Below, piece after piece: positions 1 to 64,000 of a stretch of 64,000 nucleotides of DNA. How positions within the stretch are numbered: the stretch's first letter is position 1; each line of letters begins with the position of its first letter. The notes under the pieces were generated by a model. That model was given only the letters and a program-made list of their open reading frames with translations, made no database searches and had not been told where the DNA came from. The DNA is taken from the IMG/VR virus record IMGVR_UViG_3300003323_000550, positions 2,319-66,318 of that record, one strand, 5' to 3'. Origin of the DNA: a virus. The position numbers and the translations under genes were made by a program.

Positions 1-39
1 GAGGTGGTCGAAGGCGTGGAAGAAACAGCCGCCGACGCA

Positions 40-90
40 TAAGTGCTACATAGCGCTTGCGGTAAGTGCTACGCCATGCATAAGTGCTAC
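40..90 (+). repeat. Three direct repeats TAAGTGCTAC (40-49, 63-72, 81-90), probable operator array
   Basis: Exact 10-mer three times in 51 bp, directly before the ATG at 93 and flanking a TTGCGG -35-like hexamer (57-62). Confidence 0.8.
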
Positions 91-92
91 GC

Positions 93-581
93 ATGATCGA
101 GACGATCTGCAACGACTGCGGCGCGCGCTATCGGCCAGGCACAGACCACGTGTGCCCGAAGCGTCGTCCCGCCAAGAAATCGACGGCAGCACGGAAGGAC
201 GTGCAGGCAACTACGCTCAAAGAGGATAGGTCTCGGTCGCCAGCGTTGGGAACTGGCGGCAAGGCTCGGCACCGTAGCGACACGGGGAATATTCAGGAGA
301 CCGGAACCGCAAAGACAGTGGCAACTACAGGTGCGGCCGCCACTGCGTCCTCCAGACTCGCGAGCGCCCCCAAAATAGCGGGTACTCAAGCCCCGCCCGT
401 CGATACTCTCACGCAGGCCGAAGCGGCAGCAGCGCATCTCGCTCCCGACCTGACCAAGCGCGGCACACCGCGGCAGCGCGCCCCGAAGGGCACGTTCGAC
501 CGGAAGGCGTATCAGCGCGAGAAGGCGCGGGAGCGCCGCGCCGAAAAAGCTCGCCTGCGCGCAGCACAGGAGCCGAAATGA
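93..581 (+). CDS. Putative Zn-ribbon/basic-helix DNA-binding protein
   Basis: N-terminal CNDC...HVC and C-terminal basic helix FDRKAYQREKARERRA. ATG at 93. Confidence 0.6.
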   Translation: MIETICNDCGARYRPGTDHVCPKRRPAKKSTAARKDVQATTLKEDRSRSPALGTGGKARHRSDTGNIQETGTAKTVATTGAAATASSRLASAPKIAGTQAPPVDTLTQAEAAAAHLAPDLTKRGTPRQRAPKGTFDRKAYQREKARERRAEKARLRAAQEPK

Positions 582-715
582 TCGTCTTCGACCTCCTCGC
601 GTGGCTCGGTGCTGCTGGCGGGCTACGCCTCACGTATGCCGTTGTCGGCTGGCCAGCATTTGTCGTCTGGGCTTCCGCCGTGCTGTTCGCTCAATGGGTG
701 GTGCAGCCGAAATGA
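578..715 (+). CDS. Small membrane protein (45 aa, not in ORF track)
   Basis: ATGA overlap with the upstream stop. Hydrophobic MIVFDLLAWLGAAGG...VVWASAVLFAQW. Confidence 0.45.
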   Translation: MIVFDLLAWLGAAGGLRLTYAVVGWPAFVVWASAVLFAQWVVQPK

Positions 716-786
716 CCAAGACGGCAATAACTGGCCGAAATCCTTCACCCTCATGGGGTTCGAGTTCATCAGATCGGAGGCCCAGC

Positions 787-1221
787 ATGGGTGAAGCCAA
801 ACGCCAAGAAGCCGCGCAGATGCAGGCCGCGGCAGTCCACTACGACCTCGCCCAAGCCGAAGCCGCCATGCGCAAGGGCATCGAGGAAACCGTCCGCGCG
901 GGCGACGAGGCGATCGCCGAAGGTCGCGCCGAGGCCGCCTTCATCGCCGCCCAGCGCAAGTTCGATGAGTCCCGGATCCAGTTCGTCCTCGCCGGCATGG
1001 CCGCGGTCAACGACGGCATCAGCCGCGACGAGATGTTCACCGCCGGCGGCATGGCGCTGGGTCTGATGATGGGCGGGCTGATGAACGTCTGCATCGGCAA
1101 CCGTGAGCGCAACCAGGTCGACCACGCCTTCCGGCAGGCATTCGCCGACTGTGTCGCCCAGAACGCCGCCAGCAAACAGACCGAGGTCAAGATGGACCCG
1201 ATGCCAGCGGGGCGCGCATGA
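787..1221 (+). CDS. Hypothetical phage protein
   Basis: GGAGG SD before ATG 787. Phage-like codon usage. Confidence 0.65.
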   Translation: MGEAKRQEAAQMQAAAVHYDLAQAEAAMRKGIEETVRAGDEAIAEGRAEAAFIAAQRKFDESRIQFVLAGMAAVNDGISRDEMFTAGGMALGLMMGGLMNVCIGNRERNQVDHAFRQAFADCVAQNAASKQTEVKMDPMPAGRA

Positions 1222-1387
1222 ACGAAGCCGATCGCTCAAAATTCATGGCGGCGTCATCGGCGTGGCATCGTGCAATCTATGCGGGCGCCAGCCCGTTCTA
1301 TACCGACCACATCAACCGCACCAAGCGCCACTGCCGCATCGGCAGGATCAAGCCAACGCTCGCCGCTTGGGCCTATTTCGGATTTCC

Positions 1388-1609
1388 ATGATGAACAATC
1401 TGTTGGAGCCGAAAGCTGAAGCCTGCCTCAAGGGTCAGGCACCATCAGCGCCGTCCGAGGTCTATGACCGGCTCGTGGCGACCTCGCAGGCCATCAGCCT
1501 CAAGCGCATCGCCGACGCACTGGAACTGATGGCGGCGCCGGTGATTACCGGTCGACCGATCGATCTACTCGATCCAAATTGGCGCGATCATCTGAGAGAC
1601 ATGGGATAG
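1388..1609 (+). CDS. Hypothetical protein carrying the VYDRxVATSQAISLKRIADAL module
   Basis: Module shared with 62914..63765. Confidence 0.6.
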   Translation: MMNNLLEPKAEACLKGQAPSAPSEVYDRLVATSQAISLKRIADALELMAAPVITGRPIDLLDPNWRDHLRDMG

Positions 1610-1719
1610 GAGGCACACATGAAACTCATCGCCATTTGGCTCGCTTGGATTATCGACAAGCGCCTCGCTCGTGTGCACGATCTCGATGACGCCGATCTGC
1701 AGCGCCTGGTGTCATCGAT

Positions 1720-2172
1720 ATGACCCCGCTCGCGCTCGAAATGCTGCTCTGGTTCTGCACGCGGACGGCCGAAGCGGGCCCGTTCCCGAACCTCAAAACC
1801 CATGAGCCGCAGAAAGAAATCCGCAACTGGATGCTGGCCGACGGCATCATCGAACCGTGGGACTTTTTCAGCCGGGAACCGATCTACCGCGCGACCGACA
1901 AGGGCCGCGCCTGGCTGGACATGATCCTCGCCACCCCGATGCCCGAGCAGAAGTGGGTCGACCCGCGCACCGAGGTGAGCAACAAGTCCCCTCTCGATAT
2001 CCAAGCCGAACTCATGGAACAAATCCCGTGGGTGTCAGGCCAAACCCCGCGCCGCCCCGACCGCGCCGAGGACTTCGCCATGTGGTGGACCACCAGGACC
2101 GGCGAAGCCGCTGGCTGGACCCCGATGCGCGCCCTTGAGGAGTGGCGCAAAGAGAAGGGATTTGCAGTATGA
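1720..2172 (+). CDS. Hypothetical phage protein
   Basis: 150-aa ORF coupled to its neighbours by ATGA overlaps. Confidence 0.65.
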   Translation: MTPLALEMLLWFCTRTAEAGPFPNLKTHEPQKEIRNWMLADGIIEPWDFFSREPIYRATDKGRAWLDMILATPMPEQKWVDPRTEVSNKSPLDIQAELMEQIPWVSGQTPRRPDRAEDFAMWWTTRTGEAAGWTPMRALEEWRKEKGFAV

Positions 2173-2465
2173 ACCGCCGCTCCCTCATCCTCGGCGGCGC
2201 TGCCCTGATCGCAGCACCAGCCGTCGTGCGCGCCGAGTCGCTGATGAAAATCGTGGTGCCGAAGCCTGCGCTGATCCCGTGGTCCGAAGTGCCGCTGACC
2301 GTGCGTGAGCTCCGACTGCGCAAGATCGAGTCCGACCTGATCATCAAAATGCTCTACATGCCGGCCATCGAATTGCCGGACGGCGGCTATGAGATCATGG
2401 ACAGCGCTCCAGTTCTCGCCCAGTGGCGCGAGGTCAGGCGGCAGATCGAGGAACTGCGCGCATGA
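2169..2465 (+). CDS. Twin-arginine (Tat) signal-bearing small protein
   Basis: MNRRSLILGGAALIAAPAVVRA: RR motif, hydrophobic stretch, VRA cleavage site. Confidence 0.7.
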   Translation: MNRRSLILGGAALIAAPAVVRAESLMKIVVPKPALIPWSEVPLTVRELRLRKIESDLIIKMLYMPAIELPDGGYEIMDSAPVLAQWREVRRQIEELRA

Positions 2466-2605
2466 ACACCGCCAAACTCACCGAGTTCGACAAGGACGAG
2501 TTCCGGGACATCGCCCGCAAGATCGACCCCAAGATCACCGATGAGGAGTTCGAGCGCGCCTGGGCCGAGTTCGTCGAGCTCAAACGGAAGCGAGCACTCA
2601 ACTGA
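2462..2605 (+). CDS. Small hypothetical protein
   Basis: ATGA overlap; MNTAKLTEFDKDEF... Confidence 0.55.
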   Translation: MNTAKLTEFDKDEFRDIARKIDPKITDEEFERAWAEFVELKRKRALN

Positions 2606-2606
2606 G

Positions 2607-2885
2607 ATGGTCACCTACCTGTCGGAATCCTATATCGACGGGGTACTGCAGCATCTGCGCAGAGAGCCTGTTCAACTCGATCCCGATGGCGAAGTCCCGC
2701 CTACGACCGGCATTGATCGCCGGCGTGACGCGCTGATGGAACTAGTCCATCGTGGTGTGGCCGAGATCGACGATATGCAGGTGGTGCGCGTGAAGCGGGC
2801 CAAGACGCCCGATGTCCCAAGGTCATACGAGGTTACACCCGCGATGGAAGCGCTCCGTGCACGCAGAAAGGCACTTGACCGATGA
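2607..2885 (+). CDS. Hypothetical protein
   Basis: ORF MVTYLSESY... overlapping the start of the phosphatase gene. Confidence 0.5.
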   Translation: MVTYLSESYIDGVLQHLRREPVQLDPDGEVPPTTGIDRRRDALMELVHRGVAEIDDMQVVRVKRAKTPDVPRSYEVTPAMEALRARRKALDR

Positions 2886-3400
2886 TCGAGGTCTACCCGC
2901 ACCTTTGGGTCGGTGCTCAAACCGACCTCGTGCACGTGCAGGATCATGATCATGTTGATGGCCAAGTGCACATCAAGGATGGCTGGTTCGTCGTCACCGC
3001 GGCCAAGGAGCCGTGGCACCGCCAAGCGCTGGGCTACACCGGCCGCGCCGCCAGCAAGGACCATCCCGAATATCTCTGGGCGGAGCGCCAGCGCCGCGTC
3101 ATTCTCAACCTCGTTGACGTCGACGATCCAGCCTATATCCGGCGCGAGATCATGGACCACGCCGCCAGCTGGATCTCGCGCGCCCTCACCATGCCCGCAG
3201 TCGATGGCCGCATGCCGCGTGTCCTCGTGCACTGCAACCAAGGCCAGTCGCGCGCCCCAACGGTCGCCCTCTGGTTCATGCACAAGCACACCGACGCCCT
3301 GCCCGCCGATCGCGAAGAAGCCATCGCCCTGTTCAAATCCAAGTATCCGGCCTACGAACCCGCCCAAGGCATGGCGAAGTGGATCGAGGCCAATTGGTGA
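2882..3400 (+). CDS. Dual-specificity (Cys-based, PTP-superfamily) phosphatase
   Basis: Active-site loop VLVHCNQGQSRAPT (HCxxGxSR). N-terminal EVYPHLWVG typical of DSPs. Upstream candidate acid loop LNLVDVDD. Confidence 0.85.
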   Translation: MIEVYPHLWVGAQTDLVHVQDHDHVDGQVHIKDGWFVVTAAKEPWHRQALGYTGRAASKDHPEYLWAERQRRVILNLVDVDDPAYIRREIMDHAASWISRALTMPAVDGRMPRVLVHCNQGQSRAPTVALWFMHKHTDALPADREEAIALFKSKYPAYEPAQGMAKWIEANW

Positions 3401-4863
3401 CGGAATCCCCCAGCGCACGCATCCGCCGGTGGCGCGAGAAGCCGTCCGACATGGTGCGGGAACTGTTCGGCGTCGAGCCGGACCTGTGGCAGATCGAAGC
3501 CCTCGACGCCTTCCCCACCAATCCGCGCCTCGCGATGAAGGCGTGCAAGGGGCCAGGCAAGACCACGGTGCTCGCGTGGCTCGCCTGGAACTTCCTCCTC
3601 ACCCGGCCACATCCCAAAGTGATCGCCACGTCGATTTCGGGGTCGAACCTGAGCGACGGCCTTTGGACCGAAATGGCCAAATGGCAGCAGCGGTCCGAAC
3701 TGCTCAAGCAGACGTTCACCTGGACCAAGACGCGCATTTTCGCCAACGACCACCCCGAGACGTGGTTCATGACGGCGCGCAACTGGTCTCGCTCAGCCGA
3801 TAAAGAACAGCAGGAAAATACCCTCGCCGGCCTGCATGCCGACTACATCTTGTTCATCCTCGACGAGAGCGGCGGCATTCCCGACGCCGTGATGGCGGCG
3901 GCAGAAGCTGCATTGTCGACCGGCATCGAAATGCACATCGTGCAGGCCGGCAACCCGACCCACCTCGAGGGGCCGTTGTATCGCGCCTGCTCGACCGAAA
4001 AAAACCTCTGGTACGTCATCGAGATCACCGGCGATCCGGACGACCCGAAGCGCAGTCCGCGCGTCAGCGTCGAATGGGCACGCCAGCAGATCCAGAAGTA
4101 TGGCCGAGAGAACCCGTGGGTGCTGGTCAACGTGTTCGGCAAGTTCCCGCCGAGCTCGATCAACGCCCTGATCGGCCCGGATGCGGTCAACGATTCCATG
4201 CGCCGGGTCTACACCGAGTATCAGGTGGGCAACGCGGCCCTGATCCTCGGGGTCGACGTCGCGCGTTTCGGCAACGCGGCCTCGGTGGTGTTCCCCCGCC
4301 GCGGCATCCAGATGTTCACCCCCACCAAGGTGCGCAACTACGACTCTGTGCAGGGAGCCGGCCTCGTGTCGCGCATCTGGCACAACACCAACGCCGACGC
4401 ATGCTTTGTCGATGACACCGGTGGGTTCGGCTCAGGCTGGATCGACCAGCTACGTGTGCTCAAGCGCTCCCCGATCCCAGTGCACTTCGCGGGCCAGGCG
4501 CACCAAAGCGACAAATACGCCAACAAGCGGACCGAGATGTATTTCGACTACACACAGTGGATCAAGGACGGCGGCGCCATGCCGAACGTTCCCGAACTCG
4601 CTGCCGCGTTGCCGGCCACCACCTACTCGTTCACCAAGTCGGGCCTTTTGCTGCTCGAGCCCAAGGAACTGGTCGAGGCCAAAATCGGCTACAGCCCTGA
4701 CGATGCCGACGCCGGCGCACTCACCTTTGCTGAGCCCGTTGCACCTGCGCAGGTCAATGCCGGGCCGCGACCGACGAATGTGGCGGCCCAGAATTTCAAC
4801 CCCTACGCTGAGAACCGGACCGACATCGCCAGCGCGGTCAACGGCAGCTACAAGCCCTTCTAG
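3397..4863 (+). CDS. terL: Terminase large subunit
   Basis: Walker A ACKGPGKT, Walker B ILFILDESG, motif III AGNP, RNase H-like GVDVARFG and SPDDADA. Confidence 0.95.
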   Translation: MTESPSARIRRWREKPSDMVRELFGVEPDLWQIEALDAFPTNPRLAMKACKGPGKTTVLAWLAWNFLLTRPHPKVIATSISGSNLSDGLWTEMAKWQQRSELLKQTFTWTKTRIFANDHPETWFMTARNWSRSADKEQQENTLAGLHADYILFILDESGGIPDAVMAAAEAALSTGIEMHIVQAGNPTHLEGPLYRACSTEKNLWYVIEITGDPDDPKRSPRVSVEWARQQIQKYGRENPWVLVNVFGKFPPSSINALIGPDAVNDSMRRVYTEYQVGNAALILGVDVARFGNAASVVFPRRGIQMFTPTKVRNYDSVQGAGLVSRIWHNTNADACFVDDTGGFGSGWIDQLRVLKRSPIPVHFAGQAHQSDKYANKRTEMYFDYTQWIKDGGAMPNVPELAAALPATTYSFTKSGLLLLEPKELVEAKIGYSPDDADAGALTFAEPVAPAQVNAGPRPTNVAAQNFNPYAENRTDIASAVNGSYKPF

Positions 4864-4902
4864 CCTTGCTCGGAACCGGCGTCGGCGGTATCACTGCGCT
4901 CC

Positions 4903-5223
4903 ATGCACGACTTCGATCCCTCGATCAGCAGCCAGATGGCCGAAGCCCACGAGACCTATATCGAGGCGCATTTCCAACGCCGCGTCGTGGTGATAATGGG
5001 CGCCGTGTGCTCGGTGGCCTATCAGGTCTGTTGTTTCGTCGCCGGGCTCGTCCTCCACAATCAGACCGCCGTTATCTTCGCGCTCATCACCATGGGCAGC
5101 GTGTATCTGATGGCGCTGGCGCAGACCGTGATCGGGCCGAAGATGTCGCTTGTGCCTACCGCCCTGTTGGCCGCATCGATCTTCTGCGGCCTCGCGGCCG
5201 GCATCTCGCTGCTCGGGGGCTGA
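4903..5223 (+). CDS. Small multi-pass membrane protein
   Basis: About three hydrophobic segments. Confidence 0.6.
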   Translation: MHDFDPSISSQMAEAHETYIEAHFQRRVVVIMGAVCSVAYQVCCFVAGLVLHNQTAVIFALITMGSVYLMALAQTVIGPKMSLVPTALLAASIFCGLAAGISLLGG

Positions 5224-5353
5224 AACATGGCCGACGCGCCCAATCCACCGATCCAGGCGCAGCCCAAGCCGCCGCGACCCATCCCGAAGCCGACAGCACC
5301 GCGTGGCGGACCCATGCCAACCGTCACCCGCCGCGAACTCAAGGGAGGCTGAC

Positions 5354-5572
5354 ATCTCGTTTCTTGCGCCCAAGGCCGACAACGCCGGCGTGCCGCCCCC
5401 ACCGATCCCAGCTACGCTCGCCAACCCCAACGTCAAGGCGCAGTCGAGCCAAGCCCGCGCTGCCGCTGCCGCTGCGGCGGGCAAGGTGAGCGGCTTCGGC
5501 CGTACCGTCGATACCTCGGCCCGCGGCGCAGCGCCCGCCACCACCGCCAAAACCTCGCTGTTCGGGACGTGA
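5354..5572 (+). CDS. Pre-portal small virion-associated protein, apparent ATC start
   Basis: GGAGG (5344-5348) 5 nt before ATC. Product (M)SFLAPK..PPPP..GFGRTVDTS..AKTSLFG resembles small proteins found just upstream of podovirus portals. Confidence 0.6.
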   Translation: MSFLAPKADNAGVPPPPIPATLANPNVKAQSSQARAAAAAAAGKVSGFGRTVDTSARGAAPATTAKTSLFGT

Positions 5573-5573
5573 C

Positions 5574-5786
5574 ATGGAAACCAGGCCGGGGACAAAGCTG
5601 ATCGGAGATCTGCCGACGGGTGGCCAATGGCAGATCAAGGCGTTCGATGGGGTAGTGATCCTTGTCGATCTGACCGGCACGCATCCTCCCATGATCGTGG
5701 AAGGCGACGAATTGCGCGTCCTCAAGCCCGTCGAGGGTGAAGTCTACGTCGAAGCGCAGTGCCTGATGCTGACGGCGAAAAACTGA
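5574..5786 (+). CDS. Hypothetical protein
   Basis: 70-aa ORF whose stop overlaps the portal ATG. Confidence 0.55.
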   Translation: METRPGTKLIGDLPTGGQWQIKAFDGVVILVDLTGTHPPMIVEGDELRVLKPVEGEVYVEAQCLMLTAKN

Positions 5787-7603
5787 TGCCCGACGGCTCG
5801 AGCGTCACCATCACCGAAACCGCCGATTACATGGGGCCGTCGCTGCTCGCGCAGCAGCCGGTGACGCAACGCCGCTCGGCCGCCGACATGGCCCGGGAAT
5901 GGACCGTCGCGTTCTCCAAGCTGGAATCGCGGCTGCTGATGCTGCGCTCGTGGCGGTTCTCGTGGTGGGTCTACTGGTCGAGCCTCGCCGCCTATTTCAA
6001 TCCCAGACGCTACATCTGGCTGGTCGTGCCCAACCGTATGTGGCGCGGCTCCTCAATCAACGACCAGATCATCGACAGCACCGGGCTGCAGGCCGTTCGC
6101 ACCTGCGCCGCCGGCATGTGGACCGGGCTGACCTCGCCTTCCCGGCCATGGTTCGCGATCGAGCTCGCCGGGCCTGAGACCGAGCTGGACGCCGACGCCA
6201 AGGCATGGATCGAGGACACCCAGAGCAAGGTCTATACGGTTCTGGCCAACTCGAATTTCTACAACACCATGGCGCAGGCGTTCGAGGACGTGACCGTGTT
6301 CGGCACGGCACCGGTGGTGCTGTATGAGGATTTCGAGAACGTCATCCGTCTCTACCTACCGGCCGCCGGCGAATATTACCTGGGCGTCGGCCCGGACCTG
6401 AGCACCGACACGTTCTACCGCGAGTTCACCTACACCGTGGCGCAGATCATCGGGCGGTGGCAGGTCGAGAACGTGCCGCCGGTGATTGCTACGCTTTGGA
6501 TGCAGGGCGGCGGCTCGCTCGAGCAGGAGTTCGTCATCGCGCACTCGATCGAGCCGAACTTCGCTTTCAACGACGGTGCCGACACACCGATTCGTCTGCT
6601 GCCCGAGGACTTCACTTGGCGCGAGGTCTACTGGGTGCGCGGCACCCGCTCGCCTCAGCCGCTCGAAATCCACGGCTTCCGCAGCCAGCCCATGTTCGCC
6701 GCGCGCTGGTCGACGGTGAGCAACGATGCCTACGGTCGATCGCCCTGTATGGACGCCCTGGGCGACAACAAGCAGGTCCAGTTCGAAACGCTGCGCAAGG
6801 CCGAGTTCATCGAAAAGGGCGTGCGCCCGCCGATGGGTGCCGACCCGGCGCTCAAGAACGAGCCCGCATCGATCATTCCGGGCAACATCACCTATGTCGG
6901 TGCCGATGGCGGCAAGAAAGGCTTCTGGCCGCTGTTCGAGCCCAACTACGGCTGGCTCACGGCCATCACCAACGACATCGACAAGGTCAACGCCCGCATC
7001 GAGAAATGCCTGTTCGTCGACCTGTTCATGGCGATCAGCAGGATGGAAGGCGTCCAGCCGCGGAACGAGCTCGAACTGACGCAGCGCAACATGGAGCGGC
7101 TGCAGGAGCTTGGCCCGTTCATCCACATGTTCGAGACCGAGTTCGCCACTCCGCTGCTGCAGCGCATCATCGACATCATGATGCGCAAGGGCATGCTGCT
7201 CCCGTTGCCGCCCTCGCTGCGCGGCCGGCCGCTCAAGATCACCTTCACCTCGATCATGCGCCAGGCGCAGCGGTCGATGGAATCGGTGGCCATGAAAGAC
7301 GTGCTCAATGTCGGCGGCCTGATGTCGGCGGCGGCGCGCAACGCCGGCCTGCCTGACCCGCTGCGCAATCTCAACCTCGATAAGGCATACCGCCGCTACG
7401 GCACCCTCAACGACTTCGATCAGGATCTGTGGTTCACCGTCGATGAGGTCGAGCAGCACGATCAGGCGCGCGAGCAGGCCAAGGCGCAGGCACAGGCACT
7501 GCCCGATGCCATGGCTGCAGCACAGGGCGCCAAGACGCTGGCCGAAACCCCACTGGAGAACGGCACCATGCTGTCCTCCCTCCTCGGACGATCACCTGCA
7601 TGA
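5786..7603 (+). CDS. Portal (head-to-tail connector) protein
   Basis: Motifs DSTG..AAGMWTGLTSPSRPWF, FGTA, ARW....DAYGRSP, ERLQELGP of T7/BPP-1-type connectors. Position after TerL. Confidence 0.95.
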   Translation: MPDGSSVTITETADYMGPSLLAQQPVTQRRSAADMAREWTVAFSKLESRLLMLRSWRFSWWVYWSSLAAYFNPRRYIWLVVPNRMWRGSSINDQIIDSTGLQAVRTCAAGMWTGLTSPSRPWFAIELAGPETELDADAKAWIEDTQSKVYTVLANSNFYNTMAQAFEDVTVFGTAPVVLYEDFENVIRLYLPAAGEYYLGVGPDLSTDTFYREFTYTVAQIIGRWQVENVPPVIATLWMQGGGSLEQEFVIAHSIEPNFAFNDGADTPIRLLPEDFTWREVYWVRGTRSPQPLEIHGFRSQPMFAARWSTVSNDAYGRSPCMDALGDNKQVQFETLRKAEFIEKGVRPPMGADPALKNEPASIIPGNITYVGADGGKKGFWPLFEPNYGWLTAITNDIDKVNARIEKCLFVDLFMAISRMEGVQPRNELELTQRNMERLQELGPFIHMFETEFATPLLQRIIDIMMRKGMLLPLPPSLRGRPLKITFTSIMRQAQRSMESVAMKDVLNVGGLMSAAARNAGLPDPLRNLNLDKAYRRYGTLNDFDQDLWFTVDEVEQHDQAREQAKAQAQALPDAMAAAQGAKTLAETPLENGTMLSSLLGRSPA

Positions 7604-8097
7604 GCCTGCACGAATCCGACATCATGGACCGGCTGCGGTCCTCGACGCGCGAAGCGATCCAAGCCTGCCGCGAACTCTCGGTGCAATCCCGCCGCGGATC
7701 GCCTTATGAGACCCTGCGCGACAATCTGGTGCTGATCGAGGGCTGCTGTCGCCAGATGGCCATCTATCGGGACGATGGCCGGTGGCTGCCGTTCGGCGTC
7801 TTCGCCGCCAATATCCACCAGCGCGCTGGCGACTGGCTACGCGGTTACGTCAAGAACGGCGTGCATATCATCTGGACTCCAGGCCACATCAACGAGGCGT
7901 TCGTCAAACTGGCGGGCGAGCTCGCAGTAGTGCTCGAGGGGCTGGAAAACCTCGCGGTGATGAAGACGGGCCGACGTGGGCCAATCCTGCCCGCCACACC
8001 GGCCGAGGAACGCCGCATGGGGCGTCCGGCATTCGACAATCGGCCGAAAAAGGCGCAAACCCTGTTGCTTCCGCCGAAATATCGGCAACCTGCATAA
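7600..8097 (+). CDS. Hypothetical protein
   Basis: 165-aa ORF with ATGA overlap to the portal stop. Confidence 0.65.
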   Translation: MSLHESDIMDRLRSSTREAIQACRELSVQSRRGSPYETLRDNLVLIEGCCRQMAIYRDDGRWLPFGVFAANIHQRAGDWLRGYVKNGVHIIWTPGHINEAFVKLAGELAVVLEGLENLAVMKTGRRGPILPATPAEERRMGRPAFDNRPKKAQTLLLPPKYRQPA

Positions 8098-8136
8098 ATT
8101 GGGCGATTTTTGCATAAACGGGAGGTCTGGCGACCG

Positions 8137-8346
8137 ATGACTGAGGCGATCCAACTTACGCCCACCAAATCCGACACCGAAAAAGCGCAGGACTACAAGG
8201 CCGAGATCACGCCCGTGCTTGAACAGGCGTGCCGCATCATCAGCAGCGCGCGCCGCGAGGGCCTGGACATCAATTTCGCCTTGGGACCGGATCAATTCGG
8301 TGTTCAGCGCATCCAGATGCTCACCATCACAAAATCGCTGCTGTGA
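8137..8346 (+). CDS. Small hypothetical protein
   Basis: GGAGG upstream; MTEAIQLTP... Confidence 0.55.
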   Translation: MTEAIQLTPTKSDTEKAQDYKAEITPVLEQACRIISSARREGLDINFALGPDQFGVQRIQMLTITKSLL

Positions 8347-8786
8347 CCCCGGACGTTCCCGGCCCATCGTTCGATGAGCCCGACCCCGAACCGGCTTCGG
8401 CGCTCGAGGGCAACACCGCCAATGCCGCCGAACCCGAGGCTGTGCGCCGACAGGCCAAATCACAGGCGCAGCGTCAGCGCGACACGGCCGAGTTCTGGCG
8501 CAGCATCTTCGCCACTGTCGACGGACGAGCGGCGATGTGGGGCATCCTCGCCGACGTCAAGACGTTCGAGATCGTCGCTGGCGTCAGCGCCAATGGTGCC
8601 TATGATCCAGAAGTGACGGCCTTCAACAAGGGCAAGCAGTCGGTCGGCCAATCGCTGTTCCTCGCGTGGCTCGGCTATGATCGAGAGGGTGTGCTGACCA
8701 TGCTCGCCGAGCACCAGCCGACCACGAAAGAGGCCGCCAAGAATGTCGCTCCACGACGGCGGACGCGAAAACCCCTACCGGAATAG
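8343..8786 (+). CDS. Bbp19-like head-morphogenesis protein
   Basis: IFATVDGRAAMWGIL...TAFNKGKQSVG pattern and position between portal and scaffold. Confidence 0.7.
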   Translation: MTPDVPGPSFDEPDPEPASALEGNTANAAEPEAVRRQAKSQAQRQRDTAEFWRSIFATVDGRAAMWGILADVKTFEIVAGVSANGAYDPEVTAFNKGKQSVGQSLFLAWLGYDREGVLTMLAEHQPTTKEAAKNVAPRRRTRKPLPE

Positions 8787-8789
8787 TCT

Positions 8790-8817
8790 TTGACCGCCGC
8801 AAAACTCATGCTATTGG
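8790..8817 (+). promoter_or_regulatory. Putative sigma70-type promoter for scaffold/capsid genes
   Basis: TTGACC-16 nt-TATTGG (GCTATT) in the intergenic gap. Confidence 0.4.
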
Positions 8818-8878
8818 TGCGGCCCAACGCACAACCCCCGCTTCGTTTGTCTGGCGACGAGCTCGAAGCGAGAATTGA

Positions 8879-9823
8879 ATGCCTGGACCGGATGACAAGC
8901 CTGTAGACGCCGCCGTCGCGGCTCCGGCTGTTCCGGACAATTCCCCCCCATCGGCACCGCCGGAAGCGCCGGGCTCGGCGCCGCCAGACCCGGCTGCTGC
9001 TGCATCACCTGCGCCGGCCGCGGACGCCGCTCCAGCGACCGGCGCAGATGCAGTTCCTGTCGAGGCCGCCAAGCCGGCCGAAGATGTCGACGCCACGCTG
9101 CTCGACAAGTTCGATGAAAAGAACAAGGCACCGGCCGAGGCCAAGCCCGACGAGGCGGCGAAGCCAGACGACCAGCCAAAGCCCGTCGAGGAGCCCAAGC
9201 CCGAAGACGGCAAGCCGGTCGAGGAGCCGCCGAAAGAGGACGCCCAGGCCAACGCGCTGGTGCCGGTCGATTACTTCGCGGCCGAGACCGGGATCAAGCT
9301 GCCCGAAACCATCACGATGGACGATGCCCTCAAGGGCGAGTTCACCACGGCGCTGGATCTGCTGCGCACCGATCCGCTCAAGGGCGCTCAGGCGCTGGTC
9401 GATCTGCACAATGCCCAGATGGTGGCCTACGACGAGTTCAAGACCCAAGAGCAGTGGCGCGCGTTCCGCGAGACCAAGGCCGAGTGGGTCAAGCAGGTGA
9501 TGGCCGACCCCATCCTCGGTGGCGCGGGCCACGACACCGCGATGGCGCAGGTGGCGACCGCCCGCGACATGCTCGCGTCCCGCGCCAAGCCAGGGTCCGA
9601 GCAGTATGCCCGCGAGCTCGCTGAACTGAACACCGCGCTGAAGGTCACGGGTGCGGGCGACAATCCGGCCATCCTCAGGTTCATGCACAACGCCGCGCGC
9701 TATGTCCGCGAGGCGAGCCTGCCGCCACCCAACCCGAAACCGCCGGCCGATATCGGCAAGAACCCCAACACTCGGGGCAAGGCGCTCATGTACGACAACC
9801 CGACTTCCCAGCCGCAAACCTAA
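8879..9823 (+). CDS. Capsid scaffolding protein
   Basis: Pro/Ala/acidic N-terminus, then a helical region with W...DP.LGG and GAGDNPAILRF. Directly before the MCP. Confidence 0.85.
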   Translation: MPGPDDKPVDAAVAAPAVPDNSPPSAPPEAPGSAPPDPAAAASPAPAADAAPATGADAVPVEAAKPAEDVDATLLDKFDEKNKAPAEAKPDEAAKPDDQPKPVEEPKPEDGKPVEEPPKEDAQANALVPVDYFAAETGIKLPETITMDDALKGEFTTALDLLRTDPLKGAQALVDLHNAQMVAYDEFKTQEQWRAFRETKAEWVKQVMADPILGGAGHDTAMAQVATARDMLASRAKPGSEQYARELAELNTALKVTGAGDNPAILRFMHNAARYVREASLPPPNPKPPADIGKNPNTRGKALMYDNPTSQPQT

Positions 9824-9838
9824 CCAGGAGCACGCATT

Positions 9839-10888
9839 ATGCCGACCGGCGCTTGGCCGACCCTCCTCGATGCCGCATCGCGCAGCGAACCCGATGGCAA
9901 CATCCCCCGCATTGCGGAGATGATGAGCCAGCACAATGCGATCGGCGGCGACATGCCGTACAAGGAAGCGAGCGAAATGACGGGGCACACCTTCGTGTTC
10001 CGCTCCTCGATCCCGACCGGCGCATTCCGCCAGTATAACCAGGGCACCCCCTACGGGAAGTCGACCACGGCCAAGGCCCGCGTCGGCATGGCGATGTTGC
10101 GCGGCTACAGCCAGATCGATCGCGATCTCGCCAACCACACCGGCAATGCCCAGCGCTTCCGCGAGACCGAGGACATCGCGTTCCTCGAGGGCATGGGCCA
10201 GACCATCGTCCAGACCCTGATCTACGGCAACACCATGGTGGATCCGACCCAGTTCATGGGCCTCGCCACCTTCTACAACACGATCAACACCGCCGTGGCG
10301 CAGAACGCTGCGAACGTCATCAACGCCGGCGGCGTCGGCACCGACAACACCTCGATGTGGCTGATCGGCTGGGGCCTGCAGTCGATCTATGGCGTCTTCC
10401 CGCGCGGCTCCAAGGCCGGCCTCAACATGGAAGACAAGGGCTCGATCGTTCCGGCCTACGACTCGGCGGGCAACCGGTTCGAGGCATGGACGACCTGGTT
10501 CGGCCAGGATATCGGCCTCGTGCCCGAGGACTGGCGCTACGCCGTCCGCATCGCCAACATCGACACCACCGCCGGTCCGAACGGGCTTGCCGGCGCCTCG
10601 CCGCCGGACCTGTTCGCCTACATGGCGAACGCGATCATGCTGCCGCCGGACACCAACATGCAGCTTTCGGGCATCGACGGCACGGACGCCCCGGCCGACG
10701 ACAGCCAGAAGCGCTGGTGCTGGTACACCAACCGAACCCTGCGCTACTGGCTGGACATCCAGTCGATCCGCAACCGCAACGTCCTGCTCACCGACAAGGA
10801 CTACGCGGGCAATCCGGTCACCACCTGGCGCGGCATCCAGATCGATGTCGTCGACCGCATCATCAACACCGAAGCGGCGCTCACCTGA
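9839..10888 (+). CDS. Major capsid protein
   Basis: 349 aa, strong AGGAG SD, highly biased codons. FR..EDIAFLEGMGQ, FMGLA, PRGSKAGL, DWRYAVRIANID match BPP-1 Bbp17-like MCPs. Confidence 0.92.
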   Translation: MPTGAWPTLLDAASRSEPDGNIPRIAEMMSQHNAIGGDMPYKEASEMTGHTFVFRSSIPTGAFRQYNQGTPYGKSTTAKARVGMAMLRGYSQIDRDLANHTGNAQRFRETEDIAFLEGMGQTIVQTLIYGNTMVDPTQFMGLATFYNTINTAVAQNAANVINAGGVGTDNTSMWLIGWGLQSIYGVFPRGSKAGLNMEDKGSIVPAYDSAGNRFEAWTTWFGQDIGLVPEDWRYAVRIANIDTTAGPNGLAGASPPDLFAYMANAIMLPPDTNMQLSGIDGTDAPADDSQKRWCWYTNRTLRYWLDIQSIRNRNVLLTDKDYAGNPVTTWRGIQIDVVDRIINTEAALT

Positions 10889-10915
10889 GCGCAGGCGAGA
10901 TCAAGGAGAACTGAG

Positions 10916-11473
10916 ATGCTGATTGACTCGCTTGTAAGCTTCATCCCGCCGGGCTCGCCGCTGTCACTGGTTGCCGGTGCCGGCGTTTCCATTCCGTCCA
11001 ACGTGATCGATCTGCTCGGCCTCGGTGCCGGCATTGCGCCATCGAGTTCGGCGATCATCGGCAACGTCACCACATTCGGCGCCGATCTGGGTATCGGCGA
11101 ACTGAAGGGTCAGCTCGAAGTGTTGTTCACCACCGGCTTGGTGGCGGTCGGCGGCTCGACGCTGAACATTCAGTTCCAGGTCGCCCCGGAAGATGCGACC
11201 ACGCATCAGCCGGGGACTTGGCAGACGCTGGTCGAAACCGGCCCAATGACGGCGGCCAACCTTGGCATCAACAAGCGGGCCGCGCGCTTCGACTATCCGC
11301 CGGTGTTCCCGGAGACCCTGCGTCCGCGCTTCGCCCGGCTACTGTTCTCGCCTTCGGCGGGCGGCAGTTTCTCGGCGGGTGCAGTCGTGGCCCCGGTCAC
11401 CATGCAGCGCGACGACGTCGCCAACCTCAACCAGCCGCGCAACTACGCGGTCAAGAGCCCGACCGGCACCTGA
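10916..11473 (+). CDS. Capsid cement/decoration protein (Bbp16-like)
   Basis: MLID start, SNVIDL, DLGIGE, RFARL. Directly after the MCP. Confidence 0.75.
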   Translation: MLIDSLVSFIPPGSPLSLVAGAGVSIPSNVIDLLGLGAGIAPSSSAIIGNVTTFGADLGIGELKGQLEVLFTTGLVAVGGSTLNIQFQVAPEDATTHQPGTWQTLVETGPMTAANLGINKRAARFDYPPVFPETLRPRFARLLFSPSAGGSFSAGAVVAPVTMQRDDVANLNQPRNYAVKSPTGT

Positions 11474-11563
11474 TAGGCGATGCCGTACAAGCCGACAGGA
11501 AAACCGCCGGGGCGCCCGCGTTTAGACGGGCTCCCCGCCGGTTCTGCGAAGAAGGGAGCCGAG

Positions 11564-12400
11564 ATGGCTAACGAGAACGAGACCACGCCGAAGGCTGCTG
11601 CTCCGGCTTCCGAGTCGCCCAAGACCGAAGCTCCGGTGCTGGTGATGACGCAGGAGCAGTTGGACGAGATCATCGCCGCCGCGACCAACGCCGCGCGCAC
11701 TGATGTCATGGGCGACGTGGTCAAGTTGCTGGCCGGCCGTCAGGCCGAAGGCGCCAGCGACACGTCCTCGATGATCTCCGAGCTCGCCGTGGCCATCGCC
11801 GGCATGTCGGATCAGGGCCAGAACCGCCGCATCATTCCGCCGGCCGAGGCCAAGCGCCGCGAGGAAGCCGCGCTGCGGATGGGCGCGATCCTGATACGGA
11901 TCGACGCCGATCCGTCCCTGCGCCCGCATTACGAGGTCGTGGCCAAGACTTGGCTTGACGACACCCTGATCGAGGAATGGGTGCCCGACGGCGATACCAA
12001 GTGGAAGCGTAACGAGATCATCTGGCGCGGTGCCCCCAACAGCGCCATGCGGCCCAAGAATGCCATCGCCGAGGAGGTGTTCACCGCCTATCTGGAATCG
12101 ATCGGCGGCACCACCAAGAATATGTCGGGCGTACGTGACCAGCCCTCATGGGTAGGCAATGGCGGCCTGCAGATCGTCGGCCAGAGCACCACGGCGGCGG
12201 CGCACGGTCTCGTTCGTGAGCCGGCCGAACCGGCAACGCTCGGTGCCAAGCTCACCTCGAGCAATGAACTGACCACATCGGACAACGCCGCCGACAACCC
12301 AAATGCGGACAAAATCCGCATCCTCGGCAAGACGATGGCGCCGGCGGAGCGGACGGCCCGCGGCAAGCAGCCCTCGCTCTCGTTCCCCTCGTCCAACTAA
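11564..12400 (+). CDS. Hypothetical virion-associated protein (alternative start 11480 adds a KPPGRPR AT-hook-like peptide)
   Basis: Long ORF in the late operon with GGGAG SD. Confidence 0.65.
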   Translation: MANENETTPKAAAPASESPKTEAPVLVMTQEQLDEIIAAATNAARTDVMGDVVKLLAGRQAEGASDTSSMISELAVAIAGMSDQGQNRRIIPPAEAKRREEAALRMGAILIRIDADPSLRPHYEVVAKTWLDDTLIEEWVPDGDTKWKRNEIIWRGAPNSAMRPKNAIAEEVFTAYLESIGGTTKNMSGVRDQPSWVGNGGLQIVGQSTTAAAHGLVREPAEPATLGAKLTSSNELTTSDNAADNPNADKIRILGKTMAPAERTARGKQPSLSFPSSN

Positions 12401-12409
12401 GGGCATGAA

Positions 12410-13426
12410 ATGGCGTCGCGCATTGCTGGTCGGCTGATCGGGCTCGCTGCCCTGCTCATCGCAGGGCTGTTGCCCACGGTCGCCCTTGGCGCGACGCTCT
12501 ACGTCACCGAGTTCGCATCGCCGATCTCGCAGGATCGCTCGCAAACCGCCCAGAATCTGCCGCAGCCGGCCATCACCTCGCAGACGGTGACGTTCAGCGG
12601 CGCATCGGTCCAATCGGCCGCCTTCAACGCCAACACCCACGGCATCCAGGTTTACTGCGATGCCGGTTGTTCGGTCGTGGTCGGTGCCAATCCGACAGCC
12701 ACCACGTCCAATCAGGTGCTCACCGCCAATCAGCCGCAGACCTTCACGGTGGTGCCCGGTCAGATCATCGCGGTGATCGCCAATTCGAGCGGTAATCCTG
12801 CCGCCGGAACGCCCACCGGCATCACCAGCGTGAACCTCAACCAGGTTGGTGGCGCATCATTTTCGCAGGGTCAGAAGGCGATGGCGGCCAGCCTCCCGGT
12901 GGTCATTGCCAGCGATCAAAGCGCAGTGTCGGTCTCGAATTTCAATGGCGCACTGCAGTCCGACGGTGACGGTATCTCGAACACCAACAGCACCGTGCAG
13001 GTGCTCAACTCGGCTGGCCTATCAGCGCACGGATATTCGATCTATCCGTGGGTCTACAACAACAGCACTTGGGACCGGATGCGCTCTGGCGGCGTCACCG
13101 GCATGGTTGGTGTTACGCCACAGGCGACACCGAGCGGCGGCGCCAGCTACACGCACATTGCGGCAGGTCAGGCGACCACGACGGTCAAATCGGGAGCCGG
13201 CACGATCTACGCCATCATCTTCAACACCAAGGCCACGGCGACCAACGTAACGACGCTCTACGACAACACGGCTGGCTCGGGTACGGTGATCGGCATCCCC
13301 GACGCGGTCAATGTGGCGGTAGGGCAAGCGATCAGTTACGGCCCGGTCGGACTGGCGTTTTCGACCGGCTTAACCATCGTCACGGCGACCGCCAATGGTA
13401 GCGACATGACCGTGGTCTACAAATGA
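12410..13426 (+). CDS. Signal-peptide-bearing beta-rich structural/decoration-like protein
   Basis: MASRIAGRLIGLAALLIAGLLPTVALG|ATLYVTEF. Mature part T/S/G/A-rich with CDAGC. Confidence 0.75.
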   Translation: MASRIAGRLIGLAALLIAGLLPTVALGATLYVTEFASPISQDRSQTAQNLPQPAITSQTVTFSGASVQSAAFNANTHGIQVYCDAGCSVVVGANPTATTSNQVLTANQPQTFTVVPGQIIAVIANSSGNPAAGTPTGITSVNLNQVGGASFSQGQKAMAASLPVVIASDQSAVSVSNFNGALQSDGDGISNTNSTVQVLNSAGLSAHGYSIYPWVYNNSTWDRMRSGGVTGMVGVTPQATPSGGASYTHIAAGQATTTVKSGAGTIYAIIFNTKATATNVTTLYDNTAGSGTVIGIPDAVNVAVGQAISYGPVGLAFSTGLTIVTATANGSDMTVVYK

Positions 13427-13446
13427 TCGGAAAAGGAACCGTATCC

Positions 13447-13830
13447 ATGAAAAATCTGCGCATTTTGTTGCTCGCGATCCTCTGCATCGGGATAGGCAGC
13501 ACCATCGGCGCCTTCGGTGCCTTTCAGTCGGGCGTACTGACGCTGACCGGCTTCCCCACCTTGGGACGCATTCCGATCGACAACGGTGGCCCCGAGTTCA
13601 CCAATTTGCGCGAGGCCGCCGGCACGGTGACGCTGAACGGCGCGACGCCGGTCACGGTCACCAACGCAAACATCACCACCGGCTCGGTCATCATCTTCAC
13701 CCTCAAAACGGTCGGCGGCACGGTGAGCCCGAATGCACCGAACGTTCTGACCATCACGCCAGGCACCGGTTTCACCGTCGGCGGCACGGCGCTGGATACG
13801 TCGACTTACAATTTTGTCATTCTGGGATGA
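13447..13830 (+). CDS. Signal-peptide-bearing small fibre/decoration-like protein
   Basis: MKNLRILLLAILCIGIGSTIGAFG|A. C-terminal AGTVTLNG..VTVTN..IT..S.I..T pattern typical of fibre-tip domains. Confidence 0.7.
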   Translation: MKNLRILLLAILCIGIGSTIGAFGAFQSGVLTLTGFPTLGRIPIDNGGPEFTNLREAAGTVTLNGATPVTVTNANITTGSVIIFTLKTVGGTVSPNAPNVLTITPGTGFTVGGTALDTSTYNFVILG

Positions 13831-14311
13831 ATCGGCGGTAGCCCTTATGAGCCCACGGACGAGCACCGCTGACCACCTGAAACATGGCTCCCTGATTGAG
13901 TCCGTGTTCCCGGCAGAACTTCGTGAGGTTAATACCGTGGATCACCGTTCCATCTGGGGCGATGACGGAAAAGGGCTTCTGTTTACGCTTCCGCATGGCC
14001 TCTTTGTTGGCATCGGAAGTAGTCTTCCCGAAGTACGGATGGGCCTCTCCCTTCGGAAAGCGATATGCACGAGAATTTCGACCCTTTGCGGCGCAGTCCT
14101 TCATATTGTCCGACTGCGTGCCCTGAAACAGATGCTCCAAGCGAACGCATCTCGTGTTATCGCAATGATGCAAAACGTAGAGCTTCGGATGCATCGGGCC
14201 GTAGACCTGCTCGGCGTAAGCCTTTCGATGTGGGCCATAGCCGGAGCCATTGACGGCTCCGGTCCAATTCCAGCATTCATCCGTCTTGTCGACGCGCGAC
14301 CAATCAACCAT
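13817..14311 (-). CDS. HNH homing endonuclease with NUMOD3-like motifs
   Basis: CWNWTG..NGSGYG, VLHHCDNTRCV...HLFQGTQSDNMKD, GEAHPYFGK. Antisense to the late operon with different codon usage. Confidence 0.9.
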   Translation of the reverse strand: MVDWSRVDKTDECWNWTGAVNGSGYGPHRKAYAEQVYGPMHPKLYVLHHCDNTRCVRLEHLFQGTQSDNMKDCAAKGRNSRAYRFPKGEAHPYFGKTTSDANKEAMRKRKQKPFSVIAPDGTVIHGINLTKFCREHGLNQGAMFQVVSGARPWAHKGYRRFIPE

Positions 14312-14384
14312 GCGCCGACGATATGCCGTAGACCGTCAATCTTCAACTACGCCGTCGTTTGACGCGAACCCAAGGAGAATCCAC

Positions 14385-15677
14385 ATGAAACTCACTCATC
14401 TCGCTGGGCTCGCGATTGCGGCCCTTCTCACTCTGGGGGCGGCAGTTGCCGATGCCCAGACCCTACCGCAGGTCACCTCGATCAACCCCACGGATTTGAT
14501 CCAGGTCATTCCCCGCGGCGTGCCATCGGCCGGTAATCAGTATGCCAGCACCACACAGTTGGCCGGCTTCGGCATTTCAGCGGCGACCAAGATCAACGCT
14601 CTGATCGGCGGCGATGCCGGCACCAATCTGTTCCAGCGCGCCACGACCGGCTCGAGCGTCACGACCACCATCACCTATGGCGGCCCGGACCGCTGGGCCT
14701 ACTGGTCTGGCACGAATACGGCGATGACCGTCAGCCGCGACACCACGGCGGCCGATCTTCCCGCCAGCGGTAGCTACCAGGCCGCGTTCAAGATGGCGCG
14801 TACGTCCGGCCAGACCGGCGTCGTGCCGCTCTGCATGGTGCAGGAAGTCGAGTCGGTGAACTCCTACATGTTCCAAGGAGCCACCGCCGAACTCGATTTC
14901 TGGGCGACTGCGGGGGCCAATTTCTCGGCGGCAAATAGCGCGCTGACGGCCTACATCATCACCGGCACCGGCACCGATGAAGGCGTCTCCAAGATGGCCT
15001 TCGCCTTCAATGCGGGTGGAGGCGGCTCCAGCACTTGGACCGGTCAGGCGACGACCGTAGCCGATGTGGCGACGATCAGCACCGTGCCGACCCGGTTCGC
15101 GGCGGTCGGCGTGATCCCGGCGGGCACCACCGAGATCGGCGTGGTGTTCTGCTATACCCCGGTGGGGACGGCGGGCACCAATGACTATGTGGCGCTGACC
15201 GGCATTCAGTTGAGCCGCAATGCGGCGCTGACTTCGATCGCTTCGCAGACCACGGCGACCGACTGCTCGACGATCAACTGCTCGTCCTATGACCGGCGTC
15301 TGATCGGACAGGAAACCGCCCTGCAGCAGCGCTACTTCTACAAGATCGCGGAAAGCGCTGCGATTACGGTCATCGCTCCATGCGCCAACTCGACCACGTC
15401 ATTGGCGCTGTGTCAGGTGCCTTTCCCGACGACTATGCGAACGGCACCGACGATGACCTATACGACCGGCTTTGCGGCCAACACCACCACGGCCATGACC
15501 GCTGTGACGGCGTGCACGTCCCTCGGCACTTCCACGGCGGTTGCCTCGACCGCTGCAAACGTACAAGGTGTCTTGGTGGCGTGCGGATCATCGGCCGGCT
15601 TCGGCGCGGCTGGCACGACCAGCTTCCTATATTCCAACAACGGCTCAGGCGTCATCAACGCCAGCGCCGAACTCTGA
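14385..15677 (+). CDS. Signal-peptide-bearing fibre/carbohydrate-binding-like protein
   Basis: AAGGAG SD; MKLTHLAGLAIAALLTLGAAVADA|Q. N.LIGGD...FQR...YGGPDRW and LQQRYF...FPTTMRTAPT motifs of phage fibre domains. 8 Cys. Confidence 0.8.
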   Translation: MKLTHLAGLAIAALLTLGAAVADAQTLPQVTSINPTDLIQVIPRGVPSAGNQYASTTQLAGFGISAATKINALIGGDAGTNLFQRATTGSSVTTTITYGGPDRWAYWSGTNTAMTVSRDTTAADLPASGSYQAAFKMARTSGQTGVVPLCMVQEVESVNSYMFQGATAELDFWATAGANFSAANSALTAYIITGTGTDEGVSKMAFAFNAGGGGSSTWTGQATTVADVATISTVPTRFAAVGVIPAGTTEIGVVFCYTPVGTAGTNDYVALTGIQLSRNAALTSIASQTTATDCSTINCSSYDRRLIGQETALQQRYFYKIAESAAITVIAPCANSTTSLALCQVPFPTTMRTAPTMTYTTGFAANTTTAMTAVTACTSLGTSTAVASTAANVQGVLVACGSSAGFGAAGTTSFLYSNNGSGVINASAEL

Positions 15678-15687
15678 CGAGGTCGAT

Positions 15688-15939
15688 GTGAGCGAGTTCG
15701 GCTTCATCACGGTCCAGTTCACGGGACGTAACGGATCGGGGACTATCAGCGTCCCCGGTCTCAAGAGCGGCGACAAGGTGATCTGGTCCGCCTACACCAG
15801 AAGCCCTGCTCCGCAGCTTTACAGCGCGCCCGGAGCCTTCATCGACTTTCAGGTGACGGTCGATGACCAGATCGAACAGATCGACACCTCGAATAACAGC
15901 AGCGCCACCATTGACGCGCTGATCTATCGGGGCGGTTGA
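15688..15939 (+). CDS. Small beta-rich hypothetical virion protein
   Basis: GAGG SD plus GTG; FTGRNGSGTISVPGLKSGDKV. Confidence 0.6.
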   Translation: MSEFGFITVQFTGRNGSGTISVPGLKSGDKVIWSAYTRSPAPQLYSAPGAFIDFQVTVDDQIEQIDTSNNSSATIDALIYRGG

Positions 15940-16124
15940 TGCCGTTCAAGTCGCAGGCGCAGCGCGGACTCATGTACGCGGCTGCATCACACAAGGGAGG
16001 CGCCGGTGGCGTCTCCCAATCCGCTGCCAAGAAGATGATCGCCGACGATCAGCCAGGCAAACTGCCCGAGCATGTCAGCGACAAGAAGCGGAAGGGGCTC
16101 AGCTACAAATCGATGGGTAGCTGA
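15939..16124 (+). CDS. Small basic phage protein (MPFKSQAQR type)
   Basis: Recurrent phage motif MP.KS.AQR..M.AAA...KLPE.V. Confidence 0.65.
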   Translation: MPFKSQAQRGLMYAAASHKGGAGGVSQSAAKKMIADDQPGKLPEHVSDKKRKGLSYKSMGS

Positions 16125-16162
16125 TGCCGTCGCCCACCCTCATCGACGCCGCCTCGAGGACG

Positions 16163-16399
16163 ATGCCCATGGCCGACAAGCCGAAGCGCAAGAACTGGAT
16201 CCAGAAGGCCGTTCCCGACAAGAACAAGGGCAAGTTCGCCGCCAAGGCCAAAGCCGCCGGCAAGACCACCAGCGAATATGCATCCGAGCATGCAGGGGAT
16301 AGCGGGACGCTGGGCAAAGAAGCTCGCCTCGCCCAGACCCTGATGGGTATGCGCAAGAAGAAGTCGCTCACCTACTCCAATTCCAAGATGAAGGACTGA
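16163..16399 (+). CDS. Small basic phage protein (NWIQ.A..KG type)
   Basis: KNWIQKAV..NKGKF...GK.ARLAQTL; Lys-rich. Confidence 0.65.
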   Translation: MPMADKPKRKNWIQKAVPDKNKGKFAAKAKAAGKTTSEYASEHAGDSGTLGKEARLAQTLMGMRKKKSLTYSNSKMKD

Positions 16400-16403
16400 C
16401 GCC

Positions 16404-16805
16404 ATGGCCCTCAAATACAATTCGATGGAAAAGGCCAAGGCCGAGGAACCCAAGACCGAGCCCAAGCCGGAGGAAAAGCCCGCGCCCAAAGATGGCGAAA
16501 AGCCCGCCGAGAGCAAGGTCATGGCCAGCGACGACGAGTCGGCAGGCACTGCGGCGGCGGATGCGCGCAGCACCATGATGGGGAAGCATTCCGAGGCCCG
16601 TAAGGGGCTGATGAAGACCCATCTCGCCGAGCGCCGCGACATGAACGGTCGCCATCGCGACGAAATCAAGCAGATGCATGATCGCCATGAGAAGGCGATC
16701 CAGGACATGCTCGACGCTCACGACCTCGAACTCAATGGTGCCCAGCCCGCCGAGGCCACGCCTGCCGAGGAGAAGCAGGCGAACACCGAAGCCGGAAACG
16801 AGTGA
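16404..16805 (+). CDS. Charged, His-repeat helical hypothetical protein
   Basis: AAGGA SD. His recurs every 11 residues (KH..TH..RH..RH..AH). Confidence 0.65.
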   Translation: MALKYNSMEKAKAEEPKTEPKPEEKPAPKDGEKPAESKVMASDDESAGTAAADARSTMMGKHSEARKGLMKTHLAERRDMNGRHRDEIKQMHDRHEKAIQDMLDAHDLELNGAQPAEATPAEEKQANTEAGNE

Positions 16806-16812
16806 GGCCGCG

Positions 16813-17178
16813 ATGAAACTCAATCCGATGGTCTCGATGGAACTGGACGAGGAAGAAAGCCTCGACACGGTCATGCCCATCCCGATGGACGAAAAGCCGG
16901 AGTATCCATACGGCCTGCGCATCTGCCTCACCGACGCCGAGATGACCAAATTGGGCATCGATCCGTCTGAAGCGGTGACCGGCATCGGCGGTCTCGTGCA
17001 CATCCACGCCTTGGCCCGCATCACCTCGGCCAGCCTCGATCAGAACGCCGATGGTGCTCGCGCCCGCGTCGAGCTCCAGATCGAAGACATGGCGGTCGAG
17101 AGCGAAGATGACGAAAACGGCGAGGCGGACGACGCGCCCGTTGCCAAGAAGCGCTCGCTGATCTACGCCTCCTCCTAA
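16813..17178 (+). CDS. Capsid staple-like protein
   Basis: PEYPYGLRICL....KLGI ... VELQIEDM pattern. Confidence 0.65.
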   Translation: MKLNPMVSMELDEEESLDTVMPIPMDEKPEYPYGLRICLTDAEMTKLGIDPSEAVTGIGGLVHIHALARITSASLDQNADGARARVELQIEDMAVESEDDENGEADDAPVAKKRSLIYASS

Positions 17179-17198
17179 CCCTGTCCGAGGTCACATCG

Positions 17199-19205
17199 AT
17201 GTCCCTGCTCCGCGGTGCCGTGCTCGCTTTCATCCTCGCGCTGGCCCCTGCGGCAGCCGAGGCGCAATCGACGGTGTTGCAGGCCGGTCCTTGGGCCTCC
17301 GGCCACGCGCCGATGTATACCAACTCGGGCGGCAGTCAGCCGATCGTGGTCGACAGCGGCACGGCGGGCGGTGGGGGCGCCGGCGTCGGGCTCAAGGAGC
17401 TCGGCATCACGGTGCGCGGCACCGGCACGCCGCCCTATGCCAATGCCGGCACCGGGCCGAACGGCGAGAACATCTGCGACTACGACGCGCCGACCACCAA
17501 CGCCACCGGCTACCACTATCTCTGCATGTCGCCCAATGCCCAGGGTGGCGGTCTCATCAGCTACGGCGCGGCGGGAGCGGCGACGACGTTGCCCCTCAAC
17601 TTCCTCGTTAACGGCACCAGCTACGAGTTCCCATTCTCGATCGGCGGTGTCGTCGGCCCTGCCTCGTCGGTGGTCAATGATGCGGCCTGCTGGAACAATA
17701 CCTCGGGCACGCTGCTCAAGGATTGCGGCGCGTTCGTTACCGTCGGCGGCAACAATACCTGGACTGGAACGAACAATTTTACCGGTCCCTTCCAGATCAA
17801 CTCGGTGCCGCAGACCTTCCCGCCCAGTGGCAACATCGTCGGCACCTCGGACAGCCAGACGCTGACCAATAAGTCGATCGGTGCCAGCCAGATCAACTCC
17901 GGCACCTTGCCCGCCACTGTGATGCCGGCGCTCACCGGCGATGTCACTTCATCGGCCGGCACGGTGTCGACCACGATCGCCAACGGTGTGGTCACCAATG
18001 CCAAACTGGCGACCGCAACGCAGAACACGGTCAAGGGCGCTGCAGTCTCGACGGCGGTGACCGACCTGGCCGTGCCATCGTGCTCGAGCGCCAACAATGC
18101 GTTGCAGTGGACCACCAATACCGGCTTCTCCTGCGCGACGGTCACGGCCTCGACCGCCGGGTTCGGCATCAATCTAAGTGGCGGCGTCTTTTCGATTTCC
18201 CAGACCCAGCCGCCTTACGGCTTCGATATGCCCGTCAACATGGGGCTGACGGCCAGTGTCGGCGGCTCCAACCTGACGATCAACGTCGTCGGCGCGAATG
18301 GATCGGCACCCAGTGCGTCCAACCCGGTGATGATCCCATTCCGGTCGACGACGTTGACCACGGGAACGCCTGTGTGGGTCGCGATCACGTCCGCCCAGTC
18401 GCTGGTAATTCCCTCGGGTGCCACTTTGGGGACGTCCAACGGCGTGCCGTTCAGGATCTGGCTGTTCGAGACTTACAGCTCGGGCACACCGCAGATCGGC
18501 GCGGCCATCTGCACGGTCTCGCCGACGACTTACCCTTGCTCATCGTGGGAAACCACCCGCCAGACATCGACCACGATCACCGGCCTGTCGACGTCGCCTG
18601 GAACCCTCTACACGACGACGGGTGTCTCGAACGATGCAGTTCGGATCATTGGCTATGCCGAGTATGCCAATGGCCTGACCACCGCCGGTCTCTATGCTTC
18701 GGTGCCAACAACGCTACAATTGATGGGACCGGGCGTCGCTCGTCCAGGCACAATCATCCAGAGCCCGCGCACCGATACCGGAGCCGTGGCCACGGGCACC
18801 ACAGTTATTCCGGCTGACGACACGATCCCTCAGAATACCGAAGGCGACCAGTATATGTCGCAGGCGATCACGCCTCGCAGCACCTGCAATTTGCTGCGCG
18901 TTTCGGTTCTGGCTGGCGCTCTCTCGAACACGACCGGCGCAGGCATCTTTATGACTGGAGCACTGTTTCAGGACAGCGTTGCCAGCGCATTGGCGGCTGG
19001 CGGCTTCGTTGAGACCAATGCGCAGTACAACTGGCCGATGACCATGAATGTGACCGTTCTGGCCAACACCGTCAGCACCACGACGTTCAAATTTAGGGCT
19101 GGAGCTTCGTCTGCCGGCACCACGACATTCAACGGTGTCAATGGTGTTCGGCGCTATGGCGGAGTCATCAATTCCTACATGCAAGTCGACGAGATCATGG
19201 GGTGA
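17199..19205 (+). CDS. Signal-peptide-bearing tail-fibre-like protein
   Basis: MSLLRGAVLAFILALAPAAAEA|Q. Fibre motifs QTLTNKS, ALTGDVT, VTNAKLA. Four close Cys pairs plus one further Cys. Confidence 0.8.
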   Translation: MSLLRGAVLAFILALAPAAAEAQSTVLQAGPWASGHAPMYTNSGGSQPIVVDSGTAGGGGAGVGLKELGITVRGTGTPPYANAGTGPNGENICDYDAPTTNATGYHYLCMSPNAQGGGLISYGAAGAATTLPLNFLVNGTSYEFPFSIGGVVGPASSVVNDAACWNNTSGTLLKDCGAFVTVGGNNTWTGTNNFTGPFQINSVPQTFPPSGNIVGTSDSQTLTNKSIGASQINSGTLPATVMPALTGDVTSSAGTVSTTIANGVVTNAKLATATQNTVKGAAVSTAVTDLAVPSCSSANNALQWTTNTGFSCATVTASTAGFGINLSGGVFSISQTQPPYGFDMPVNMGLTASVGGSNLTINVVGANGSAPSASNPVMIPFRSTTLTTGTPVWVAITSAQSLVIPSGATLGTSNGVPFRIWLFETYSSGTPQIGAAICTVSPTTYPCSSWETTRQTSTTITGLSTSPGTLYTTTGVSNDAVRIIGYAEYANGLTTAGLYASVPTTLQLMGPGVARPGTIIQSPRTDTGAVATGTTVIPADDTIPQNTEGDQYMSQAITPRSTCNLLRVSVLAGALSNTTGAGIFMTGALFQDSVASALAAGGFVETNAQYNWPMTMNVTVLANTVSTTTFKFRAGASSAGTTTFNGVNGVRRYGGVINSYMQVDEIMG

Positions 19206-19208
19206 GCG

Positions 19209-19781
19209 GTGCCCGTCACCAGCAACGATATCGTCAATCAGGCGATCATGCTGATCGGCGACAATCAGACCGCCGTTATCGGAAACGCGCCGAACTTCGA
19301 TAATAGCGCTGCGGGAAAGGCGGCACAGCGACTCTATGCACCATGCGTCGCGACCGTCATGCGGGAGTTCGGTTGGGACGCCGCTCGGCGCTCGGTTGCT
19401 CTGACGCTTAGCGGCAATCCGGCGCCCCTGCCGGGCTGGATCGAATACCTCTATCCGACCAACGGTATCCAAGTCTGGACTCTGCGGCCGGCAGACGCCG
19501 ACATCGATCTCAACAATCCTTTCCCAATCAACTTCGTGGTAGCGAACGCCGTCGTCGCTGCGGTTCAGAAGAAGGTCATCCAGACGCCATTGGCCAACGC
19601 AGTCGCGGTCTACAACAACAACCCGACCGAGGATAACTGGGATCCACTGCTGCGTGAAGCCGTGGTGCGGCTGCTCGCCAGCGAGATGGCGGTGGCTCTC
19701 GCCGGAAAACCGACCACGGCCGAGTTGAACGTGAAAACCGGTGCCGCATTCGAGACCTTGGGTGAGGCCCGGCAAGACTGA
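19209..19781 (+). CDS. Tail adaptor (tail tubular protein A-like), paralogue 1
   Basis: DIVNQAIMLIG...W..ARR..L...W.EYLYP...WDPLLREAVV..LA.E.A..L. Confidence 0.8.
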   Translation: MPVTSNDIVNQAIMLIGDNQTAVIGNAPNFDNSAAGKAAQRLYAPCVATVMREFGWDAARRSVALTLSGNPAPLPGWIEYLYPTNGIQVWTLRPADADIDLNNPFPINFVVANAVVAAVQKKVIQTPLANAVAVYNNNPTEDNWDPLLREAVVRLLASEMAVALAGKPTTAELNVKTGAAFETLGEARQD

Positions 19782-20386
19782 TGGCAAACGTCCTCTCCAC
19801 AGCCGCCGACTTCGTCAATGCCGCCCTCATCAACATCGGCGTCAAACGCCAGATCGGTACGCTCTACGATGGGTCCGACGAGGCCAATGCGGCGCTGGCG
19901 GTCTACGGACAGACCCGTGATCTGCTGATCCGAACCGGCGACTGGCAGTTCGCGCAGCGCACGATCGCGCTCGAGCTCCTGAAGACCGCGCCCGCCTCCT
20001 ACTTGGGCCAGTGGACCAATGCCTATCCGCCGCAGCCATGGTTGTTCGAGTATGCGTATCCCGAGGACATGATCAAGTTGCGGATCGTCAAGCCGACGGC
20101 GGTGCTGTTTCCAGATTTCGACCCGCAGCCCAGTCCGTGGACCATCTACAATGACACCGGCTACAACCCGCCGCGGCGCACCATCCTGTCGAGCGTCCCA
20201 GACGCGCTTGGAGTTTTTGCGGGCCAGATCACCGATCCGCTGACATGGCCACCGGATTTCGGGCAGGCACTTATCGATGCGCTCGCGCTCGCCCTCACCA
20301 CGGCCCTCGCCAGCCCGCAGAGCATTCCGGTCGAGGCAGCGGAAAGTGCTAAAGATACCGCTGCCGCGAAAATGGAGCAGGGTTGA
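19781..20386 (+). CDS. Tail adaptor (tail tubular protein A-like), paralogue 2
   Basis: DFVNAALINIG...WQFAQR..L...WLFEYAYP.D...ITDP..WPPDF..AL...LA. Confidence 0.8.
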   Translation: MANVLSTAADFVNAALINIGVKRQIGTLYDGSDEANAALAVYGQTRDLLIRTGDWQFAQRTIALELLKTAPASYLGQWTNAYPPQPWLFEYAYPEDMIKLRIVKPTAVLFPDFDPQPSPWTIYNDTGYNPPRRTILSSVPDALGVFAGQITDPLTWPPDFGQALIDALALALTTALASPQSIPVEAAESAKDTAAAKMEQG

Positions 20387-21306
20387 TGGCAGGGGTGGTA
20401 GGAGGAGGGACGCCGACCGACGTCGTCAACCAGGCACTCGACGCTATCTTGTGGCCAACGCCGATCGGTGATCTGCAGGATGGTACTGAGCAGGCACAGG
20501 TCGCACTCCGGCACTATGGTCCTTGTCGCCAGCAACTGCTCCGCGCTGCGCACTGGAATTTCGCCCGCTCGGAAGCGCCAATGTTACTGCTCGCTGATCG
20601 GACAGGGCAGACCCCGGATGTGGGCACTCTGGTGCCGGGAGGCTGGACCTACGAGTATGCCTACCCACAAGATGCGGTGAAAGCGCGCTTTGTACCGTGG
20701 AACCGCGAGCAGCCATTCATCCCGGCTGGAAACGACCAGATTCCGACGACGGTGCCGCTGACGAGCGGACTGCAGAACCAGCCGGCTGCGTTCCCGGGGC
20801 AGGCGCGCGTCGCCCGCTTCCTCGAGACGGTCGACACCAACTATCCGGTGGACCTGGGACAGGTGAACTGGGATACCCCGAACGTAAGCCCGCAGGGACG
20901 CAGGGTGATCCTCACCAACGTGCAGGATGCTAAGCTGGTCTACACCCGGGACATCCTCTACCCGGCATTGTGGGATGCGCTGTTCCGCTCGGCGTTGGTT
21001 GCGTACCTCGCCGCCGAGCTCGCCGGGCCGATCTGGTCGAAGGCCGGCAAGGAGAAGTTCGGTCTGCAACTGCGCGACGACCAGAGCGCCATCGTCAAAG
21101 CCAAGGTCGTCGAGGCGCGCATGGCCGACGGCAATGAGGGTATCCATACCTCCGATATCCGGGTCGACTGGATGGACAACCGCCGCGCCGGCGGTTGGGG
21201 CAACAACTGGTTCGGCGCCGGTGGTGGCCCGGGCCTCGGGTACGGTGATGGCGTCACCGGCTACGGGTGGGACAGCTTGGCGTTGCCCGGCGGCGCGGTG
21301 TTCTGA
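20386..21306 (+). CDS. Tail adaptor (tail tubular protein A-like), paralogue 3
   Basis: DVVNQALDAI...LLRAAHWNFAR...WTYEYAYPQD...LVYT....WDALFRSALVAYLA...ARMADGNE. Confidence 0.8.
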   Translation: MAGVVGGGTPTDVVNQALDAILWPTPIGDLQDGTEQAQVALRHYGPCRQQLLRAAHWNFARSEAPMLLLADRTGQTPDVGTLVPGGWTYEYAYPQDAVKARFVPWNREQPFIPAGNDQIPTTVPLTSGLQNQPAAFPGQARVARFLETVDTNYPVDLGQVNWDTPNVSPQGRRVILTNVQDAKLVYTRDILYPALWDALFRSALVAYLAAELAGPIWSKAGKEKFGLQLRDDQSAIVKAKVVEARMADGNEGIHTSDIRVDWMDNRRAGGWGNNWFGAGGGPGLGYGDGVTGYGWDSLALPGGAVF

Positions 21307-24300
21307 TGGCGGTCCCGCTTCTGGACCTCGCATTTGCCACGGGCGAGCTCGCGCCGTCGCTCTATGGTCGCGTCGACATCGACCGGCAGCGCATCGCCTC
21401 GTCCACCTCGCGCAACATGGCGGTGGATTACCGCGGCGCCGCGATCAGCCGAGCCGGCACCAAGTTCGTGGGATTCTCGAAACAGACGGGTCGTGATTTC
21501 CCTCCGCGTCTGATCCCGTTCCAGTTCTCGATCAAGCAGGGCCTCGCGCTCGAGTTCGGACACCGCTACATGCGCGTGATCGCAGATGGCGGTTTCGTCA
21601 CCGAGACCCCGATCGCAATCGCTGGCGTGACGCAGGCGAATCCAGCCGTCATGAGCTTCGGCGCCAGCGGCGCTCAGACCGCGATCCCGGTGAACACGGG
21701 TGTGGTATTCTCCTATGCCCCAGGAGACCAAATCACACTGGCGGGCGGCGAAGCGCTGACCGAGGCAGTGCTGAGCGTCGACACCAGCCAACTCGTATCG
21801 ATCCTCACCAATTCGCGCGGTAGCGGCTATGCGCCAGGCGATACCATCACGCTTGGCGGTGGCACGGCGGCTCCGGCTGCGGTACTAACGGTAAATACTG
21901 TCGCGCCGGTTGCCGCCCGCGGCTTTATCGCGTTCAGCGCCAATCCGACCGATGGCAGCACGATCACGCTCAATGGCGTGGCGTGGACCTTCAAAACCAC
22001 GCCAGTCGGAGCAAACCAGACACAGATACAGGCGACCTTGGCCGGAACGCTTGTCCAGTTGGCGTCGGACCTCAATGCTTCGGCCAACGCCAGCCTTATG
22101 GTGGCCACCTACTCGGCAAATTCGACCGTGCTTTCGGTGGTCTATGACACCACCGGTGTCGGTGGAAATGCCTACACGCTGGTGGCTGGTGCAGGCAGCA
22201 ACGGAACCGTCAGCGGCGCGACGCTCACGGGAGGCACGGCCAGCGGCATCGACACCATTACGATCAGTAACGCGGGCATCTACACGGCGTTGCCGGGCGG
22301 TGGGGTGATGACGCAGTCTGCGACCTCGGGCGGCGGCACTGGAGCGACATTCCAGACGGCCGTATTCGGACCGCATGCAGTCTCGATCACCAATCCCGGT
22401 GTCTACACTACGGTGCCACCAAATCCGGTCGGGCAAGATTTCAGCACTGGCGTGGGACAGGGCGCGCAGTTCATCATGACATGGGCTGCGGTGCCTCCAT
22501 TCGCCAATGGTGATGAGGTGTTCATCACCGGGGTTCAGGGCATGACCGAATTGAACGGTAATGCCTATTTTCTGGCCGCTGTAACTCCGACCACTGCGGC
22601 GCTGGTCGACGTCTACGGCGTGCCGGTGGATTCCACCACCTTTCATGCCTACACCGGCGGCGGCACCGCAGCGCGCATCTACACACTGCCGACGATCTAC
22701 AACGAGGAGGACTTGCGCTGGATCAAGTTCGTCCAGTCGGCGGATGTGATGACCCTATGCTGCGTCAATCAGGACACGCAGACCGAATACCCGCCTCAGG
22801 ATCTCTCCCGCTTCAGCAACATCGACTGGTCGTTCTCCGATGTCGTGGCGGTCTCGTCGGTCGATCCTCCGGCATCGGTGGCGGCGGTCAGCAGCGGTGC
22901 CGGCACGACGTTCTATGAATACGTAGTCACGGCGATCTCACCGATCGACGGCAGCGAGAGTATCGCGTCATCGATCGCGGCAGTGGAAGGGGTTTCGATC
23001 TCGACCACGGCGGGCCAGAACACGATCTCGTGGTCGCCGGTCGAAGGGGTAAGCGAATACAACATCTACAAGGCCCAGCCCAGTTTGGGCTCGCCGGTGC
23101 CCGCTGGCTCGCTGTTCGGCTATATCGGCTCGGCCTACGGCACGCAGTTCATCGACAGCAATATCGTCCCCGCCTTCGCTCAGGTGCCGCCGCGGCACGT
23201 CAACCCATTCGCCCGGGGTGCGGTGATCGGCGTGTCCATCATGAGCGGCGGATCGGGCTACACCACCGCTTCGGCGGCGATCACCTCGGCCACCGGCTCA
23301 GGTGCCGTCCTCGAGGTCGTGGTGCAGAACGGCGCGGTGGTCTCGGTGGTTATCGATGATGCGGGTGCCAACTACCAGAATGGTGACACGATCATCATCA
23401 ACGGCACTGGCACTGGCGCGACCGCAGCACTGCTGATCGGCGCGCAGGATGGCACCTATCCCTCGGTCCCGGGCTATTTCCAGCAGCGTCGGGCCTACGC
23501 GGATTCGCTCAATCAACCCGACACCTACGATATGTCGCAGCCGGGAGCCTATACCAATTTCGACCGTCGCATTCCGCCGATCGACACCGACGCGCTCACC
23601 GGCTCGCCATGGGGCGTGCAGGTCAACGGCATCCAGTTCATGGTCCAGAGCCAGGCGGGATTGGTCATGTTCACTGGCCTGTCGTCATGGCTGCTGAACG
23701 GGGCCGGCAGCTTCGCCACCAATTCCGGCCCGATCACGCCGTCGAGCCAGGATGCGAATCCGCAGCCCTTCACCGGCTGCTCGCCAACGGTGCCGCCGAT
23801 CAAGATCAACAACGACATTATCTATGTCACGGCGATCGCCGGGCTCTACTACGACCTGCCTTACCAGTTGAACCTTTCCGAGCCGCTGGACCTCACCCAG
23901 TATTCGACCCACTTGTTCACCAACCACAGCGTGCTCGAGCACGCTTGGTGCGAGCAGCCCAACAAAATCGTCTGGGTGGTCCGCGACGACGGCATCATGC
24001 TCAGCCTGACCTACCTCAAGGCCGAGAACATCGCTGGTTGGGCGCGGCATGACACGAACGGACAGTTCTGGTCGGTGTGCTCGATCATCGAGCCGCCGGT
24101 GGATGCGCTCTATCTGGCGACCCAGCGGTTCCCAGGAGGCAAGAACGCCTACATGATCGAACGCATGGACAACCGCCTGTGGGATCAGGTGGAGAACTGC
24201 TGGTGCGTGGATTGCGCACTGGCGCTGCCGCAGCCAACCCCGAGCGCCACGCTGACGGCCGACACGCCGACCGGCCTCGGCGCCCTGACCGGCGCCACCG

Positions 24301-25265
24301 TACTGACCGGCGGTAGCGGGTATTCGGCCTCGACGCAGGTGCAGGTCGAGGATGAGGTTGGGGAGGGTTCGGGAGCGGACTTCACCGTCACGATCGATGG
24401 AAGCGGCGCGATCACCGCGCTCAATCTGGTCACGCCCGGATCCGGCTACATCTACCCCAAGATTTCGTTCCTTGACCCGGAAGGAACGGGGCAGGACGCG
24501 ACGGCACATGCTGGGCTCGATAACTCAGCCACTTTCACCGCTTCGGCGGCGGTGTTCGCCGTGGGCGACGTCGGCAAGGTCATCCGCATGGGAAACGGCG
24601 TCGCGACCATTACCGGCTTCACCGATACCCAGACCGTCACGGCGCAGATTACCTCACCGATCACCAAGCTCCGGCCCAATACCGACGACATCGTGCTGCC
24701 GCAGGGTCCAGGCGATTGGACGATGACGCGCCCAATCACGCTGGTCGATGGCCTCGGACATCTGGCAGGCGAGATGGTGACCGGCCTCGCAGATGGCGTC
24801 GTGATCACTCCACAGGTCGTGACTTCCGATGGCACCATCACCTTGGATGCGCCAGCGAGCTCGATCGTCGTCGGCCTCGGCTTTCGTGCACAATTACAGT
24901 CGGTCTATGCCGATGCGGGTTCGCCGACCATTCAGGGCCAGCGCAAGAAGGTCGCTGGCGTCAGTGCGCTGCTCGAGGCGTCACGCGATATCCAGGTCGG
25001 CAGCAATCAGGTGGACGGTTCGACGCTCAATCCACCGCAGATCGCGCCGCCGTGGTCCGACCTCGATCCCTACGACAATCTGCTGCGCGCCCCCTATAAC
25101 AGCATCACCGTTCCGCTCTATAACGGCTACGTCCGCACCACCGTGCAGGGCGGATTCCAGAAGCCGGGCCAGATCGCGTTGCAGCAGGATTTCCCCCTCC
25201 CGATGAATGTGCTGAGCCTCGTGCCGGAACTCGACCCCGGAGACCAGCCGGAGAACAATGGATGA
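21306..25265 (+). CDS. Tail nozzle (tail tubular protein B-like) with inserted beta domains
   Basis: FATGELAPSLYGRVD, RLIPFQFS, LEFG..YMR, QSADV, YP....FQQR, GWARH. Contains an FCCH-like GDEVFITGVQGMTELNG segment. Confidence 0.9.
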   Translation: MAVPLLDLAFATGELAPSLYGRVDIDRQRIASSTSRNMAVDYRGAAISRAGTKFVGFSKQTGRDFPPRLIPFQFSIKQGLALEFGHRYMRVIADGGFVTETPIAIAGVTQANPAVMSFGASGAQTAIPVNTGVVFSYAPGDQITLAGGEALTEAVLSVDTSQLVSILTNSRGSGYAPGDTITLGGGTAAPAAVLTVNTVAPVAARGFIAFSANPTDGSTITLNGVAWTFKTTPVGANQTQIQATLAGTLVQLASDLNASANASLMVATYSANSTVLSVVYDTTGVGGNAYTLVAGAGSNGTVSGATLTGGTASGIDTITISNAGIYTALPGGGVMTQSATSGGGTGATFQTAVFGPHAVSITNPGVYTTVPPNPVGQDFSTGVGQGAQFIMTWAAVPPFANGDEVFITGVQGMTELNGNAYFLAAVTPTTAALVDVYGVPVDSTTFHAYTGGGTAARIYTLPTIYNEEDLRWIKFVQSADVMTLCCVNQDTQTEYPPQDLSRFSNIDWSFSDVVAVSSVDPPASVAAVSSGAGTTFYEYVVTAISPIDGSESIASSIAAVEGVSISTTAGQNTISWSPVEGVSEYNIYKAQPSLGSPVPAGSLFGYIGSAYGTQFIDSNIVPAFAQVPPRHVNPFARGAVIGVSIMSGGSGYTTASAAITSATGSGAVLEVVVQNGAVVSVVIDDAGANYQNGDTIIINGTGTGATAALLIGAQDGTYPSVPGYFQQRRAYADSLNQPDTYDMSQPGAYTNFDRRIPPIDTDALTGSPWGVQVNGIQFMVQSQAGLVMFTGLSSWLLNGAGSFATNSGPITPSSQDANPQPFTGCSPTVPPIKINNDIIYVTAIAGLYYDLPYQLNLSEPLDLTQYSTHLFTNHSVLEHAWCEQPNKIVWVVRDDGIMLSLTYLKAENIAGWARHDTNGQFWSVCSIIEPPVDALYLATQRFPGGKNAYMIERMDNRLWDQVENCWCVDCALALPQPTPSATLTADTPTGLGALTGATVLTGGSGYSASTQVQVEDEVGEGSGADFTVTIDGSGAITALNLVTPGSGYIYPKISFLDPEGTGQDATAHAGLDNSATFTASAAVFAVGDVGKVIRMGNGVATITGFTDTQTVTAQITSPITKLRPNTDDIVLPQGPGDWTMTRPITLVDGLGHLAGEMVTGLADGVVITPQVVTSDGTITLDAPASSIVVGLGFRAQLQSVYADAGSPTIQGQRKKVAGVSALLEASRDIQVGSNQVDGSTLNPPQIAPPWSDLDPYDNLLRAPYNSITVPLYNGYVRTTVQGGFQKPGQIALQQDFPLPMNVLSLVPELDPGDQPENNG

Positions 25266-25726
25266 AGGCCGAACTCGTCGACGCCAGGCCGCACCATTGC
25301 GGGCAGATCGCCCGACGGCTCCGGCGCGACCACGCGGCGGTCCTCGTTCGTATGGGAGTTTCGGCACACCGCGACCTGCGGCAGCGCTTCGATGCGTCCG
25401 CCTACCGCAAGGCATGGCTGGTCGATGGCAAGCTGATGGCGGTGGGCGGCATCGAGGGGCCGCTGGGCAGCGGCGATGGGTGGGGCTGGATGGCCTTCGC
25501 CGAAGACATTGGCCTCGCCAGCAATCACGTCGCGCGGATGATCCTGCGGGAACTGGACCGGGCGTTCCTCGTGAAACAGTCGATCCGCACGTTCGTCCTC
25601 AAGGACGACGAGGCTTCCCTGCGATTTGCCTACTTCCTCGGCTTTCGGGCCGAAAAGACGGAAATCCGCCACGGCGTGCCGGTCATGACCATGGTCGCCG
25701 AGCGGCAGATCAGAAAGGTGGCGTAG
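25262..25726 (+). CDS. GNAT-fold internal virion protein (T7 gp13-like position)
   Basis: LRRD..., LMAVGG, V...DEASLRF..FLGF. Directly after the nozzle. Confidence 0.7.
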   Translation: MKAELVDARPHHCGQIARRLRRDHAAVLVRMGVSAHRDLRQRFDASAYRKAWLVDGKLMAVGGIEGPLGSGDGWGWMAFAEDIGLASNHVARMILRELDRAFLVKQSIRTFVLKDDEASLRFAYFLGFRAEKTEIRHGVPVMTMVAERQIRKVA

Positions 25727-26263
25727 ATGGCATTTCTTGCAGCCGCAGCCCCGATCATCGGCACCATCGCCACCGTGGCGGGCACCGGCATCGCAGCGGC
25801 GGGTGCGCTTGAGGGCGGGGCCTACGCCGCTCAGGTGGCGCGGAACAACAAGACGCTGGCGCTGCAGAATGCCGATTATGCGCGCAACGCCGGACAGGCG
25901 CAGGCCGCCATCACCTCAATGAAAGGGGCGGCCAAGTCCGGTGCCCTGAAGGCGGGCCAGGCGGCGAGCGGCGTGGACGTCAACACCGGCTCGGCGGTCG
26001 ATGTGCAGGCCGGTGAGCGTGAGGCCGACACCCTCGACGCCGAGACCGTGCTGACCAACGCCGAATTGCAGGCTTACGGCTACACCACGCAGGCCGCGAA
26101 TTTCGAGGCCGAGGCGCAGCAGGATGAGACCGCATCCATGTTCGACGCGCTCGGCACGATCGCCTCTGGCGTCGGTAGCGTGGCATCGAAATGGGGCACG
26201 CCGGGGAAGTCTCCCTCCTCGCCCATCCGGGCCGGGGCAAGCTTCGCTCAGGGCGTGACCTGA
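25727..26263 (+). CDS. Ejection protein (T7 gp14-like)
   Basis: Ala/Gly-rich with a hydrophobic N-terminus; AASGVDVNTGSA motif. Confidence 0.8.
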   Translation: MAFLAAAAPIIGTIATVAGTGIAAAGALEGGAYAAQVARNNKTLALQNADYARNAGQAQAAITSMKGAAKSGALKAGQAASGVDVNTGSAVDVQAGEREADTLDAETVLTNAELQAYGYTTQAANFEAEAQQDETASMFDALGTIASGVGSVASKWGTPGKSPSSPIRAGASFAQGVT

Positions 26264-26264
26264 G

Positions 26265-28904
26265 ATGGCGGCCTACGATGGCGTCCCCAGCGTCATGCCG
26301 GACACCACGGTGCCCGACAATTACATCCGGGTTCAGGACAAAATCAGTCCAGCGGTCCGCCGCTTCGGCGCGTCGGTCGCTGACGTCGGGGATGTGTTTA
26401 CGCAAGCCTCGAGTGACAATGCGTTCAACCTCTACCAGCAGGATGTGTCCAAGCTTCTCCGCGGGGATCCGTCGAACAGCAGCATGGGGCCGGACGGAAA
26501 GCCGATCGAGGACACCGGCTATCTCGGTCTCAACGGGCGCAGCGCCATGGACGCACGCCCCTCGATCGAGGAGCAGATCAACAAGCTGCACGAAAAATAC
26601 CTGTCGGACCTCAAGACCAATCCGGTCGCCCAGAACCTTTTCGACAAGGCCGCAACGCCGTTCAAAACCCAGACCCTCGGGCAGATCAGTTCGCACGCCG
26701 ACCAGCAGTCCAAGGTCTGGTACACCTCGGTCAACCAAGCCAGCGAGGACAATGCGCTTGCCCGCATCGCCGCGGCGCCAAGCAGCAAGAGCGCCGTCGC
26801 CGGCGGAACAGCCGACCTCATCAATGCCCGGGTGAAGCAGGCGCAACTCCTCGGCGCGCAGCCGGGTGACGAGGTGTGGAATGCCGCGATGGCGGGGGGC
26901 AAGCGGGACGCCCTCAAGGCGCGTGTGCTGGCGATCGGCGCTACCGATCCATCGACTGCCCTCAAAGTACTCAAGGCGAACCAAGCCGATGCCGGTACGT
27001 CCTACGATGAGATCTACAACAGTCTCCGGGCGCGGGCCGATGAGCAGGATGGCAATGCCGCGGCCGATGCCGCGCTGGCGGCGGCCACTGCCGACGATGC
27101 CGCCACCGCACAGACCTCCTATGCCAATCCGGCGCAGCCGATCTATCGCGAGGCCACGACCACCGTTCCGGGTGGAATGACGGCCACCGGCCTTGCGCGC
27201 ACGGTCCAGATCGAAAGTGGCGGCAAGCCGGACATCGACAATGCCTCGGGGCACAAGGGGCTCGGTCAGTTTTCCGATGCGACCTGGGCGGCCTATGGCG
27301 GCGGGGGCGATCCGCACGACCCGGAGGCGTCGATCGTCGCCATCCAGCGCTACGCTGCCGACAACGCCAAATTCCTGACGCCGATCCTCGGCCGGCCGCC
27401 GACCGATGCCGAACTCTATCTGGCGCACCAGCAGGGGCCGGGCGGAGCCGCGAAGCTGTTCCGAAACCCCGACGCCTCGGCAGCAGCACTGATCGGCACC
27501 AAGGCCGTGATCCAGAACGGCGGCACGCAGGGCATGACGGCCCGCGAGTTCGTCGCGATGTGGGCGCATCGGTTCAACGGCACGACGCCGCGCGATGGGG
27601 CGCTGGCCCCTTCGGTGCGCGCCAGCTATCAGCCGCCGGTGGCGGTCGCGGGGACGCCTGCAGTGCCCGTTGCACCGGAAGGGCCTATCGTTGCACAGCC
27701 GGGCGCCGATGTTGCGCGTGCCGCCCCGCTCAGTGCTCCGGCGGCGATGCCGGTGCCAGAACTCGCCCAGACCCCAAAGGCGACGGCGATGCAGGCGGTG
27801 CTCGATGATCCCAATCTTACCCCCGAGGCGCGGCGCATCGCGATCACCCGCGTCAACCAGCAATATGCCGCCATGCAGGTCGCCGCTGACGCGACCGCGA
27901 CGCAGAAAAAGCAGATCAACGATGCGACGGCAAACCAGTATATGACGCGCATCCTGACCGGCGACGTGGCCGGGCTCGATCAGGCCATCGCCAACGATCC
28001 GAATCTCGAGTGGAATACCAAGTCGACGCTGACCACGGCGCTGCTGGCTCATGCGGACCAGAGCGTCACCGGCGCGACCGCATTCTATGGCCCGGGCTTC
28101 TGGGCGGCCTACCAGCAGGTGGTGGCGGCGCCGGGCGATCCCTCCCGCATCGCCGATATGGGGGATTTGCTGCGTCGCGCCGGCCCAGGTGGCGATCTGA
28201 CGCTCGCGGGCGTGCAGAAACTCGGCGGCATCATGACCTCGGCCGCCAAGAGCGTCGATGGTCAGGCGGTGCAGACGACCAAGGCCGGATTGCTCAACTA
28301 TGCGAAATCCAAGCTCAGCTTCCAGCAGGATACCGGTCCGGTGCAGATCAGGGACCCGGCCGGCGAGGCACTGTTCAATTCGCGCTTCATCCCGCGGTTC
28401 GAGGCGTCCTACGACGCATGGGAAAAGTCCGGGAAAAACCCGTGGGAGTTCCTGACGCAGGAGAACGTCGACAAGATGGTGGCTGGACTGCGCAATCCGC
28501 GCGAGATGGCGATGGCGCAGGTCATGGCGCAGCAGACCGGCGTCGACATCGACCAGATGACGGCACCACAGGCACCGGCCGGCGTGGATGATCAGGGCTG
28601 GAAACTGCTGTTCAATGCCGCCCCCAAGAACCCCACCACTCAGGCCCCGCTCGCGCCGGATAAGTGGCAGGGCATCATCGAGACGCTGCTGACCGATCCG
28701 TCCGACGCGACCAAGGCAGCGTTCGACCGCCATTTCGCCGCATCTGGGATCACTGCGGCGAGCGTGCTGGATCTGCTCACGCCGCCGGGTGGTAAACTGC
28801 CAAAGTTCGAGCGCAAGGCCGCCGCAGCGCCGACCGACTATCCGGGACCACATCCGGTGATTAATGGTGTAGAAGACCTCGGTCTTGCTCTACCCGTGCA
28901 GTGA
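26265..28904 (+). CDS. Ejection protein with lytic transglycosylase domain
   Basis: IESGG (catalytic Glu), GLGQFSDATW, LYLAHQQGPGGA at about 27210-27450. Confidence 0.85.
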   Translation: MAAYDGVPSVMPDTTVPDNYIRVQDKISPAVRRFGASVADVGDVFTQASSDNAFNLYQQDVSKLLRGDPSNSSMGPDGKPIEDTGYLGLNGRSAMDARPSIEEQINKLHEKYLSDLKTNPVAQNLFDKAATPFKTQTLGQISSHADQQSKVWYTSVNQASEDNALARIAAAPSSKSAVAGGTADLINARVKQAQLLGAQPGDEVWNAAMAGGKRDALKARVLAIGATDPSTALKVLKANQADAGTSYDEIYNSLRARADEQDGNAAADAALAAATADDAATAQTSYANPAQPIYREATTTVPGGMTATGLARTVQIESGGKPDIDNASGHKGLGQFSDATWAAYGGGGDPHDPEASIVAIQRYAADNAKFLTPILGRPPTDAELYLAHQQGPGGAAKLFRNPDASAAALIGTKAVIQNGGTQGMTAREFVAMWAHRFNGTTPRDGALAPSVRASYQPPVAVAGTPAVPVAPEGPIVAQPGADVARAAPLSAPAAMPVPELAQTPKATAMQAVLDDPNLTPEARRIAITRVNQQYAAMQVAADATATQKKQINDATANQYMTRILTGDVAGLDQAIANDPNLEWNTKSTLTTALLAHADQSVTGATAFYGPGFWAAYQQVVAAPGDPSRIADMGDLLRRAGPGGDLTLAGVQKLGGIMTSAAKSVDGQAVQTTKAGLLNYAKSKLSFQQDTGPVQIRDPAGEALFNSRFIPRFEASYDAWEKSGKNPWEFLTQENVDKMVAGLRNPREMAMAQVMAQQTGVDIDQMTAPQAPAGVDDQGWKLLFNAAPKNPTTQAPLAPDKWQGIIETLLTDPSDATKAAFDRHFAASGITAASVLDLLTPPGGKLPKFERKAAAAPTDYPGPHPVINGVEDLGLALPVQ

Positions 28905-31900
28905 TGGACGAAACCGACCCGTTCGCTCAGTTCCTGACTCCTGAACCGGCCGCGCCAGCCCCTGCGGCTCAGGCGGACAATACCAAGCCTGCCGACCCGT
29001 TTGCGGCGTTCCTTGAGCCCGAGCCGGGGTCGGACACCGATCCGTTCAGCGCCTTTGCCCACGCGTTCGAGCGCAACATTGCGCCAGCGGCGGGCGGCCT
29101 CGCTGCAGCGGGTGCCGGTGCCGAGATCGGTGGAGCGCTCGGGCTTGCTGCGGGACCGGCTGCCCCGATCGCGTCGCCGATTTTGGCGATTGGCGGCGGC
29201 CTCGTGGGCGCCATCGGCGGATCGGCGGCTGTCTCGGCAGCGCAGGACTGGGCGCTCAAGGCCCTTCCCGAGTCCTGGCAGGACTTCCTCGGCCAGAGCG
29301 AGCAGCAGCGCGCCAAGGAGGAGACCTATCAGCCGACGGCCTCATTCCTCGGCGGCACGGTGCCCTATGTGCTGAGCATGAAGCCAGGCGGCTTCCGCTC
29401 TGCCGCCAAACTGCCGCCCAATGCGACAGCGTTCCAGCGCATCGCGGCGAACCCGGCGACCGGCCACATCTTCGGTGGCGCGCTGGCGGGTGGCATGGAG
29501 GCGGGCACCGAATATGCCCGCGGCGAACCGGTCGATCCCACCAAGGTCGCCATCGCGACTGGGTTCGGGCTGGTGTTCAACGAAACCAACCGCATCGGCG
29601 CGCGGCTGACCGAGATGGGCGCTGGTCCAGCGCGGCGTGTGCTTGGTCGACCGGAACCTGAGACTGCCGCGCCAGCGGTCCCGAAACCGGAGACCCCTGA
29701 ACCGACCGTCGCGCAGGCCATGGACGCCAAAGTGGTCGGTCCCGGCGCCACCGAAGAAACCTTCATGGGCACGCACCAGCAGGCCCCCGACGCCGCGATG
29801 TCGGCGCAGGACGCCGCACGCACCGAGGCCATGCTGTCGGCGCAGCCCACGATCCCCGACGTCGTCGCCACGGCGCGCCGTATGGAGCCGGAAGCCTTCA
29901 GCGAATATGACGCCTTGCTCGACCAGCGCGACGACCTTGCCGCGCGCTTGGCGCAGGTCCGCGATCCCGTGGCCGAGGTGCAGCCGGCCGAAGCCGCCGC
30001 GCTGCAGTTGCAGATCAACGCCACTGATCGCCGCCTGCGCGAGCTCGGGCCGCAGGTCGCCGCGGCGCACCGCCGGGCCGCCGATGCTATCGGCGCGGAA
30101 GTGATTGAGCCGGAAGTGGCCAGCCCAGCGGCGATTCCGTCAACCGTTTCGCCGGAAGTGACAAATGATCTGGGCGTTCCGTCAACCAAGCCCATCGAGC
30201 AGCAGGTCGCCGAGATCGCCGCCGATGTGGCGCAGCAACTGATCGCCGCTGGTCGTCCGAAAGAGGAAGCCGACGCTGCCGCGCAACTGATCGCGCATCG
30301 CTACCGCACGCGCGCCGCGCGGCTGGGCGACACCATCAGCCCCGAGGCGCTGTACCAGGCCGAAGGGGCGAGCATCCGCCGTGGCAGCGCGCCCCCTGTC
30401 CCGGCCGCGCCATTGATGCCGACGATCGAGCGCCCGAACCTGCGTGCGCCAGCGCCCGAAATCCCGGCGCCAGCCCCAGCCGAAGCATTGGCCCCAGCGC
30501 CGGCACCGAGCGTTTCCGAGCCAGCATCGGCGCAAAAAAGCGATATCGAATCTCTGGACCCATCGACCATCGGCGTCGATGCCGAACGGTTCCAGTTCAA
30601 GGGCGGCGGAGACGAGGAGGGCGTTACCGAGCGGCTACAGGACATCGGCAAATGGGATCCGCGCCTCGCCGGCACGGCGCTGGTCTTCCGCGACGCCGAT
30701 GGCAAGAACTGGATCGCCGATGGCCACCAGCGCCTGGGTCTCGCCAAGCGCCTGATGGAAGGCGGCCACCCGCCGATCAAGATCAACGCATTCGTCCTCG
30801 ACGCCAAGGACGGCATCACAGATGTTGACGCCCGCGCCATTGCTGCGGTCAAGAACATCGCCGAGGGCACCGGCACGGCCACGGACGCCGCCAAGGTGCT
30901 GCGCGCCGCCAAGGACTCAGGGATCGACCTGCCGCCCCTGCCGCCGCGCTCAGCGCTGGTGCGCGATGGCCGAGCTCTGGCCAATCTTTCTCCCGAGGCT
31001 TTCGGGATCATCGTTAACGAGGTGGTGCCGACCGCCCAGGGTGCCATCGTCGGCCGCATGGTGCGCGTGCCGGAACAGCAGGTCGAGGCCCTGCGACTGC
31101 TCGCCACGCTCAAGCCGGACAATCTGCAGCAGGCCGAGATGGTCGTGCGCGACATGCTCAGTTCCGGCACGACCGAGGGCCGGATGGAAAGCCTGTTCGG
31201 GACCGAGGACTTTGCGTCGTCGATCGTGCTCGAGCGCGCCAAGATCGCCGATGAGGCGATGAAGCAGCTTCGCAAGGACAAGCAGACGTTCAAGACGCTG
31301 GTGGATGAAGCGGGCCGGATCGAGGGCGCCGGCGCGAACGTACTTGACCAGACCGCAAATCAGGGGCGATTGTCGACCGATGAGCAAGCCAGCGACTTCC
31401 TCAAGCAACTCGCATTCCGCGCCGGGCCAGTCTCCGACGCGCTCAGCGACGTCGCGCGCAAACTCAAGTCCGGCGAAATCAAAGTCGGCGAAGCTGCCCG
31501 AACCTTTCTCGGGGATGTCCGGCGAGCAGTTGAAGCGGGCGTGGTCGAGGGGCGAGACGCTGGCGGCACTGAGCCTGGCACAGGCGGCCCAGACCTAGAA
31601 GGCCCGACATTCTTCCAGCGCGCCAAGCCGCCTCTCTGGAAAGAGGGTGATATGCTCGGCGAGTTCGAGACCGAGCGCGGGCAGGAGGGGTTCGGCCAGG
31701 CGCTGGTCCCCGGCGTCAAGCCCCTCACCGATGCCCAGCGACTCGCTGCTGCGATGGCCAAACCGCTCAAGGGCGGTGAGGCACCGCCGGCGCGCGGCCA
31801 TCGCTTCCTAGATCAGGGGTCGCGCGGAATTTCACAGCAAGTGAAAGCTGCCGAGGATGCCGTGACCTATTGGAAGGGCGTGGGAGATGCCGACAAAATC

Positions 31901-34900
31901 GCGACTGCCGAACGAGCACTGGCGGCGGCGAAGAAGATCGATGACGAAGCTCGATCACACAACTACGTCATCTACGACGACAGCCGCGTGACCATCCGCA
32001 ATTTCGAGCAGACCAAGCGCGGCCTCATCCAACTCGCCGAGGGCCAGAAGCCGATCATCAAACTGTTCAAGGACGCCGACGCCTCGACCTTCATCCACGA
32101 GACCGGGCATCAGTGGCTCGAGGAACTGATGCGCGATGCCGTGCATCCCTCGGCTAGCGACGTGCTCAAGGACGACGCCCAGACCGTGCGCGACTGGCTC
32201 GGCATCGGCGACGCCGGCGAGCCCATCAAGACCCGCCAGCACGAGAAATTCGCCCGCGCGTTCGAGCAGTATGTCCGCGAGGGTGTGGCGCCGAACGCCA
32301 AGCTGGCCCGCGTCTTCGCCCAGTTCCGGCAGTGGCTGACCTCGATCTACCAGACCATCCGCGGCCTCGGCGCGCCGATCAATGAGGACATCCGCCAGGT
32401 CTTCGACCGCATGATCGAGGTCGAACCCAACCGCACCGTGATCGCGCCAGAGCGCGAGGGCGCGGAAGGGCTGGCCGCAGTCCACGAGACCGATGCCGCC
32501 ACAATCCCGGCGCATGAAGCCGAACCGGCGATGGATCGCATCATCTCCGAGCGCGACCGCTATCTCGCCGAGCAGCCCCCTGAGGTGCAGAATGAACTCC
32601 TCGCAGCCGAAGCCGAGCAAGCAGCCGCTGCCGCCAGTACCACTGGACCAAAAGCTGGCGCAGGCGCAGGCGGAGAGCCTGAAGTGGTCGCAGGTGGCGG
32701 CGAACCCGAAGCTCAGCCCACAGGCGGCGCGGGTGGCGGCGAACCTGGCGCGGAGCTCAGCGGCAGCCGTGCTGTTGGGCCAGAAGGCGTTCTCGCTCGT
32801 GGCGAAGGGCCAGCCGCTGGACAAAATGCCGATCCCGGATTACGGGGCGAGCGACCCGGCGCTGCTGACCCTGCTCGGACTCAGCCCCTCGCCCCTCGCC
32901 CCGCCAACCTCATCGGCGCCCGAGAGTCCCCCTTCACCGACCTCGCCGGAAACATCCGCATAGAGAACCTGACCTCCGATCAGGATGTGGCGCAGGCCAT
33001 CCGCGATGCGGCGCAGGAGAACAACGACTTCATCGGTGATCGCCGCGGCGTGGTGACCGATGGCCAAGTGCTCGACCTCGCCGAAGCGCTGGGCATGGAC
33101 GCCGAGCAGTTGAACAAGCGCAAGATCGGGCAGGCGTTCAACGCCGAGCAGGTGGTGGCCGCGCGCAAGCTGCTGATCCAGTCCGCCACCGACGTCGCCG
33201 CCGCCATGAAGCGCGCCGCGGTGGGCACCGATGAGGACGTGCTGGCCTACGCCCGGGCGAAGTCACGGCACCAGATGATCCAAGGCCAGGTCGCCGGGAT
33301 CACCGCCGAGGCCGGCCGCGCGCTGCGCGCCTTCCGCTCGCTGGCCGGACAAGAGGCGGTGCAGGGCGTCGACCAGTTCATCCGCGACGCCACCGGCAAG
33401 ACCCTGTTCCAGTTGAAAGAGGAAGCCAAGCTCGGCTCCCTGCTCGAGACCCCGGAGCAGGTCAGCAAATTCACCCGCGACGCGCGCCAGCGCACGTTCG
33501 GCGGCATGATCCTCGAATACTGGATCAACGGGCTGGTCTCCGGCCCCCGGACCCACGTCACCAACACCATCGGCAACATGCTGATGTCGATGCAGGTGGC
33601 AGGACCGGAAACGGCCGCTGCAGCGCTGATCGGTGCCGTGCGCTCGGCCACTGGTCGGCAGGGCACCCGCGTGCGGCTGGGCGAGGTCGGGGCTCAACTG
33701 CGCGCCGGTGCCGCATCGCTACCCACGGCCACCAAGGCGGCGATCGACGCGCTGCGCACCGGCCGGAGCGTGCTGCTGCCGGGCGAGGAGGCCAAGGCGC
33801 TTCCATACGAGTCCCCGAACGCTGCGTCGGTGAAGCCGGCGCCGATCGATGAGGCCGCGACCTATGCCGATATCGCGCCTGATCTGTTTGGCCTGCTCCG
33901 CGGTGCGCTCGACGGCGCGGTGGCAATCGGCAAGCTCGTCTCGACCGGAGGCGAGCAGGGATCGCCGCTGGTGCATCTCAAGTTCTCGCCGCTCGGCCAG
34001 ATCCCCGACATCGCTGTCCGCGGCACCACGGTGCTCCCGGTTGGCACGGCGTTCCGCCTGCCGACGCGGTTCCTCGCGGCCGGCGACAGTTTTTTCCGCG
34101 CTGCCAACTACTCGATGCAGAAATCCGCCATGGCCTACCGCGCTGCGGCGGACGCGGGTCTCACCGGCTCGGCTTTCGATGCCAAGGTGGCCGACGTCTA
34201 CATGAACCCGACGCCGGAGATCATGGAGCAGGCGCGCGGCACCGCCGCCGAGCTCACCTTCATGGGACACCGCAGCGAGTTCGTGAAGGCACTGAGCCGG
34301 CTGAGCAACGTGCCGCTCCTCGGCATGCCGATCTTCAAGTTCGTGGCGCCGTTCATCAACACGCCATCGGCGATCATCGAGCAGACCATTCTCCACCGCA
34401 CGCCTGTCGGCCTGTTCTCTCCCGAGATTCGCGCCGACCTCATGGGCAAGAACGGCAACATCGCGCAGGACACCGCGATGGCCCGCATGCTGGTCGGCTC
34501 GGTCTACGCCATCGGCTTCGGCGCGCTGGCGGCGCGCGGCCTGCTCAGCGGCTCGGGACCGACCGATGACAGCCAGCGCGCCCTCTGGCGGCAGGCGGGC
34601 AACCAGGCCCACAGCGCCCGCATCGGTGATCTCTGGTATGACATGCGCGCCCTCGGGCCGCTGGGCATGTTGGCGGGCATCTCTGCCGATCTCTACGACG
34701 TCGCGCACGCCGCCGAGGAAGGCGACATCGCCACGGTGAGCAATACCCTGCTACACGCCTTCATGCAGAACATCCTCGATGCCAGTTTCATGACCGGTCC
34801 GAGCGACCTGATCCAGGCGCTGGAAGACCCGGCGCGCTACGGCGATCAGTATATCCGGGGTTTCCTGTCGGGGTTTGTGCCGTTCTCCGGCGCCATGGGG

Positions 34901-35398
34901 CAGGCCGCTCGAGCGACCGATCCGTATTCGCGGCAGGCGCGCACCTCGATCGACGCGGTCAAGGCCAAGGTGCCCGGTCTGTCGCAGACGCTCTGGCCGC
35001 GGCGCGATATCTGGGGTGAGGAGATGCCGGCCGGAACCTCGTTCGGCCCCACCTGGCTATCGGCGATCTACACCACGCAGTTGAGCCAAGACCCGGTCAA
35101 CATCGCCATGCTGCAGGGTGGCTATTGGCCCGGCCAGCCGGATCGGAAAATCCGCGGTGTCGAACTCACCGACGAACAGTTCGACCTTTACTCGATGCTC
35201 GCCGGCCGCATGGCCAAAAAGAACCTCGACCGCATCGTGACGTCGGGCCAGTGGCAACAGTGGCCTCCGAGCGTCAAGCACGACGTCATCGCCGAAACCA
35301 TCCGGCAATCTCGCGAGACCGCTCGGGGCATGGTAATGATGCGCTTCCCGCAGATCATCCGCGATGCGACAAATCTGAAGCTCGCCAAGCTGCAATAG
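28904..35398 (+). CDS. Large polyvalent ejection protein (ParB-like domain, HExxH zincin-like domain, C-terminal LPD38-like region)
   Basis: 2,164 aa. WIADGHQR (ParB-like), DASTFIHETGH...HEKFARAFE.Y..EG.AP, PFINTP and R.DIWGE motifs. Confidence 0.85.
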   Translation: MDETDPFAQFLTPEPAAPAPAAQADNTKPADPFAAFLEPEPGSDTDPFSAFAHAFERNIAPAAGGLAAAGAGAEIGGALGLAAGPAAPIASPILAIGGGLVGAIGGSAAVSAAQDWALKALPESWQDFLGQSEQQRAKEETYQPTASFLGGTVPYVLSMKPGGFRSAAKLPPNATAFQRIAANPATGHIFGGALAGGMEAGTEYARGEPVDPTKVAIATGFGLVFNETNRIGARLTEMGAGPARRVLGRPEPETAAPAVPKPETPEPTVAQAMDAKVVGPGATEETFMGTHQQAPDAAMSAQDAARTEAMLSAQPTIPDVVATARRMEPEAFSEYDALLDQRDDLAARLAQVRDPVAEVQPAEAAALQLQINATDRRLRELGPQVAAAHRRAADAIGAEVIEPEVASPAAIPSTVSPEVTNDLGVPSTKPIEQQVAEIAADVAQQLIAAGRPKEEADAAAQLIAHRYRTRAARLGDTISPEALYQAEGASIRRGSAPPVPAAPLMPTIERPNLRAPAPEIPAPAPAEALAPAPAPSVSEPASAQKSDIESLDPSTIGVDAERFQFKGGGDEEGVTERLQDIGKWDPRLAGTALVFRDADGKNWIADGHQRLGLAKRLMEGGHPPIKINAFVLDAKDGITDVDARAIAAVKNIAEGTGTATDAAKVLRAAKDSGIDLPPLPPRSALVRDGRALANLSPEAFGIIVNEVVPTAQGAIVGRMVRVPEQQVEALRLLATLKPDNLQQAEMVVRDMLSSGTTEGRMESLFGTEDFASSIVLERAKIADEAMKQLRKDKQTFKTLVDEAGRIEGAGANVLDQTANQGRLSTDEQASDFLKQLAFRAGPVSDALSDVARKLKSGEIKVGEAARTFLGDVRRAVEAGVVEGRDAGGTEPGTGGPDLEGPTFFQRAKPPLWKEGDMLGEFETERGQEGFGQALVPGVKPLTDAQRLAAAMAKPLKGGEAPPARGHRFLDQGSRGISQQVKAAEDAVTYWKGVGDADKIATAERALAAAKKIDDEARSHNYVIYDDSRVTIRNFEQTKRGLIQLAEGQKPIIKLFKDADASTFIHETGHQWLEELMRDAVHPSASDVLKDDAQTVRDWLGIGDAGEPIKTRQHEKFARAFEQYVREGVAPNAKLARVFAQFRQWLTSIYQTIRGLGAPINEDIRQVFDRMIEVEPNRTVIAPEREGAEGLAAVHETDAATIPAHEAEPAMDRIISERDRYLAEQPPEVQNELLAAEAEQAAAAASTTGPKAGAGAGGEPEVVAGGGEPEAQPTGGAGGGEPGAELSGSRAVGPEGVLARGEGPAAGQNADPGLRGERPGAADPARTQPLAPRPANLIGARESPFTDLAGNIRIENLTSDQDVAQAIRDAAQENNDFIGDRRGVVTDGQVLDLAEALGMDAEQLNKRKIGQAFNAEQVVAARKLLIQSATDVAAAMKRAAVGTDEDVLAYARAKSRHQMIQGQVAGITAEAGRALRAFRSLAGQEAVQGVDQFIRDATGKTLFQLKEEAKLGSLLETPEQVSKFTRDARQRTFGGMILEYWINGLVSGPRTHVTNTIGNMLMSMQVAGPETAAAALIGAVRSATGRQGTRVRLGEVGAQLRAGAASLPTATKAAIDALRTGRSVLLPGEEAKALPYESPNAASVKPAPIDEAATYADIAPDLFGLLRGALDGAVAIGKLVSTGGEQGSPLVHLKFSPLGQIPDIAVRGTTVLPVGTAFRLPTRFLAAGDSFFRAANYSMQKSAMAYRAAADAGLTGSAFDAKVADVYMNPTPEIMEQARGTAAELTFMGHRSEFVKALSRLSNVPLLGMPIFKFVAPFINTPSAIIEQTILHRTPVGLFSPEIRADLMGKNGNIAQDTAMARMLVGSVYAIGFGALAARGLLSGSGPTDDSQRALWRQAGNQAHSARIGDLWYDMRALGPLGMLAGISADLYDVAHAAEEGDIATVSNTLLHAFMQNILDASFMTGPSDLIQALEDPARYGDQYIRGFLSGFVPFSGAMGQAARATDPYSRQARTSIDAVKAKVPGLSQTLWPRRDIWGEEMPAGTSFGPTWLSAIYTTQLSQDPVNIAMLQGGYWPGQPDRKIRGVELTDEQFDLYSMLAGRMAKKNLDRIVTSGQWQQWPPSVKHDVIAETIRQSRETARGMVMMRFPQIIRDATNLKLAKLQ

Positions 35399-35408
35399 GA
35401 GATCGCCG

Positions 35409-36131
35409 ATGCCCGTCCGCCAGCCGAACACGGTGACTCCACTCAAGGGCGGGCCATTCTACGGTAATCCGGCGGGCCTCAATTACGAAACCATCCCCTG
35501 TGTCGCCGAGACCATCGTGGATGCAGGCGCCACCTATATCGAACTCTCACTACCCAAGCTGATCGAATGGTGGGGTTCGCCGCTCACGCAGCAGATTTTC
35601 AGTTTTGTGGCTGATGCCGGAGGAACCGGCAACATCTCCGCGCTGGTTGCGGGTCTTGGTCCCTACAAGATTTACCTGAACAATGCTCAAGCTGCCGGTC
35701 CAGATATCGCGGCAGGGGACTTCATCTTTCTGGCGTACGATCAGGATCTGGATGCAGGCAATGGCGGCCTGCACATGCTCAACTGGTCGCAGCTTGGCGG
35801 TGGACCATCTCAAGGCACGACGCAGATCGTCACCGGTGCCGGAACGGTCACGGTGCTTGCCACCGACACGCTGATCGCAATCAAGAAAGCGGCCCCAAGC
35901 GCTACGCCGATCAATCTGCCCGACGTCGCCAGCCGCGGCGGCCATGGCGTGCAGATCACGGATTTTTCTGACAACGGCGGGCCGATCACGATCACGCCTG
36001 CGGTCGGAGAAACCATCATGGGCTCGGCCTCGATCGTGCTCAACTCGAACGGCACTGGCCCCTTGGGCACCGGCGGTGCCATCACACTCTATCCGAACAC
36101 CGACCTCGATGGGTGGTATATCGCGCCATGA
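35409..36131 (+). CDS. Short fibre or fibre-anchor-like protein without signal peptide
   Basis: [13 protein letters not shown] and INLP...ITITP..GETI.G...W patterns of fibre-associated domains. Confidence 0.6.
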
Positions 36132-38458
36132 AAAAGCTCCTCGCCCTTTTCGCCATTTTGCTGTTTGTCGCTCCGGCACTGGCGCAGCAGGTGCCCGTTC
36201 ACACGATTCCGATCGGCAAGGGGGCGGGGCAGCAGGGCTTCAACAACACCGGCACTGGCACGGCGGGACAGGTTCTCACCAGCAATGGTGCCGCATCTGA
36301 TCCGACCTGGCAGTCCAGTGGTGGCGGATCGGGCACCGTCACTTCGGTCTCGGTAGTCTCGGCCAACGGCCTCGCGGGCTCGGTCGCCAACGCCACCACG
36401 ACACCGGCGATTACGCTCTCGACGTCGGTCACGGGCATCCTGTCGGGCAACGGCACGGCGATCTCGGCCGCCTCGACCACGGGCTCCGGCGCTGTGGTGC
36501 TGGCCACCAGCCCGACGCTGGTCACGCCAGCGCTGGGAACGCCCGCCTCGGGCGTGGCGACCAACCTGACGGGGCTACCGCTCACCACGGGCACCACCGG
36601 CACGCTTCCGGTCAACAAGGGCGGCACCAACCTCACCAGCGGCATCAGTGGGGGCGTGCTGGGCTTTACTGGTGCGGGCACCATCGCTTCATCGGCGGCG
36701 CTCGGTGCCAGTGAGATCGTGATCGGCGGTGGCGCGGGTGCGACGCCGACAAGTCTAGGCACGCTGGGGACCACTACGACGGTGCTGCACGGCAATGCGG
36801 CCGGTGCGCCGACCTTCGGCGCAGTGAACCTCGCGACGGAGGTCACGGGCAATCTGCCGGTCACCAATCTCGACTCCGGCACATCGGCTTCCAGTTCGAC
36901 GTTCTGGCGCGGCGATGGAACCTGGGCGACGCCGGCCGGCGGCGGCACGGTCACCCACACGGGCAACCTGACGGCCAATTCGCTGGTCCTGGGCAACGGT
37001 AGCGCGGACACCATCGTTGCAGCGGGCCTCACCACCGATGGAATCAGCGTCATCAACTTGGGAACAGCGGGAGCCACAGTTGGAGGTGTCGTCTTCTCCA
37101 ATTCGACCTCGGGCAGCATCACACTCAATCCAGCCACGGGTGCGCTGGGAAGTTCGGTTTTGACGCTACCTGCCGCGACAGACACGCTGGTCGGAAAAGC
37201 CACGACCGACACGCTGACCAACAAGACCTTCGACACAGCCGGTTCGGGCAATAGTTTCTCAATCAATGGCGTCGCAGTCACGGCCAATACCGGAACGGGC
37301 GCCGTGGCTCGGGCCGCCAGCCCAACCTTCACTACCCCGACCCTGGGCGTAGCCTCGGCGACCTCGATCAACAAAGTCGCCATCACTGCTCCGGCTTCGA
37401 GCGCAACCCTGACAATTGCCGATGGCAAGACACTGACCGCCAACAATTCGATCACGCTGGGGGGCACCGACAGCACCACCATGACGTTTCCGTCGACCAG
37501 CGCGACGATCGCACGCACCGATGCGGGGCAGACCTTCACCGGAACCCAGACGTTCAGCACTGCGATTGCGGCCACCAGCGGAGGCACTGCGCAATCGACC
37601 TACACCACTGGCGATATTCTCTATGCCTCGGGCGCGAACACGCTATCCAAGCTCGCCGTGGGCTCAAGCAACCAGATCCTGACGGTCAGCGGCGGTGTCC
37701 CGTCCTGGCAGAATGCCCCAGCCGGTTCGGGCACTGTGACCAACACGGGGACACTTACGGCCAATCGGATCATCATCGGCAACGGAACGACCGATGTCAC
37801 GACTGCGGCAGGTCTTGTGACCGATGGTGCCAGCGTCATCACCCTAGGCGTTGCCGGCTCGTCGGTCGGCGGTGTGGCCTTCAACAATGCCACTTCGGGC
37901 AGCATTACGCTGCAGCCGACAACCGGCGCATTGGGCTCGTCGGTCCTTACCCTTCCGGCCGCCACAGATACCTTGGTGGGCAAGGCGACCACCGACACTC
38001 TGACCAACAAGTCGATCAGCGGCACGACCAACACGTTCACCAATATTCCCTATTCCGGGCTCGCTTCAGCGGCCATCGCCACGGCGGGTAATTATCAGGC
38101 CAATGCTGCGAGCACTCTGCTCGGTCCGAATGCGGTATGGTCTGCGGCCAGCACAGTCGCCTTGACCGATGCCGCGACCATTGCGGTGGACATGTCGACG
38201 GGCATCAATTTCACCGTCACTCTGGGGGGCAACCGTACTCTCGGTGCTCCCTCCAATACCAAAGTCGGCCAGACCGGGGTCATCCGCGTTGCGCAGGATG
38301 GAACCGGCTCACGGACCCTGGCCTACAACAGCGCCTACAAGTTTCCGGGCGGCACAGCTTGCACCTTGACCACCACCGCGAGCCATGTGGATTACCTGTT
38401 CTATTGGGTCTTTTCGAGCACAGAAGTCCTCGTCAACTGCGTCCTCAACGTGAGCTAA
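36128..38458 (+). CDS. Signal-peptide-bearing long tail-fibre-like protein
   Basis: [19 protein letters not shown]|[29 protein letters not shown] repeats. C-terminal TLGGNRTL..P....GQ....QDGTGSRTL domain. Confidence 0.85.
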
Positions 38459-39346
38459 ATGAAGCGTCTCGGGCTGCTTTTCGTCACTCTCGCCTTTCTG
38501 TGCGCTGGTCTTGTGCCGTCTTCGGCGATGCTGCCTGGTATCATTCAGGGCGGCGGATTTCAGCCGATCCAGATCACCTACCTTGTGGTGGCTGGCGGTG
38601 GCGGCGGCGGGCGTTTCGGTGGCGGCGGCGGCGCCGGCGGGATGCTCACCGGATCGGACGTCATCTACCCCGGATCATCAGCCAGCGTCACCGTGGGCGG
38701 TGGTGGCAACGGATCAACGTCGCGTGGCTCAAATGGCGCCAACGGGTCGAACAGTGTTTTCCTGACACATACGGCAACCGGAGGCGGTGGCGGCAACTCC
38801 GGCAACGTCGCTGGTGCCGGCAATGGTGGGTCCGGCGGCGGCCTCGGCAATAATAACGGCACATCCTCCGGCACCGGCGGCACCGGAACTGGAGGCCAGG
38901 GCAACAATGGAGGCGGTAACAGCGCGGCGGCGGTCGTGTGCGGTGGTGGTGGCGGTGCCTCGGCCATCGGTGGAACGGGTAACGATACTGGCTCCGTGGG
39001 AGGCAATGGCGGCAATGGTACGGCTTCAAGCATCAGCGGATCGTCGGTAACTTATGCGGGCGGCGGCGGTGGATGTGCTCTCACGACTGCTGGCACTGGT
39101 GGTGCTGGTGGAGGCGGTGCTGGTGCCACTGGAACTTCAAATGGCACTGCAGGGACCGCCAATACAGGCGGTGGAGGCGGCGGCTCGCGAGATAATGCTG
39201 GCGGCGGTGGCAACGGCGGCAACGGCGGAAGCGGGATCGTCATCGTCAGATATCTCGGTTCCGCTCGATGCACTGGCGGCACGATCACATCGTCTGGAGG
39301 TGCCACCATTCACTCGTTCACCAGCAACGGGACGCTGGCCTGCTGA
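38459..39346 (+). CDS. Signal-peptide-bearing glycine-rich domain protein
   Basis: MKRLGLLFVTLAFLCAGLVPSSA|M. YLVVAGGGGG...GGGGAGG, ANTGGGGGG, GGSGIVIVRY, IHSFTSNG of phage Gly-rich fibre-tip domains. Confidence 0.8.
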   Translation: MKRLGLLFVTLAFLCAGLVPSSAMLPGIIQGGGFQPIQITYLVVAGGGGGGRFGGGGGAGGMLTGSDVIYPGSSASVTVGGGGNGSTSRGSNGANGSNSVFLTHTATGGGGGNSGNVAGAGNGGSGGGLGNNNGTSSGTGGTGTGGQGNNGGGNSAAAVVCGGGGGASAIGGTGNDTGSVGGNGGNGTASSISGSSVTYAGGGGGCALTTAGTGGAGGGGAGATGTSNGTAGTANTGGGGGGSRDNAGGGGNGGNGGSGIVIVRYLGSARCTGGTITSSGGATIHSFTSNGTLAC

Positions 39347-39360
39347 AAGGTAAAATCAAG

Positions 39361-39894
39361 GTGGACAAGTCCATTCCCAAACCAGCGGTCATTTTACTGA
39401 GGTTCATCTACGGGTTCGAGAGCCGGAATAGCTACACCACGGTCTACGGCAACCATGAGGATGAACTGACCAAGCCGATCACCTCGATGACGCTGGATGA
39501 ACTCGCGGCAGCACAGAAATTCCTCGGCAAGCGCCACGGATCATCTGCTGCCGGTGCGGCGCAATTCATGCCGCCGACGATCATCGACCTGCGCACCAGC
39601 ATGAAACTGACTGGTCAGGACGTATTCTCGCCTGATCTGCAGGATCGCATGGCTTACACGCTGCTCAGGCGCCGGGGCTACGCCAGTTTTATGTCCGGCA
39701 GTCTCAGTCTTATCGGGTTTGGCCGTAACCTCGCGATGGAGTGGGCTTCCATGCCGGTGCTGGCCGCTGGACCAGGCGCGCATCGCAAGGTAGCTCGCGG
39801 CGAGACTTATTATGCAGGGGACAAGCTCAATCGCGCCCTGGTCGACCCAGCAAAAGTCGAAGCCGTCCTTGCCCAAGTGCTCAAGGCAGCGTAA
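39361..39894 (+). CDS. Endolysin, lambda-R/GH104-like lysozyme fold
   Basis: LLRFIYGFES..Y, SSAAGAAQF...T, FSPDLQD, LAMEWASMP. Confidence 0.85.
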   Translation: MDKSIPKPAVILLRFIYGFESRNSYTTVYGNHEDELTKPITSMTLDELAAAQKFLGKRHGSSAAGAAQFMPPTIIDLRTSMKLTGQDVFSPDLQDRMAYTLLRRRGYASFMSGSLSLIGFGRNLAMEWASMPVLAAGPGAHRKVARGETYYAGDKLNRALVDPAKVEAVLAQVLKAA

Positions 39895-39924
39895 TTCGGT
39901 TCCAGTCTTTCGGGAGATCAGTCG

Positions 39925-40485
39925 GTGATACCCTCGGAGTCAGACCGCGCAATTATGAGGGCCTGGCAAAAAACGCTGCAGGATGCTGCAGTGGCCGACG
40001 GCCTTCCGAATCCGCTCCCGAAATTCGGTGCCGATGGCCTAGGCGGACGTGAGACCCAAGCCGCCATCGTCGATTTCCAGAAACGCCGGGGGATCATGCC
40101 GATCACCGGCCAGTTCGATGCCTCCACCCGGACTGCACTGAATCCGGTTCGGGCCAAGACGCTCAATCCGCTCGAGATCGCCTTACTCGAAACGGCGCTC
40201 GACGCGATCATCCCTCCGTCACCAGCAAAGGAATTTCTGATGTTCAATTTCCCCAACATCGTCAAGTTCGTCATCGGCCTTCTCCCTGGTCTGCCCGATG
40301 ACGTGAATAAAATCCGGGCTGCGATCGGCGAACTCGTCACCGATGCGCAGGACAAGAACGGGATCGAGGGGCTTCGCGACTCGGCTCGCTTCGCCCGTAT
40401 CGTCGCTGACGAGCTCGACAAAGTGGCCGATGCACTCGATCCGTCGGGTGCGATCCAGCCGGCGAACCCGCTCATCAACAAGTGA
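39925..40485 (+). CDS. Peptidoglycan-binding-domain protein (possible internal start at 40240)
   Basis: WQKTL...DGLGGRETQAAIVDFQKRRG...TG.FD..T..AL matches the PG_binding_1 pattern. Confidence 0.75.
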   Translation: MIPSESDRAIMRAWQKTLQDAAVADGLPNPLPKFGADGLGGRETQAAIVDFQKRRGIMPITGQFDASTRTALNPVRAKTLNPLEIALLETALDAIIPPSPAKEFLMFNFPNIVKFVIGLLPGLPDDVNKIRAAIGELVTDAQDKNGIEGLRDSARFARIVADELDKVADALDPSGAIQPANPLINK

Positions 40486-40901
40486 TACTCGACGCCTTCG
40501 GACCCGACTCAGGCCCACTCCTTGCTGCCGGCGCGCTCGGTGGCTTGGTGCGCGGCCTCGTCGTGTTCCGAAGCGTCCTCGCCAAGGGGCCGGTGACACG
40601 GGCAATCGCCCTTGCGTCATTGCTCGACACCGGCACCTCGGTCATCATCGGGGCGATCATCGCCCTGTTTCTGCATGGCACAGGTGAAGCCGTGCTCGAG
40701 CTTCCCGTTCTCAACCAGATCGTCCTCGAGGGCACCGCGCGCACCGCGACCTCGGGATTCCTCGCCGGCTTCGGATCGATTGCGATCGCTGGCGCAGTGT
40801 GGGATTTCTTCTCCGGGGTGGATTTTGCCGCGCTGTTCAAGCGCAAGGACATCCAGCCACCGGCACCACCTCCTCCAATCAACGAACCGGGCGCACCATG
40901 A
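40482..40901 (+). CDS. Holin-like membrane protein
   Basis: About three hydrophobic segments. Follows the endolysin genes. Confidence 0.55.
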   Translation: MILDAFGPDSGPLLAAGALGGLVRGLVVFRSVLAKGPVTRAIALASLLDTGTSVIIGAIIALFLHGTGEAVLELPVLNQIVLEGTARTATSGFLAGFGSIAIAGAVWDFFSGVDFAALFKRKDIQPPAPPPPINEPGAP

Positions 40902-41074
40902 ACCAGTCCGTCGCCAAGGCCGCTAAACACACCGGCATCAATGTCCTTCTCTATGTGGCGATCTGCGCCATCATCGCCGTGGGCTACATCGCTTGGGACA
41001 CCGACTTTTTCACCAAGCAGCCGAGTTGGTGGCAGGCCCGCCAGTCACTCGGCTACGCCACCTCTCGCAACTAG
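40898..41074 (+). CDS. Small single-pass membrane protein
   Basis: INVLLYVAICAIIAVGYIAW; ATGA coupling. Confidence 0.5.
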   Translation: MNQSVAKAAKHTGINVLLYVAICAIIAVGYIAWDTDFFTKQPSWWQARQSLGYATSRN

Positions 41075-41083
41075 GAGCGTCAC

Positions 41084-41413
41084 ATGCCCGCAGATATCGC
41101 TAGCGGATCGGTCTACATGGGCGGCGTCGACATCGCCGCCTCGACCATCGAGTCCATCCTCAACACCCAGATCGCCAATCTGATCGATGACGTCTATGCG
41201 GATGGCAAGATCAGCAACGCCAAGCGCGTAGCGCTCAAGAAGCGCTGCCAAGCCGTCGGTGCCCGGATCAGTGAACTCGCGCTGAACCTCCATACCGACC
41301 TGATCGATGCGGCCCAGGCTGCGGACATTGATCTGCCGCCGCCCTCCGATGGCACCGAGGAGTTCATCGAGGTGATGAACACGATGGTGCATCCGCTCGG
41401 CGGCACGCGGTGA
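41084..41413 (+). CDS. Hypothetical helical protein
   Basis: AGGAG SD; 109 aa. Confidence 0.65.
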   Translation: MPADIASGSVYMGGVDIAASTIESILNTQIANLIDDVYADGKISNAKRVALKKRCQAVGARISELALNLHTDLIDAAQAADIDLPPPSDGTEEFIEVMNTMVHPLGGTR

Positions 41414-41898
41414 GCGTGTACGAGCTCATCTTCCTGCTCGCGGCGGCCGGCGTCGTGGTGCTGGCCATGCTCAGCGCCCACTTCCGCGGCGCGTTCTGGG
41501 TATTCGCGATCGTCACCGACGCCGTGATCTCGGACGCCTGGATCTCGGCCGGCTGGCCGCTGCCCGACGCCTTCATGGCCTTCGCCGATTTCTGCGTCTG
41601 TGCTGGGGTGTATTATTTAGCTGCACACCGTTGGGAATTGTGGCTTTGGTTGGTGATGCAGACCTCGATGCTGGTGAGCCTCGTTCACCTCGGGGCGAGC
41701 ATCGTGGCGCCGAACTGGATCGACCAAGGCGATTACCTGTCGGTCCTCGAATTTTGCAACTATGCCGCGATATTGCTGATTGGGAGCATTACCGGCTTTG
41801 TTGCTGTTCATCGTAAAACTGGTCGTGCTTTTGGTCCTTGGCGTCGCATTCGTTGGCTTGTCCATCCTTCACAGCGCGAAGGCGCGGCAGGTCAGTAG
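41410..41898 (+). CDS. Multi-pass membrane protein
   Basis: About five hydrophobic segments; GTGA coupling. Confidence 0.65.
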   Translation: MSVYELIFLLAAAGVVVLAMLSAHFRGAFWVFAIVTDAVISDAWISAGWPLPDAFMAFADFCVCAGVYYLAAHRWELWLWLVMQTSMLVSLVHLGASIVAPNWIDQGDYLSVLEFCNYAAILLIGSITGFVAVHRKTGRAFGPWRRIRWLVHPSQREGAAGQ

Positions 41899-41906
41899 AG
41901 GACAAA

Positions 41907-42191
41907 ATGGCCGAAGGCGGCGCTCTTGAAATTCCAACGCTGCCGATCGATCACGCAGCCGAAACGCTCCTCGCAGCGAACCCCGTTCTGGGGGCCGTCA
42001 TCGTGCTTGAGGCCGCAGCGATCATTGTCCTCGCCATCTACATCGCTCGCCTGAGCAAGGCCAAGGATGAGGAACTGGCGGCCGCGAAAGCCGAACATAT
42101 CGCTGACGTGAAGGTGATGATTCCGGCTCTGCATGATCTGCGGGAAACGGTTCTCGCCGCGATCCAGCAAATCCCGCGGAGGCGTACATGA
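41907..42191 (+). CDS. Single-pass membrane protein with helical tail (holin-like)
   Basis: GAGGA SD; PVLGAVIVLEAAAIIVLAIYI. Confidence 0.6.
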   Translation: MAEGGALEIPTLPIDHAAETLLAANPVLGAVIVLEAAAIIVLAIYIARLSKAKDEELAAAKAEHIADVKVMIPALHDLRETVLAAIQQIPRRRT

Positions 42192-42373
42192 TGCGGGAGA
42201 TCATCGCCATGCTTCGCGGCCAGCCAAGTCAGCAGGTCGAGATTCAAAACCGAGAGTTGCAGGCGCTGCGTCCCAAACTCAGGACAGAAGTCCTCGGGCT
42301 CAAGCGCGCCAACATCGTGGCCCGAACCACCTTACTTAACGAATTGATCGACGGTCCCAAGAGGCACCAATGA
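42188..42373 (+). CDS. Small helical hypothetical protein
   Basis: GGAGG SD; coupled on both sides. Confidence 0.55.
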   Translation: MMREIIAMLRGQPSQQVEIQNRELQALRPKLRTEVLGLKRANIVARTTLLNELIDGPKRHQ

Positions 42374-42861
42374 GAATCACCCGCCCGCGCCTTTTATTGG
42401 GCGCCCTGATCCTGACGCTGATCTACTGGATACCGGCGTTCTGGTTCGCTGACCAGGCGCGTTCGGCCGTCAATGCCGCCTATTTTCTACTCGCCATGAT
42501 GACGAGTTTTCTGCTGCTTCCCGACGTCATCGACGTGTTCCGAACCGATGCGGATGGAATGCGCTGGCAGGTGGTATTCGCCAAATTGGGCATCTTCCTT
42601 CTCGCCGCCTCGTTCACACTCAGCCGGGCGTGGGGCTTGTTCATCAGCTATCAAGGATACCCGGACGATCTCCTCCACAGCCCGACGGGCGGGTACTTTG
42701 TCTATGTGCAGGGGCTGGGATTGGGCGGCATCTTCCTCGGCTTGAGCAATCCCGGCACGGTGTCGCCCAACCTGAGCGCCCGCAGCGCGGTCATCATCGC
42801 CTGCGCCTGCGGCATCGTCATCGGCATCGCGCTTGGCCGGGTGCCGATTCCGGCAGCATAA
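42370..42861 (+). CDS. Multi-pass membrane protein
   Basis: About five hydrophobic segments; last gene of the rightward late operon. Confidence 0.65.
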   Translation: MRITRPRLLLGALILTLIYWIPAFWFADQARSAVNAAYFLLAMMTSFLLLPDVIDVFRTDADGMRWQVVFAKLGIFLLAASFTLSRAWGLFISYQGYPDDLLHSPTGGYFVYVQGLGLGGIFLGLSNPGTVSPNLSARSAVIIACACGIVIGIALGRVPIPAA

Positions 42862-42891
42862 CAAAAGGCCCCGGTACGATGCCGGGGCCTT
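42862..42891 (-). terminator. Intrinsic terminator between convergent genes
   Basis: AAGGCCCCGG-7 nt-CCGGGGCCTT hairpin with a T-run on the minus strand. Confidence 0.75.
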
Positions 42892-42911
42892 CATCCATCT
42901 TGGAGACTTGA

Positions 42912-43640
42912 TCAGGCAGTCGGCGGTACGGGCGGCGTCGGCGGCACCGGCGCGGGCTCGTTGGCGCCCGGAGGGGGGACGTTGGTGGTCTCGACCGGCT
43001 GACCGGCGGGCACGGTGAAGACGCCCGGATTGCTGTCGCCCTGCGACGTAGTGACCAGCACGACCAGATCGTTCGCCGCGGTGCCCTCGGGCACCGTCGC
43101 GGTCACATGCTCGGCGTCGGGCCCGGCAAAGACCGTCGCCGGAACGCCGCCGAAGCTGACGCCAGTGAGACCGTCGAGATCGCGGCCGGTGATGGTGACC
43201 TGGGTGCCCGCCGGACCGGACGCCGGTTCGACGCTGGTGATGTAGGGAGGCATCAGATCCTTGACCGGATCGGCGGGATTGAGCGGTTCGCCGTCGGCGC
43301 TGATCGCCGCAGTGATGTCGGCGAGGTCGGCGTGGAACTTCTGGTGCAGGTCATCGATCTTGGTCTGCACGTCGCCGGGGATGGTGGGGTTGTTCTTGAG
43401 CGTGTTGAGCTCGGCCAGCAGGTCGCCGACCATATGGATCAACTTGGTGGTGCCGTCTTTCAGCGCGGCCTCATCGGCCTCGATATCTTCGATTTTAGCC
43501 ATGGTCACTCGTCCTTGGTTGAGAATCAGGTGGTCGTCGTGGGCAACAACCCCGAGCAACTGCAGCACGGCATCAAGTTTGACTTCGATGCGATGGGCCT
43601 GAGCGCCGGAGGCCAATAGTCCGTAACTCTGCTGGGTCAT
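42912..43640 (-). CDS. Coiled-coil plus IPT/TIG (Ig-like) domain protein (second start likely at 43502)
   Basis: PYITSVEPASGPAGTQVTITG..L.G...VSFGGVPA...T..VP is the IPT/TIG pattern. Pro-rich tail. Confidence 0.8.
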   Translation of the reverse strand: MTQQSYGLLASGAQAHRIEVKLDAVLQLLGVVAHDDHLILNQGRVTMAKIEDIEADEAALKDGTTKLIHMVGDLLAELNTLKNNPTIPGDVQTKIDDLHQKFHADLADITAAISADGEPLNPADPVKDLMPPYITSVEPASGPAGTQVTITGRDLDGLTGVSFGGVPATVFAGPDAEHVTATVPEGTAANDLVVLVTTSQGDSNPGVFTVPAGQPVETTNVPPPGANEPAPVPPTPPVPPTA

Positions 43641-43901
43641 CGGGGGTTGCCTGTGTTGAAAGGGAACGACCCGATCTGCGTAGGGCTTGGGGGCGCGGTG
43701 ATGACCGGATCGTTCCGTCTTTGGAGGCTGTCGGGAACTGCAGGGGGCGAGTCCTTCATTCCCGACGCAGATGCACTACCACTGTCCCCCGTCACGGTCG
43801 AGTGCGGTTCCAGAAAAACCCCGACTTCATTCACATCTATCCCCTCGTGCGCGATGACGGACTGTAAGTAGAGCACGATGGCAAGGCTGGCCTTGGTCAT
43901 G

Positions 43902-43941
43902 AAAAATCCCCTCAGGTGAGTGGTTCCTGAGGGGAAGTTTT
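43902..43941 (-). terminator. Intrinsic terminator ending the leftward early operon (possibly bidirectional)
   Basis: Perfect 10-bp stem TCCCCTCAGG/CCTGAGGGGA flanked by AAAAA and GTTTT. Confidence 0.75.
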
Positions 43942-44093
43942 GACGCTGAGACCTTTATGTCGGGTTAACGCCCGGCTGCGGTCAGAGGTTCAATTTTGCC
44001 GCGATGCGATCAAGGCGGCGGGTCAGCGGGCCGGTGACCAGTAGCCGCCGGAACAGGCAGGTGTCCCGCTGCTCCTGCTTTTTGCGCAGTTCC

Positions 44094-44588
44094 TCAAGAA
44101 TTACGTTGGGTGTCGGCTTCATCGCCCTGCTCCTGCTTGTAGGCTGCATCCCGCGCAGCGTTATCGCGCTCAGCCTTCCGGTGGTCCCGCACGACCAGGG
44201 CGCCGGTCAGCATCTCCTTGGTCAGGGTCAGGTCGTCGATCCGCCGCAGAAGATCGGCCTGCTTGACAGCAAACTCCTCCTCGATCTTGGCGATCGCACG
44301 GTTCTTTTCCTGCTCGGCGCCGTTGAGTTCCGACTGCAGGGTGATGATGCCGGCCTCGTAGGCGGCGATCTTGATCTGGGTTTCGTTCGCCAACACGTCG
44401 GCATGGACGATATGCGGGGACATCGAGGTGTCCAAGTTCTTTTGCTCGAGCGTGGCCGGAACAGGGTCTGGTGCTGGCGGCGCGGCCGGAGGTGCCTCGG
44501 GCTCGGGCGCTGGTGAGTTGGCGATCTGCGTGATCTCCGGGACTTCGGTCCCCTCGGTAGATGCCTTGGCGGCGGTTCTTGTCGGCAT
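44094..44588 (-). CDS. Coiled-coil hypothetical protein
   Basis: AAGGAG SD; 164 aa. Confidence 0.65.
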   Translation of the reverse strand: MPTRTAAKASTEGTEVPEITQIANSPAPEPEAPPAAPPAPDPVPATLEQKNLDTSMSPHIVHADVLANETQIKIAAYEAGIITLQSELNGAEQEKNRAIAKIEEEFAVKQADLLRRIDDLTLTKEMLTGALVVRDHRKAERDNAARDAAYKQEQGDEADTQRNS

Positions 44589-44605
44589 GATGGTCTCCTT
44601 TGGGA

Positions 44606-45232
44606 TTAGGCGTTCTCGTATCGAGCTCGCAGCCCATCATCGCGGGCGACGTTGATCTCCGACATGAGGGCATCCGAGCCGCCATTGTCGGGGTGGGCGT
44701 TGCGGGCTTTCTCTCGCCATGCGGCATTGATCTGGTCTGGCGTAGCGTGCTGCGAGACGCCGAGCACGTCCCACCACGCGCGCTTGGCGGCCGGCGCCGG
44801 AATGGCCACGAACCCTTCAAAGGCCCGTTCCATCATGGTGCCGCCCCCGAGGTCTTCGACACCTCGCAGATATTTCAGGACGAGCGCCAAGGCCCGCAGG
44901 TTTTCTTCGGCGCGGGTATGGCCATCCTGGGCCATGACCATCTGGCGACCTTTGAGCGTGAAGTAGATCGCCACGCCCTGATCCTCCGGCGCACCGAGGT
45001 TCTTGGACGGAAGGCCGTATTGGGTCAGGCGAAAGTTGGTGCTCAGCACGACGTTGCTCGCGCCAGCGCGGTCGAGTTCAGCGAAAAGCTCATCTCGCGC
45101 CTCGGCGAAGCTCCAAGGGCGCTTGGCCTTCCCCTTTTCCTGTTTCCCCCAGCGCCGCCGCGATTCCTGATGCATGTGACGTGGGGTTCGCTTCCAACCT
45201 GGCGGCCATTGCAGTGGATAGGCTTCTGTCAT
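44606..45232 (-). CDS. J-domain (DnaJ-like) phage protein
   Basis: C-terminal WWDVLGV...AWREKARNAHPDNGGS...INVA. N-terminal AYPLQWP.GW.RT. Confidence 0.9.
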   Translation of the reverse strand: MTEAYPLQWPPGWKRTPRHMHQESRRRWGKQEKGKAKRPWSFAEARDELFAELDRAGASNVVLSTNFRLTQYGLPSKNLGAPEDQGVAIYFTLKGRQMVMAQDGHTRAEENLRALALVLKYLRGVEDLGGGTMMERAFEGFVAIPAPAAKRAWWDVLGVSQHATPDQINAAWREKARNAHPDNGGSDALMSEINVARDDGLRARYENA

Positions 45233-45678
45233 TTCGGTGCCCTCTGCTGGATCTTACGGCTGCCTTTCGGCGGCCAGTTCGGTTTGGATTGGATCGGGGT
45301 GCGCTCCTCTTTGGGCTTGCGCACGATGCGGCTGCGATGGGTGGCCTTCGGACGGTCGCCGACGATCACCAGCACCTTGGCCTCGATGCGGCCCTCCAAG
45401 GTGCGCTGCAACGCCCGCAGTGAGTAGAACAGCCAGTCGGTTTCGGTGATGTAGGTGCCGTCGTCCATCTTGGCGCGGCGGTCCATCACATTGTGGCAGG
45501 AAAAGCACCCATCGGCGACGCTGATGTCGCTGGCCTTCTGAGCGCCGCCGGTATGGTCATCGCGGATGTGGCAGGGCACGGTGGTATCGGTGCCGCCTTG
45601 GCAGATGCCGGGGATCTGGAACTTGCAGGTCTGGCCCCGCGAAGCATCGAGGTAGCGCTGGCTTGTGATGCGGCTCAC
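45229..45678 (-). CDS. DUF1364/YbcO-like putative nuclease
   Basis: RGQTC..QIPGIC.....TTV.CH...QKASD...ADGCFSCH..MD. Confidence 0.8.
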   Translation of the reverse strand: MSRITSQRYLDASRGQTCKFQIPGICQGGTDTTVPCHIRDDHTGGAQKASDISVADGCFSCHNVMDRRAKMDDGTYITETDWLFYSLRALQRTLEGRIEAKVLVIVGDRPKATHRSRIVRKPKEERTPIQSKPNWPPKGSRKIQQRAPK

Positions 45679-45874
45679 TCGATCACCTTCGGCGCGATCT
45701 TCTCCCGCGGCCAATTGCTCTCGCCCGGCAGCAGCCGGTACGGCGCGACCAGAACTGGCAATTTTGGCTGCGGTCGGTCGCTCGGGTCATCCCGCGAGAT
45801 CATCGCCGCGAGCGTCAGGGTGTCATAATCCTCGGCGCGGATGGCATGGGTGAGTTTGTTCCGGTGTCCGACGT

Positions 45875-46339
45875 TCATCTGTTCCCCATGTGCTGCTGAT
45901 CGGCGTAGTCCTGCCACGGCTCCATGCCGAAGGCCGCGAGGCAGTAAGTGCGCGTCTGCTCGAGGCAATCGCGGAGCTCATCGAGCGCCATTACGTCCAT
46001 GGCCATGCTCTGGACCTCGAGCTTGTAGGTGCCGTCCCGGCGGTAGACCGGTTCGGCAAAGCCGATGGCGCGCAGGATATGGCGGCGAAGGTGATTGGGC
46101 GTCGGCCACTTCCGGCCGTAGCCGCAATCCGGGCGATCATCGAAGATGCGCTTGATGCCGACCATGTAGAACGCCAGCACACGCCGATGCTCCTCCTGAG
46201 CGCCGTCGACGTCCTCGGGCCGGACGTGGAAGACCCGACCGACCGGCAGCGTCAGGATTTGCTCCTGCGCATACTGGTCGACCGGCACCAGGCGGCCCAT
46301 GTCCGAGCGGACGGCGATCGGCGGGGTTTCGTCTTTCAC
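45875..46339 (-). CDS. Hypothetical recombination-region protein (NinB/DUF1367-like)
   Basis: LVPVD...LPVG, ..S.AMD.M...E pattern; located in the recombination operon. Confidence 0.5.
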   Translation of the reverse strand: MKDETPPIAVRSDMGRLVPVDQYAQEQILTLPVGRVFHVRPEDVDGAQEEHRRVLAFYMVGIKRIFDDRPDCGYGRKWPTPNHLRRHILRAIGFAEPVYRRDGTYKLEVQSMAMDVMALDELRDCLEQTRTYCLAAFGMEPWQDYADQQHMGNR

Positions 46340-46563
46340 GGCTTCCCTGCGTAGCTGATGCGCTTGAACGGCTTGCGCAGTCGGCCGCCGATGGCCTCGC
46401 GCAGGCGCTGCCGGGCCAGATGCTCAGACGGCAATGTGATGCCGATGCGGCCGACGATACTGCGCACCGTGTTCGTGGGAATGCCAGTGGCGCTGGAGAT
46501 CGCGCCAGCGGTCCATTCCGGATGGGCGATGTGAGCGTCGAGGATGGCCTGCTTGTCGTTCAT
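46336..46563 (-). CDS. Small HTH DNA-binding protein
   Basis: HPEWTAGAISSATGIPTNTVRSIVGR. Confidence 0.65.
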   Translation of the reverse strand: MNDKQAILDAHIAHPEWTAGAISSATGIPTNTVRSIVGRIGITLPSEHLARQRLREAIGGRLRKPFKRISYAGKP

Positions 46564-47099
46564 AGCCAGCCGTCCCCGTCGACGTCACCGTGGTAGGGGC
46601 GGCCAGTGACGTCGGACAGCACCTCGCCATCAGATGGCGGCGCCCAGTTCCAGAACCCCTGCGCTCCCTTGATCGGCACCGGGATGCCGAACCGCTTCAC
46701 GTCCCGCATCGGCCAGCCGAAGACCTGATGATCGATGCGGTCGCTGTCGCCCTTGAAGTCTTTGCCATAGGCTTGGCGCACGGCCTCGGCCGCAGGCACG
46801 GGCTGACCGATGACGGCAGTGCCCAGCATCGAGGACAGCGGGATGCGCTCAGGGTGCGCCTGCATGTCGAGCAGCAGGTCCAGCGCCTCGGGTTTCAGGG
46901 CTGTGCCCCAGCCCTGTTCGAGCCGCATGGCGGCGATCAGTTCATCGATCTCGGCCGGCTTGACCTTGCGAGCGCCGGCATGGATGCCGATGCGCTGGTC
47001 CCATATCCATTTCGGCGCGGGCCAGCGGCGGAACTCGAACGGCTTGACCTCATAGACGACCAGCGTCGCCCATGGCTGCCAGAGGGTGAGGGCCTTCAT
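46560..47099 (-). CDS. ASCH domain protein
   Basis: MKALTLWQPWATLV...K.FEFR.W...IGIHAG...PIKGAQGFW. Confidence 0.85.
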   Translation of the reverse strand: MKALTLWQPWATLVVYEVKPFEFRRWPAPKWIWDQRIGIHAGARKVKPAEIDELIAAMRLEQGWGTALKPEALDLLLDMQAHPERIPLSSMLGTAVIGQPVPAAEAVRQAYGKDFKGDSDRIDHQVFGWPMRDVKRFGIPVPIKGAQGFWNWAPPSDGEVLSDVTGRPYHGDVDGDGWL

Positions 47100-48391
47100 T
47101 CCGGCACCTGCGGCAGGCTGTCGAGTAGATTGCCCTGTCCCTGCTCGGCTTCGGCGACGGCCCGGTTGAGGCCATCGATCCGGTTGAGGTGCCTGGCCTT
47201 GAGTTCTGCGGCCCACGCCAGAGCCTCAGGCTTTCCGGCCAGTTGCTCCTCGACCTTGGCATCATCCCACGCATTGAGAAAATCCAGGTCGGTCTCGTAG
47301 GGCGCCATCTCCTCATCGAGACGGGTGAAATAGGCGTCCATGTCCGGCGCCGGCGACGTATTGGTCATCGGCTCGCCGGTCGCTGGGTGGCGCACGTCGC
47401 TTTCATCGTGGCTGAAATCGTCCGCCGCCTCGGCCGCCGAGTTGCTGTTTTGCGCAACTTCGCTATTCGGCTGTTCCGCTTCACTTTTCCCGCCTTCTGG
47501 AAGGTCGGATTTCGGAAGTGGCTCATCCTCCGGCACCTCCGGCAGGATCTCGGACGGACGCAAGTCGGCAGGACGTGACGACGTCGGCGTGACGTCGACC
47601 ATGCCGCTGATCTCGCGCGCCTCCCAATCATCGGTGATGCCACCGAGCACGTCGCCGAACAGTTCGCGTAGGCAGAAGCCCGCCGCACGCCAGCCGAGCA
47701 TGCGTTCCGGGTAGCGCCACCACGGCGAGTCGTTCGGCACCTGCTCGCGCTTGCTGGTGCGGTTGCCCTTCGGACCGCTCCAGACGTCTTTCCACACCAG
47801 CGCATCGGTCTGCCAGAGACCGGCGCGCTTGGCTTGGGCGACGGTGAAGATCACCACCTTGGACTCGCCGCTGTCGACCCGCTCGGCGTCGCAGTAGCCG
47901 CCCGTGCGCTCATCGATCGGCAATGCAAGGAACTCCTCGCGGATGGATGCTAGGTCTGCCGCCAGTGCCTCGGGCGTTTCGCCATAGGGCTCGCGCAGTT
48001 TTCCCGCCCGGATGAACAGGCGGAAATCGGTGCCCGACGTGTATTCGACCCGCAGCTTTTTGGCCCGGCCACTGCGGCGAACCACGTTGATGAGGCCATC
48101 GCCGTAGAGTGCCGGCCGCCCGTTGATCGCGGTGAAGCTGCGCAGCGACACCATCGGAGGAAGACCGAGTTCGGCGCCCGCCATGATGACGATCGCCACG
48201 GCGCTGGTGGCGCGGGTCACGTCAGCGGGAGTATCGAGCCTGCCGGTCAGCGCGTATGGCGCGAGGCCGGATTTCACGACGCCACTCGATACGCGGAAGA
48301 TTTCCTCCACGGTCTGGGGGACCACGGCCACTACTTGGCCGCCAGCAGGCATCACCTGCGGCAGCGCTGTCTTCTGCACGGTCTCGGTCAA
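47096..48391 (-). CDS. RecT/Red-beta-like ssDNA-annealing recombinase
   Basis: GAELGLPPM.SL....INGRPALYGD, A.RAGLW, PW.RYPERML..RA..F.LR..F.DVL.G. Acidic C-terminus. Confidence 0.85.
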   Translation of the reverse strand: MTETVQKTALPQVMPAGGQVVAVVPQTVEEIFRVSSGVVKSGLAPYALTGRLDTPADVTRATSAVAIVIMAGAELGLPPMVSLRSFTAINGRPALYGDGLINVVRRSGRAKKLRVEYTSGTDFRLFIRAGKLREPYGETPEALAADLASIREEFLALPIDERTGGYCDAERVDSGESKVVIFTVAQAKRAGLWQTDALVWKDVWSGPKGNRTSKREQVPNDSPWWRYPERMLGWRAAGFCLRELFGDVLGGITDDWEAREISGMVDVTPTSSRPADLRPSEILPEVPEDEPLPKSDLPEGGKSEAEQPNSEVAQNSNSAAEAADDFSHDESDVRHPATGEPMTNTSPAPDMDAYFTRLDEEMAPYETDLDFLNAWDDAKVEEQLAGKPEALAWAAELKARHLNRIDGLNRAVAEAEQGQGNLLDSLPQVPE

Positions 48392-48621
48392 TTCAGCCTC
48401 CGGTGGTTGCGGTAGTCGCGCACGATGTCGGCGCAGTTCTCATAGCTCATGGCCTGCAGGTCCGAGATCGCCTTGTCGGTCTCGGTGGTGTCGTGCTTTT
48501 CGGACGAACCGCGGATGCCATCGATCAGCCAGCGCATCATTGCCTCGGCATTTTCCAGTGCCTCGGCATCGGTCATCGGATCACTGGGAGATTTGCCGGA
48601 GAAAGGCTCTCGGTCCGTCAC
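48388..48621 (-). CDS. Small hypothetical protein
   Basis: Coupled to both neighbours. Confidence 0.55.
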   Translation of the reverse strand: MTDREPFSGKSPSDPMTDAEALENAEAMMRWLIDGIRGSSEKHDTTETDKAISDLQAMSYENCADIVRDYRNHRRLN

Positions 48622-49679
48622 TGCAACTGCTCCTCAACGATGACGCCGGGAAGCACTATGCCGCCCTTGAGCGCCTTGTCGGCGCGGCCTTGGAAATAGG
48701 CGATGACGTCGGCATCGGCGCCGCCCTCGCCGAACACCAGCGCGTTGACCAGCTTGGGCAGGTCATCGATCTTGGCGACCTTCACCTTGCGCAAGCCCTG
48801 CGCGCGACCGTGGGCGGTGCCGACCGTGGCGCGCTTGGTCTCCACCACCGGCTCGGCGATGGGCGTGCGGTCGGGCTCCATGCCCATCTGCTCGGCCTGC
48901 TCGTTGACCTTGGCCTGCTTGTCCTCGGCCTCCTTGCGCAGCCTATCGCGCTCGTCGGCGGCCTCCTTGTCGAGTCGCGCCTGCTCCTTGCGCAGCCATG
49001 ACTTCTGGCGCGCGGTGCCGTCTCGGTAGGCGTTGCCGCCGGGCTCTCCGATTGCCTTCCAGCGCGCATCGACGTCGCGACCGCCCTGCAAAAATGGCTC
49101 TTTCTCGCGGATCCTCTCGGTCTCGGCGAGTTGCAGCAGCCGCCGCATCTTGTCGAGCCGGCCGGCCAGCACCTCGGCCTCATCCTTGTTGGTCGGTTCC
49201 TTGGTGCCCGCGATGAGTTCGGCCAGGTTCTTGATCTGGTCGGCCAGCGATTCCTCGACCGGCGGATTGTTGCCGCCCGAGGTGGTGTCGATCCCAAGCT
49301 TTTCATCGGCCGACATTTCGCGCGCCGGCTTGTTGTCGCTCGGCCAGCGGCCGGTCTTGAGCGCCGCGGCATAGTCCTCGCGCGTCACCGCGACGCAGTG
49401 CAGCCAGCCGGTCTGGATGAAGCGGTTCCAGTCCTCGGCGTTGGTGACCGTGTCCTTGGGACGGTAACTGCCCTCCTGCCAGACCGTCGCCTCGAGCGGG
49501 TTGCCTTCGGCATCCTTGTCGGTGAAAATCATCACCGGCATATCTGGTTTCGTGCGCGCGGCCTCGCGGCGCCAGTAGCCGGTGATCTGCAGCCGGTCGG
49601 TCGGGCGCCTGTCGCGGTCCGCCTCCGGCGTCGAGAATTTGAGCTCGGCCTTGTAAAGGGTCCACGACACCTGAGGCAT
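48618..49679 (-). CDS. Phage coiled-coil protein of recombination operons
   Basis: GGAG SD; G.NNPP, E.ER..EKEP.L..GR.VD..W, LPGV.V.E. Confidence 0.7.
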   Translation of the reverse strand: MPQVSWTLYKAELKFSTPEADRDRRPTDRLQITGYWRREAARTKPDMPVMIFTDKDAEGNPLEATVWQEGSYRPKDTVTNAEDWNRFIQTGWLHCVAVTREDYAAALKTGRWPSDNKPAREMSADEKLGIDTTSGGNNPPVEESLADQIKNLAELIAGTKEPTNKDEAEVLAGRLDKMRRLLQLAETERIREKEPFLQGGRDVDARWKAIGEPGGNAYRDGTARQKSWLRKEQARLDKEAADERDRLRKEAEDKQAKVNEQAEQMGMEPDRTPIAEPVVETKRATVGTAHGRAQGLRKVKVAKIDDLPKLVNALVFGEGGADADVIAYFQGRADKALKGGIVLPGVIVEEQLQ

Positions 49680-49703
49680 CTGTTCGTTCTCCAAAACGCG
49701 TTG

Positions 49704-49762
49704 TTGAAAATCGTTACGCTTCGTCGTATAGGTCGTCAACAAGATTTTACGGAGACGTAACG
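49704..49762. promoter_or_regulatory. Overlapping divergent promoters with inverted half-sites
   Basis: + strand TTGAAA-17-TATAGG (49704-49732). - strand TTGACG-17-TAACGA (49739-49711). CGTTACG (49712-18) and CGTAACG (49756-62). Confidence 0.65.
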
Positions 49763-49765
49763 GCA

Positions 49766-49933
49766 ATGCCAGACGAAATCGCACCAGAAGACATGGCCGT
49801 CACCCAGATCGAACTCTCCAAAGACCTGCGCGACCGCATCATGGCGCAGGCGAAAGCCGACCGCCGAACGATCCGGCCCGAGATGGTGGTGCTGCTGGAG
49901 GAAGCCGTGACGGCCAGGGAGCGGCGGAAGTGA
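49766..49933 (+). CDS. Arc-like ribbon-helix-helix regulator (55 aa, not in ORF track)
   Basis: TQIELSKDLRDRIMAQAKADRRTIRPEMVVLLEEA; GGAG SD. Confidence 0.75.
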   Translation: MPDEIAPEDMAVTQIELSKDLRDRIMAQAKADRRTIRPEMVVLLEEAVTARERRK

Positions 49934-50364
49934 TCTCCGACCTCGACCGCGCCATCCTGACCGATCCGTGGCCCTACCGGTTCACCTACATCGAGTATGA
50001 GGAGGCCCGGCGCCGGAATGGTCTGGGCGTCGGCCTGCGCGGCCCGCTCACGCGACCGGAGGATCGAACACTGGCGCAGGTCCGATTCGACGGCGCTGTC
50101 GAGCGTGCCACTACGCCGACGATCACTGAATTGTTCCCAGCGCCGCCGCTGCGCGACGACATGCGGCCGATGAGCACGGCCCCGCGCGACGGCACCCACA
50201 TCACGGTTCGCCGGAAGCCGCATCCGAATATGCGCCATCACATCGGGATCGTTTACTGGGTGGCCAGAACGATCTCGCGCGGGTTCTGGTCCGGCTTTTC
50301 CGCCGGCAATTCGATCTACGGCCAAGATGATGATTTCATCGGCTGGTGGGATGAAGAAAAGTGA
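49930..50364 (+). CDS. Hypothetical protein with PMSTAPRDGT (DUF551-like) motif
   Basis: GTGA coupling; motif seen directly. Confidence 0.55.
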   Translation: MISDLDRAILTDPWPYRFTYIEYEEARRRNGLGVGLRGPLTRPEDRTLAQVRFDGAVERATTPTITELFPAPPLRDDMRPMSTAPRDGTHITVRRKPHPNMRHHIGIVYWVARTISRGFWSGFSAGNSIYGQDDDFIGWWDEEK

Positions 50365-51111
50365 CCTCCGGCCTCACCAAGCCCCAGAAGCTGATGCTCA
50401 AGCGCCTCGTGGAAGACGGCCCGTTCACGCCGACGCGCGCCGAGTGGGTGACGTTCCGCGGCCTCGAGGCCATGAAACTGGCCGCCAAGGTGGAGTTCAC
50501 GATCATCGCCACCGATATGGGGCGGCTGAAATTTCATGGAGACAATGCCTGATGGGCATGTACGACATGGACGGCTACTGGGACGTCGAGACCGACGACA
50601 ACCCCTATGACGACCCGCCCGAACCGAAGTCCCGCCAGCGCAAGCCGCTGATCCGCGGCGGCGCGGGAAAGCGCAAGGGCAAGAGCCCGCGCCAATACAC
50701 CCGCAATTATCGGCGGACGCCCTCGCTCGGCTGGGGCGTCACCGTGATGCGCGATTGGGATTATGCCTGGTATCGGCTCGTCGTTCCTCAGTTCCGCGAC
50801 AAGCCCATCGACGTCCGCAAGCTCTGGCACAAAAAGGTGCATCATGATCGCCGTGGCCGTCACCTGCGCCCACCGGTGGTATTCTGATGGCTGATCCCAC
50901 GATCATCTCCGGCATGCGTGTCCGCGCCCGCGAGCCCCGCTGGTATTGCCTCTGCGGCCATTGTGTCGTCACCTCGAGCGAGACGTTGACCGTGCGCGAG
51001 CGGAAGTTCTTTCCGGGGCTCGGGCCGATGGTCTCGTTCGAGGAGCATCAGGATGATGATCACCAGCCCTGGTTCCTCGCCAGCGGGTTCAACGTGAGGC
51101 ACGACGGCTGA
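50361..51111 (+). CDS. Three small hypothetical ORFs (50361-50552, 50552-50887, 50887-51111)
   Basis: Chain of TGATG/GTGA-coupled ORFs. Confidence 0.5.
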
Positions 51112-51506
51112 TGCGCGCCGCCCGGTTCAATCTCGGCCAGCACCTCGGCAACCGCCCGATCGGCAACGCCGAGGAGCAGTTCCAAATCAGCTTGATCGAG
51201 CACCTGAAGTGGTACGGCAACACCGACGTGCTGTGGTGGCACTGTCCCAATGGCGGCAAGCGCACCAAGGCTGCGGCCGGCAAGCTCAAGGCTATGGGCG
51301 TGCGGCCCGGCGTGCCGGACCTGCAGTTCATGTTCCCCGACGGGCGCGTGGCCTTCCTCGAACTCAAGGCCCAAGGCGGCATCGTCTCCGACGAGCAGAC
51401 CGTGTTCCTCAAATACTGCGAGCGTGCGGGCATCGAGGCCGCCATCGCCTACAATATCGACCAAGCGGTGAGCATCCTGCAGGCGTGGCGGGTGCTACCC
51501 CAATGA
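51111..51506 (+). CDS. VRR-NUC domain nuclease
   Basis: HCPNGG.R....LKAMGVRPGVPDL...FLELK...G..S.EQ (PD-(D/E)xK). Confidence 0.9.
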   Translation: MRAARFNLGQHLGNRPIGNAEEQFQISLIEHLKWYGNTDVLWWHCPNGGKRTKAAAGKLKAMGVRPGVPDLQFMFPDGRVAFLELKAQGGIVSDEQTVFLKYCERAGIEAAIAYNIDQAVSILQAWRVLPQ

Positions 51507-52015
51507 TCTGGCAACTCAGCGACAGGTTTGATCCGAAGGCACGGGTGCTTGCTGACCGCCACTACAACCGACAGAAGATAGGGTCACCTCAGTTCGTGCC
51601 GCCTGGGCGCTGCATGGTGCTCTATGCCGAGACAGAGACCGGCCGAGCCTTCTGGGTCACCTCGTGGCCCTTCGCTAAGTACGTAAAGCACGCATGGGCC
51701 GGCGCGTGGGTCTGTTCCGCATTTCGCAATGAAGGGGCCGGCGTCGCATCGGACCTGATTCGCGATGCCGTTGCCGCGACTATTGAGTTTTTCGGCCCAC
51801 CCCCCCCGCTTGGCCTGATCACCTTCGTCGATCGCAGCAAGGTCAAACCGACACGCGTGCGCGGCGCCGAGGTTTGGGGTTGGACTTATCGCAGGGCAGG
51901 TTTTGCCGAGGTCGGAGAGACCAAGGGCGGTCTGCTGGCGCTGCAACTGCTGCCGGCTGCAATGCCGCCTGCGCGCGCTGCGCTCGGGTTTCAGGCCCGC
52001 ATAGCTTTCGCATAA
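51503..52015 (+). CDS. Conserved phage protein, possibly Mom-like GNAT acyltransferase
   Basis: ADRHYNRQK.GSPQFVPPG; FRNEG...S.LI..A; LITFVD...GWTY..AGF resembles the C-terminal part of Mom-type proteins. Confidence 0.55.
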   Translation: MIWQLSDRFDPKARVLADRHYNRQKIGSPQFVPPGRCMVLYAETETGRAFWVTSWPFAKYVKHAWAGAWVCSAFRNEGAGVASDLIRDAVAATIEFFGPPPPLGLITFVDRSKVKPTRVRGAEVWGWTYRRAGFAEVGETKGGLLALQLLPAAMPPARAALGFQARIAFA

Positions 52016-52043
52016 ATTCACCGCCATTTTGCAAGGAGCACCC

Positions 52044-52700
52044 ATGGCAATGGAAGACGATCCAGACCTCATCAATGATCCCGACCGCCAGTTAGAGGCG
52101 AAAGCCTTCCAGCAGGCCGAGAAGTACCAGGCTAGCCGCGTCCGTTCTCGGAACGAAAACAAGGTCAAGGCCGACGGCCGCAAGGAGATCGAAAAGCTCG
52201 GTTTCGATACCGACGCCTATCAGGTCTCATTGCGGGTCGCTCGCGACAAGACGCCGGCCGAGCAGCGCAAATGGGTCCGCGACCTGAAATTCTTCCTCAA
52301 GATCTTCGGCAACAAGCAGCAGGAGCTCTGGCCTGAGGATGCAGCCAAAGCCGAAGCCCGCGCCAAGCGGAAGCGGGAGAAGGCGGCCAAGGCTGCGGCA
52401 GCGGCCGGCAAGGAAACGCCCGAGCAGCAGGAGCGGCGCCTGGCGGCGGACACCAACCCGCGCTCCGATCCGAACCGGGGCGGCGCCAAGCCGCGCACGG
52501 GCCGCAAGGCCAAGGACAACGTCGTGAACCTCAACCGCGCCCCACTCGCCAGCGATGCGGAGAAGGTCGCAGCCGATGAGCAGAAGACCGGCGGCGAAAT
52601 CCTCGACGGTGCTCTGCAGCAGATCAAGGATGCCGGCGGCGAGCCGAAGAGCCAGTCGGCTCAGGCGGCCGAGAAACGCGACGAGGCGGGCATTCCCTGA
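52044..52700 (+). CDS. Possible GapR/DUF2312-like DNA-binding protein with long basic tail
   Basis: AAGGAG SD; KEIEKLGFDTDAYQVSLRVARDK resembles the GapR GFD motif. Confidence 0.45.
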   Translation: MAMEDDPDLINDPDRQLEAKAFQQAEKYQASRVRSRNENKVKADGRKEIEKLGFDTDAYQVSLRVARDKTPAEQRKWVRDLKFFLKIFGNKQQELWPEDAAKAEARAKRKREKAAKAAAAAGKETPEQQERRLAADTNPRSDPNRGGAKPRTGRKAKDNVVNLNRAPLASDAEKVAADEQKTGGEILDGALQQIKDAGGEPKSQSAQAAEKRDEAGIP

Positions 52701-52712
52701 TGGAGGGTCGTC

Positions 52713-53069
52713 ATGTCCGGCCTCAAGAAGCGCGGCCCGGCGCGACGGCATGGCAAACGCAGGAAGCGCGACCCCGGCAAGATCTGCGCCTACTGCGGCC
52801 GGGGTCTCAGTGGCGGCGTGCGACCGGGCGTCATCGTGCCTGTGAACATGCACACCCGCGACCATGTGATCCCGGCGCACGCAGGCGGCACGATCAAGGT
52901 GCCGTGTTGTTTCGAGTGCAACCACCTCAAGGGCGGCATGTCGCCATCGGCGTGGCTGGCCTTCGTCATCGTCAATATGCCGCACCGCGCCGAGGCCGTG
53001 CGGAACGTCTTTCGATCTTTCAACCTGCGGTGGGATGAGCCCGCCGCGCAACCAGGAGAACGAGTATGA
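52713..53069 (+). CDS. HNH endonuclease (Zn-binding type)
   Basis: CAYCG...TRDHVIP...GG...PCCFECNHLKG. Confidence 0.85.
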   Translation: MSGLKKRGPARRHGKRRKRDPGKICAYCGRGLSGGVRPGVIVPVNMHTRDHVIPAHAGGTIKVPCCFECNHLKGGMSPSAWLAFVIVNMPHRAEAVRNVFRSFNLRWDEPAAQPGERV

Positions 53070-53335
53070 ATTTCGGTGACGCCATTGCGGCCCTAAAAGA
53101 GGGCAAACGAGTTCGCCGTACCGGTTGGAACGGCAAGAATATGTTCCTGTTCCTCGTGCCGGGCTCGCAGTTCAAGGTCAACCGCGAACCGCTGCTGTCG
53201 ATCATGGGCGAAGGCACGGTGGTCGACTACCATGCCCACATCGACATGAAGACGGCGCAGGGCTACGTCGTGCCGTGGCTCGCCAGCCAGGCGGACATGC
53301 TCGATGAGGACTGGGAAGTCGTCCCGCTCGCCTGA
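53066..53335 (+). CDS. tad2: DUF2829 / Tad2-like anti-defence sponge protein
   Basis: MNFGDAIAALKEGKRVRRTGWNGKNMFL...IDMKTAQG..VPWLASQADML.EDW. Confidence 0.8.
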   Translation: MNFGDAIAALKEGKRVRRTGWNGKNMFLFLVPGSQFKVNREPLLSIMGEGTVVDYHAHIDMKTAQGYVVPWLASQADMLDEDWEVVPLA

Positions 53336-53880
53336 GTTGGTATTCCCAAAACCCCGTCCTACTAGGGATGGTGGGTTGACGACTGGCTGATGCGAGCCCC
53401 ATAAAAGCGAACCGCCCCGAAGCGCACAGCAACGGGGCGGATCAACGAACTAGACGCTGGGTCCAGCAGCGAAATGTTCGGGTAACGGGTTCTTATATGC
53501 CCGCCTCCCCCGCACAATTCAAGCCATCCCGTCCGGTTCCACCAAGGAAAGCGGAAGTGTTCGGCTGTGTGCCAGCCCATTCCCCGCCGACCGGACGACG
53601 TAGTGCCTACCGATCAGGAATGCGCTCCAAGACGGCGCCCCCGAGCCCGGAAGGCAGGGGATAAACGACGTGAAGTGGTGAGGTTGCCCAGCAATATCGG
53701 GCAGCATCCTCAGGAGGACGGCCCCTTAGCGCCCCCGGGAGCATCCGGAAGCAGCCGTGTCGATAAGGTCACCCTGATCGGACACCCCATGGAATGCCAC
53801 CAGGCGAAGGGTCATCCTCACCCTCCGTCTTGTTGATGGAATCAGAGGAACAGACACCGCGCGAGGGCGCACAGGAGACA
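53336..53880 (+). ncRNA. Candidate large structured non-coding element (RNA or single-stranded origin)
   Basis: Longest gap without a credible gene. Perfect stems 53412-19/53433-40, 53530-37/53590-97 and 53610-18/53773-81, with nested internal hairpins. Confidence 0.55.
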
Positions 53881-53882
53881 CG

Positions 53883-54458
53883 ATGGCGGCGACGATGACC
53901 AAGGGCGAGCGACAGGAGCTTGGCCAACTGATTCGTAAGCGCGAGAAGGTGATGCGCGCCCAAGCTCAAGAACGATCAGCAGCGCTGTTGGCTGAGTTCG
54001 ATGCGCAGAGCGCCAAGATTTACCACTACGACGACGATCCGGTCTGGGCGAAGGTCGAGGCTGAGGCCCGGGAAGCCGTCGAGGCGGCGCAGCGGCAGAT
54101 CAACGAGCGCTGCAAGGAACTCGGCATCCCGGAGGAATTTGCGCCAGGTCTGTCGTTCGGCTGGTACGGGCGAGGGCACAACGCGGTCGCGCAGCGGCGC
54201 CAAGAACTGCGGCGAGCAGCAAAGTCCAAGATCGAAGCCCTCGAAAAAGAGGCGATCACCAAGATCGAACGGCTCAGTCTCGAGGCGCAGGAGCAGGTCA
54301 TCTCGGCCGGTCTCGAAAGCGAAGCCGCCAAGGCGTTCCTACAGAACATGCCGACGATGGACGCGCTGATGCCGCCCATCGAGATCGGCGAAATTCAGGG
54401 CCTGATCGACAAGCGCCGCTCCGAAGCGCGCCACGGCATCGAGCATTACGATGCCTAA
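53883..54458 (+). CDS. Conserved helical hypothetical protein
   Basis: AGGAG SD; ERCKELGIP..F.P, GLES..A..FL..MP. Confidence 0.7.
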   Translation: MAATMTKGERQELGQLIRKREKVMRAQAQERSAALLAEFDAQSAKIYHYDDDPVWAKVEAEAREAVEAAQRQINERCKELGIPEEFAPGLSFGWYGRGHNAVAQRRQELRRAAKSKIEALEKEAITKIERLSLEAQEQVISAGLESEAAKAFLQNMPTMDALMPPIEIGEIQGLIDKRRSEARHGIEHYDA

Positions 54459-54852
54459 GCAAGCCTCGCTGTTCACCGCAAACGACGAACTCGCCCAAGT
54501 GCTCGGGGAAGACCTCGCCCGCGAGTTCCTCGCGCACCGCAAGATCAAACGGGCGCCGATGACGCCCTACGCCGCCAAGCTGATGGCGGCCAAGCTGCAG
54601 AAGATGCCCGACCCCATCGCCGCCGTGCAGCAGTCCATCCTCAAGGGCTGGACGGATGTCTATCCCGTGGCGGCCGAACAGCAAAATGCCCGTCAAAATG
54701 ATAGGGTGACCGGCGTCGCCGCCGAGCGCGAAAAACTGAGACAGGAGATCGAAGGTGACCAGCATCGAGAGCAAAGCCAAGAAGGCGAAGGTTCTGGACC
54801 TCTTGGAAGGCTACAGCTCCTTGATTGGGAAAGACCTGTCCGGCCTCACTAG
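54451..54852 (+). CDS. Replication-initiator C-terminal-domain-only protein
   Basis: EFLAHRK.K.APMT..A..L...L.....A.VQQSI.KGW..V is typical of the C-terminal domain of phage replisome organisers. No N-terminal wHTH. Confidence 0.6.
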   Translation: MPKQASLFTANDELAQVLGEDLAREFLAHRKIKRAPMTPYAAKLMAAKLQKMPDPIAAVQQSILKGWTDVYPVAAEQQNARQNDRVTGVAAEREKLRQEIEGDQHREQSQEGEGSGPLGRLQLLDWERPVRPH

Positions 54853-55216
54853 GGCACTGTGCAGGGTCGCTGAGCCATACCCGCTCGATGTCGTCATCGA
54901 CGCAACCGAGCGGCTGGCCGACACCAGCAGGTTTCCGCCGACGCCAGCCGAACTCGCAGAGGCGTGCGCCACGTTCAACGACCTCCTCCACCCCAAGGTG
55001 GTGCAGCTTTACACCGGCATCATCGAGATGGATTTCGGCCACGGTCGCATCGACATGCGCGGCCTCACCCGCGCCGAGCAAGACAGGATCATCGACAGCG
55101 GCGGCAAGATCGCCGGTCACAACGTGGCGTTGCTGTCGCTCGAACAGAAGCGATCGCTGATCGCCACCGGGAAACTGTCCGGCGCCGCGCCGCAGGCCCG
55201 ATTGAGGAAGATGTGA
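54755..55216 (+). CDS. Putative helicase loader-like protein
   Basis: YP.DVV..A..R....RFPPTPAEL...C. Follows the initiator-like ORF. Confidence 0.55.
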   Translation: MTSIESKAKKAKVLDLLEGYSSLIGKDLSGLTRALCRVAEPYPLDVVIDATERLADTSRFPPTPAELAEACATFNDLLHPKVVQLYTGIIEMDFGHGRIDMRGLTRAEQDRIIDSGGKIAGHNVALLSLEQKRSLIATGKLSGAAPQARLRKM

Positions 55217-55968
55217 AGTTCTATGTTGGCCTTCACCAGCCGCATGATGCTCGCCATTTCGAGCGGGCCTGCATCTCGATCAACCGGCTGCGCGGTCGGC
55301 GATCACCGGTAGAGTGCCCTGAGGTGCTGGTCGACAGCGGCGCGTTCACCGAACTGGCGACGCATGGCGGTTATCGGCACGAAGTCGAGGAGTATGCCGC
55401 CGAGCTCCGGCGCCTGCACTGGCACGGCGTGGTCAAGATCGTCGCTGCCGTCGCCCAAGACTTCATGTGCGAGGCGTTCATGCTCGAGCGCACCGGCATG
55501 ACCATCCCGGACCACCAGCGCCTGACGATCGAGCGCTACGACGCCTTGGTGGCCGCACTGCCTGGCGTGCCGTTCCCGGTTCTGCCCGTGCTGCAGGGCT
55601 ATGCCCCGACCGACTATGCTCGGCACGTCGAAGCCTATGGCGACCGGCTCAAGCCGGATATGTGGGTCGGCGTCGGCTCGGTCTGCAAGCGCAACGGCGA
55701 TCCCGAGCGCATCGTTGAGGTGCTGTGGGAGATTCGCCGATTGCGACCTGACCTGCGCCTGCACGGTTTCGGAGTGAAGCGCACCGCGCTACTGCACGCT
55801 GGCGTCCGCGATATGCTGGCGACCGCCGACAGCATGGCTTGGTCGCACGCCGAGCGCCGGATGAAGACCGGGCTGCAGAACGATTGGCACCGCGCTGCCG
55901 CTTTCCACGATCACGTTCTCGATGCCGCGCTGCGCGCACCTGAGCCGTGGCAAATGCCCTTACTGTGA
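55213..55968 (+). CDS. TGT-fold DNA-modification protein (DpdA-like)
   Basis: LVDSGAF, QDFMCE, PVLQG, GVGSVCKR, LHGFGVK, ADSMAWS. Confidence 0.8.
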   Translation: MKFYVGLHQPHDARHFERACISINRLRGRRSPVECPEVLVDSGAFTELATHGGYRHEVEEYAAELRRLHWHGVVKIVAAVAQDFMCEAFMLERTGMTIPDHQRLTIERYDALVAALPGVPFPVLPVLQGYAPTDYARHVEAYGDRLKPDMWVGVGSVCKRNGDPERIVEVLWEIRRLRPDLRLHGFGVKRTALLHAGVRDMLATADSMAWSHAERRMKTGLQNDWHRAAAFHDHVLDAALRAPEPWQMPLL

Positions 55969-55975
55969 GAACGTG

Positions 55976-56443
55976 ATGCCTTTCTTTGACGAATGGAACT
56001 ACGGCGCCGATGACGATCCCGACTACCGAGCTCGCGCGGTCAAGAACAACCTCGCCCGCATCGGCATCAGTCTCGATGGTGGGAAACTCGCCGGTGCTGA
56101 TCCTGAGCGGAAATCCGACCGCCAGACTTGGCAGGCCACCGCCCGCTGGGACCAGCGCTACGATCACCGCGGCAACTACACCTCGCACCTCGAACGCTGC
56201 GACGAGCATCCCCGCCTCGAGCGACTGACCAAACTCTACATGGACGGCAAGGTCGTGCGGACCTGGTTCGTCAACGGTATCGGCCAGGGCACCGAGGCTG
56301 CCGCCATGGCCGAGCTCGAACGCGCCGAGGCCCAAGGCAAATACCCCGGCAGCACCGAAAGCTACCTGACCCGGCCGGATCCAGAGAAACCCCGCAAGCC
56401 AGCGTTCGCGGCCGGCGATGAACCCGAGGCGAATCCAGAATGA
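55976..56443 (+). CDS. Hypothetical protein
   Basis: ORF coupled to the downstream MTase. Confidence 0.55.
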   Translation: MPFFDEWNYGADDDPDYRARAVKNNLARIGISLDGGKLAGADPERKSDRQTWQATARWDQRYDHRGNYTSHLERCDEHPRLERLTKLYMDGKVVRTWFVNGIGQGTEAAAMAELERAEAQGKYPGSTESYLTRPDPEKPRKPAFAAGDEPEANPE

Positions 56444-57768
56444 CCCGCACGACGTTCCTCGACGGTCGCGTGACCCTGCTGGCCGGCGACTGCCGCGAGC
56501 AGATCAAGACCATCCCCGACAACTCGATCGATAGCTGCTGCTGCGACCCGCCATATGCGCTGGTGTCTGTGGCGAAGCGCTTTGCGAACTCGCCGCGCAG
56601 CGAGAACACGGAGAACACGGAGAACCCCTATGGGCGCACTGGGCGCGGATTCATGGGCCAGCGCTGGGATACGGGCGAGTCCGCCTTCGCTGTCGATTTC
56701 TGGTCCCAAGTCTACCGCGTGCTCAAGCCGGGCGGCTACGTTCTCGCCTTCGGCGGGACGCGGACCTATCACCGGCTCGCCTGCGCGATCGAGGATGCGG
56801 GGTTCGAGATCCGCGACCAAATCGATTGGCTTTATGGGTCGGGCTTCCCAAAGTCGCTCGACCTCGCCAAGGCGATCGACAAGGCACAGGGCACGGTCGG
56901 CGAGCGCGTCCCCGCCGGCGCGCCGGTCAAGCGCATGATCCCCGGCGCCGATCAGAACAAAGATGGTTGGGAAAAGACCAACGGCCGCGAATACCAGCCC
57001 GGCAGTTACGTCCCCGGTTCTCCCGAGGCCGAGCAGTGGAATGGCTGGGGCACCGCCCTCAAGCCGTCGCTTGAGCCCATCTGCATGGCCCGCAAGCCGA
57101 TCGAAGGCACCAACGCCGAGAACGTACTGAGGTACGGTACGGGCGCGCTGAACATCGACGGGTGCCGCATACCCGGAGCGAAGCCCGACACAACACGTGG
57201 CGCATCCAACAAAGCGAGCTCGATGGTTGGAACGCTTGGCGCGCAAGGCCGCATCATCGACGACGGGCGCGGCCGCTGGCCCGCCAACGTCATCCACGAC
57301 GGCAGCGATGAAGTGATCGACGCCTTTCCCAATTCAGAAGGCGGTCACTGGTCCGGCGAGACACCAAGCCTATCCGGCAAGCAGCGAGCAGCTGGGCCAG
57401 AGTCCTTCGACCTGGGTAAGGGGTCTGCAGCGCGCTTCTTTTTCTCGCCGAAAGCGGATGGGCATGATCGCCTCGGCTCCAAGCATCCAACGGTCAAGCC
57501 GCTCGACCTGATGCAATACCTCGTGCGGCTGGTGACGCCGCCGGGCGGGCTGGTGCTCGACCCGTTCGCCGGCACCGGAACCACGGGCGAGGCCGCATGG
57601 CGCGAAGGCATGAACGCGATCCTGATCGAGCGGGAGGCCGAGTACCAAGCCGACATCGCCCGGCGCATGGACCTCGCGCTGCATCCGACAAAGCGCGCCG
57701 CAGTGGCGAAGTCCAAGAACAAGCTGCAGGGCGCCGAAGGCACCCCGCTATTCGGGGATGCCGTCTAG
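56440..57768 (+). CDS. N6-adenine/N4-cytosine DNA methyltransferase (beta class)
   Basis: DPPY precedes HPTVKP and LDPFAGTGTT. Confidence 0.92.
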   Translation: MTRTTFLDGRVTLLAGDCREQIKTIPDNSIDSCCCDPPYALVSVAKRFANSPRSENTENTENPYGRTGRGFMGQRWDTGESAFAVDFWSQVYRVLKPGGYVLAFGGTRTYHRLACAIEDAGFEIRDQIDWLYGSGFPKSLDLAKAIDKAQGTVGERVPAGAPVKRMIPGADQNKDGWEKTNGREYQPGSYVPGSPEAEQWNGWGTALKPSLEPICMARKPIEGTNAENVLRYGTGALNIDGCRIPGAKPDTTRGASNKASSMVGTLGAQGRIIDDGRGRWPANVIHDGSDEVIDAFPNSEGGHWSGETPSLSGKQRAAGPESFDLGKGSAARFFFSPKADGHDRLGSKHPTVKPLDLMQYLVRLVTPPGGLVLDPFAGTGTTGEAAWREGMNAILIEREAEYQADIARRMDLALHPTKRAAVAKSKNKLQGAEGTPLFGDAV

Positions 57769-58601
57769 GCGGGACGGTAGGTCGCGGCGATGTAGCGGCT
57801 CAGCGTGATCGGGATCATGGCGATCTGGGCGCTGGCGGCTTTTCGCTGTGGCGATTTGGAACCGTAAAGGCGGGACATAGACGGTTGAGCGGCATTAAAC
57901 CAGTCGCCGCCTTGTTTAATGCCGCTCGATTCCGCTGGGTTGGTCAGATGCCGAGTGTGATCGAAGCCATCGCGCTGGTTGATGTGGCCGATCGTCTTTA
58001 GGGCACGTTCCTCTCGCAGTTCACGACCTTGCGCTGCTGGGTTGAATGCCTGCCCTTTGCGATGGCGCGGATCGTCAGGGTGTTTCCAATCCAGACCGCC
58101 AACCTTCACCGCTCGCTTGGTCATCGGCATCAGCGCCGGCACGTCACCCCAAAGATAGAAACTGCCGAACGACCATCGAGCTCGTCCGACCCAAGGTTGG
58201 GCGCCCCGCACGTTCTCCACCACCATCGGGATGTGTCGTCCCGCCGCGAACGACGCCTCGCGCTGGATGCGGAAGCACTCATTGAACAGCCGGTTGAGCG
58301 CGGCCAGTTTTTCGCCGGTCTCATCTGCACGGATCGCCGCAGCCTTTGCCTTCGCTCGCTTCCACGGCATCGCCATGTAGCTGTATTCCTGACAGGGCGG
58401 CGAAGCGACGATCAGCGCGACGTCGGCGAACTGCGCGCCGTGAAGCGTGGCGACGTCCTGCAGCACGAGGTTGCCCTGATAGCGCAGGTCGCCATAGGCG
58501 TGCTCCTCGATGTCGTAGCCAGTGACGTCATAACCCTCAGCGAGGAGGCCGTCGGTCCAGCCGCCGAGGCCGCAAAACAGATCGATCGCTTTCGGCTTCA
58601 A
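57765..58601 (-). CDS. C5-cytosine DNA methyltransferase-like protein
   Basis: IDLFCGLGG (motif I), ASPPCQ (IV), VENV (VI). Motif VIII and the TRD look atypical. Confidence 0.8.
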   Translation of the reverse strand: MKPKAIDLFCGLGGWTDGLLAEGYDVTGYDIEEHAYGDLRYQGNLVLQDVATLHGAQFADVALIVASPPCQEYSYMAMPWKRAKAKAAAIRADETGEKLAALNRLFNECFRIQREASFAAGRHIPMVVENVRGAQPWVGRARWSFGSFYLWGDVPALMPMTKRAVKVGGLDWKHPDDPRHRKGQAFNPAAQGRELREERALKTIGHINQRDGFDHTRHLTNPAESSGIKQGGDWFNAAQPSMSRLYGSKSPQRKAASAQIAMIPITLSRYIAATYRPA

Positions 58602-59945
58602 CGAATCGCCCACACGAAAACTGTGACTGCGGCACACACCAGCAGCACGATGCCGCACAGAATCTGGGTGTAGAGCGGGGCGGGAAAGACGAGGTCGTCG
58701 GGGTCAATGCGGCGGATGGTCATTTCAGAACTCCCATGGCCTCGAGCAGCGGCGGGATGCCCTGCCTGGGCCGATACTTGGTGCGGGCGATGTCGGAGCC
58801 GCGCGGGATCGGTCGGACGCTGCGCACGGTGATGCGGCGCTCGTTGTCGCCCTGCGACAGAAAGGCAGTGATGCTGCCGCGCACCTCGGAACGGATGTCG
58901 GCGACCGGAATATCTGGTCGAGCCGTCACCGTCACGAGCATGGTGATCTTGCGGGGTTTGGTCATAGTCGCCCGCTGCTCCCTTGAACCAGCCGAGGCTC
59001 GCTGGCGATGTAGGTGAAGGGGTATGAATATTGGACTTCGACCAACTTGCCGATGAGGGATTGCGGGTCGGTGCCGCGTAGCGTTCCATCGGTCATCAGG
59101 TCGATGCGGACAGTACCCAGAACCGTGCTGCGAGGATCATCGAACCGGCAAACATGATCACCGGTAAGCGTGTCATAGGAAAGGACGCGCAATGCGTGCG
59201 GTTCGTCCGCGATGTTCTCGTAGCGGGCGGCGCTCATTCGACGTTCACCAAATCCCAACCCGAGCCGATGGCGATCGACTCCGTGCTGTAGCGCCCATCC
59301 TCGTAGTAGGTCTCGACGCTCTCGATCTGATCACCGCTCGGCACTTCGTCGCCGGGGAACGCCTCGACCAGCGCCACGATAGGGCAAATCGAACGCGCAT
59401 CGGTGGCGAGGATGCGGACGGCGCGACCGTCGCGGGTGCGGCAGGGCTTGTTGGGATCGAAGGTCATTTCATCAGCCTCCCGATAGTCGGATGCGCCCTG
59501 AGAATTGCGAGGCTTTCAGCGATCAATTGAGCCTGCGTTTGGGGCTTCGCATACCGCTTTCCGGTCCAGACCGAATGCGTGTAAGTCGCGGCCTTCTGAT
59601 CTTCCTTGGTCATCTTCTTCCCCATTTTCAGCGCGGGTCGTAGAGCGAGGCCGCACCAGCGACATATTCAGTGCCAGCCCAGACCCGACCGTTCTGCGAG
59701 ATGCGCGCCACAGCCACACCATTCTGGCGCAGGATGGCGGAGCGCGGATAGACCGTGCGATCCTCGGGGCCGCGATAGCCGATCCGATCCTGAGCGGCGA
59801 GGAACTGCGCCGAAGCGGCGGCATAGTCCGCGACCGGCACCCACCTGCCATGCCCGTTGATCTGCATTTCCAGACCAGCAACGGCGCGCGAGGCCATCAC
59901 GGCGTCGAACAGGTTGATCGGCGGGTCTTGAACGATGATCTGCAT
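58598..59945 (-). CDS. Leftward operon of small hypothetical ORFs (59945-59628, 59613-59464, 59467-59234, 59237-58962, 58965-58720, 58723-58598)
   Basis: Mostly ATGA-coupled chain. 59467 ORF has the TRDGR.VRI motif common in phages. 58723 ORF has one TM segment. Confidence 0.6.
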
Positions 59946-59980
59946 TTTCCGTCCCCATCGGCATCAGTGCCGTGACCGAA

Positions 59981-60029
59981 AACATGGGCGATAATATCTC
60001 TTGCGTCAATAGCGCAGTGATATTATCTT
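59981..60029. promoter_or_regulatory. Overlapping divergent promoters with 9-bp inverted-repeat operator
   Basis: GATAATATC (59990-98) / GATATTATC (60019-27). + strand TTGCGT-17-TATCTT; - strand TTGACG-17-CATGTT. Confidence 0.7.
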
Positions 60030-60058
60030 ACTGGACACGGTAAGCAGGAGATTGAGCG

Positions 60059-60208
60059 ATGCCAGTGAACAAGGAGACCGAGGTGCAGTTCGCCCTCCGC
60101 CTTCCCAAGGACATCCATTCCAAGGTCGTCAAGAAGGCCCAGGCCGAACGCCGCAGCGTAAACGCGCAGATCGTTCGTGCGGTCGAAAAGGACGTGGCTG
60201 CAAAATGA
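60059..60208 (+). CDS. Arc-like ribbon-helix-helix repressor (49 aa, not in ORF track)
   Basis: QFALRLPKDIHSKVVKKAQAERRSVNAQIV is close to the Arc consensus; AGGAG SD. Confidence 0.85.
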   Translation: MPVNKETEVQFALRLPKDIHSKVVKKAQAERRSVNAQIVRAVEKDVAAK

Positions 60209-60843
60209 CGTCCGACCTCTTGATCGCAGAAGACCCGTTCTCGACCAGTCTCGACCGCGCCGTGCTCGCTGCTGGTCTTACCGGCTCCGACTTCAACGAT
60301 GCCTATGCTTCTGCAGGTTGGAACGATCTTACACCAGCCGAACGCGCCAACATGCTCGAATACGCCCGAGCATGTGAGGATAACGTTCAGTGGGACGCGA
60401 TGATCCTGCGGCATTCGATGCGCGGCTGGCGGCTGACATTCGACATCGGCTGCATGGCTTGGACCAAGGTGCCTTGGACCGATGCCGACAAAGCTCACGA
60501 GCGTCGGCAATTTCAGGGAGTTCGATGAAATGAAGGGCAACTTCAGCGTCCTGATCCTGATCATTCTCGCGGGCCTGCTGGCCTTCGGCTTCATACAGGC
60601 CGCGACAGATCACCAGCCGGACCAGCCAACGGAGCAACAGCCATGAACTCCCACGCCCACGACCTGATGCTCAAGACCATCATCGAGGTTGATCTGGAAG
60701 ATGGCGCGCCAGCAGCTATCGACCATGCCCTTGCAGCCTACAGGGTGCTGACAGGCTGCACCGAGGCCGAAACGGCGAAGCTGTCCGTCAATGCCCTGCG
60801 CAAGGCTGCAAGGGCGTATGGGGCGAAGGAGGATAGAGGATGA
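60205..60843 (+). CDS. Three small hypothetical ORFs (60205-60528, 60530-60646 with one TM segment, 60643-60843)
   Basis: Closely packed or overlapping ORFs. Confidence 0.5.
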
Positions 60844-61469
60844 GCGAGACGATCTCACCACAAGACCCGCTGGCGATCATCGCCGGCATTCGGCAATTCG
60901 GGCTTGCGCCGGATGGCTCCGATCTTCGTGATTTGGAAGTCGCTCTCGTGCGCGCCGCTCGCCCTGTGGAGGTGACGGACGCGCAGGTTGAGGACGTGAC
61001 GATCCCGAGAGACGTTGCCCAAGCGCTGTTCAGTTACGGGTGCGTCCATCCAGTGACCGGCGTCCACTACGCTATGACCCACAAAGCGGCCCTTGAGAGA
61101 CTGTCAGAGGCGATGCGTCCGCGCGCCGCCCTCGAAGCCGCCCGCCTCCCTGACCTGTCTGCCGTGCGACGGGAAGCGCTGGAGGAAGCGGCGCGCGATC
61201 TGCTCAGGTTCGGTGAAAGGGACAAGCTGTACGCCCATCAAGCTGCTGCCCGTGTCCGCGCCCTCATCGACACGCCAGCACCACAGACGGACGGGATGGT
61301 GCTGACCAATGCGCTGATCAACAGGTTGGACAGCGACAGCTTGGACGTAATCATGGAAGTCGTCGGCGAAGGCCCCGAGTTTGCCCAATACAACAAGGGC
61401 AAGAGCGTCATGCGAGCTTGGTTCCTCGCCACGTTGCGCACTCTCGCCGCTTCCGGAGCCTCCCAATGA
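60840..61469 (+). CDS. Mosaic Ead/Eaa-type hypothetical protein
   Basis: VEVTDAQVE, RAALEAA, RREALEEAA modules. Confidence 0.6.
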   Translation: MSETISPQDPLAIIAGIRQFGLAPDGSDLRDLEVALVRAARPVEVTDAQVEDVTIPRDVAQALFSYGCVHPVTGVHYAMTHKAALERLSEAMRPRAALEAARLPDLSAVRREALEEAARDLLRFGERDKLYAHQAAARVRALIDTPAPQTDGMVLTNALINRLDSDSLDVIMEVVGEGPEFAQYNKGKSVMRAWFLATLRTLAASGASQ

Positions 61470-61678
61470 ACCCGGACCTTCGCAAAGGCGATACGGTCAA
61501 CATCGTCACCGACAGCTATGCGGGCATCGTCCTGCACCCTGCGGTCGTCGTCGGCTTCACGGCGAAGCGCGTCCGTGTTCGGATGACGTATCGAACTAAG
61601 CTGCCAAAAGGGTGGATCGAGGAGGGTGCGACGGCACTCGTTCCGGCCTACGCGCTCCAACGGGTGGCATCCCAATGA
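61466..61678 (+). CDS. Small SH3/KOW-like hypothetical protein
   Basis: LRKGDTV...AVVVGFTAKRVRV. Confidence 0.5.
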   Translation: MNPDLRKGDTVNIVTDSYAGIVLHPAVVVGFTAKRVRVRMTYRTKLPKGWIEEGATALVPAYALQRVASQ

Positions 61679-62379
61679 ACCCGGAAGCGAGCCCAGCAAT
61701 GACACAGAACAGAGACGCAGGAGTGCCGCAGGTGGTTCCGCTCGATGAGGCAACCAACGGGCTGGGCCACATGCGCAAGATCAGCAATCTGATCGAGCAG
61801 CTAACCCATATCCGCGACGCTTTTGGGGACACGTGCGTCTATATCCGGCGCGGCGGTCTGTCTTGGGGCGCTGTAGCGCTCAATTGGGAAGCCGACGACG
61901 CGAAGCACGGTGTTTTCGACGTGCAAGCCAAGCACGACCGCGACATGCAGGACCGAGCGGACCAAGTCGAACGGCTAATCAAGGACCGCAACGAGTGGCG
62001 GGACAAAGCACTCGCCGCCCTCCCGCCCTCCACACCTGACGGGGGAGAGGCGGTTGGCTGGCGCTATCGTCCAGTAGGAGCAGGCCAGCATGCCCCGGAT
62101 GTTTGGCTTATGCTCAACGGCCCGTGGCCAGAGGCATGGGGGCTCGATGCATGGGAGCGCGAACCCCTCTACGCCCATCCCCAATCCGCGGCTTCCCTCA
62201 GGGCGGGGGTGGTGGAGGCAGTAAAGGATGCGCTGCACGACTTCGATTTGGTGGCGGACGGAACGCCAGAAGATGAATACGGCCCCCGCGTCGAAGCGAC
62301 CGAAGCGGAGTTGAGGGACGCCTGCCAGACCTTCGTCATCGCCATCCGCCACGCGCTCACGGAGGCCGATCATGGCTGA
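61675..62379 (+). CDS. Mosaic hypothetical protein
   Basis: GEAVGWRYR...EPLYAHP module. Confidence 0.6.
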   Translation: MNPEASPAMTQNRDAGVPQVVPLDEATNGLGHMRKISNLIEQLTHIRDAFGDTCVYIRRGGLSWGAVALNWEADDAKHGVFDVQAKHDRDMQDRADQVERLIKDRNEWRDKALAALPPSTPDGGEAVGWRYRPVGAGQHAPDVWLMLNGPWPEAWGLDAWEREPLYAHPQSAASLRAGVVEAVKDALHDFDLVADGTPEDEYGPRVEATEAELRDACQTFVIAIRHALTEADHG

Positions 62380-62917
62380 TCGCGGACTGACGGAAGCCGA
62401 ATTGAAGGCGCAGGCGGAACGCTGCCCATGCCGAGGTGCAAATGACCTGTGCGTTTGCCAGAACGTGCCGGACACGGTGACGATCAAGGAATGGGGCCTT
62501 AAGCAACCAATCCCGAGTGGCTACTACAACCTGCTCGACCTGTTGGAAAAGATCGCGCGGCCCGATCTCGATCCGAACATGGATATCGCGGACGGCGTGA
62601 CGCTCATGGACTATTGGCGACGCGATGCCGCAGCGCTGATCCCCGTCGTGCGCCAAGGCGACATCGTGATCGATGAGCCGCTTTTCAAGCTGCTTCACGA
62701 TGCCACCTGGGAGGCGCAGAGGCAGCGCGATCTCAGGCAGGAATATCGAAGCCGCAGCGCGAACTTCCCAAGCATGGTTCCTGTCCCGCATGCACAGGAC
62801 GCGGCGAAGATGATCGATGCTCTCGTCGCCGCTTTCCGGCGCGCGGCCTCTGCTGAAACCGACCACGATTACGCAGGCGACATTGGCCTTTCTTCTGGAG
62901 GGACGCCCGGAATATGA
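62372..62917 (+). CDS. Hypothetical protein with Cys cluster
   Basis: CPCRG..DLCVCQN. Confidence 0.55.
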   Translation: MADRGLTEAELKAQAERCPCRGANDLCVCQNVPDTVTIKEWGLKQPIPSGYYNLLDLLEKIARPDLDPNMDIADGVTLMDYWRRDAAALIPVVRQGDIVIDEPLFKLLHDATWEAQRQRDLRQEYRSRSANFPSMVPVPHAQDAAKMIDALVAAFRRAASAETDHDYAGDIGLSSGGTPGI

Positions 62918-63765
62918 GCCAGAATTCAGCGGACATCCTACGCGATCTCGATTATCTGATCGATGATGTAGTCGCCGACGCCTACGTGCGCGGCGCCGAA
63001 GGACTCAGCACAGAGGTGTCGCCAGCCTCGGCCAAAACGCTGAGCGATGCCATCGCCGCAGCACTCGATGCTCTCCTGCCGCCAACTGACATTGAAGCCG
63101 GTGCAGAGACCGTTCTCAAAGCGCAGCGTAGCACCCAGCCCAACGATGTCTATGACCGCATAGTCGCCACGTCGCAGGCCATCAGCCTCAAGCGCATCGC
63201 TGACGCGCTCGACAACGAGAAGACACCATCAGTAGGAGCATCTGTGAGCGAACCCCGGTCGGGCAAGTCGATGCCGGGAAAGGATGCAAGCAGGACAGTC
63301 CCTCAGGCTAGCCACGAGGACAACAGGGTTGAGGCGACACCAAGCGACCCTCAACAACCGGCCCTTAGAACCGGCGTCGCGTCCGGTCCTACTGATCCGA
63401 AGCGCAAGCACGGCTACACGGTCAATCTAACCGAGGAGGAGATGGACACGCTGGAGGCTCTAGCCAAGGAACACGGACTACCCCCATGGCGCGTTCTGTT
63501 GCAGGGCTTGCGGCTGTATCAGTTGACCGTCCATCCAGTCGATCTTGGGCCGAAACTCGATCCGTCGCTCGCCCAACCCGCCCCTGACACTGCGATACGG
63601 GAAGCGGCGCTTGAGGAAGCGGCGAAGTGGCATGACGAGCAGGCTGAAGAATGCCGACGCCGGGCCAAGAGCGACGGTGGCGACGACGAAACTTGGCCCA
63701 ACCGCGCCCGAGTTCACTCCGAAAGCGCCGCCGCAATTCGTTCCATCGCCGTACAGGGGGAGTAG
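62914..63765 (+). CDS. Mosaic hypothetical protein
   Basis: SQAISLKRIADAL module, RHH-like YTVNLTEEE..LEALAKEHG segment, REAALEEAA module. Confidence 0.6.
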   Translation: MSQNSADILRDLDYLIDDVVADAYVRGAEGLSTEVSPASAKTLSDAIAAALDALLPPTDIEAGAETVLKAQRSTQPNDVYDRIVATSQAISLKRIADALDNEKTPSVGASVSEPRSGKSMPGKDASRTVPQASHEDNRVEATPSDPQQPALRTGVASGPTDPKRKHGYTVNLTEEEMDTLEALAKEHGLPPWRVLLQGLRLYQLTVHPVDLGPKLDPSLAQPAPDTAIREAALEEAAKWHDEQAEECRRRAKSDGGDDETWPNRARVHSESAAAIRSIAVQGE

Positions 63766-63999
63766 ATGGCCAGAGTGACGAAAACGCAGATCGCGGCGAT
63801 GCAGGAAATCGAGCGCAGCCTGACTGGAACGCTGATCTTTGGGTCCGGGTACGGTAGATTTCGCGTTGCCCTGCGGCCCCTGGTACATCGACATGACGGC
63901 CTATTGACCTACTTTCGACGCGACGATGGGGCGGAGCAATTCGGCCTTACCGACGCTGGTCGTGAGGTTCTGGCAGCCGTACAGGGGGAGAGGACGTAG
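63766..63999 (+). CDS. Small hypothetical protein
   Basis: GGGGAG SD; LTDAGREVL wHTH-like ending. Confidence 0.5.
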   Translation: MARVTKTQIAAMQEIERSLTGTLIFGSGYGRFRVALRPLVHRHDGLLTYFRRDDGAEQFGLTDAGREVLAAVQGERT

Positions 64000-64000
64000 A

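What the first reader, a model, noticed from the sequence alone, without database searches (positions are those of the whole stretch)
12410..39346. Six virion-appendage genes carry Sec signal peptides: a possible exported, periplasm-folded fibre system
Seen: six ORFs embedded in the head/tail operon (12410, 13447, 14385, 17199, 36128, 38459) begin with basic residue(s), a hydrophobic core and a small-residue cleavage site (ALG|A, AFG|A, ADA|Q, AEA|Q, ALA|Q, SSA|M). The mature parts are T/S/G/A-rich and carry fibre or decoration motifs. Core parts (portal, MCP, cement, adaptors, nozzle) have no such leader. Established: tailed phages assemble in the cytoplasm and their fibres normally lack signal peptides. 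Inference: these appendages are exported, mature in the periplasm and dock onto virions at or after lysis. Alternatively they act on the infected cell surface as adhesins or receptor blockers. Either would be a non-canonical morphogenesis route.
Basis: partly seen in the sequence, partly recalled or inferred. Interest (0 to 1): 0.9.

Follow-up and report, generated by a model that had tools for sequence, protein, structure and literature searches.

The report
Phage fibre proteins carrying export signals
A 66-kb short-tailed phage of soil Rhizobium-type bacteria, like a very large uncultured group of relatives, puts ordinary bacterial secretion signals and paired cysteines on its fibre-like host-recognition proteins, so these parts very probably fold outside the cytoplasm in which tailed-phage particles are built.

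Summary
Six late ORFs (12410, 13447, 14385, 17199, 36128, 38459) start with classical n/h/c signal peptides; portal, capsid, cement, adaptors, nozzle and internal proteins do not.

The leaders are conserved features. In the 17199 family, 148 of 150 distant representatives and 66 of 67 viral loci keep one, almost always cut before Gln. The 14385 family keeps it in 12 of 12.

Two families are mixed. Relatives of 12410 lack the leader in 10 of 13 loci and start exactly at the predicted cleavage site. Relatives of 13447 lack it in 4 of 5. The 38459 leader is untested.

Export is supported indirectly. Mature cysteine counts are even in 113 of 120. Two cysteine pairs are always present or lost together. 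Within families, leaders go with paired cysteines.

The proteins look like receptor-binding fibres: a conserved N-domain, swapped tips, and a gene beside the tail adaptors. Whether they join the particle at lysis is not shown. Relatives also hold leaderless spike-like proteins. One complex prediction gave no verdict.

Verdict: export likely (about 0.85); docking onto virions at lysis about 0.35-0.4. This scan has noted the same pattern before on other DNA. I found no paper describing it.

The parts
12410..13426 (+). 338-aa protein. Leader is residues 1-27 (nt 12410-12490), predicted cut ALG|ATLY. It has an N-terminal beta-sandwich (28-124), a T/S/G-rich linker and a C-terminal beta-sandwich (245-338). 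C83-x3-C87 is the only cysteine pair.
   Evidence: All 24 of 24 database relatives with the ATLYISEF-type N-terminus carry a leader, the C-x3-C pair and an even Cys count. In IMG/VR loci 3 relatives have a leader. Ten are about 100-aa leaderless proteins that begin M/V + ATLYISEF-type and lack C-x3-C.
13447..13830 (+). 127-aa protein. Leader is residues 1-24 (nt 13447-13518), predicted cut AFG|A. The C-terminal small beta domain hits K1-lyase_C. The mature part has no Cys.
   Evidence: (PF24146, E 9e-10). Only 1 of 5 related loci hits has a leader.
14385..15677 (+). 430-aa protein. Leader is residues 1-24 (nt 14385-14456), predicted cut ADA|Q. The mature part has 8 Cys. It fits no known family.
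   Evidence: (AAGGAG ribosome site). Relatives: 12 of 12 have a leader and 12 of 12 have an even Cys count.
17199..19205 (+). 668-aa fibre-like protein. Leader is residues 1-22 (nt 17199-17264), predicted cut AEA|Q. A conserved N-domain (about 23-180) holds the pairs C93-C109 and C164-C176. Then come a poorly modelled shaft and a confident C-terminal beta-rich head (340-668) with a TNF-like knob.
36128..38458 (+). 776-aa repeat fibre. Leader is residues 1-19 (nt 36128-36184), predicted cut ALA|Q. The gene sits where T7-like phages keep the tail fibre, after the internal virion proteins. The C-terminus hits phrog_4757. Two Cys lie near the C-terminus.
   Evidence: The repeat body is shared with many leaderless tail fibres. 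The 4 database proteins that share its N-terminal module (P0261, P0268, P0331, P0337) all have a leader.
38459..39346 (+). 295-aa glycine-rich protein (Gly_rich_2). Putative leader is residues 1-23 (nt 38459-38527), predicted cut SSA|M. The mature part has 4 Cys.
   Evidence: PF21722, E 3.6e-20; phrog_2295. The leader is not backed by homologues, and an alternative ATG lies at codon 24.
35409..36131 (+). Leaderless 240-aa protein whose stop overlaps the start of 36128. It is a possible fibre adaptor. No family fits.
19209..21306 (+). Three paralogous leaderless tail adaptor proteins (phrog_394), directly downstream of the 17199 fibre gene.
   Evidence: The same order (fibre, then adaptors 1, 2, 3) shows in the related loci listed and.
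21267..25265 (+). 1332-aa leaderless nozzle-type tail protein (phrog_376) with extra inserted domains. It is an alternative candidate for host contact.
5759..11473 (+). Leaderless head genes: portal (Head-tail_con), scaffold region, epsilon15/BPP-1-type major capsid protein (GP7) and the 185-aa cement-position protein.
   Evidence: No hit of the MCP or cement families showed a leader (0 of 33 each).

Best explanation
The window is a complete 66-kb epsilon15/BPP-1-type podovirus of Hyphomicrobiales (Rhizobium-type) hosts.

Step 1 is shown indirectly, and I rate it about 0.85 for 17199, 14385, 36128 and 12410. It is lower for 13447 and weakest for 38459. The fibre-like late proteins are made as precursors with Sec-type, signal-peptidase-I-cleavable leaders. 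They cross the inner membrane unfolded, are cut (mostly before Gln) and fold in the periplasm, where their paired cysteines become disulfides.

Step 2 is inferred, and I rate it about 0.4 given step 1. These proteins are the phage's host-recognition and decoration appendages. Heads with portal, adaptors, nozzle and internal proteins are finished in the cytoplasm without them. When the holin breaches the inner membrane, the two pools mix inside the still-enclosed cell. The conserved mature N-domains then dock on the particle. Fibreless T7 particles accepting fibres in vitro, and decoration proteins binding finished capsids, are recalled precedents.

The likely benefit is a set of disulfide-stabilised, secreted-type binding modules (TNF-like knob, pectate-lyase-like helix) that cannot fold in a reducing cytoplasm.
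For: Leaders are conserved as a physico-chemical feature while their sequence drifts.
- 17199 family: 115 of 120 relatives pass my rule. Three more show a visible leader and 2 start inside the domain.
- In IMG/VR loci 66 of 67 hits have a leader and 1 is cut off.
- Of the 150 best among 1795 profile hits, 146 pass and 2 more have a leader without K/R. The +1 residue is Gln in 144 of 146.
- Mean column conservation is 0.45 in the leader against 0.73 in residues 23-180.
- 14385 family: 12 of 12 have a leader.
- Homology of the mature proteins starts at the predicted cleavage site, within query positions 1-4 for 12410 and 14385.
- Leaderless 12410 relatives begin exactly there.

Signs of an oxidising compartment.
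- Mature Cys counts are even in 113 of 120 and in 129 of 146.
- C93/C109 are both present in 120 of 120. In a second set 28 have both, 2 have neither and 0 have one alone.
- C164/C176: 102 have both, 18 have neither and 0 have one alone.
- Among homologues with at least one Cys, leader-bearing ones are 32 even to 1 odd, against 7 even to 21 odd for leaderless ones (12410 set). In the 36128 set the figures are 9 to 2 against 22 to 44.

Fibre or receptor-binding character.
- The N-domain is always N-terminal, on proteins of 267-1560 aa.
- C-termini carry Pectate_lyase_3, Peptidase_S74 or Gly_rich domains.
- The window's own tip is TNF-like (Foldseek E 2e-8).
- The gene lies directly before the adaptors, and some relatives hold tandem copies.
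- In the window no leaderless fibre-like protein was found apart from 35409 and the enlarged nozzle.
Against: - No trained signal-peptide predictor and no experiment were available; my rule is home-made and gives some false positives (1 of 134 and 2 of 11 control hits).
- Related sequences are not independent, so the parity p-values overstate the case.
- Disulfides in leaderless virion proteins can also form after release. I saw this only in the search listing, in papers on cross-linked tails.
- Two families are mostly leaderless in relatives: 12410 in 10 of 13 and 13447 in 4 of 5.
- Relatives hold leaderless spike-like proteins in the same block. These include a 696-aa beta-helix-like protein in G002 and a weak Mtd-like 307-aa protein in G011. 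Six of the 22 large non-11480 ORFs in seven genomes are leaderless. A conventional cytoplasmic receptor-binding protein is therefore possible in the clade.
- The 1332-aa nozzle could bind the host itself.
- The window's own 17199 protein has 9 Cys, an odd count.
- No cultured relative exists, hence no virion proteome.
- No precedent in tailed phages was found in print.
Confidence: 0.38

Rival explanations
1. The proteins are exported but work off the particle. They are secreted late in infection. In or beyond the envelope they would bind or degrade surface polysaccharide, mask receptors on the dying cell and its debris, exclude superinfecting phages, or act as cell-surface adhesins like the Bdellovibrio MAT fibres. 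The virion would then recognise its host through the enlarged nozzle or, in relatives, through leaderless spikes.
For: - The same evidence for export as above applies.
- MAT fibres have the same build (signal peptide, conserved beta-rich domain of about 130 aa, variable tips including TNF-like and S74) and sit on a cell surface, not a virion (passages of PMC10769870).
- Relatives do have leaderless spike-like proteins.
- The nozzle is about 500 aa longer than usual and carries extra domains.
- From recall, phages are known to export lipoproteins and outer-membrane proteins encoded beside fibre genes (T5 Llp, lambda Lom).
Against: - The window holds no leaderless twin with the same binding tip, which a decoy or receptor blocker would be expected to have.
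- The window's 17199 tip is a binding knob, not an enzyme.
- The N-domain is conserved at about the level of the tail adaptors across hosts of 47-63% G+C. That fits a phage-encoded partner better than a host one.
- The gene is fixed next to the adaptors.
- The phage encodes no recognisable route across the outer membrane.
Confidence: 0.3
2. The leaders do not lead to export of the functional pool. They might act as transient inner-membrane tethers, as assembly pro-peptides removed by a phage or host protease, or they might be bypassed. In that case the fibres would assemble in the cytoplasm as in all studied tailed phages, and the cysteines would oxidise only after release.
For: - Cytoplasmic assembly is the rule for every studied tailed phage (established knowledge).
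- Matrishin et al. 2023 read signal-peptide predictions on Porphyromonas phage capsid proteins as prohead-protease substrates (passages).
- Leaderless 12410- and 13447-type proteins evidently work in relatives.
- 38459 has an alternative start at the mature N-terminus.
- Post-release disulfides are described for leaderless tails (listing only).
Against: - All three signal-peptide regions and an A-x-A/G cut site are kept over 1795 diverged clusters while the sequence drifts. That is hard to explain without signal peptidase and Sec.
- Paired cysteines track the leader within families.
- Leaderless structural proteins of this phage hold few cysteines. Eight of 14 have none, and the two largest internal proteins have 0 in 3044 residues.
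Confidence: 0.1
3. Artefact: the starts are mis-called, or hydrophobic N-termini arose by chance in a G+C-rich genome.
For: - High-G+C DNA gives many Ala/Leu/Val-rich frames. Of the 1734 start/ORF combinations, 94 pass my loose rule.
- The true start of 38459 is uncertain.
Against: - The leaders are conserved in relatives of 47-63% G+C.
- Ribosome-binding sites lie before the leader starts.
- Control families show 0 of 33 (MCP), 0 of 33 (cement), 0 of 104 and 0 of 120 (two adaptors).
Confidence: 0.02

Closest known systems
Podovirus tail fibres and tailspikes with an N-terminal particle-binding domain (T7 gp17, P22 gp9, epsilon15 gp20; names recalled)
   Same: Both have a conserved N-terminal domain followed by exchangeable distal modules (beta-helix lyase-like, S74 chaperone, knob). 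The genes lie next to adaptor and nozzle genes or after the internal virion proteins. Some genomes hold tandem copies with different tips.
   Different: The known ones have no signal peptide and assemble in the cytoplasm. Here no Pfam or PHROG family of a known anchor domain matches, and no solved structure matches by sequence.
Bdellovibrio bacteriovorus mosaic adhesive trimer (MAT) fibres (Caulton et al. 2024, PMC10769870; passages read)
   Same: [quoted passage not shown] The tips include TNF-like domains with disulfides and S74 chaperone domains.
   Different: MAT genes are chromosomal genes of a predatory bacterium and the fibres sit on its cell surface. Here the genes lie inside a phage structural operon. 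Sequence homology of the two N-domains was not tested.
Signal-peptide-bearing genes of Porphyromonas gingivalis phages (Matrishin et al. 2023, PMC10367356; passages read)
   Same: These are phage-encoded proteins with predicted Sec signal peptides, several of them cleaved before Gln.
   Different: That paper names capsid proteins, spanins and five unknown genes, in Bacteroidota phages. In the passages I read, tail fibres are not named and no periplasmic route for virion parts is proposed. Its Supplementary Data 4 could not be opened.
Epsilon15/BPP-1-type podoviruses
   Same: The capsid protein fits Pfam GP7 (E 1.6e-95), the portal fits Head-tail_con, and the order of adaptor, nozzle and internal virion proteins matches.
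   Different: The best cultured capsid identity is about 41%. The genome is about 20 kb larger, with three adaptor paralogues and a block of signal-peptide proteins between cement and adaptors.

Membership tests
Sec-type (signal peptidase I) signal peptide | Positively charged n-region, uncharged hydrophobic h-region of about 7-15 residues, and small residues at -3 and -1 of a c-region; total length about 18-30 | tested here: met
   All six meet it: lengths 19-27, K/R in the n-region and A/G/S at -1. AlphaFold2 models an N-terminal helix at 2-14 (17199) and 2-18 (12410).
Sec-type (signal peptidase I) signal peptide | Score of a trained predictor (SignalP, DeepSig) | not testable with these tools
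Sec-type (signal peptidase I) signal peptide | The feature is kept in homologues while its sequence drifts | tested here: inconclusive
   Met for 17199 (148 of 150; 66 of 67), for 14385 (12 of 12) and for the 36128 N-module (4 of 4). Not met for 12410 in viral loci (3 of 13) or for 13447 (1 of 5). No data for 38459.
Sec-type (signal peptidase I) signal peptide | No lipobox (so not a lipoprotein signal) and no twin-arginine motif | tested here: met
   None of the six leaders has L-x-x-C at the cut or an RR motif. The separate small ORF 2169-2465 does have RR.
Phage receptor-binding fibre or tailspike | Conserved N-terminal domain with exchangeable C-terminal binding or enzymatic modules | tested here: met
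   17199 family: the N-domain sits at residues of about 5-180 in all 150 best hits, on proteins of 267-1560 aa, with PF12708, PF13884 and PF21722 tips. 12410 family: N-domain plus variable C-termini.
Phage receptor-binding fibre or tailspike | Homology to a described particle-binding domain or a solved fibre | tested here: not met
   No Pfam or PHROG hit covers the N-domains. The PDB sequence search found nothing for 17199 and only non-phage hits at E 0.02 or weaker for the other three. Only the tip resembles a TNF-like domain by fold.
Phage receptor-binding fibre or tailspike | Physical presence on the virion | not testable with these tools
   No cultured phage carries these domains.
Bdellovibrio MAT fibre superfamily | [quoted passage not shown] | tested here: met
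   The architecture of the 17199 family matches the description in PMC10769870.
Bdellovibrio MAT fibre superfamily | Sequence homology of the N-domain, and display on the producer's cell surface | not tested
The nearest clusters by language-model features are all viral.
Epsilon15/BPP-1-type podovirus | GP7-type major capsid protein, T7-type portal, and adaptor, nozzle and internal virion proteins in order | tested here: met
   PF20911 E 1.6e-95; PF12236 E 1.2e-107; phrog_394 three times; phrog_376, 308, 418 and 6651.
Gly_rich_2 domain proteins (for 38459) | Pfam PF21722 above its gathering score | tested here: met
   73.4 bits against a cut-off of 24.3.

The most novel reading that the evidence does not exclude
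A tailed phage builds its particle in two compartments. Head, tail hub and internal proteins are made in the cytoplasm. The receptor-binding fibres, and some decoration-type proteins, are sent through Sec, trimmed by signal peptidase (often leaving N-terminal Gln), oxidised by the host's Dsb system in the periplasm, and snapped onto fibreless particles only in the moments after the holin opens the inner membrane. This would hold for a clade of at least 1795 protein clusters spanning hosts of 47-63% G+C.
Probability: 0.33. Interest if true: 0.9.

Novelty: new variant of a known kind. Interest (0 to 1): 0.72.

Why it matters
All textbook tailed-phage morphogenesis is cytoplasmic. If receptor-binding proteins of a large, widespread soil and water phage group mature in the periplasm, several things follow.
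- Assembly has a step that happens at or after lysis.
- Host Sec, signal peptidase and Dsb become phage dependency factors.
- Fibre prediction, phage engineering and heterologous expression of such receptor-binding proteins would need periplasmic expression.
- Lysis timing would be tied to virion completion.

Even the modest reading is useful: a huge family of exported, disulfide-bonded fibre-like phage proteins gives annotators a rule and defines a family without a name. It is directly testable, because a cultured strain (Rhizobium sp. BK313) carries a prophage with the whole syntenic module.

Tried and rejected
- Complex prediction of the three adaptor paralogues with residues 23-180 of the 17199 protein (own alignments A4-A6, A2) gave no verdict (score 0.00, controls not run). 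I count it neither for nor against binding.
- Phage-collection searches with the 17199 N-part, the 36128 N-part, 14385 and 38459 found nothing. 12410 gave only two partial hits. So no cultured relative or virion proteome could be used.
- The PDB sequence search found nothing for 17199. For 12410, 14385 and 36128 it gave only unrelated hits at E 0.02-0.8, such as antibody chains, lactonases and GroEL.
- The fold of 12410 gave only weak matches to nucleoplasmin-core-like jelly rolls (E about 5e-3). I draw nothing from it.
- The search for relatives of 35409 in viral contigs found none. 38459 has no match in 10 complete relatives.
- I first wrote in my notes that the relative G002 has only a leader-bearing fibre. 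The block census showed a leaderless 696-aa beta-helix-like protein there, so I withdrew that claim.
- My first whole-genome census failed on the three lower-G+C relatives, and its loosened rule produced false positives such as the cement protein. I replaced it with the block census. I then corrected three rows by hand (G002 501 aa, G012 648 aa, G014 637 aa) whose leaders are visible.
- A putative lipobox ORF at 44004-44516 reads like non-coding, arginine-rich noise opposite another ORF. I dropped it.
- The atlas search of the N-domain gave only unnamed viral clusters, with Mtd_N-type clusters below 0.9. It is a lead only.
- Seven literature searches found no paper on signal peptides on tailed-phage fibres.

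Full report
WHAT THE WINDOW IS. The window is bases 2319-66318 of a 66,318-bp IMG/VR virus record with direct terminal repeats, rated 100% complete. G+C is about 0.63.

The late operon reads as follows:
- a T7-type portal at 5759 (PF12236, E 1.2e-107);
- an epsilon15/BPP-1-type major capsid protein at 9839 (PF20911, E 1.6e-95);
- a 185-aa protein in the cement position, and a 306-aa protein at 11480;
- a block that holds four of the six flagged genes;
- three paralogous adaptors at 19209-21306 (phrog_394);
- a 1332-aa nozzle-type tail protein (phrog_376);
- internal virion proteins up to 35398 (phrog_308, 418, 6651, and a transglycosylase domain);
- then 35409, 36128, 38459 and an endolysin.

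The best capsid identity to any cultured phage is about 41%. DNA similarity to cultured phages is limited to the terminase gene of Xanthomonas phages.

THE OBSERVATION. All six N-termini are as described.

My own n/h/c rule is not a trained predictor. It was applied to 1734 start/ORF combinations in six frames and places the six among the top scorers. At real gene starts it adds only a small Tat-like ORF (2169-2465) and lysis-region membrane proteins. Head, adaptor and internal proteins have no leader, and the nozzle's listed start gets only a weak score. Mature parts are 46-69% T+S+G+A and 3-8% charged, against 28-40% and 10-27% in core proteins. The one caveat is 38459, which has an ATG exactly at the predicted +1 position and no homologues to arbitrate.

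ARE THE LEADERS CONSERVED?

17199 family:
- A search with residues 1-200 returned 314 proteins, of which the best 120 were listed.
- Counting the query, 115 of those 120 pass my rule. Three of the misses show a visible leader just under threshold, and 2 start inside the conserved domain.
- In 67 IMG/VR loci found with a family alignment, 66 hits have an upstream in-frame leader and 1 is cut by the contig end.
- A profile of the N-domain found 1795 representatives at E up to 1e-3 among 1.84 billion (570 at up to 1e-30). Of the best 150, 146 pass and 2 more have a leader without K/R. One has a long N-terminal extension and one starts inside the domain. The residue after the cut is Gln in 144 of 146.
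- The leader evolves faster than the protein: mean column conservation is 0.45 against 0.73.

14385 family: 12 of 12 have a leader.

36128:
- Its repeats are shared with many ordinary leaderless tail fibres; 106 of the 120 listed are leaderless by my rule.
- The four proteins that share its N-terminal module all have a leader.

12410:
- All 24 database proteins with the same mature N-terminus have a leader.
- In the viral loci only 3 of 13 do. The other 10 are proteins of about 100 aa that begin Met or Val plus the mature N-terminus, exactly at the predicted cleavage site.

13447: 1 of 5 have a leader.

Controls run through the same pipeline, counted as hits with paralogue cross-hits included:
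- MCP 0 of 33;
- cement 0 of 33;
- adaptors 0 of 104, 1 of 134 and 0 of 120;
- nozzle 2 of 11.

ARE THE PROTEINS REALLY EXPORTED? No tool can show this, but the cysteines speak.
- Mature members of the 17199 family have a median of 10 Cys. The count is even in 113 of 120 and in 129 of 146 distant representatives.
- C93 and C109 are both present in 120 of 120. In the viral set 28 have both, 2 have lost both and none has lost one.
- For C164 and C176, 102 have both, 18 have neither and none has one alone.
- The 14385 family has an even count in 12 of 12.
- The contrast within families is the most telling. Take the homologue sets returned for 12410 and 36128 and count only proteins with at least one Cys. 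Leader-bearing ones are 32 even to 1 odd and 9 to 2. Leaderless ones are 7 to 21 and 22 to 44.
- In the 12410 family the C-x3-C pair is present in 27 of 27 leader-bearing members and in 0 of 10 leaderless ones. Of those ten, five have C-x4-C, four have a single Cys and one has another pattern. Several of the ten are near-identical to each other.
- The leaderless core proteins of this phage are almost free of cysteine.

Two caveats apply. Relatives are not independent, and disulfides can also form in leaderless virions after release (listing only). The window's own 17199 protein has 9 Cys.

WHAT KIND OF PROTEINS ARE THEY?
- The 17199 N-domain is always N-terminal, on proteins of 267-1560 aa.
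- Its partners at the C-terminus include Pectate_lyase_3, Peptidase_S74 and glycine-rich domains.
- The AlphaFold2 model (mean pLDDT 75) has a leader helix, a moderately confident N-domain, a poorly modelled shaft and a confident C-terminal head. Its tip matches the TNF-like domain of Pgp3 (Foldseek E 2e-8).
- The gene lies directly upstream of the adaptors in the related loci, and some genomes have two tandem copies.
- 12410 models as two beta-sandwiches joined by a disordered linker, with only weak fold matches.
- None of the six hits a solved structure by sequence (for four of them).

This is the modular build of receptor-binding proteins. It is also the build of the Bdellovibrio MAT fibres, which are cell-surface adhesins.

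HOSTS AND RANGE.
- The N-domain occurs in an integrated prophage of Rhizobium sp. BK313, which carries the whole syntenic module from terminase to internal proteins.
- It also occurs on phage-sized contigs binned with Hyphomicrobiales and Salinisphaerales genomes.
- Complete relatives range from 47.5% to 63% G+C, so the clade is not confined to one host group.

WHAT SPEAKS AGAINST A FULLY EXPORTED APPENDAGE SYSTEM. I made a census of the block between cement and first adaptor in the window and six complete relatives.
- The script flagged 13 of 28 ORFs of at least 250 aa as leader-bearing.
- Three more are family members whose leaders the strict rule or the start choice missed.
- Six of the remainder are the leaderless 11480-type protein.
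- Six more are leaderless proteins of unknown role. One is a 696-aa protein in G002 with a spike-like N-terminal motif, directly after the leaderless 102-aa 12410-type protein. One is a 307-aa protein in G011 with a weak Mtd-second-domain hit. One is a 285-aa protein in G007 that hits a scaffold family.
- The 35409-39346 module is absent from G002 and G014, which go straight to lysis genes. 38459 is absent from 10 complete relatives.

In the window itself I found no leaderless fibre-like protein other than 35409 and the enlarged nozzle.

MECHANISM. I commit to the following.

Step 1 is supported and I rate it about 0.85. It covers Sec export, cleavage and periplasmic oxidative folding of at least the 17199, 14385, 36128 and 12410 proteins.

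Step 2 is inferred and I rate it about 0.4 given step 1. It proposes docking of the mature N-domains onto cytoplasm-built, fibreless particles once the holin merges the compartments. The arguments for it are these:
- The N-domain is conserved at about the level of the adaptors across diverse hosts.
- The gene keeps a fixed position beside the tail genes.
- Some genomes hold tandem copies with different tips.
- The window lacks any leaderless twin that a decoy would need.
- The 12410-type domain also exists as a leaderless protein in relatives, which shows it can work with a cytoplasm-built particle.

The single complex prediction gave no verdict and is not used.

The main rival is an off-particle role (about 0.3). 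The MAT parallel, the leaderless spike-like proteins of relatives and the large nozzle keep it alive.

COMPARISON AND NOVELTY. Seven literature searches found no description of signal peptides on tailed-phage fibres. Passages of three papers were read (PMC3556154, PMC10769870, PMC10367356). The nearest in print are Matrishin et al. 2023 and the MAT fibres.
- Matrishin et al. 2023 report signal peptides on capsid, spanin and unknown genes of Porphyromonas phages, with cleavage before Gln.
- The MAT fibres share the build of signal peptide, conserved domain and variable tip, but belong to a bacterium.

Earlier notes of this scan report the same pattern on other phage genomes. Later checks there kept the observation and priced the virion-docking reading near 10%. 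I treat those as leads, and they tempered my odds.

I file this as a new variant of a known kind: receptor-binding fibres with an export route. It is not a new kind, because the decisive step is unproven.

LIMITS.
- No trained signal-peptide predictor was available.
- Supplements were closed.
- Counts on homologues include related, non-independent sequences.
- Control counts are per BLAST hit, not per gene.

Noticed in passing
window 2169-2465 (+): A 98-aa ORF just upstream of the terminase genes starts with a twin-arginine-type leader (RR, hydrophobic core, V-R-A cut). The Pfam TAT_signal hit is weak (E 0.0045, below the cut-off). Locus L006 has a match to the leader part only (56% over residues 2-33).
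   Followed up: partly
17199-family proteins (P0007-P0474) and window 14457, 17265, 36185: The residue after the predicted cut is Gln in 144 of 146 distant family members and in three of the six window proteins. This recalls the 'Q rule' described for Bacteroidota signal peptidase substrates (PMC10367356) and suggests N-terminal pyroglutamate, here in phages of Proteobacteria.
   Followed up: partly
L008:685-2130 (-), relative G002: Between the fibre gene and the adaptors, the relative G002 holds a 473-aa protein with 12 Cys. Its leader contains K-R-R-S-F, a Tat-like motif. Tat exports folded proteins.
   Followed up: no
L008:6015-8102 (-), relative G002 (P0475): A leaderless 696-aa protein with a tailspike-like N-terminal motif and 7 Cys starts directly after the stop of the leaderless 102-aa 12410-type protein. 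It looks like a split, cytoplasmic version of what is a fused, leader-bearing protein in other relatives (L039 567 aa, L043 530 aa mature).
   Followed up: partly
window 13831-14384: This stretch of about 550 bases inside the tightly packed late operon holds only a doubtful ORF (13814-14362). Its distal part (from the ATG at 14039) has G+C at third positions of 0.59 and an odd sequence, and it fits no family. It may be a non-coding gap or a regulatory region before the 14385 gene.
   Followed up: no
window 19209-21306; G011 (L093): Three tandem paralogues of the tail adaptor (phrog_394) are conserved across the clade. G011 appears to have a fourth, a second 19781-type copy.
   Followed up: partly
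window 16678-17178 (+): A 166-aa late protein hits Pfam Gp10-like 'Major coat protein-like' (PF21628, E 3.2e-12) and phrog_825. It may be a second decoration or cement-type protein just before the fibre gene.
   Followed up: no
window 43228-43322 (+): ARAGORN reports a tRNA-like gene with an undetermined anticodon loop (tRNA-???).
   Followed up: no
L080 8115-10970; G008 and G014 blocks: Several relatives carry two tandem 17199-family genes with the same N-domain and different C-termini, each with its own leader. This is the pattern of phages with two receptor-binding proteins.
   Followed up: partly
relatives G008 (47.5% G+C), G011 (52%), G012 (55.5%): The same structural module and leader-bearing fibre family occur in phage genomes whose G+C differs by 15 points from the window. 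The clade therefore spans quite different hosts.
   Followed up: no
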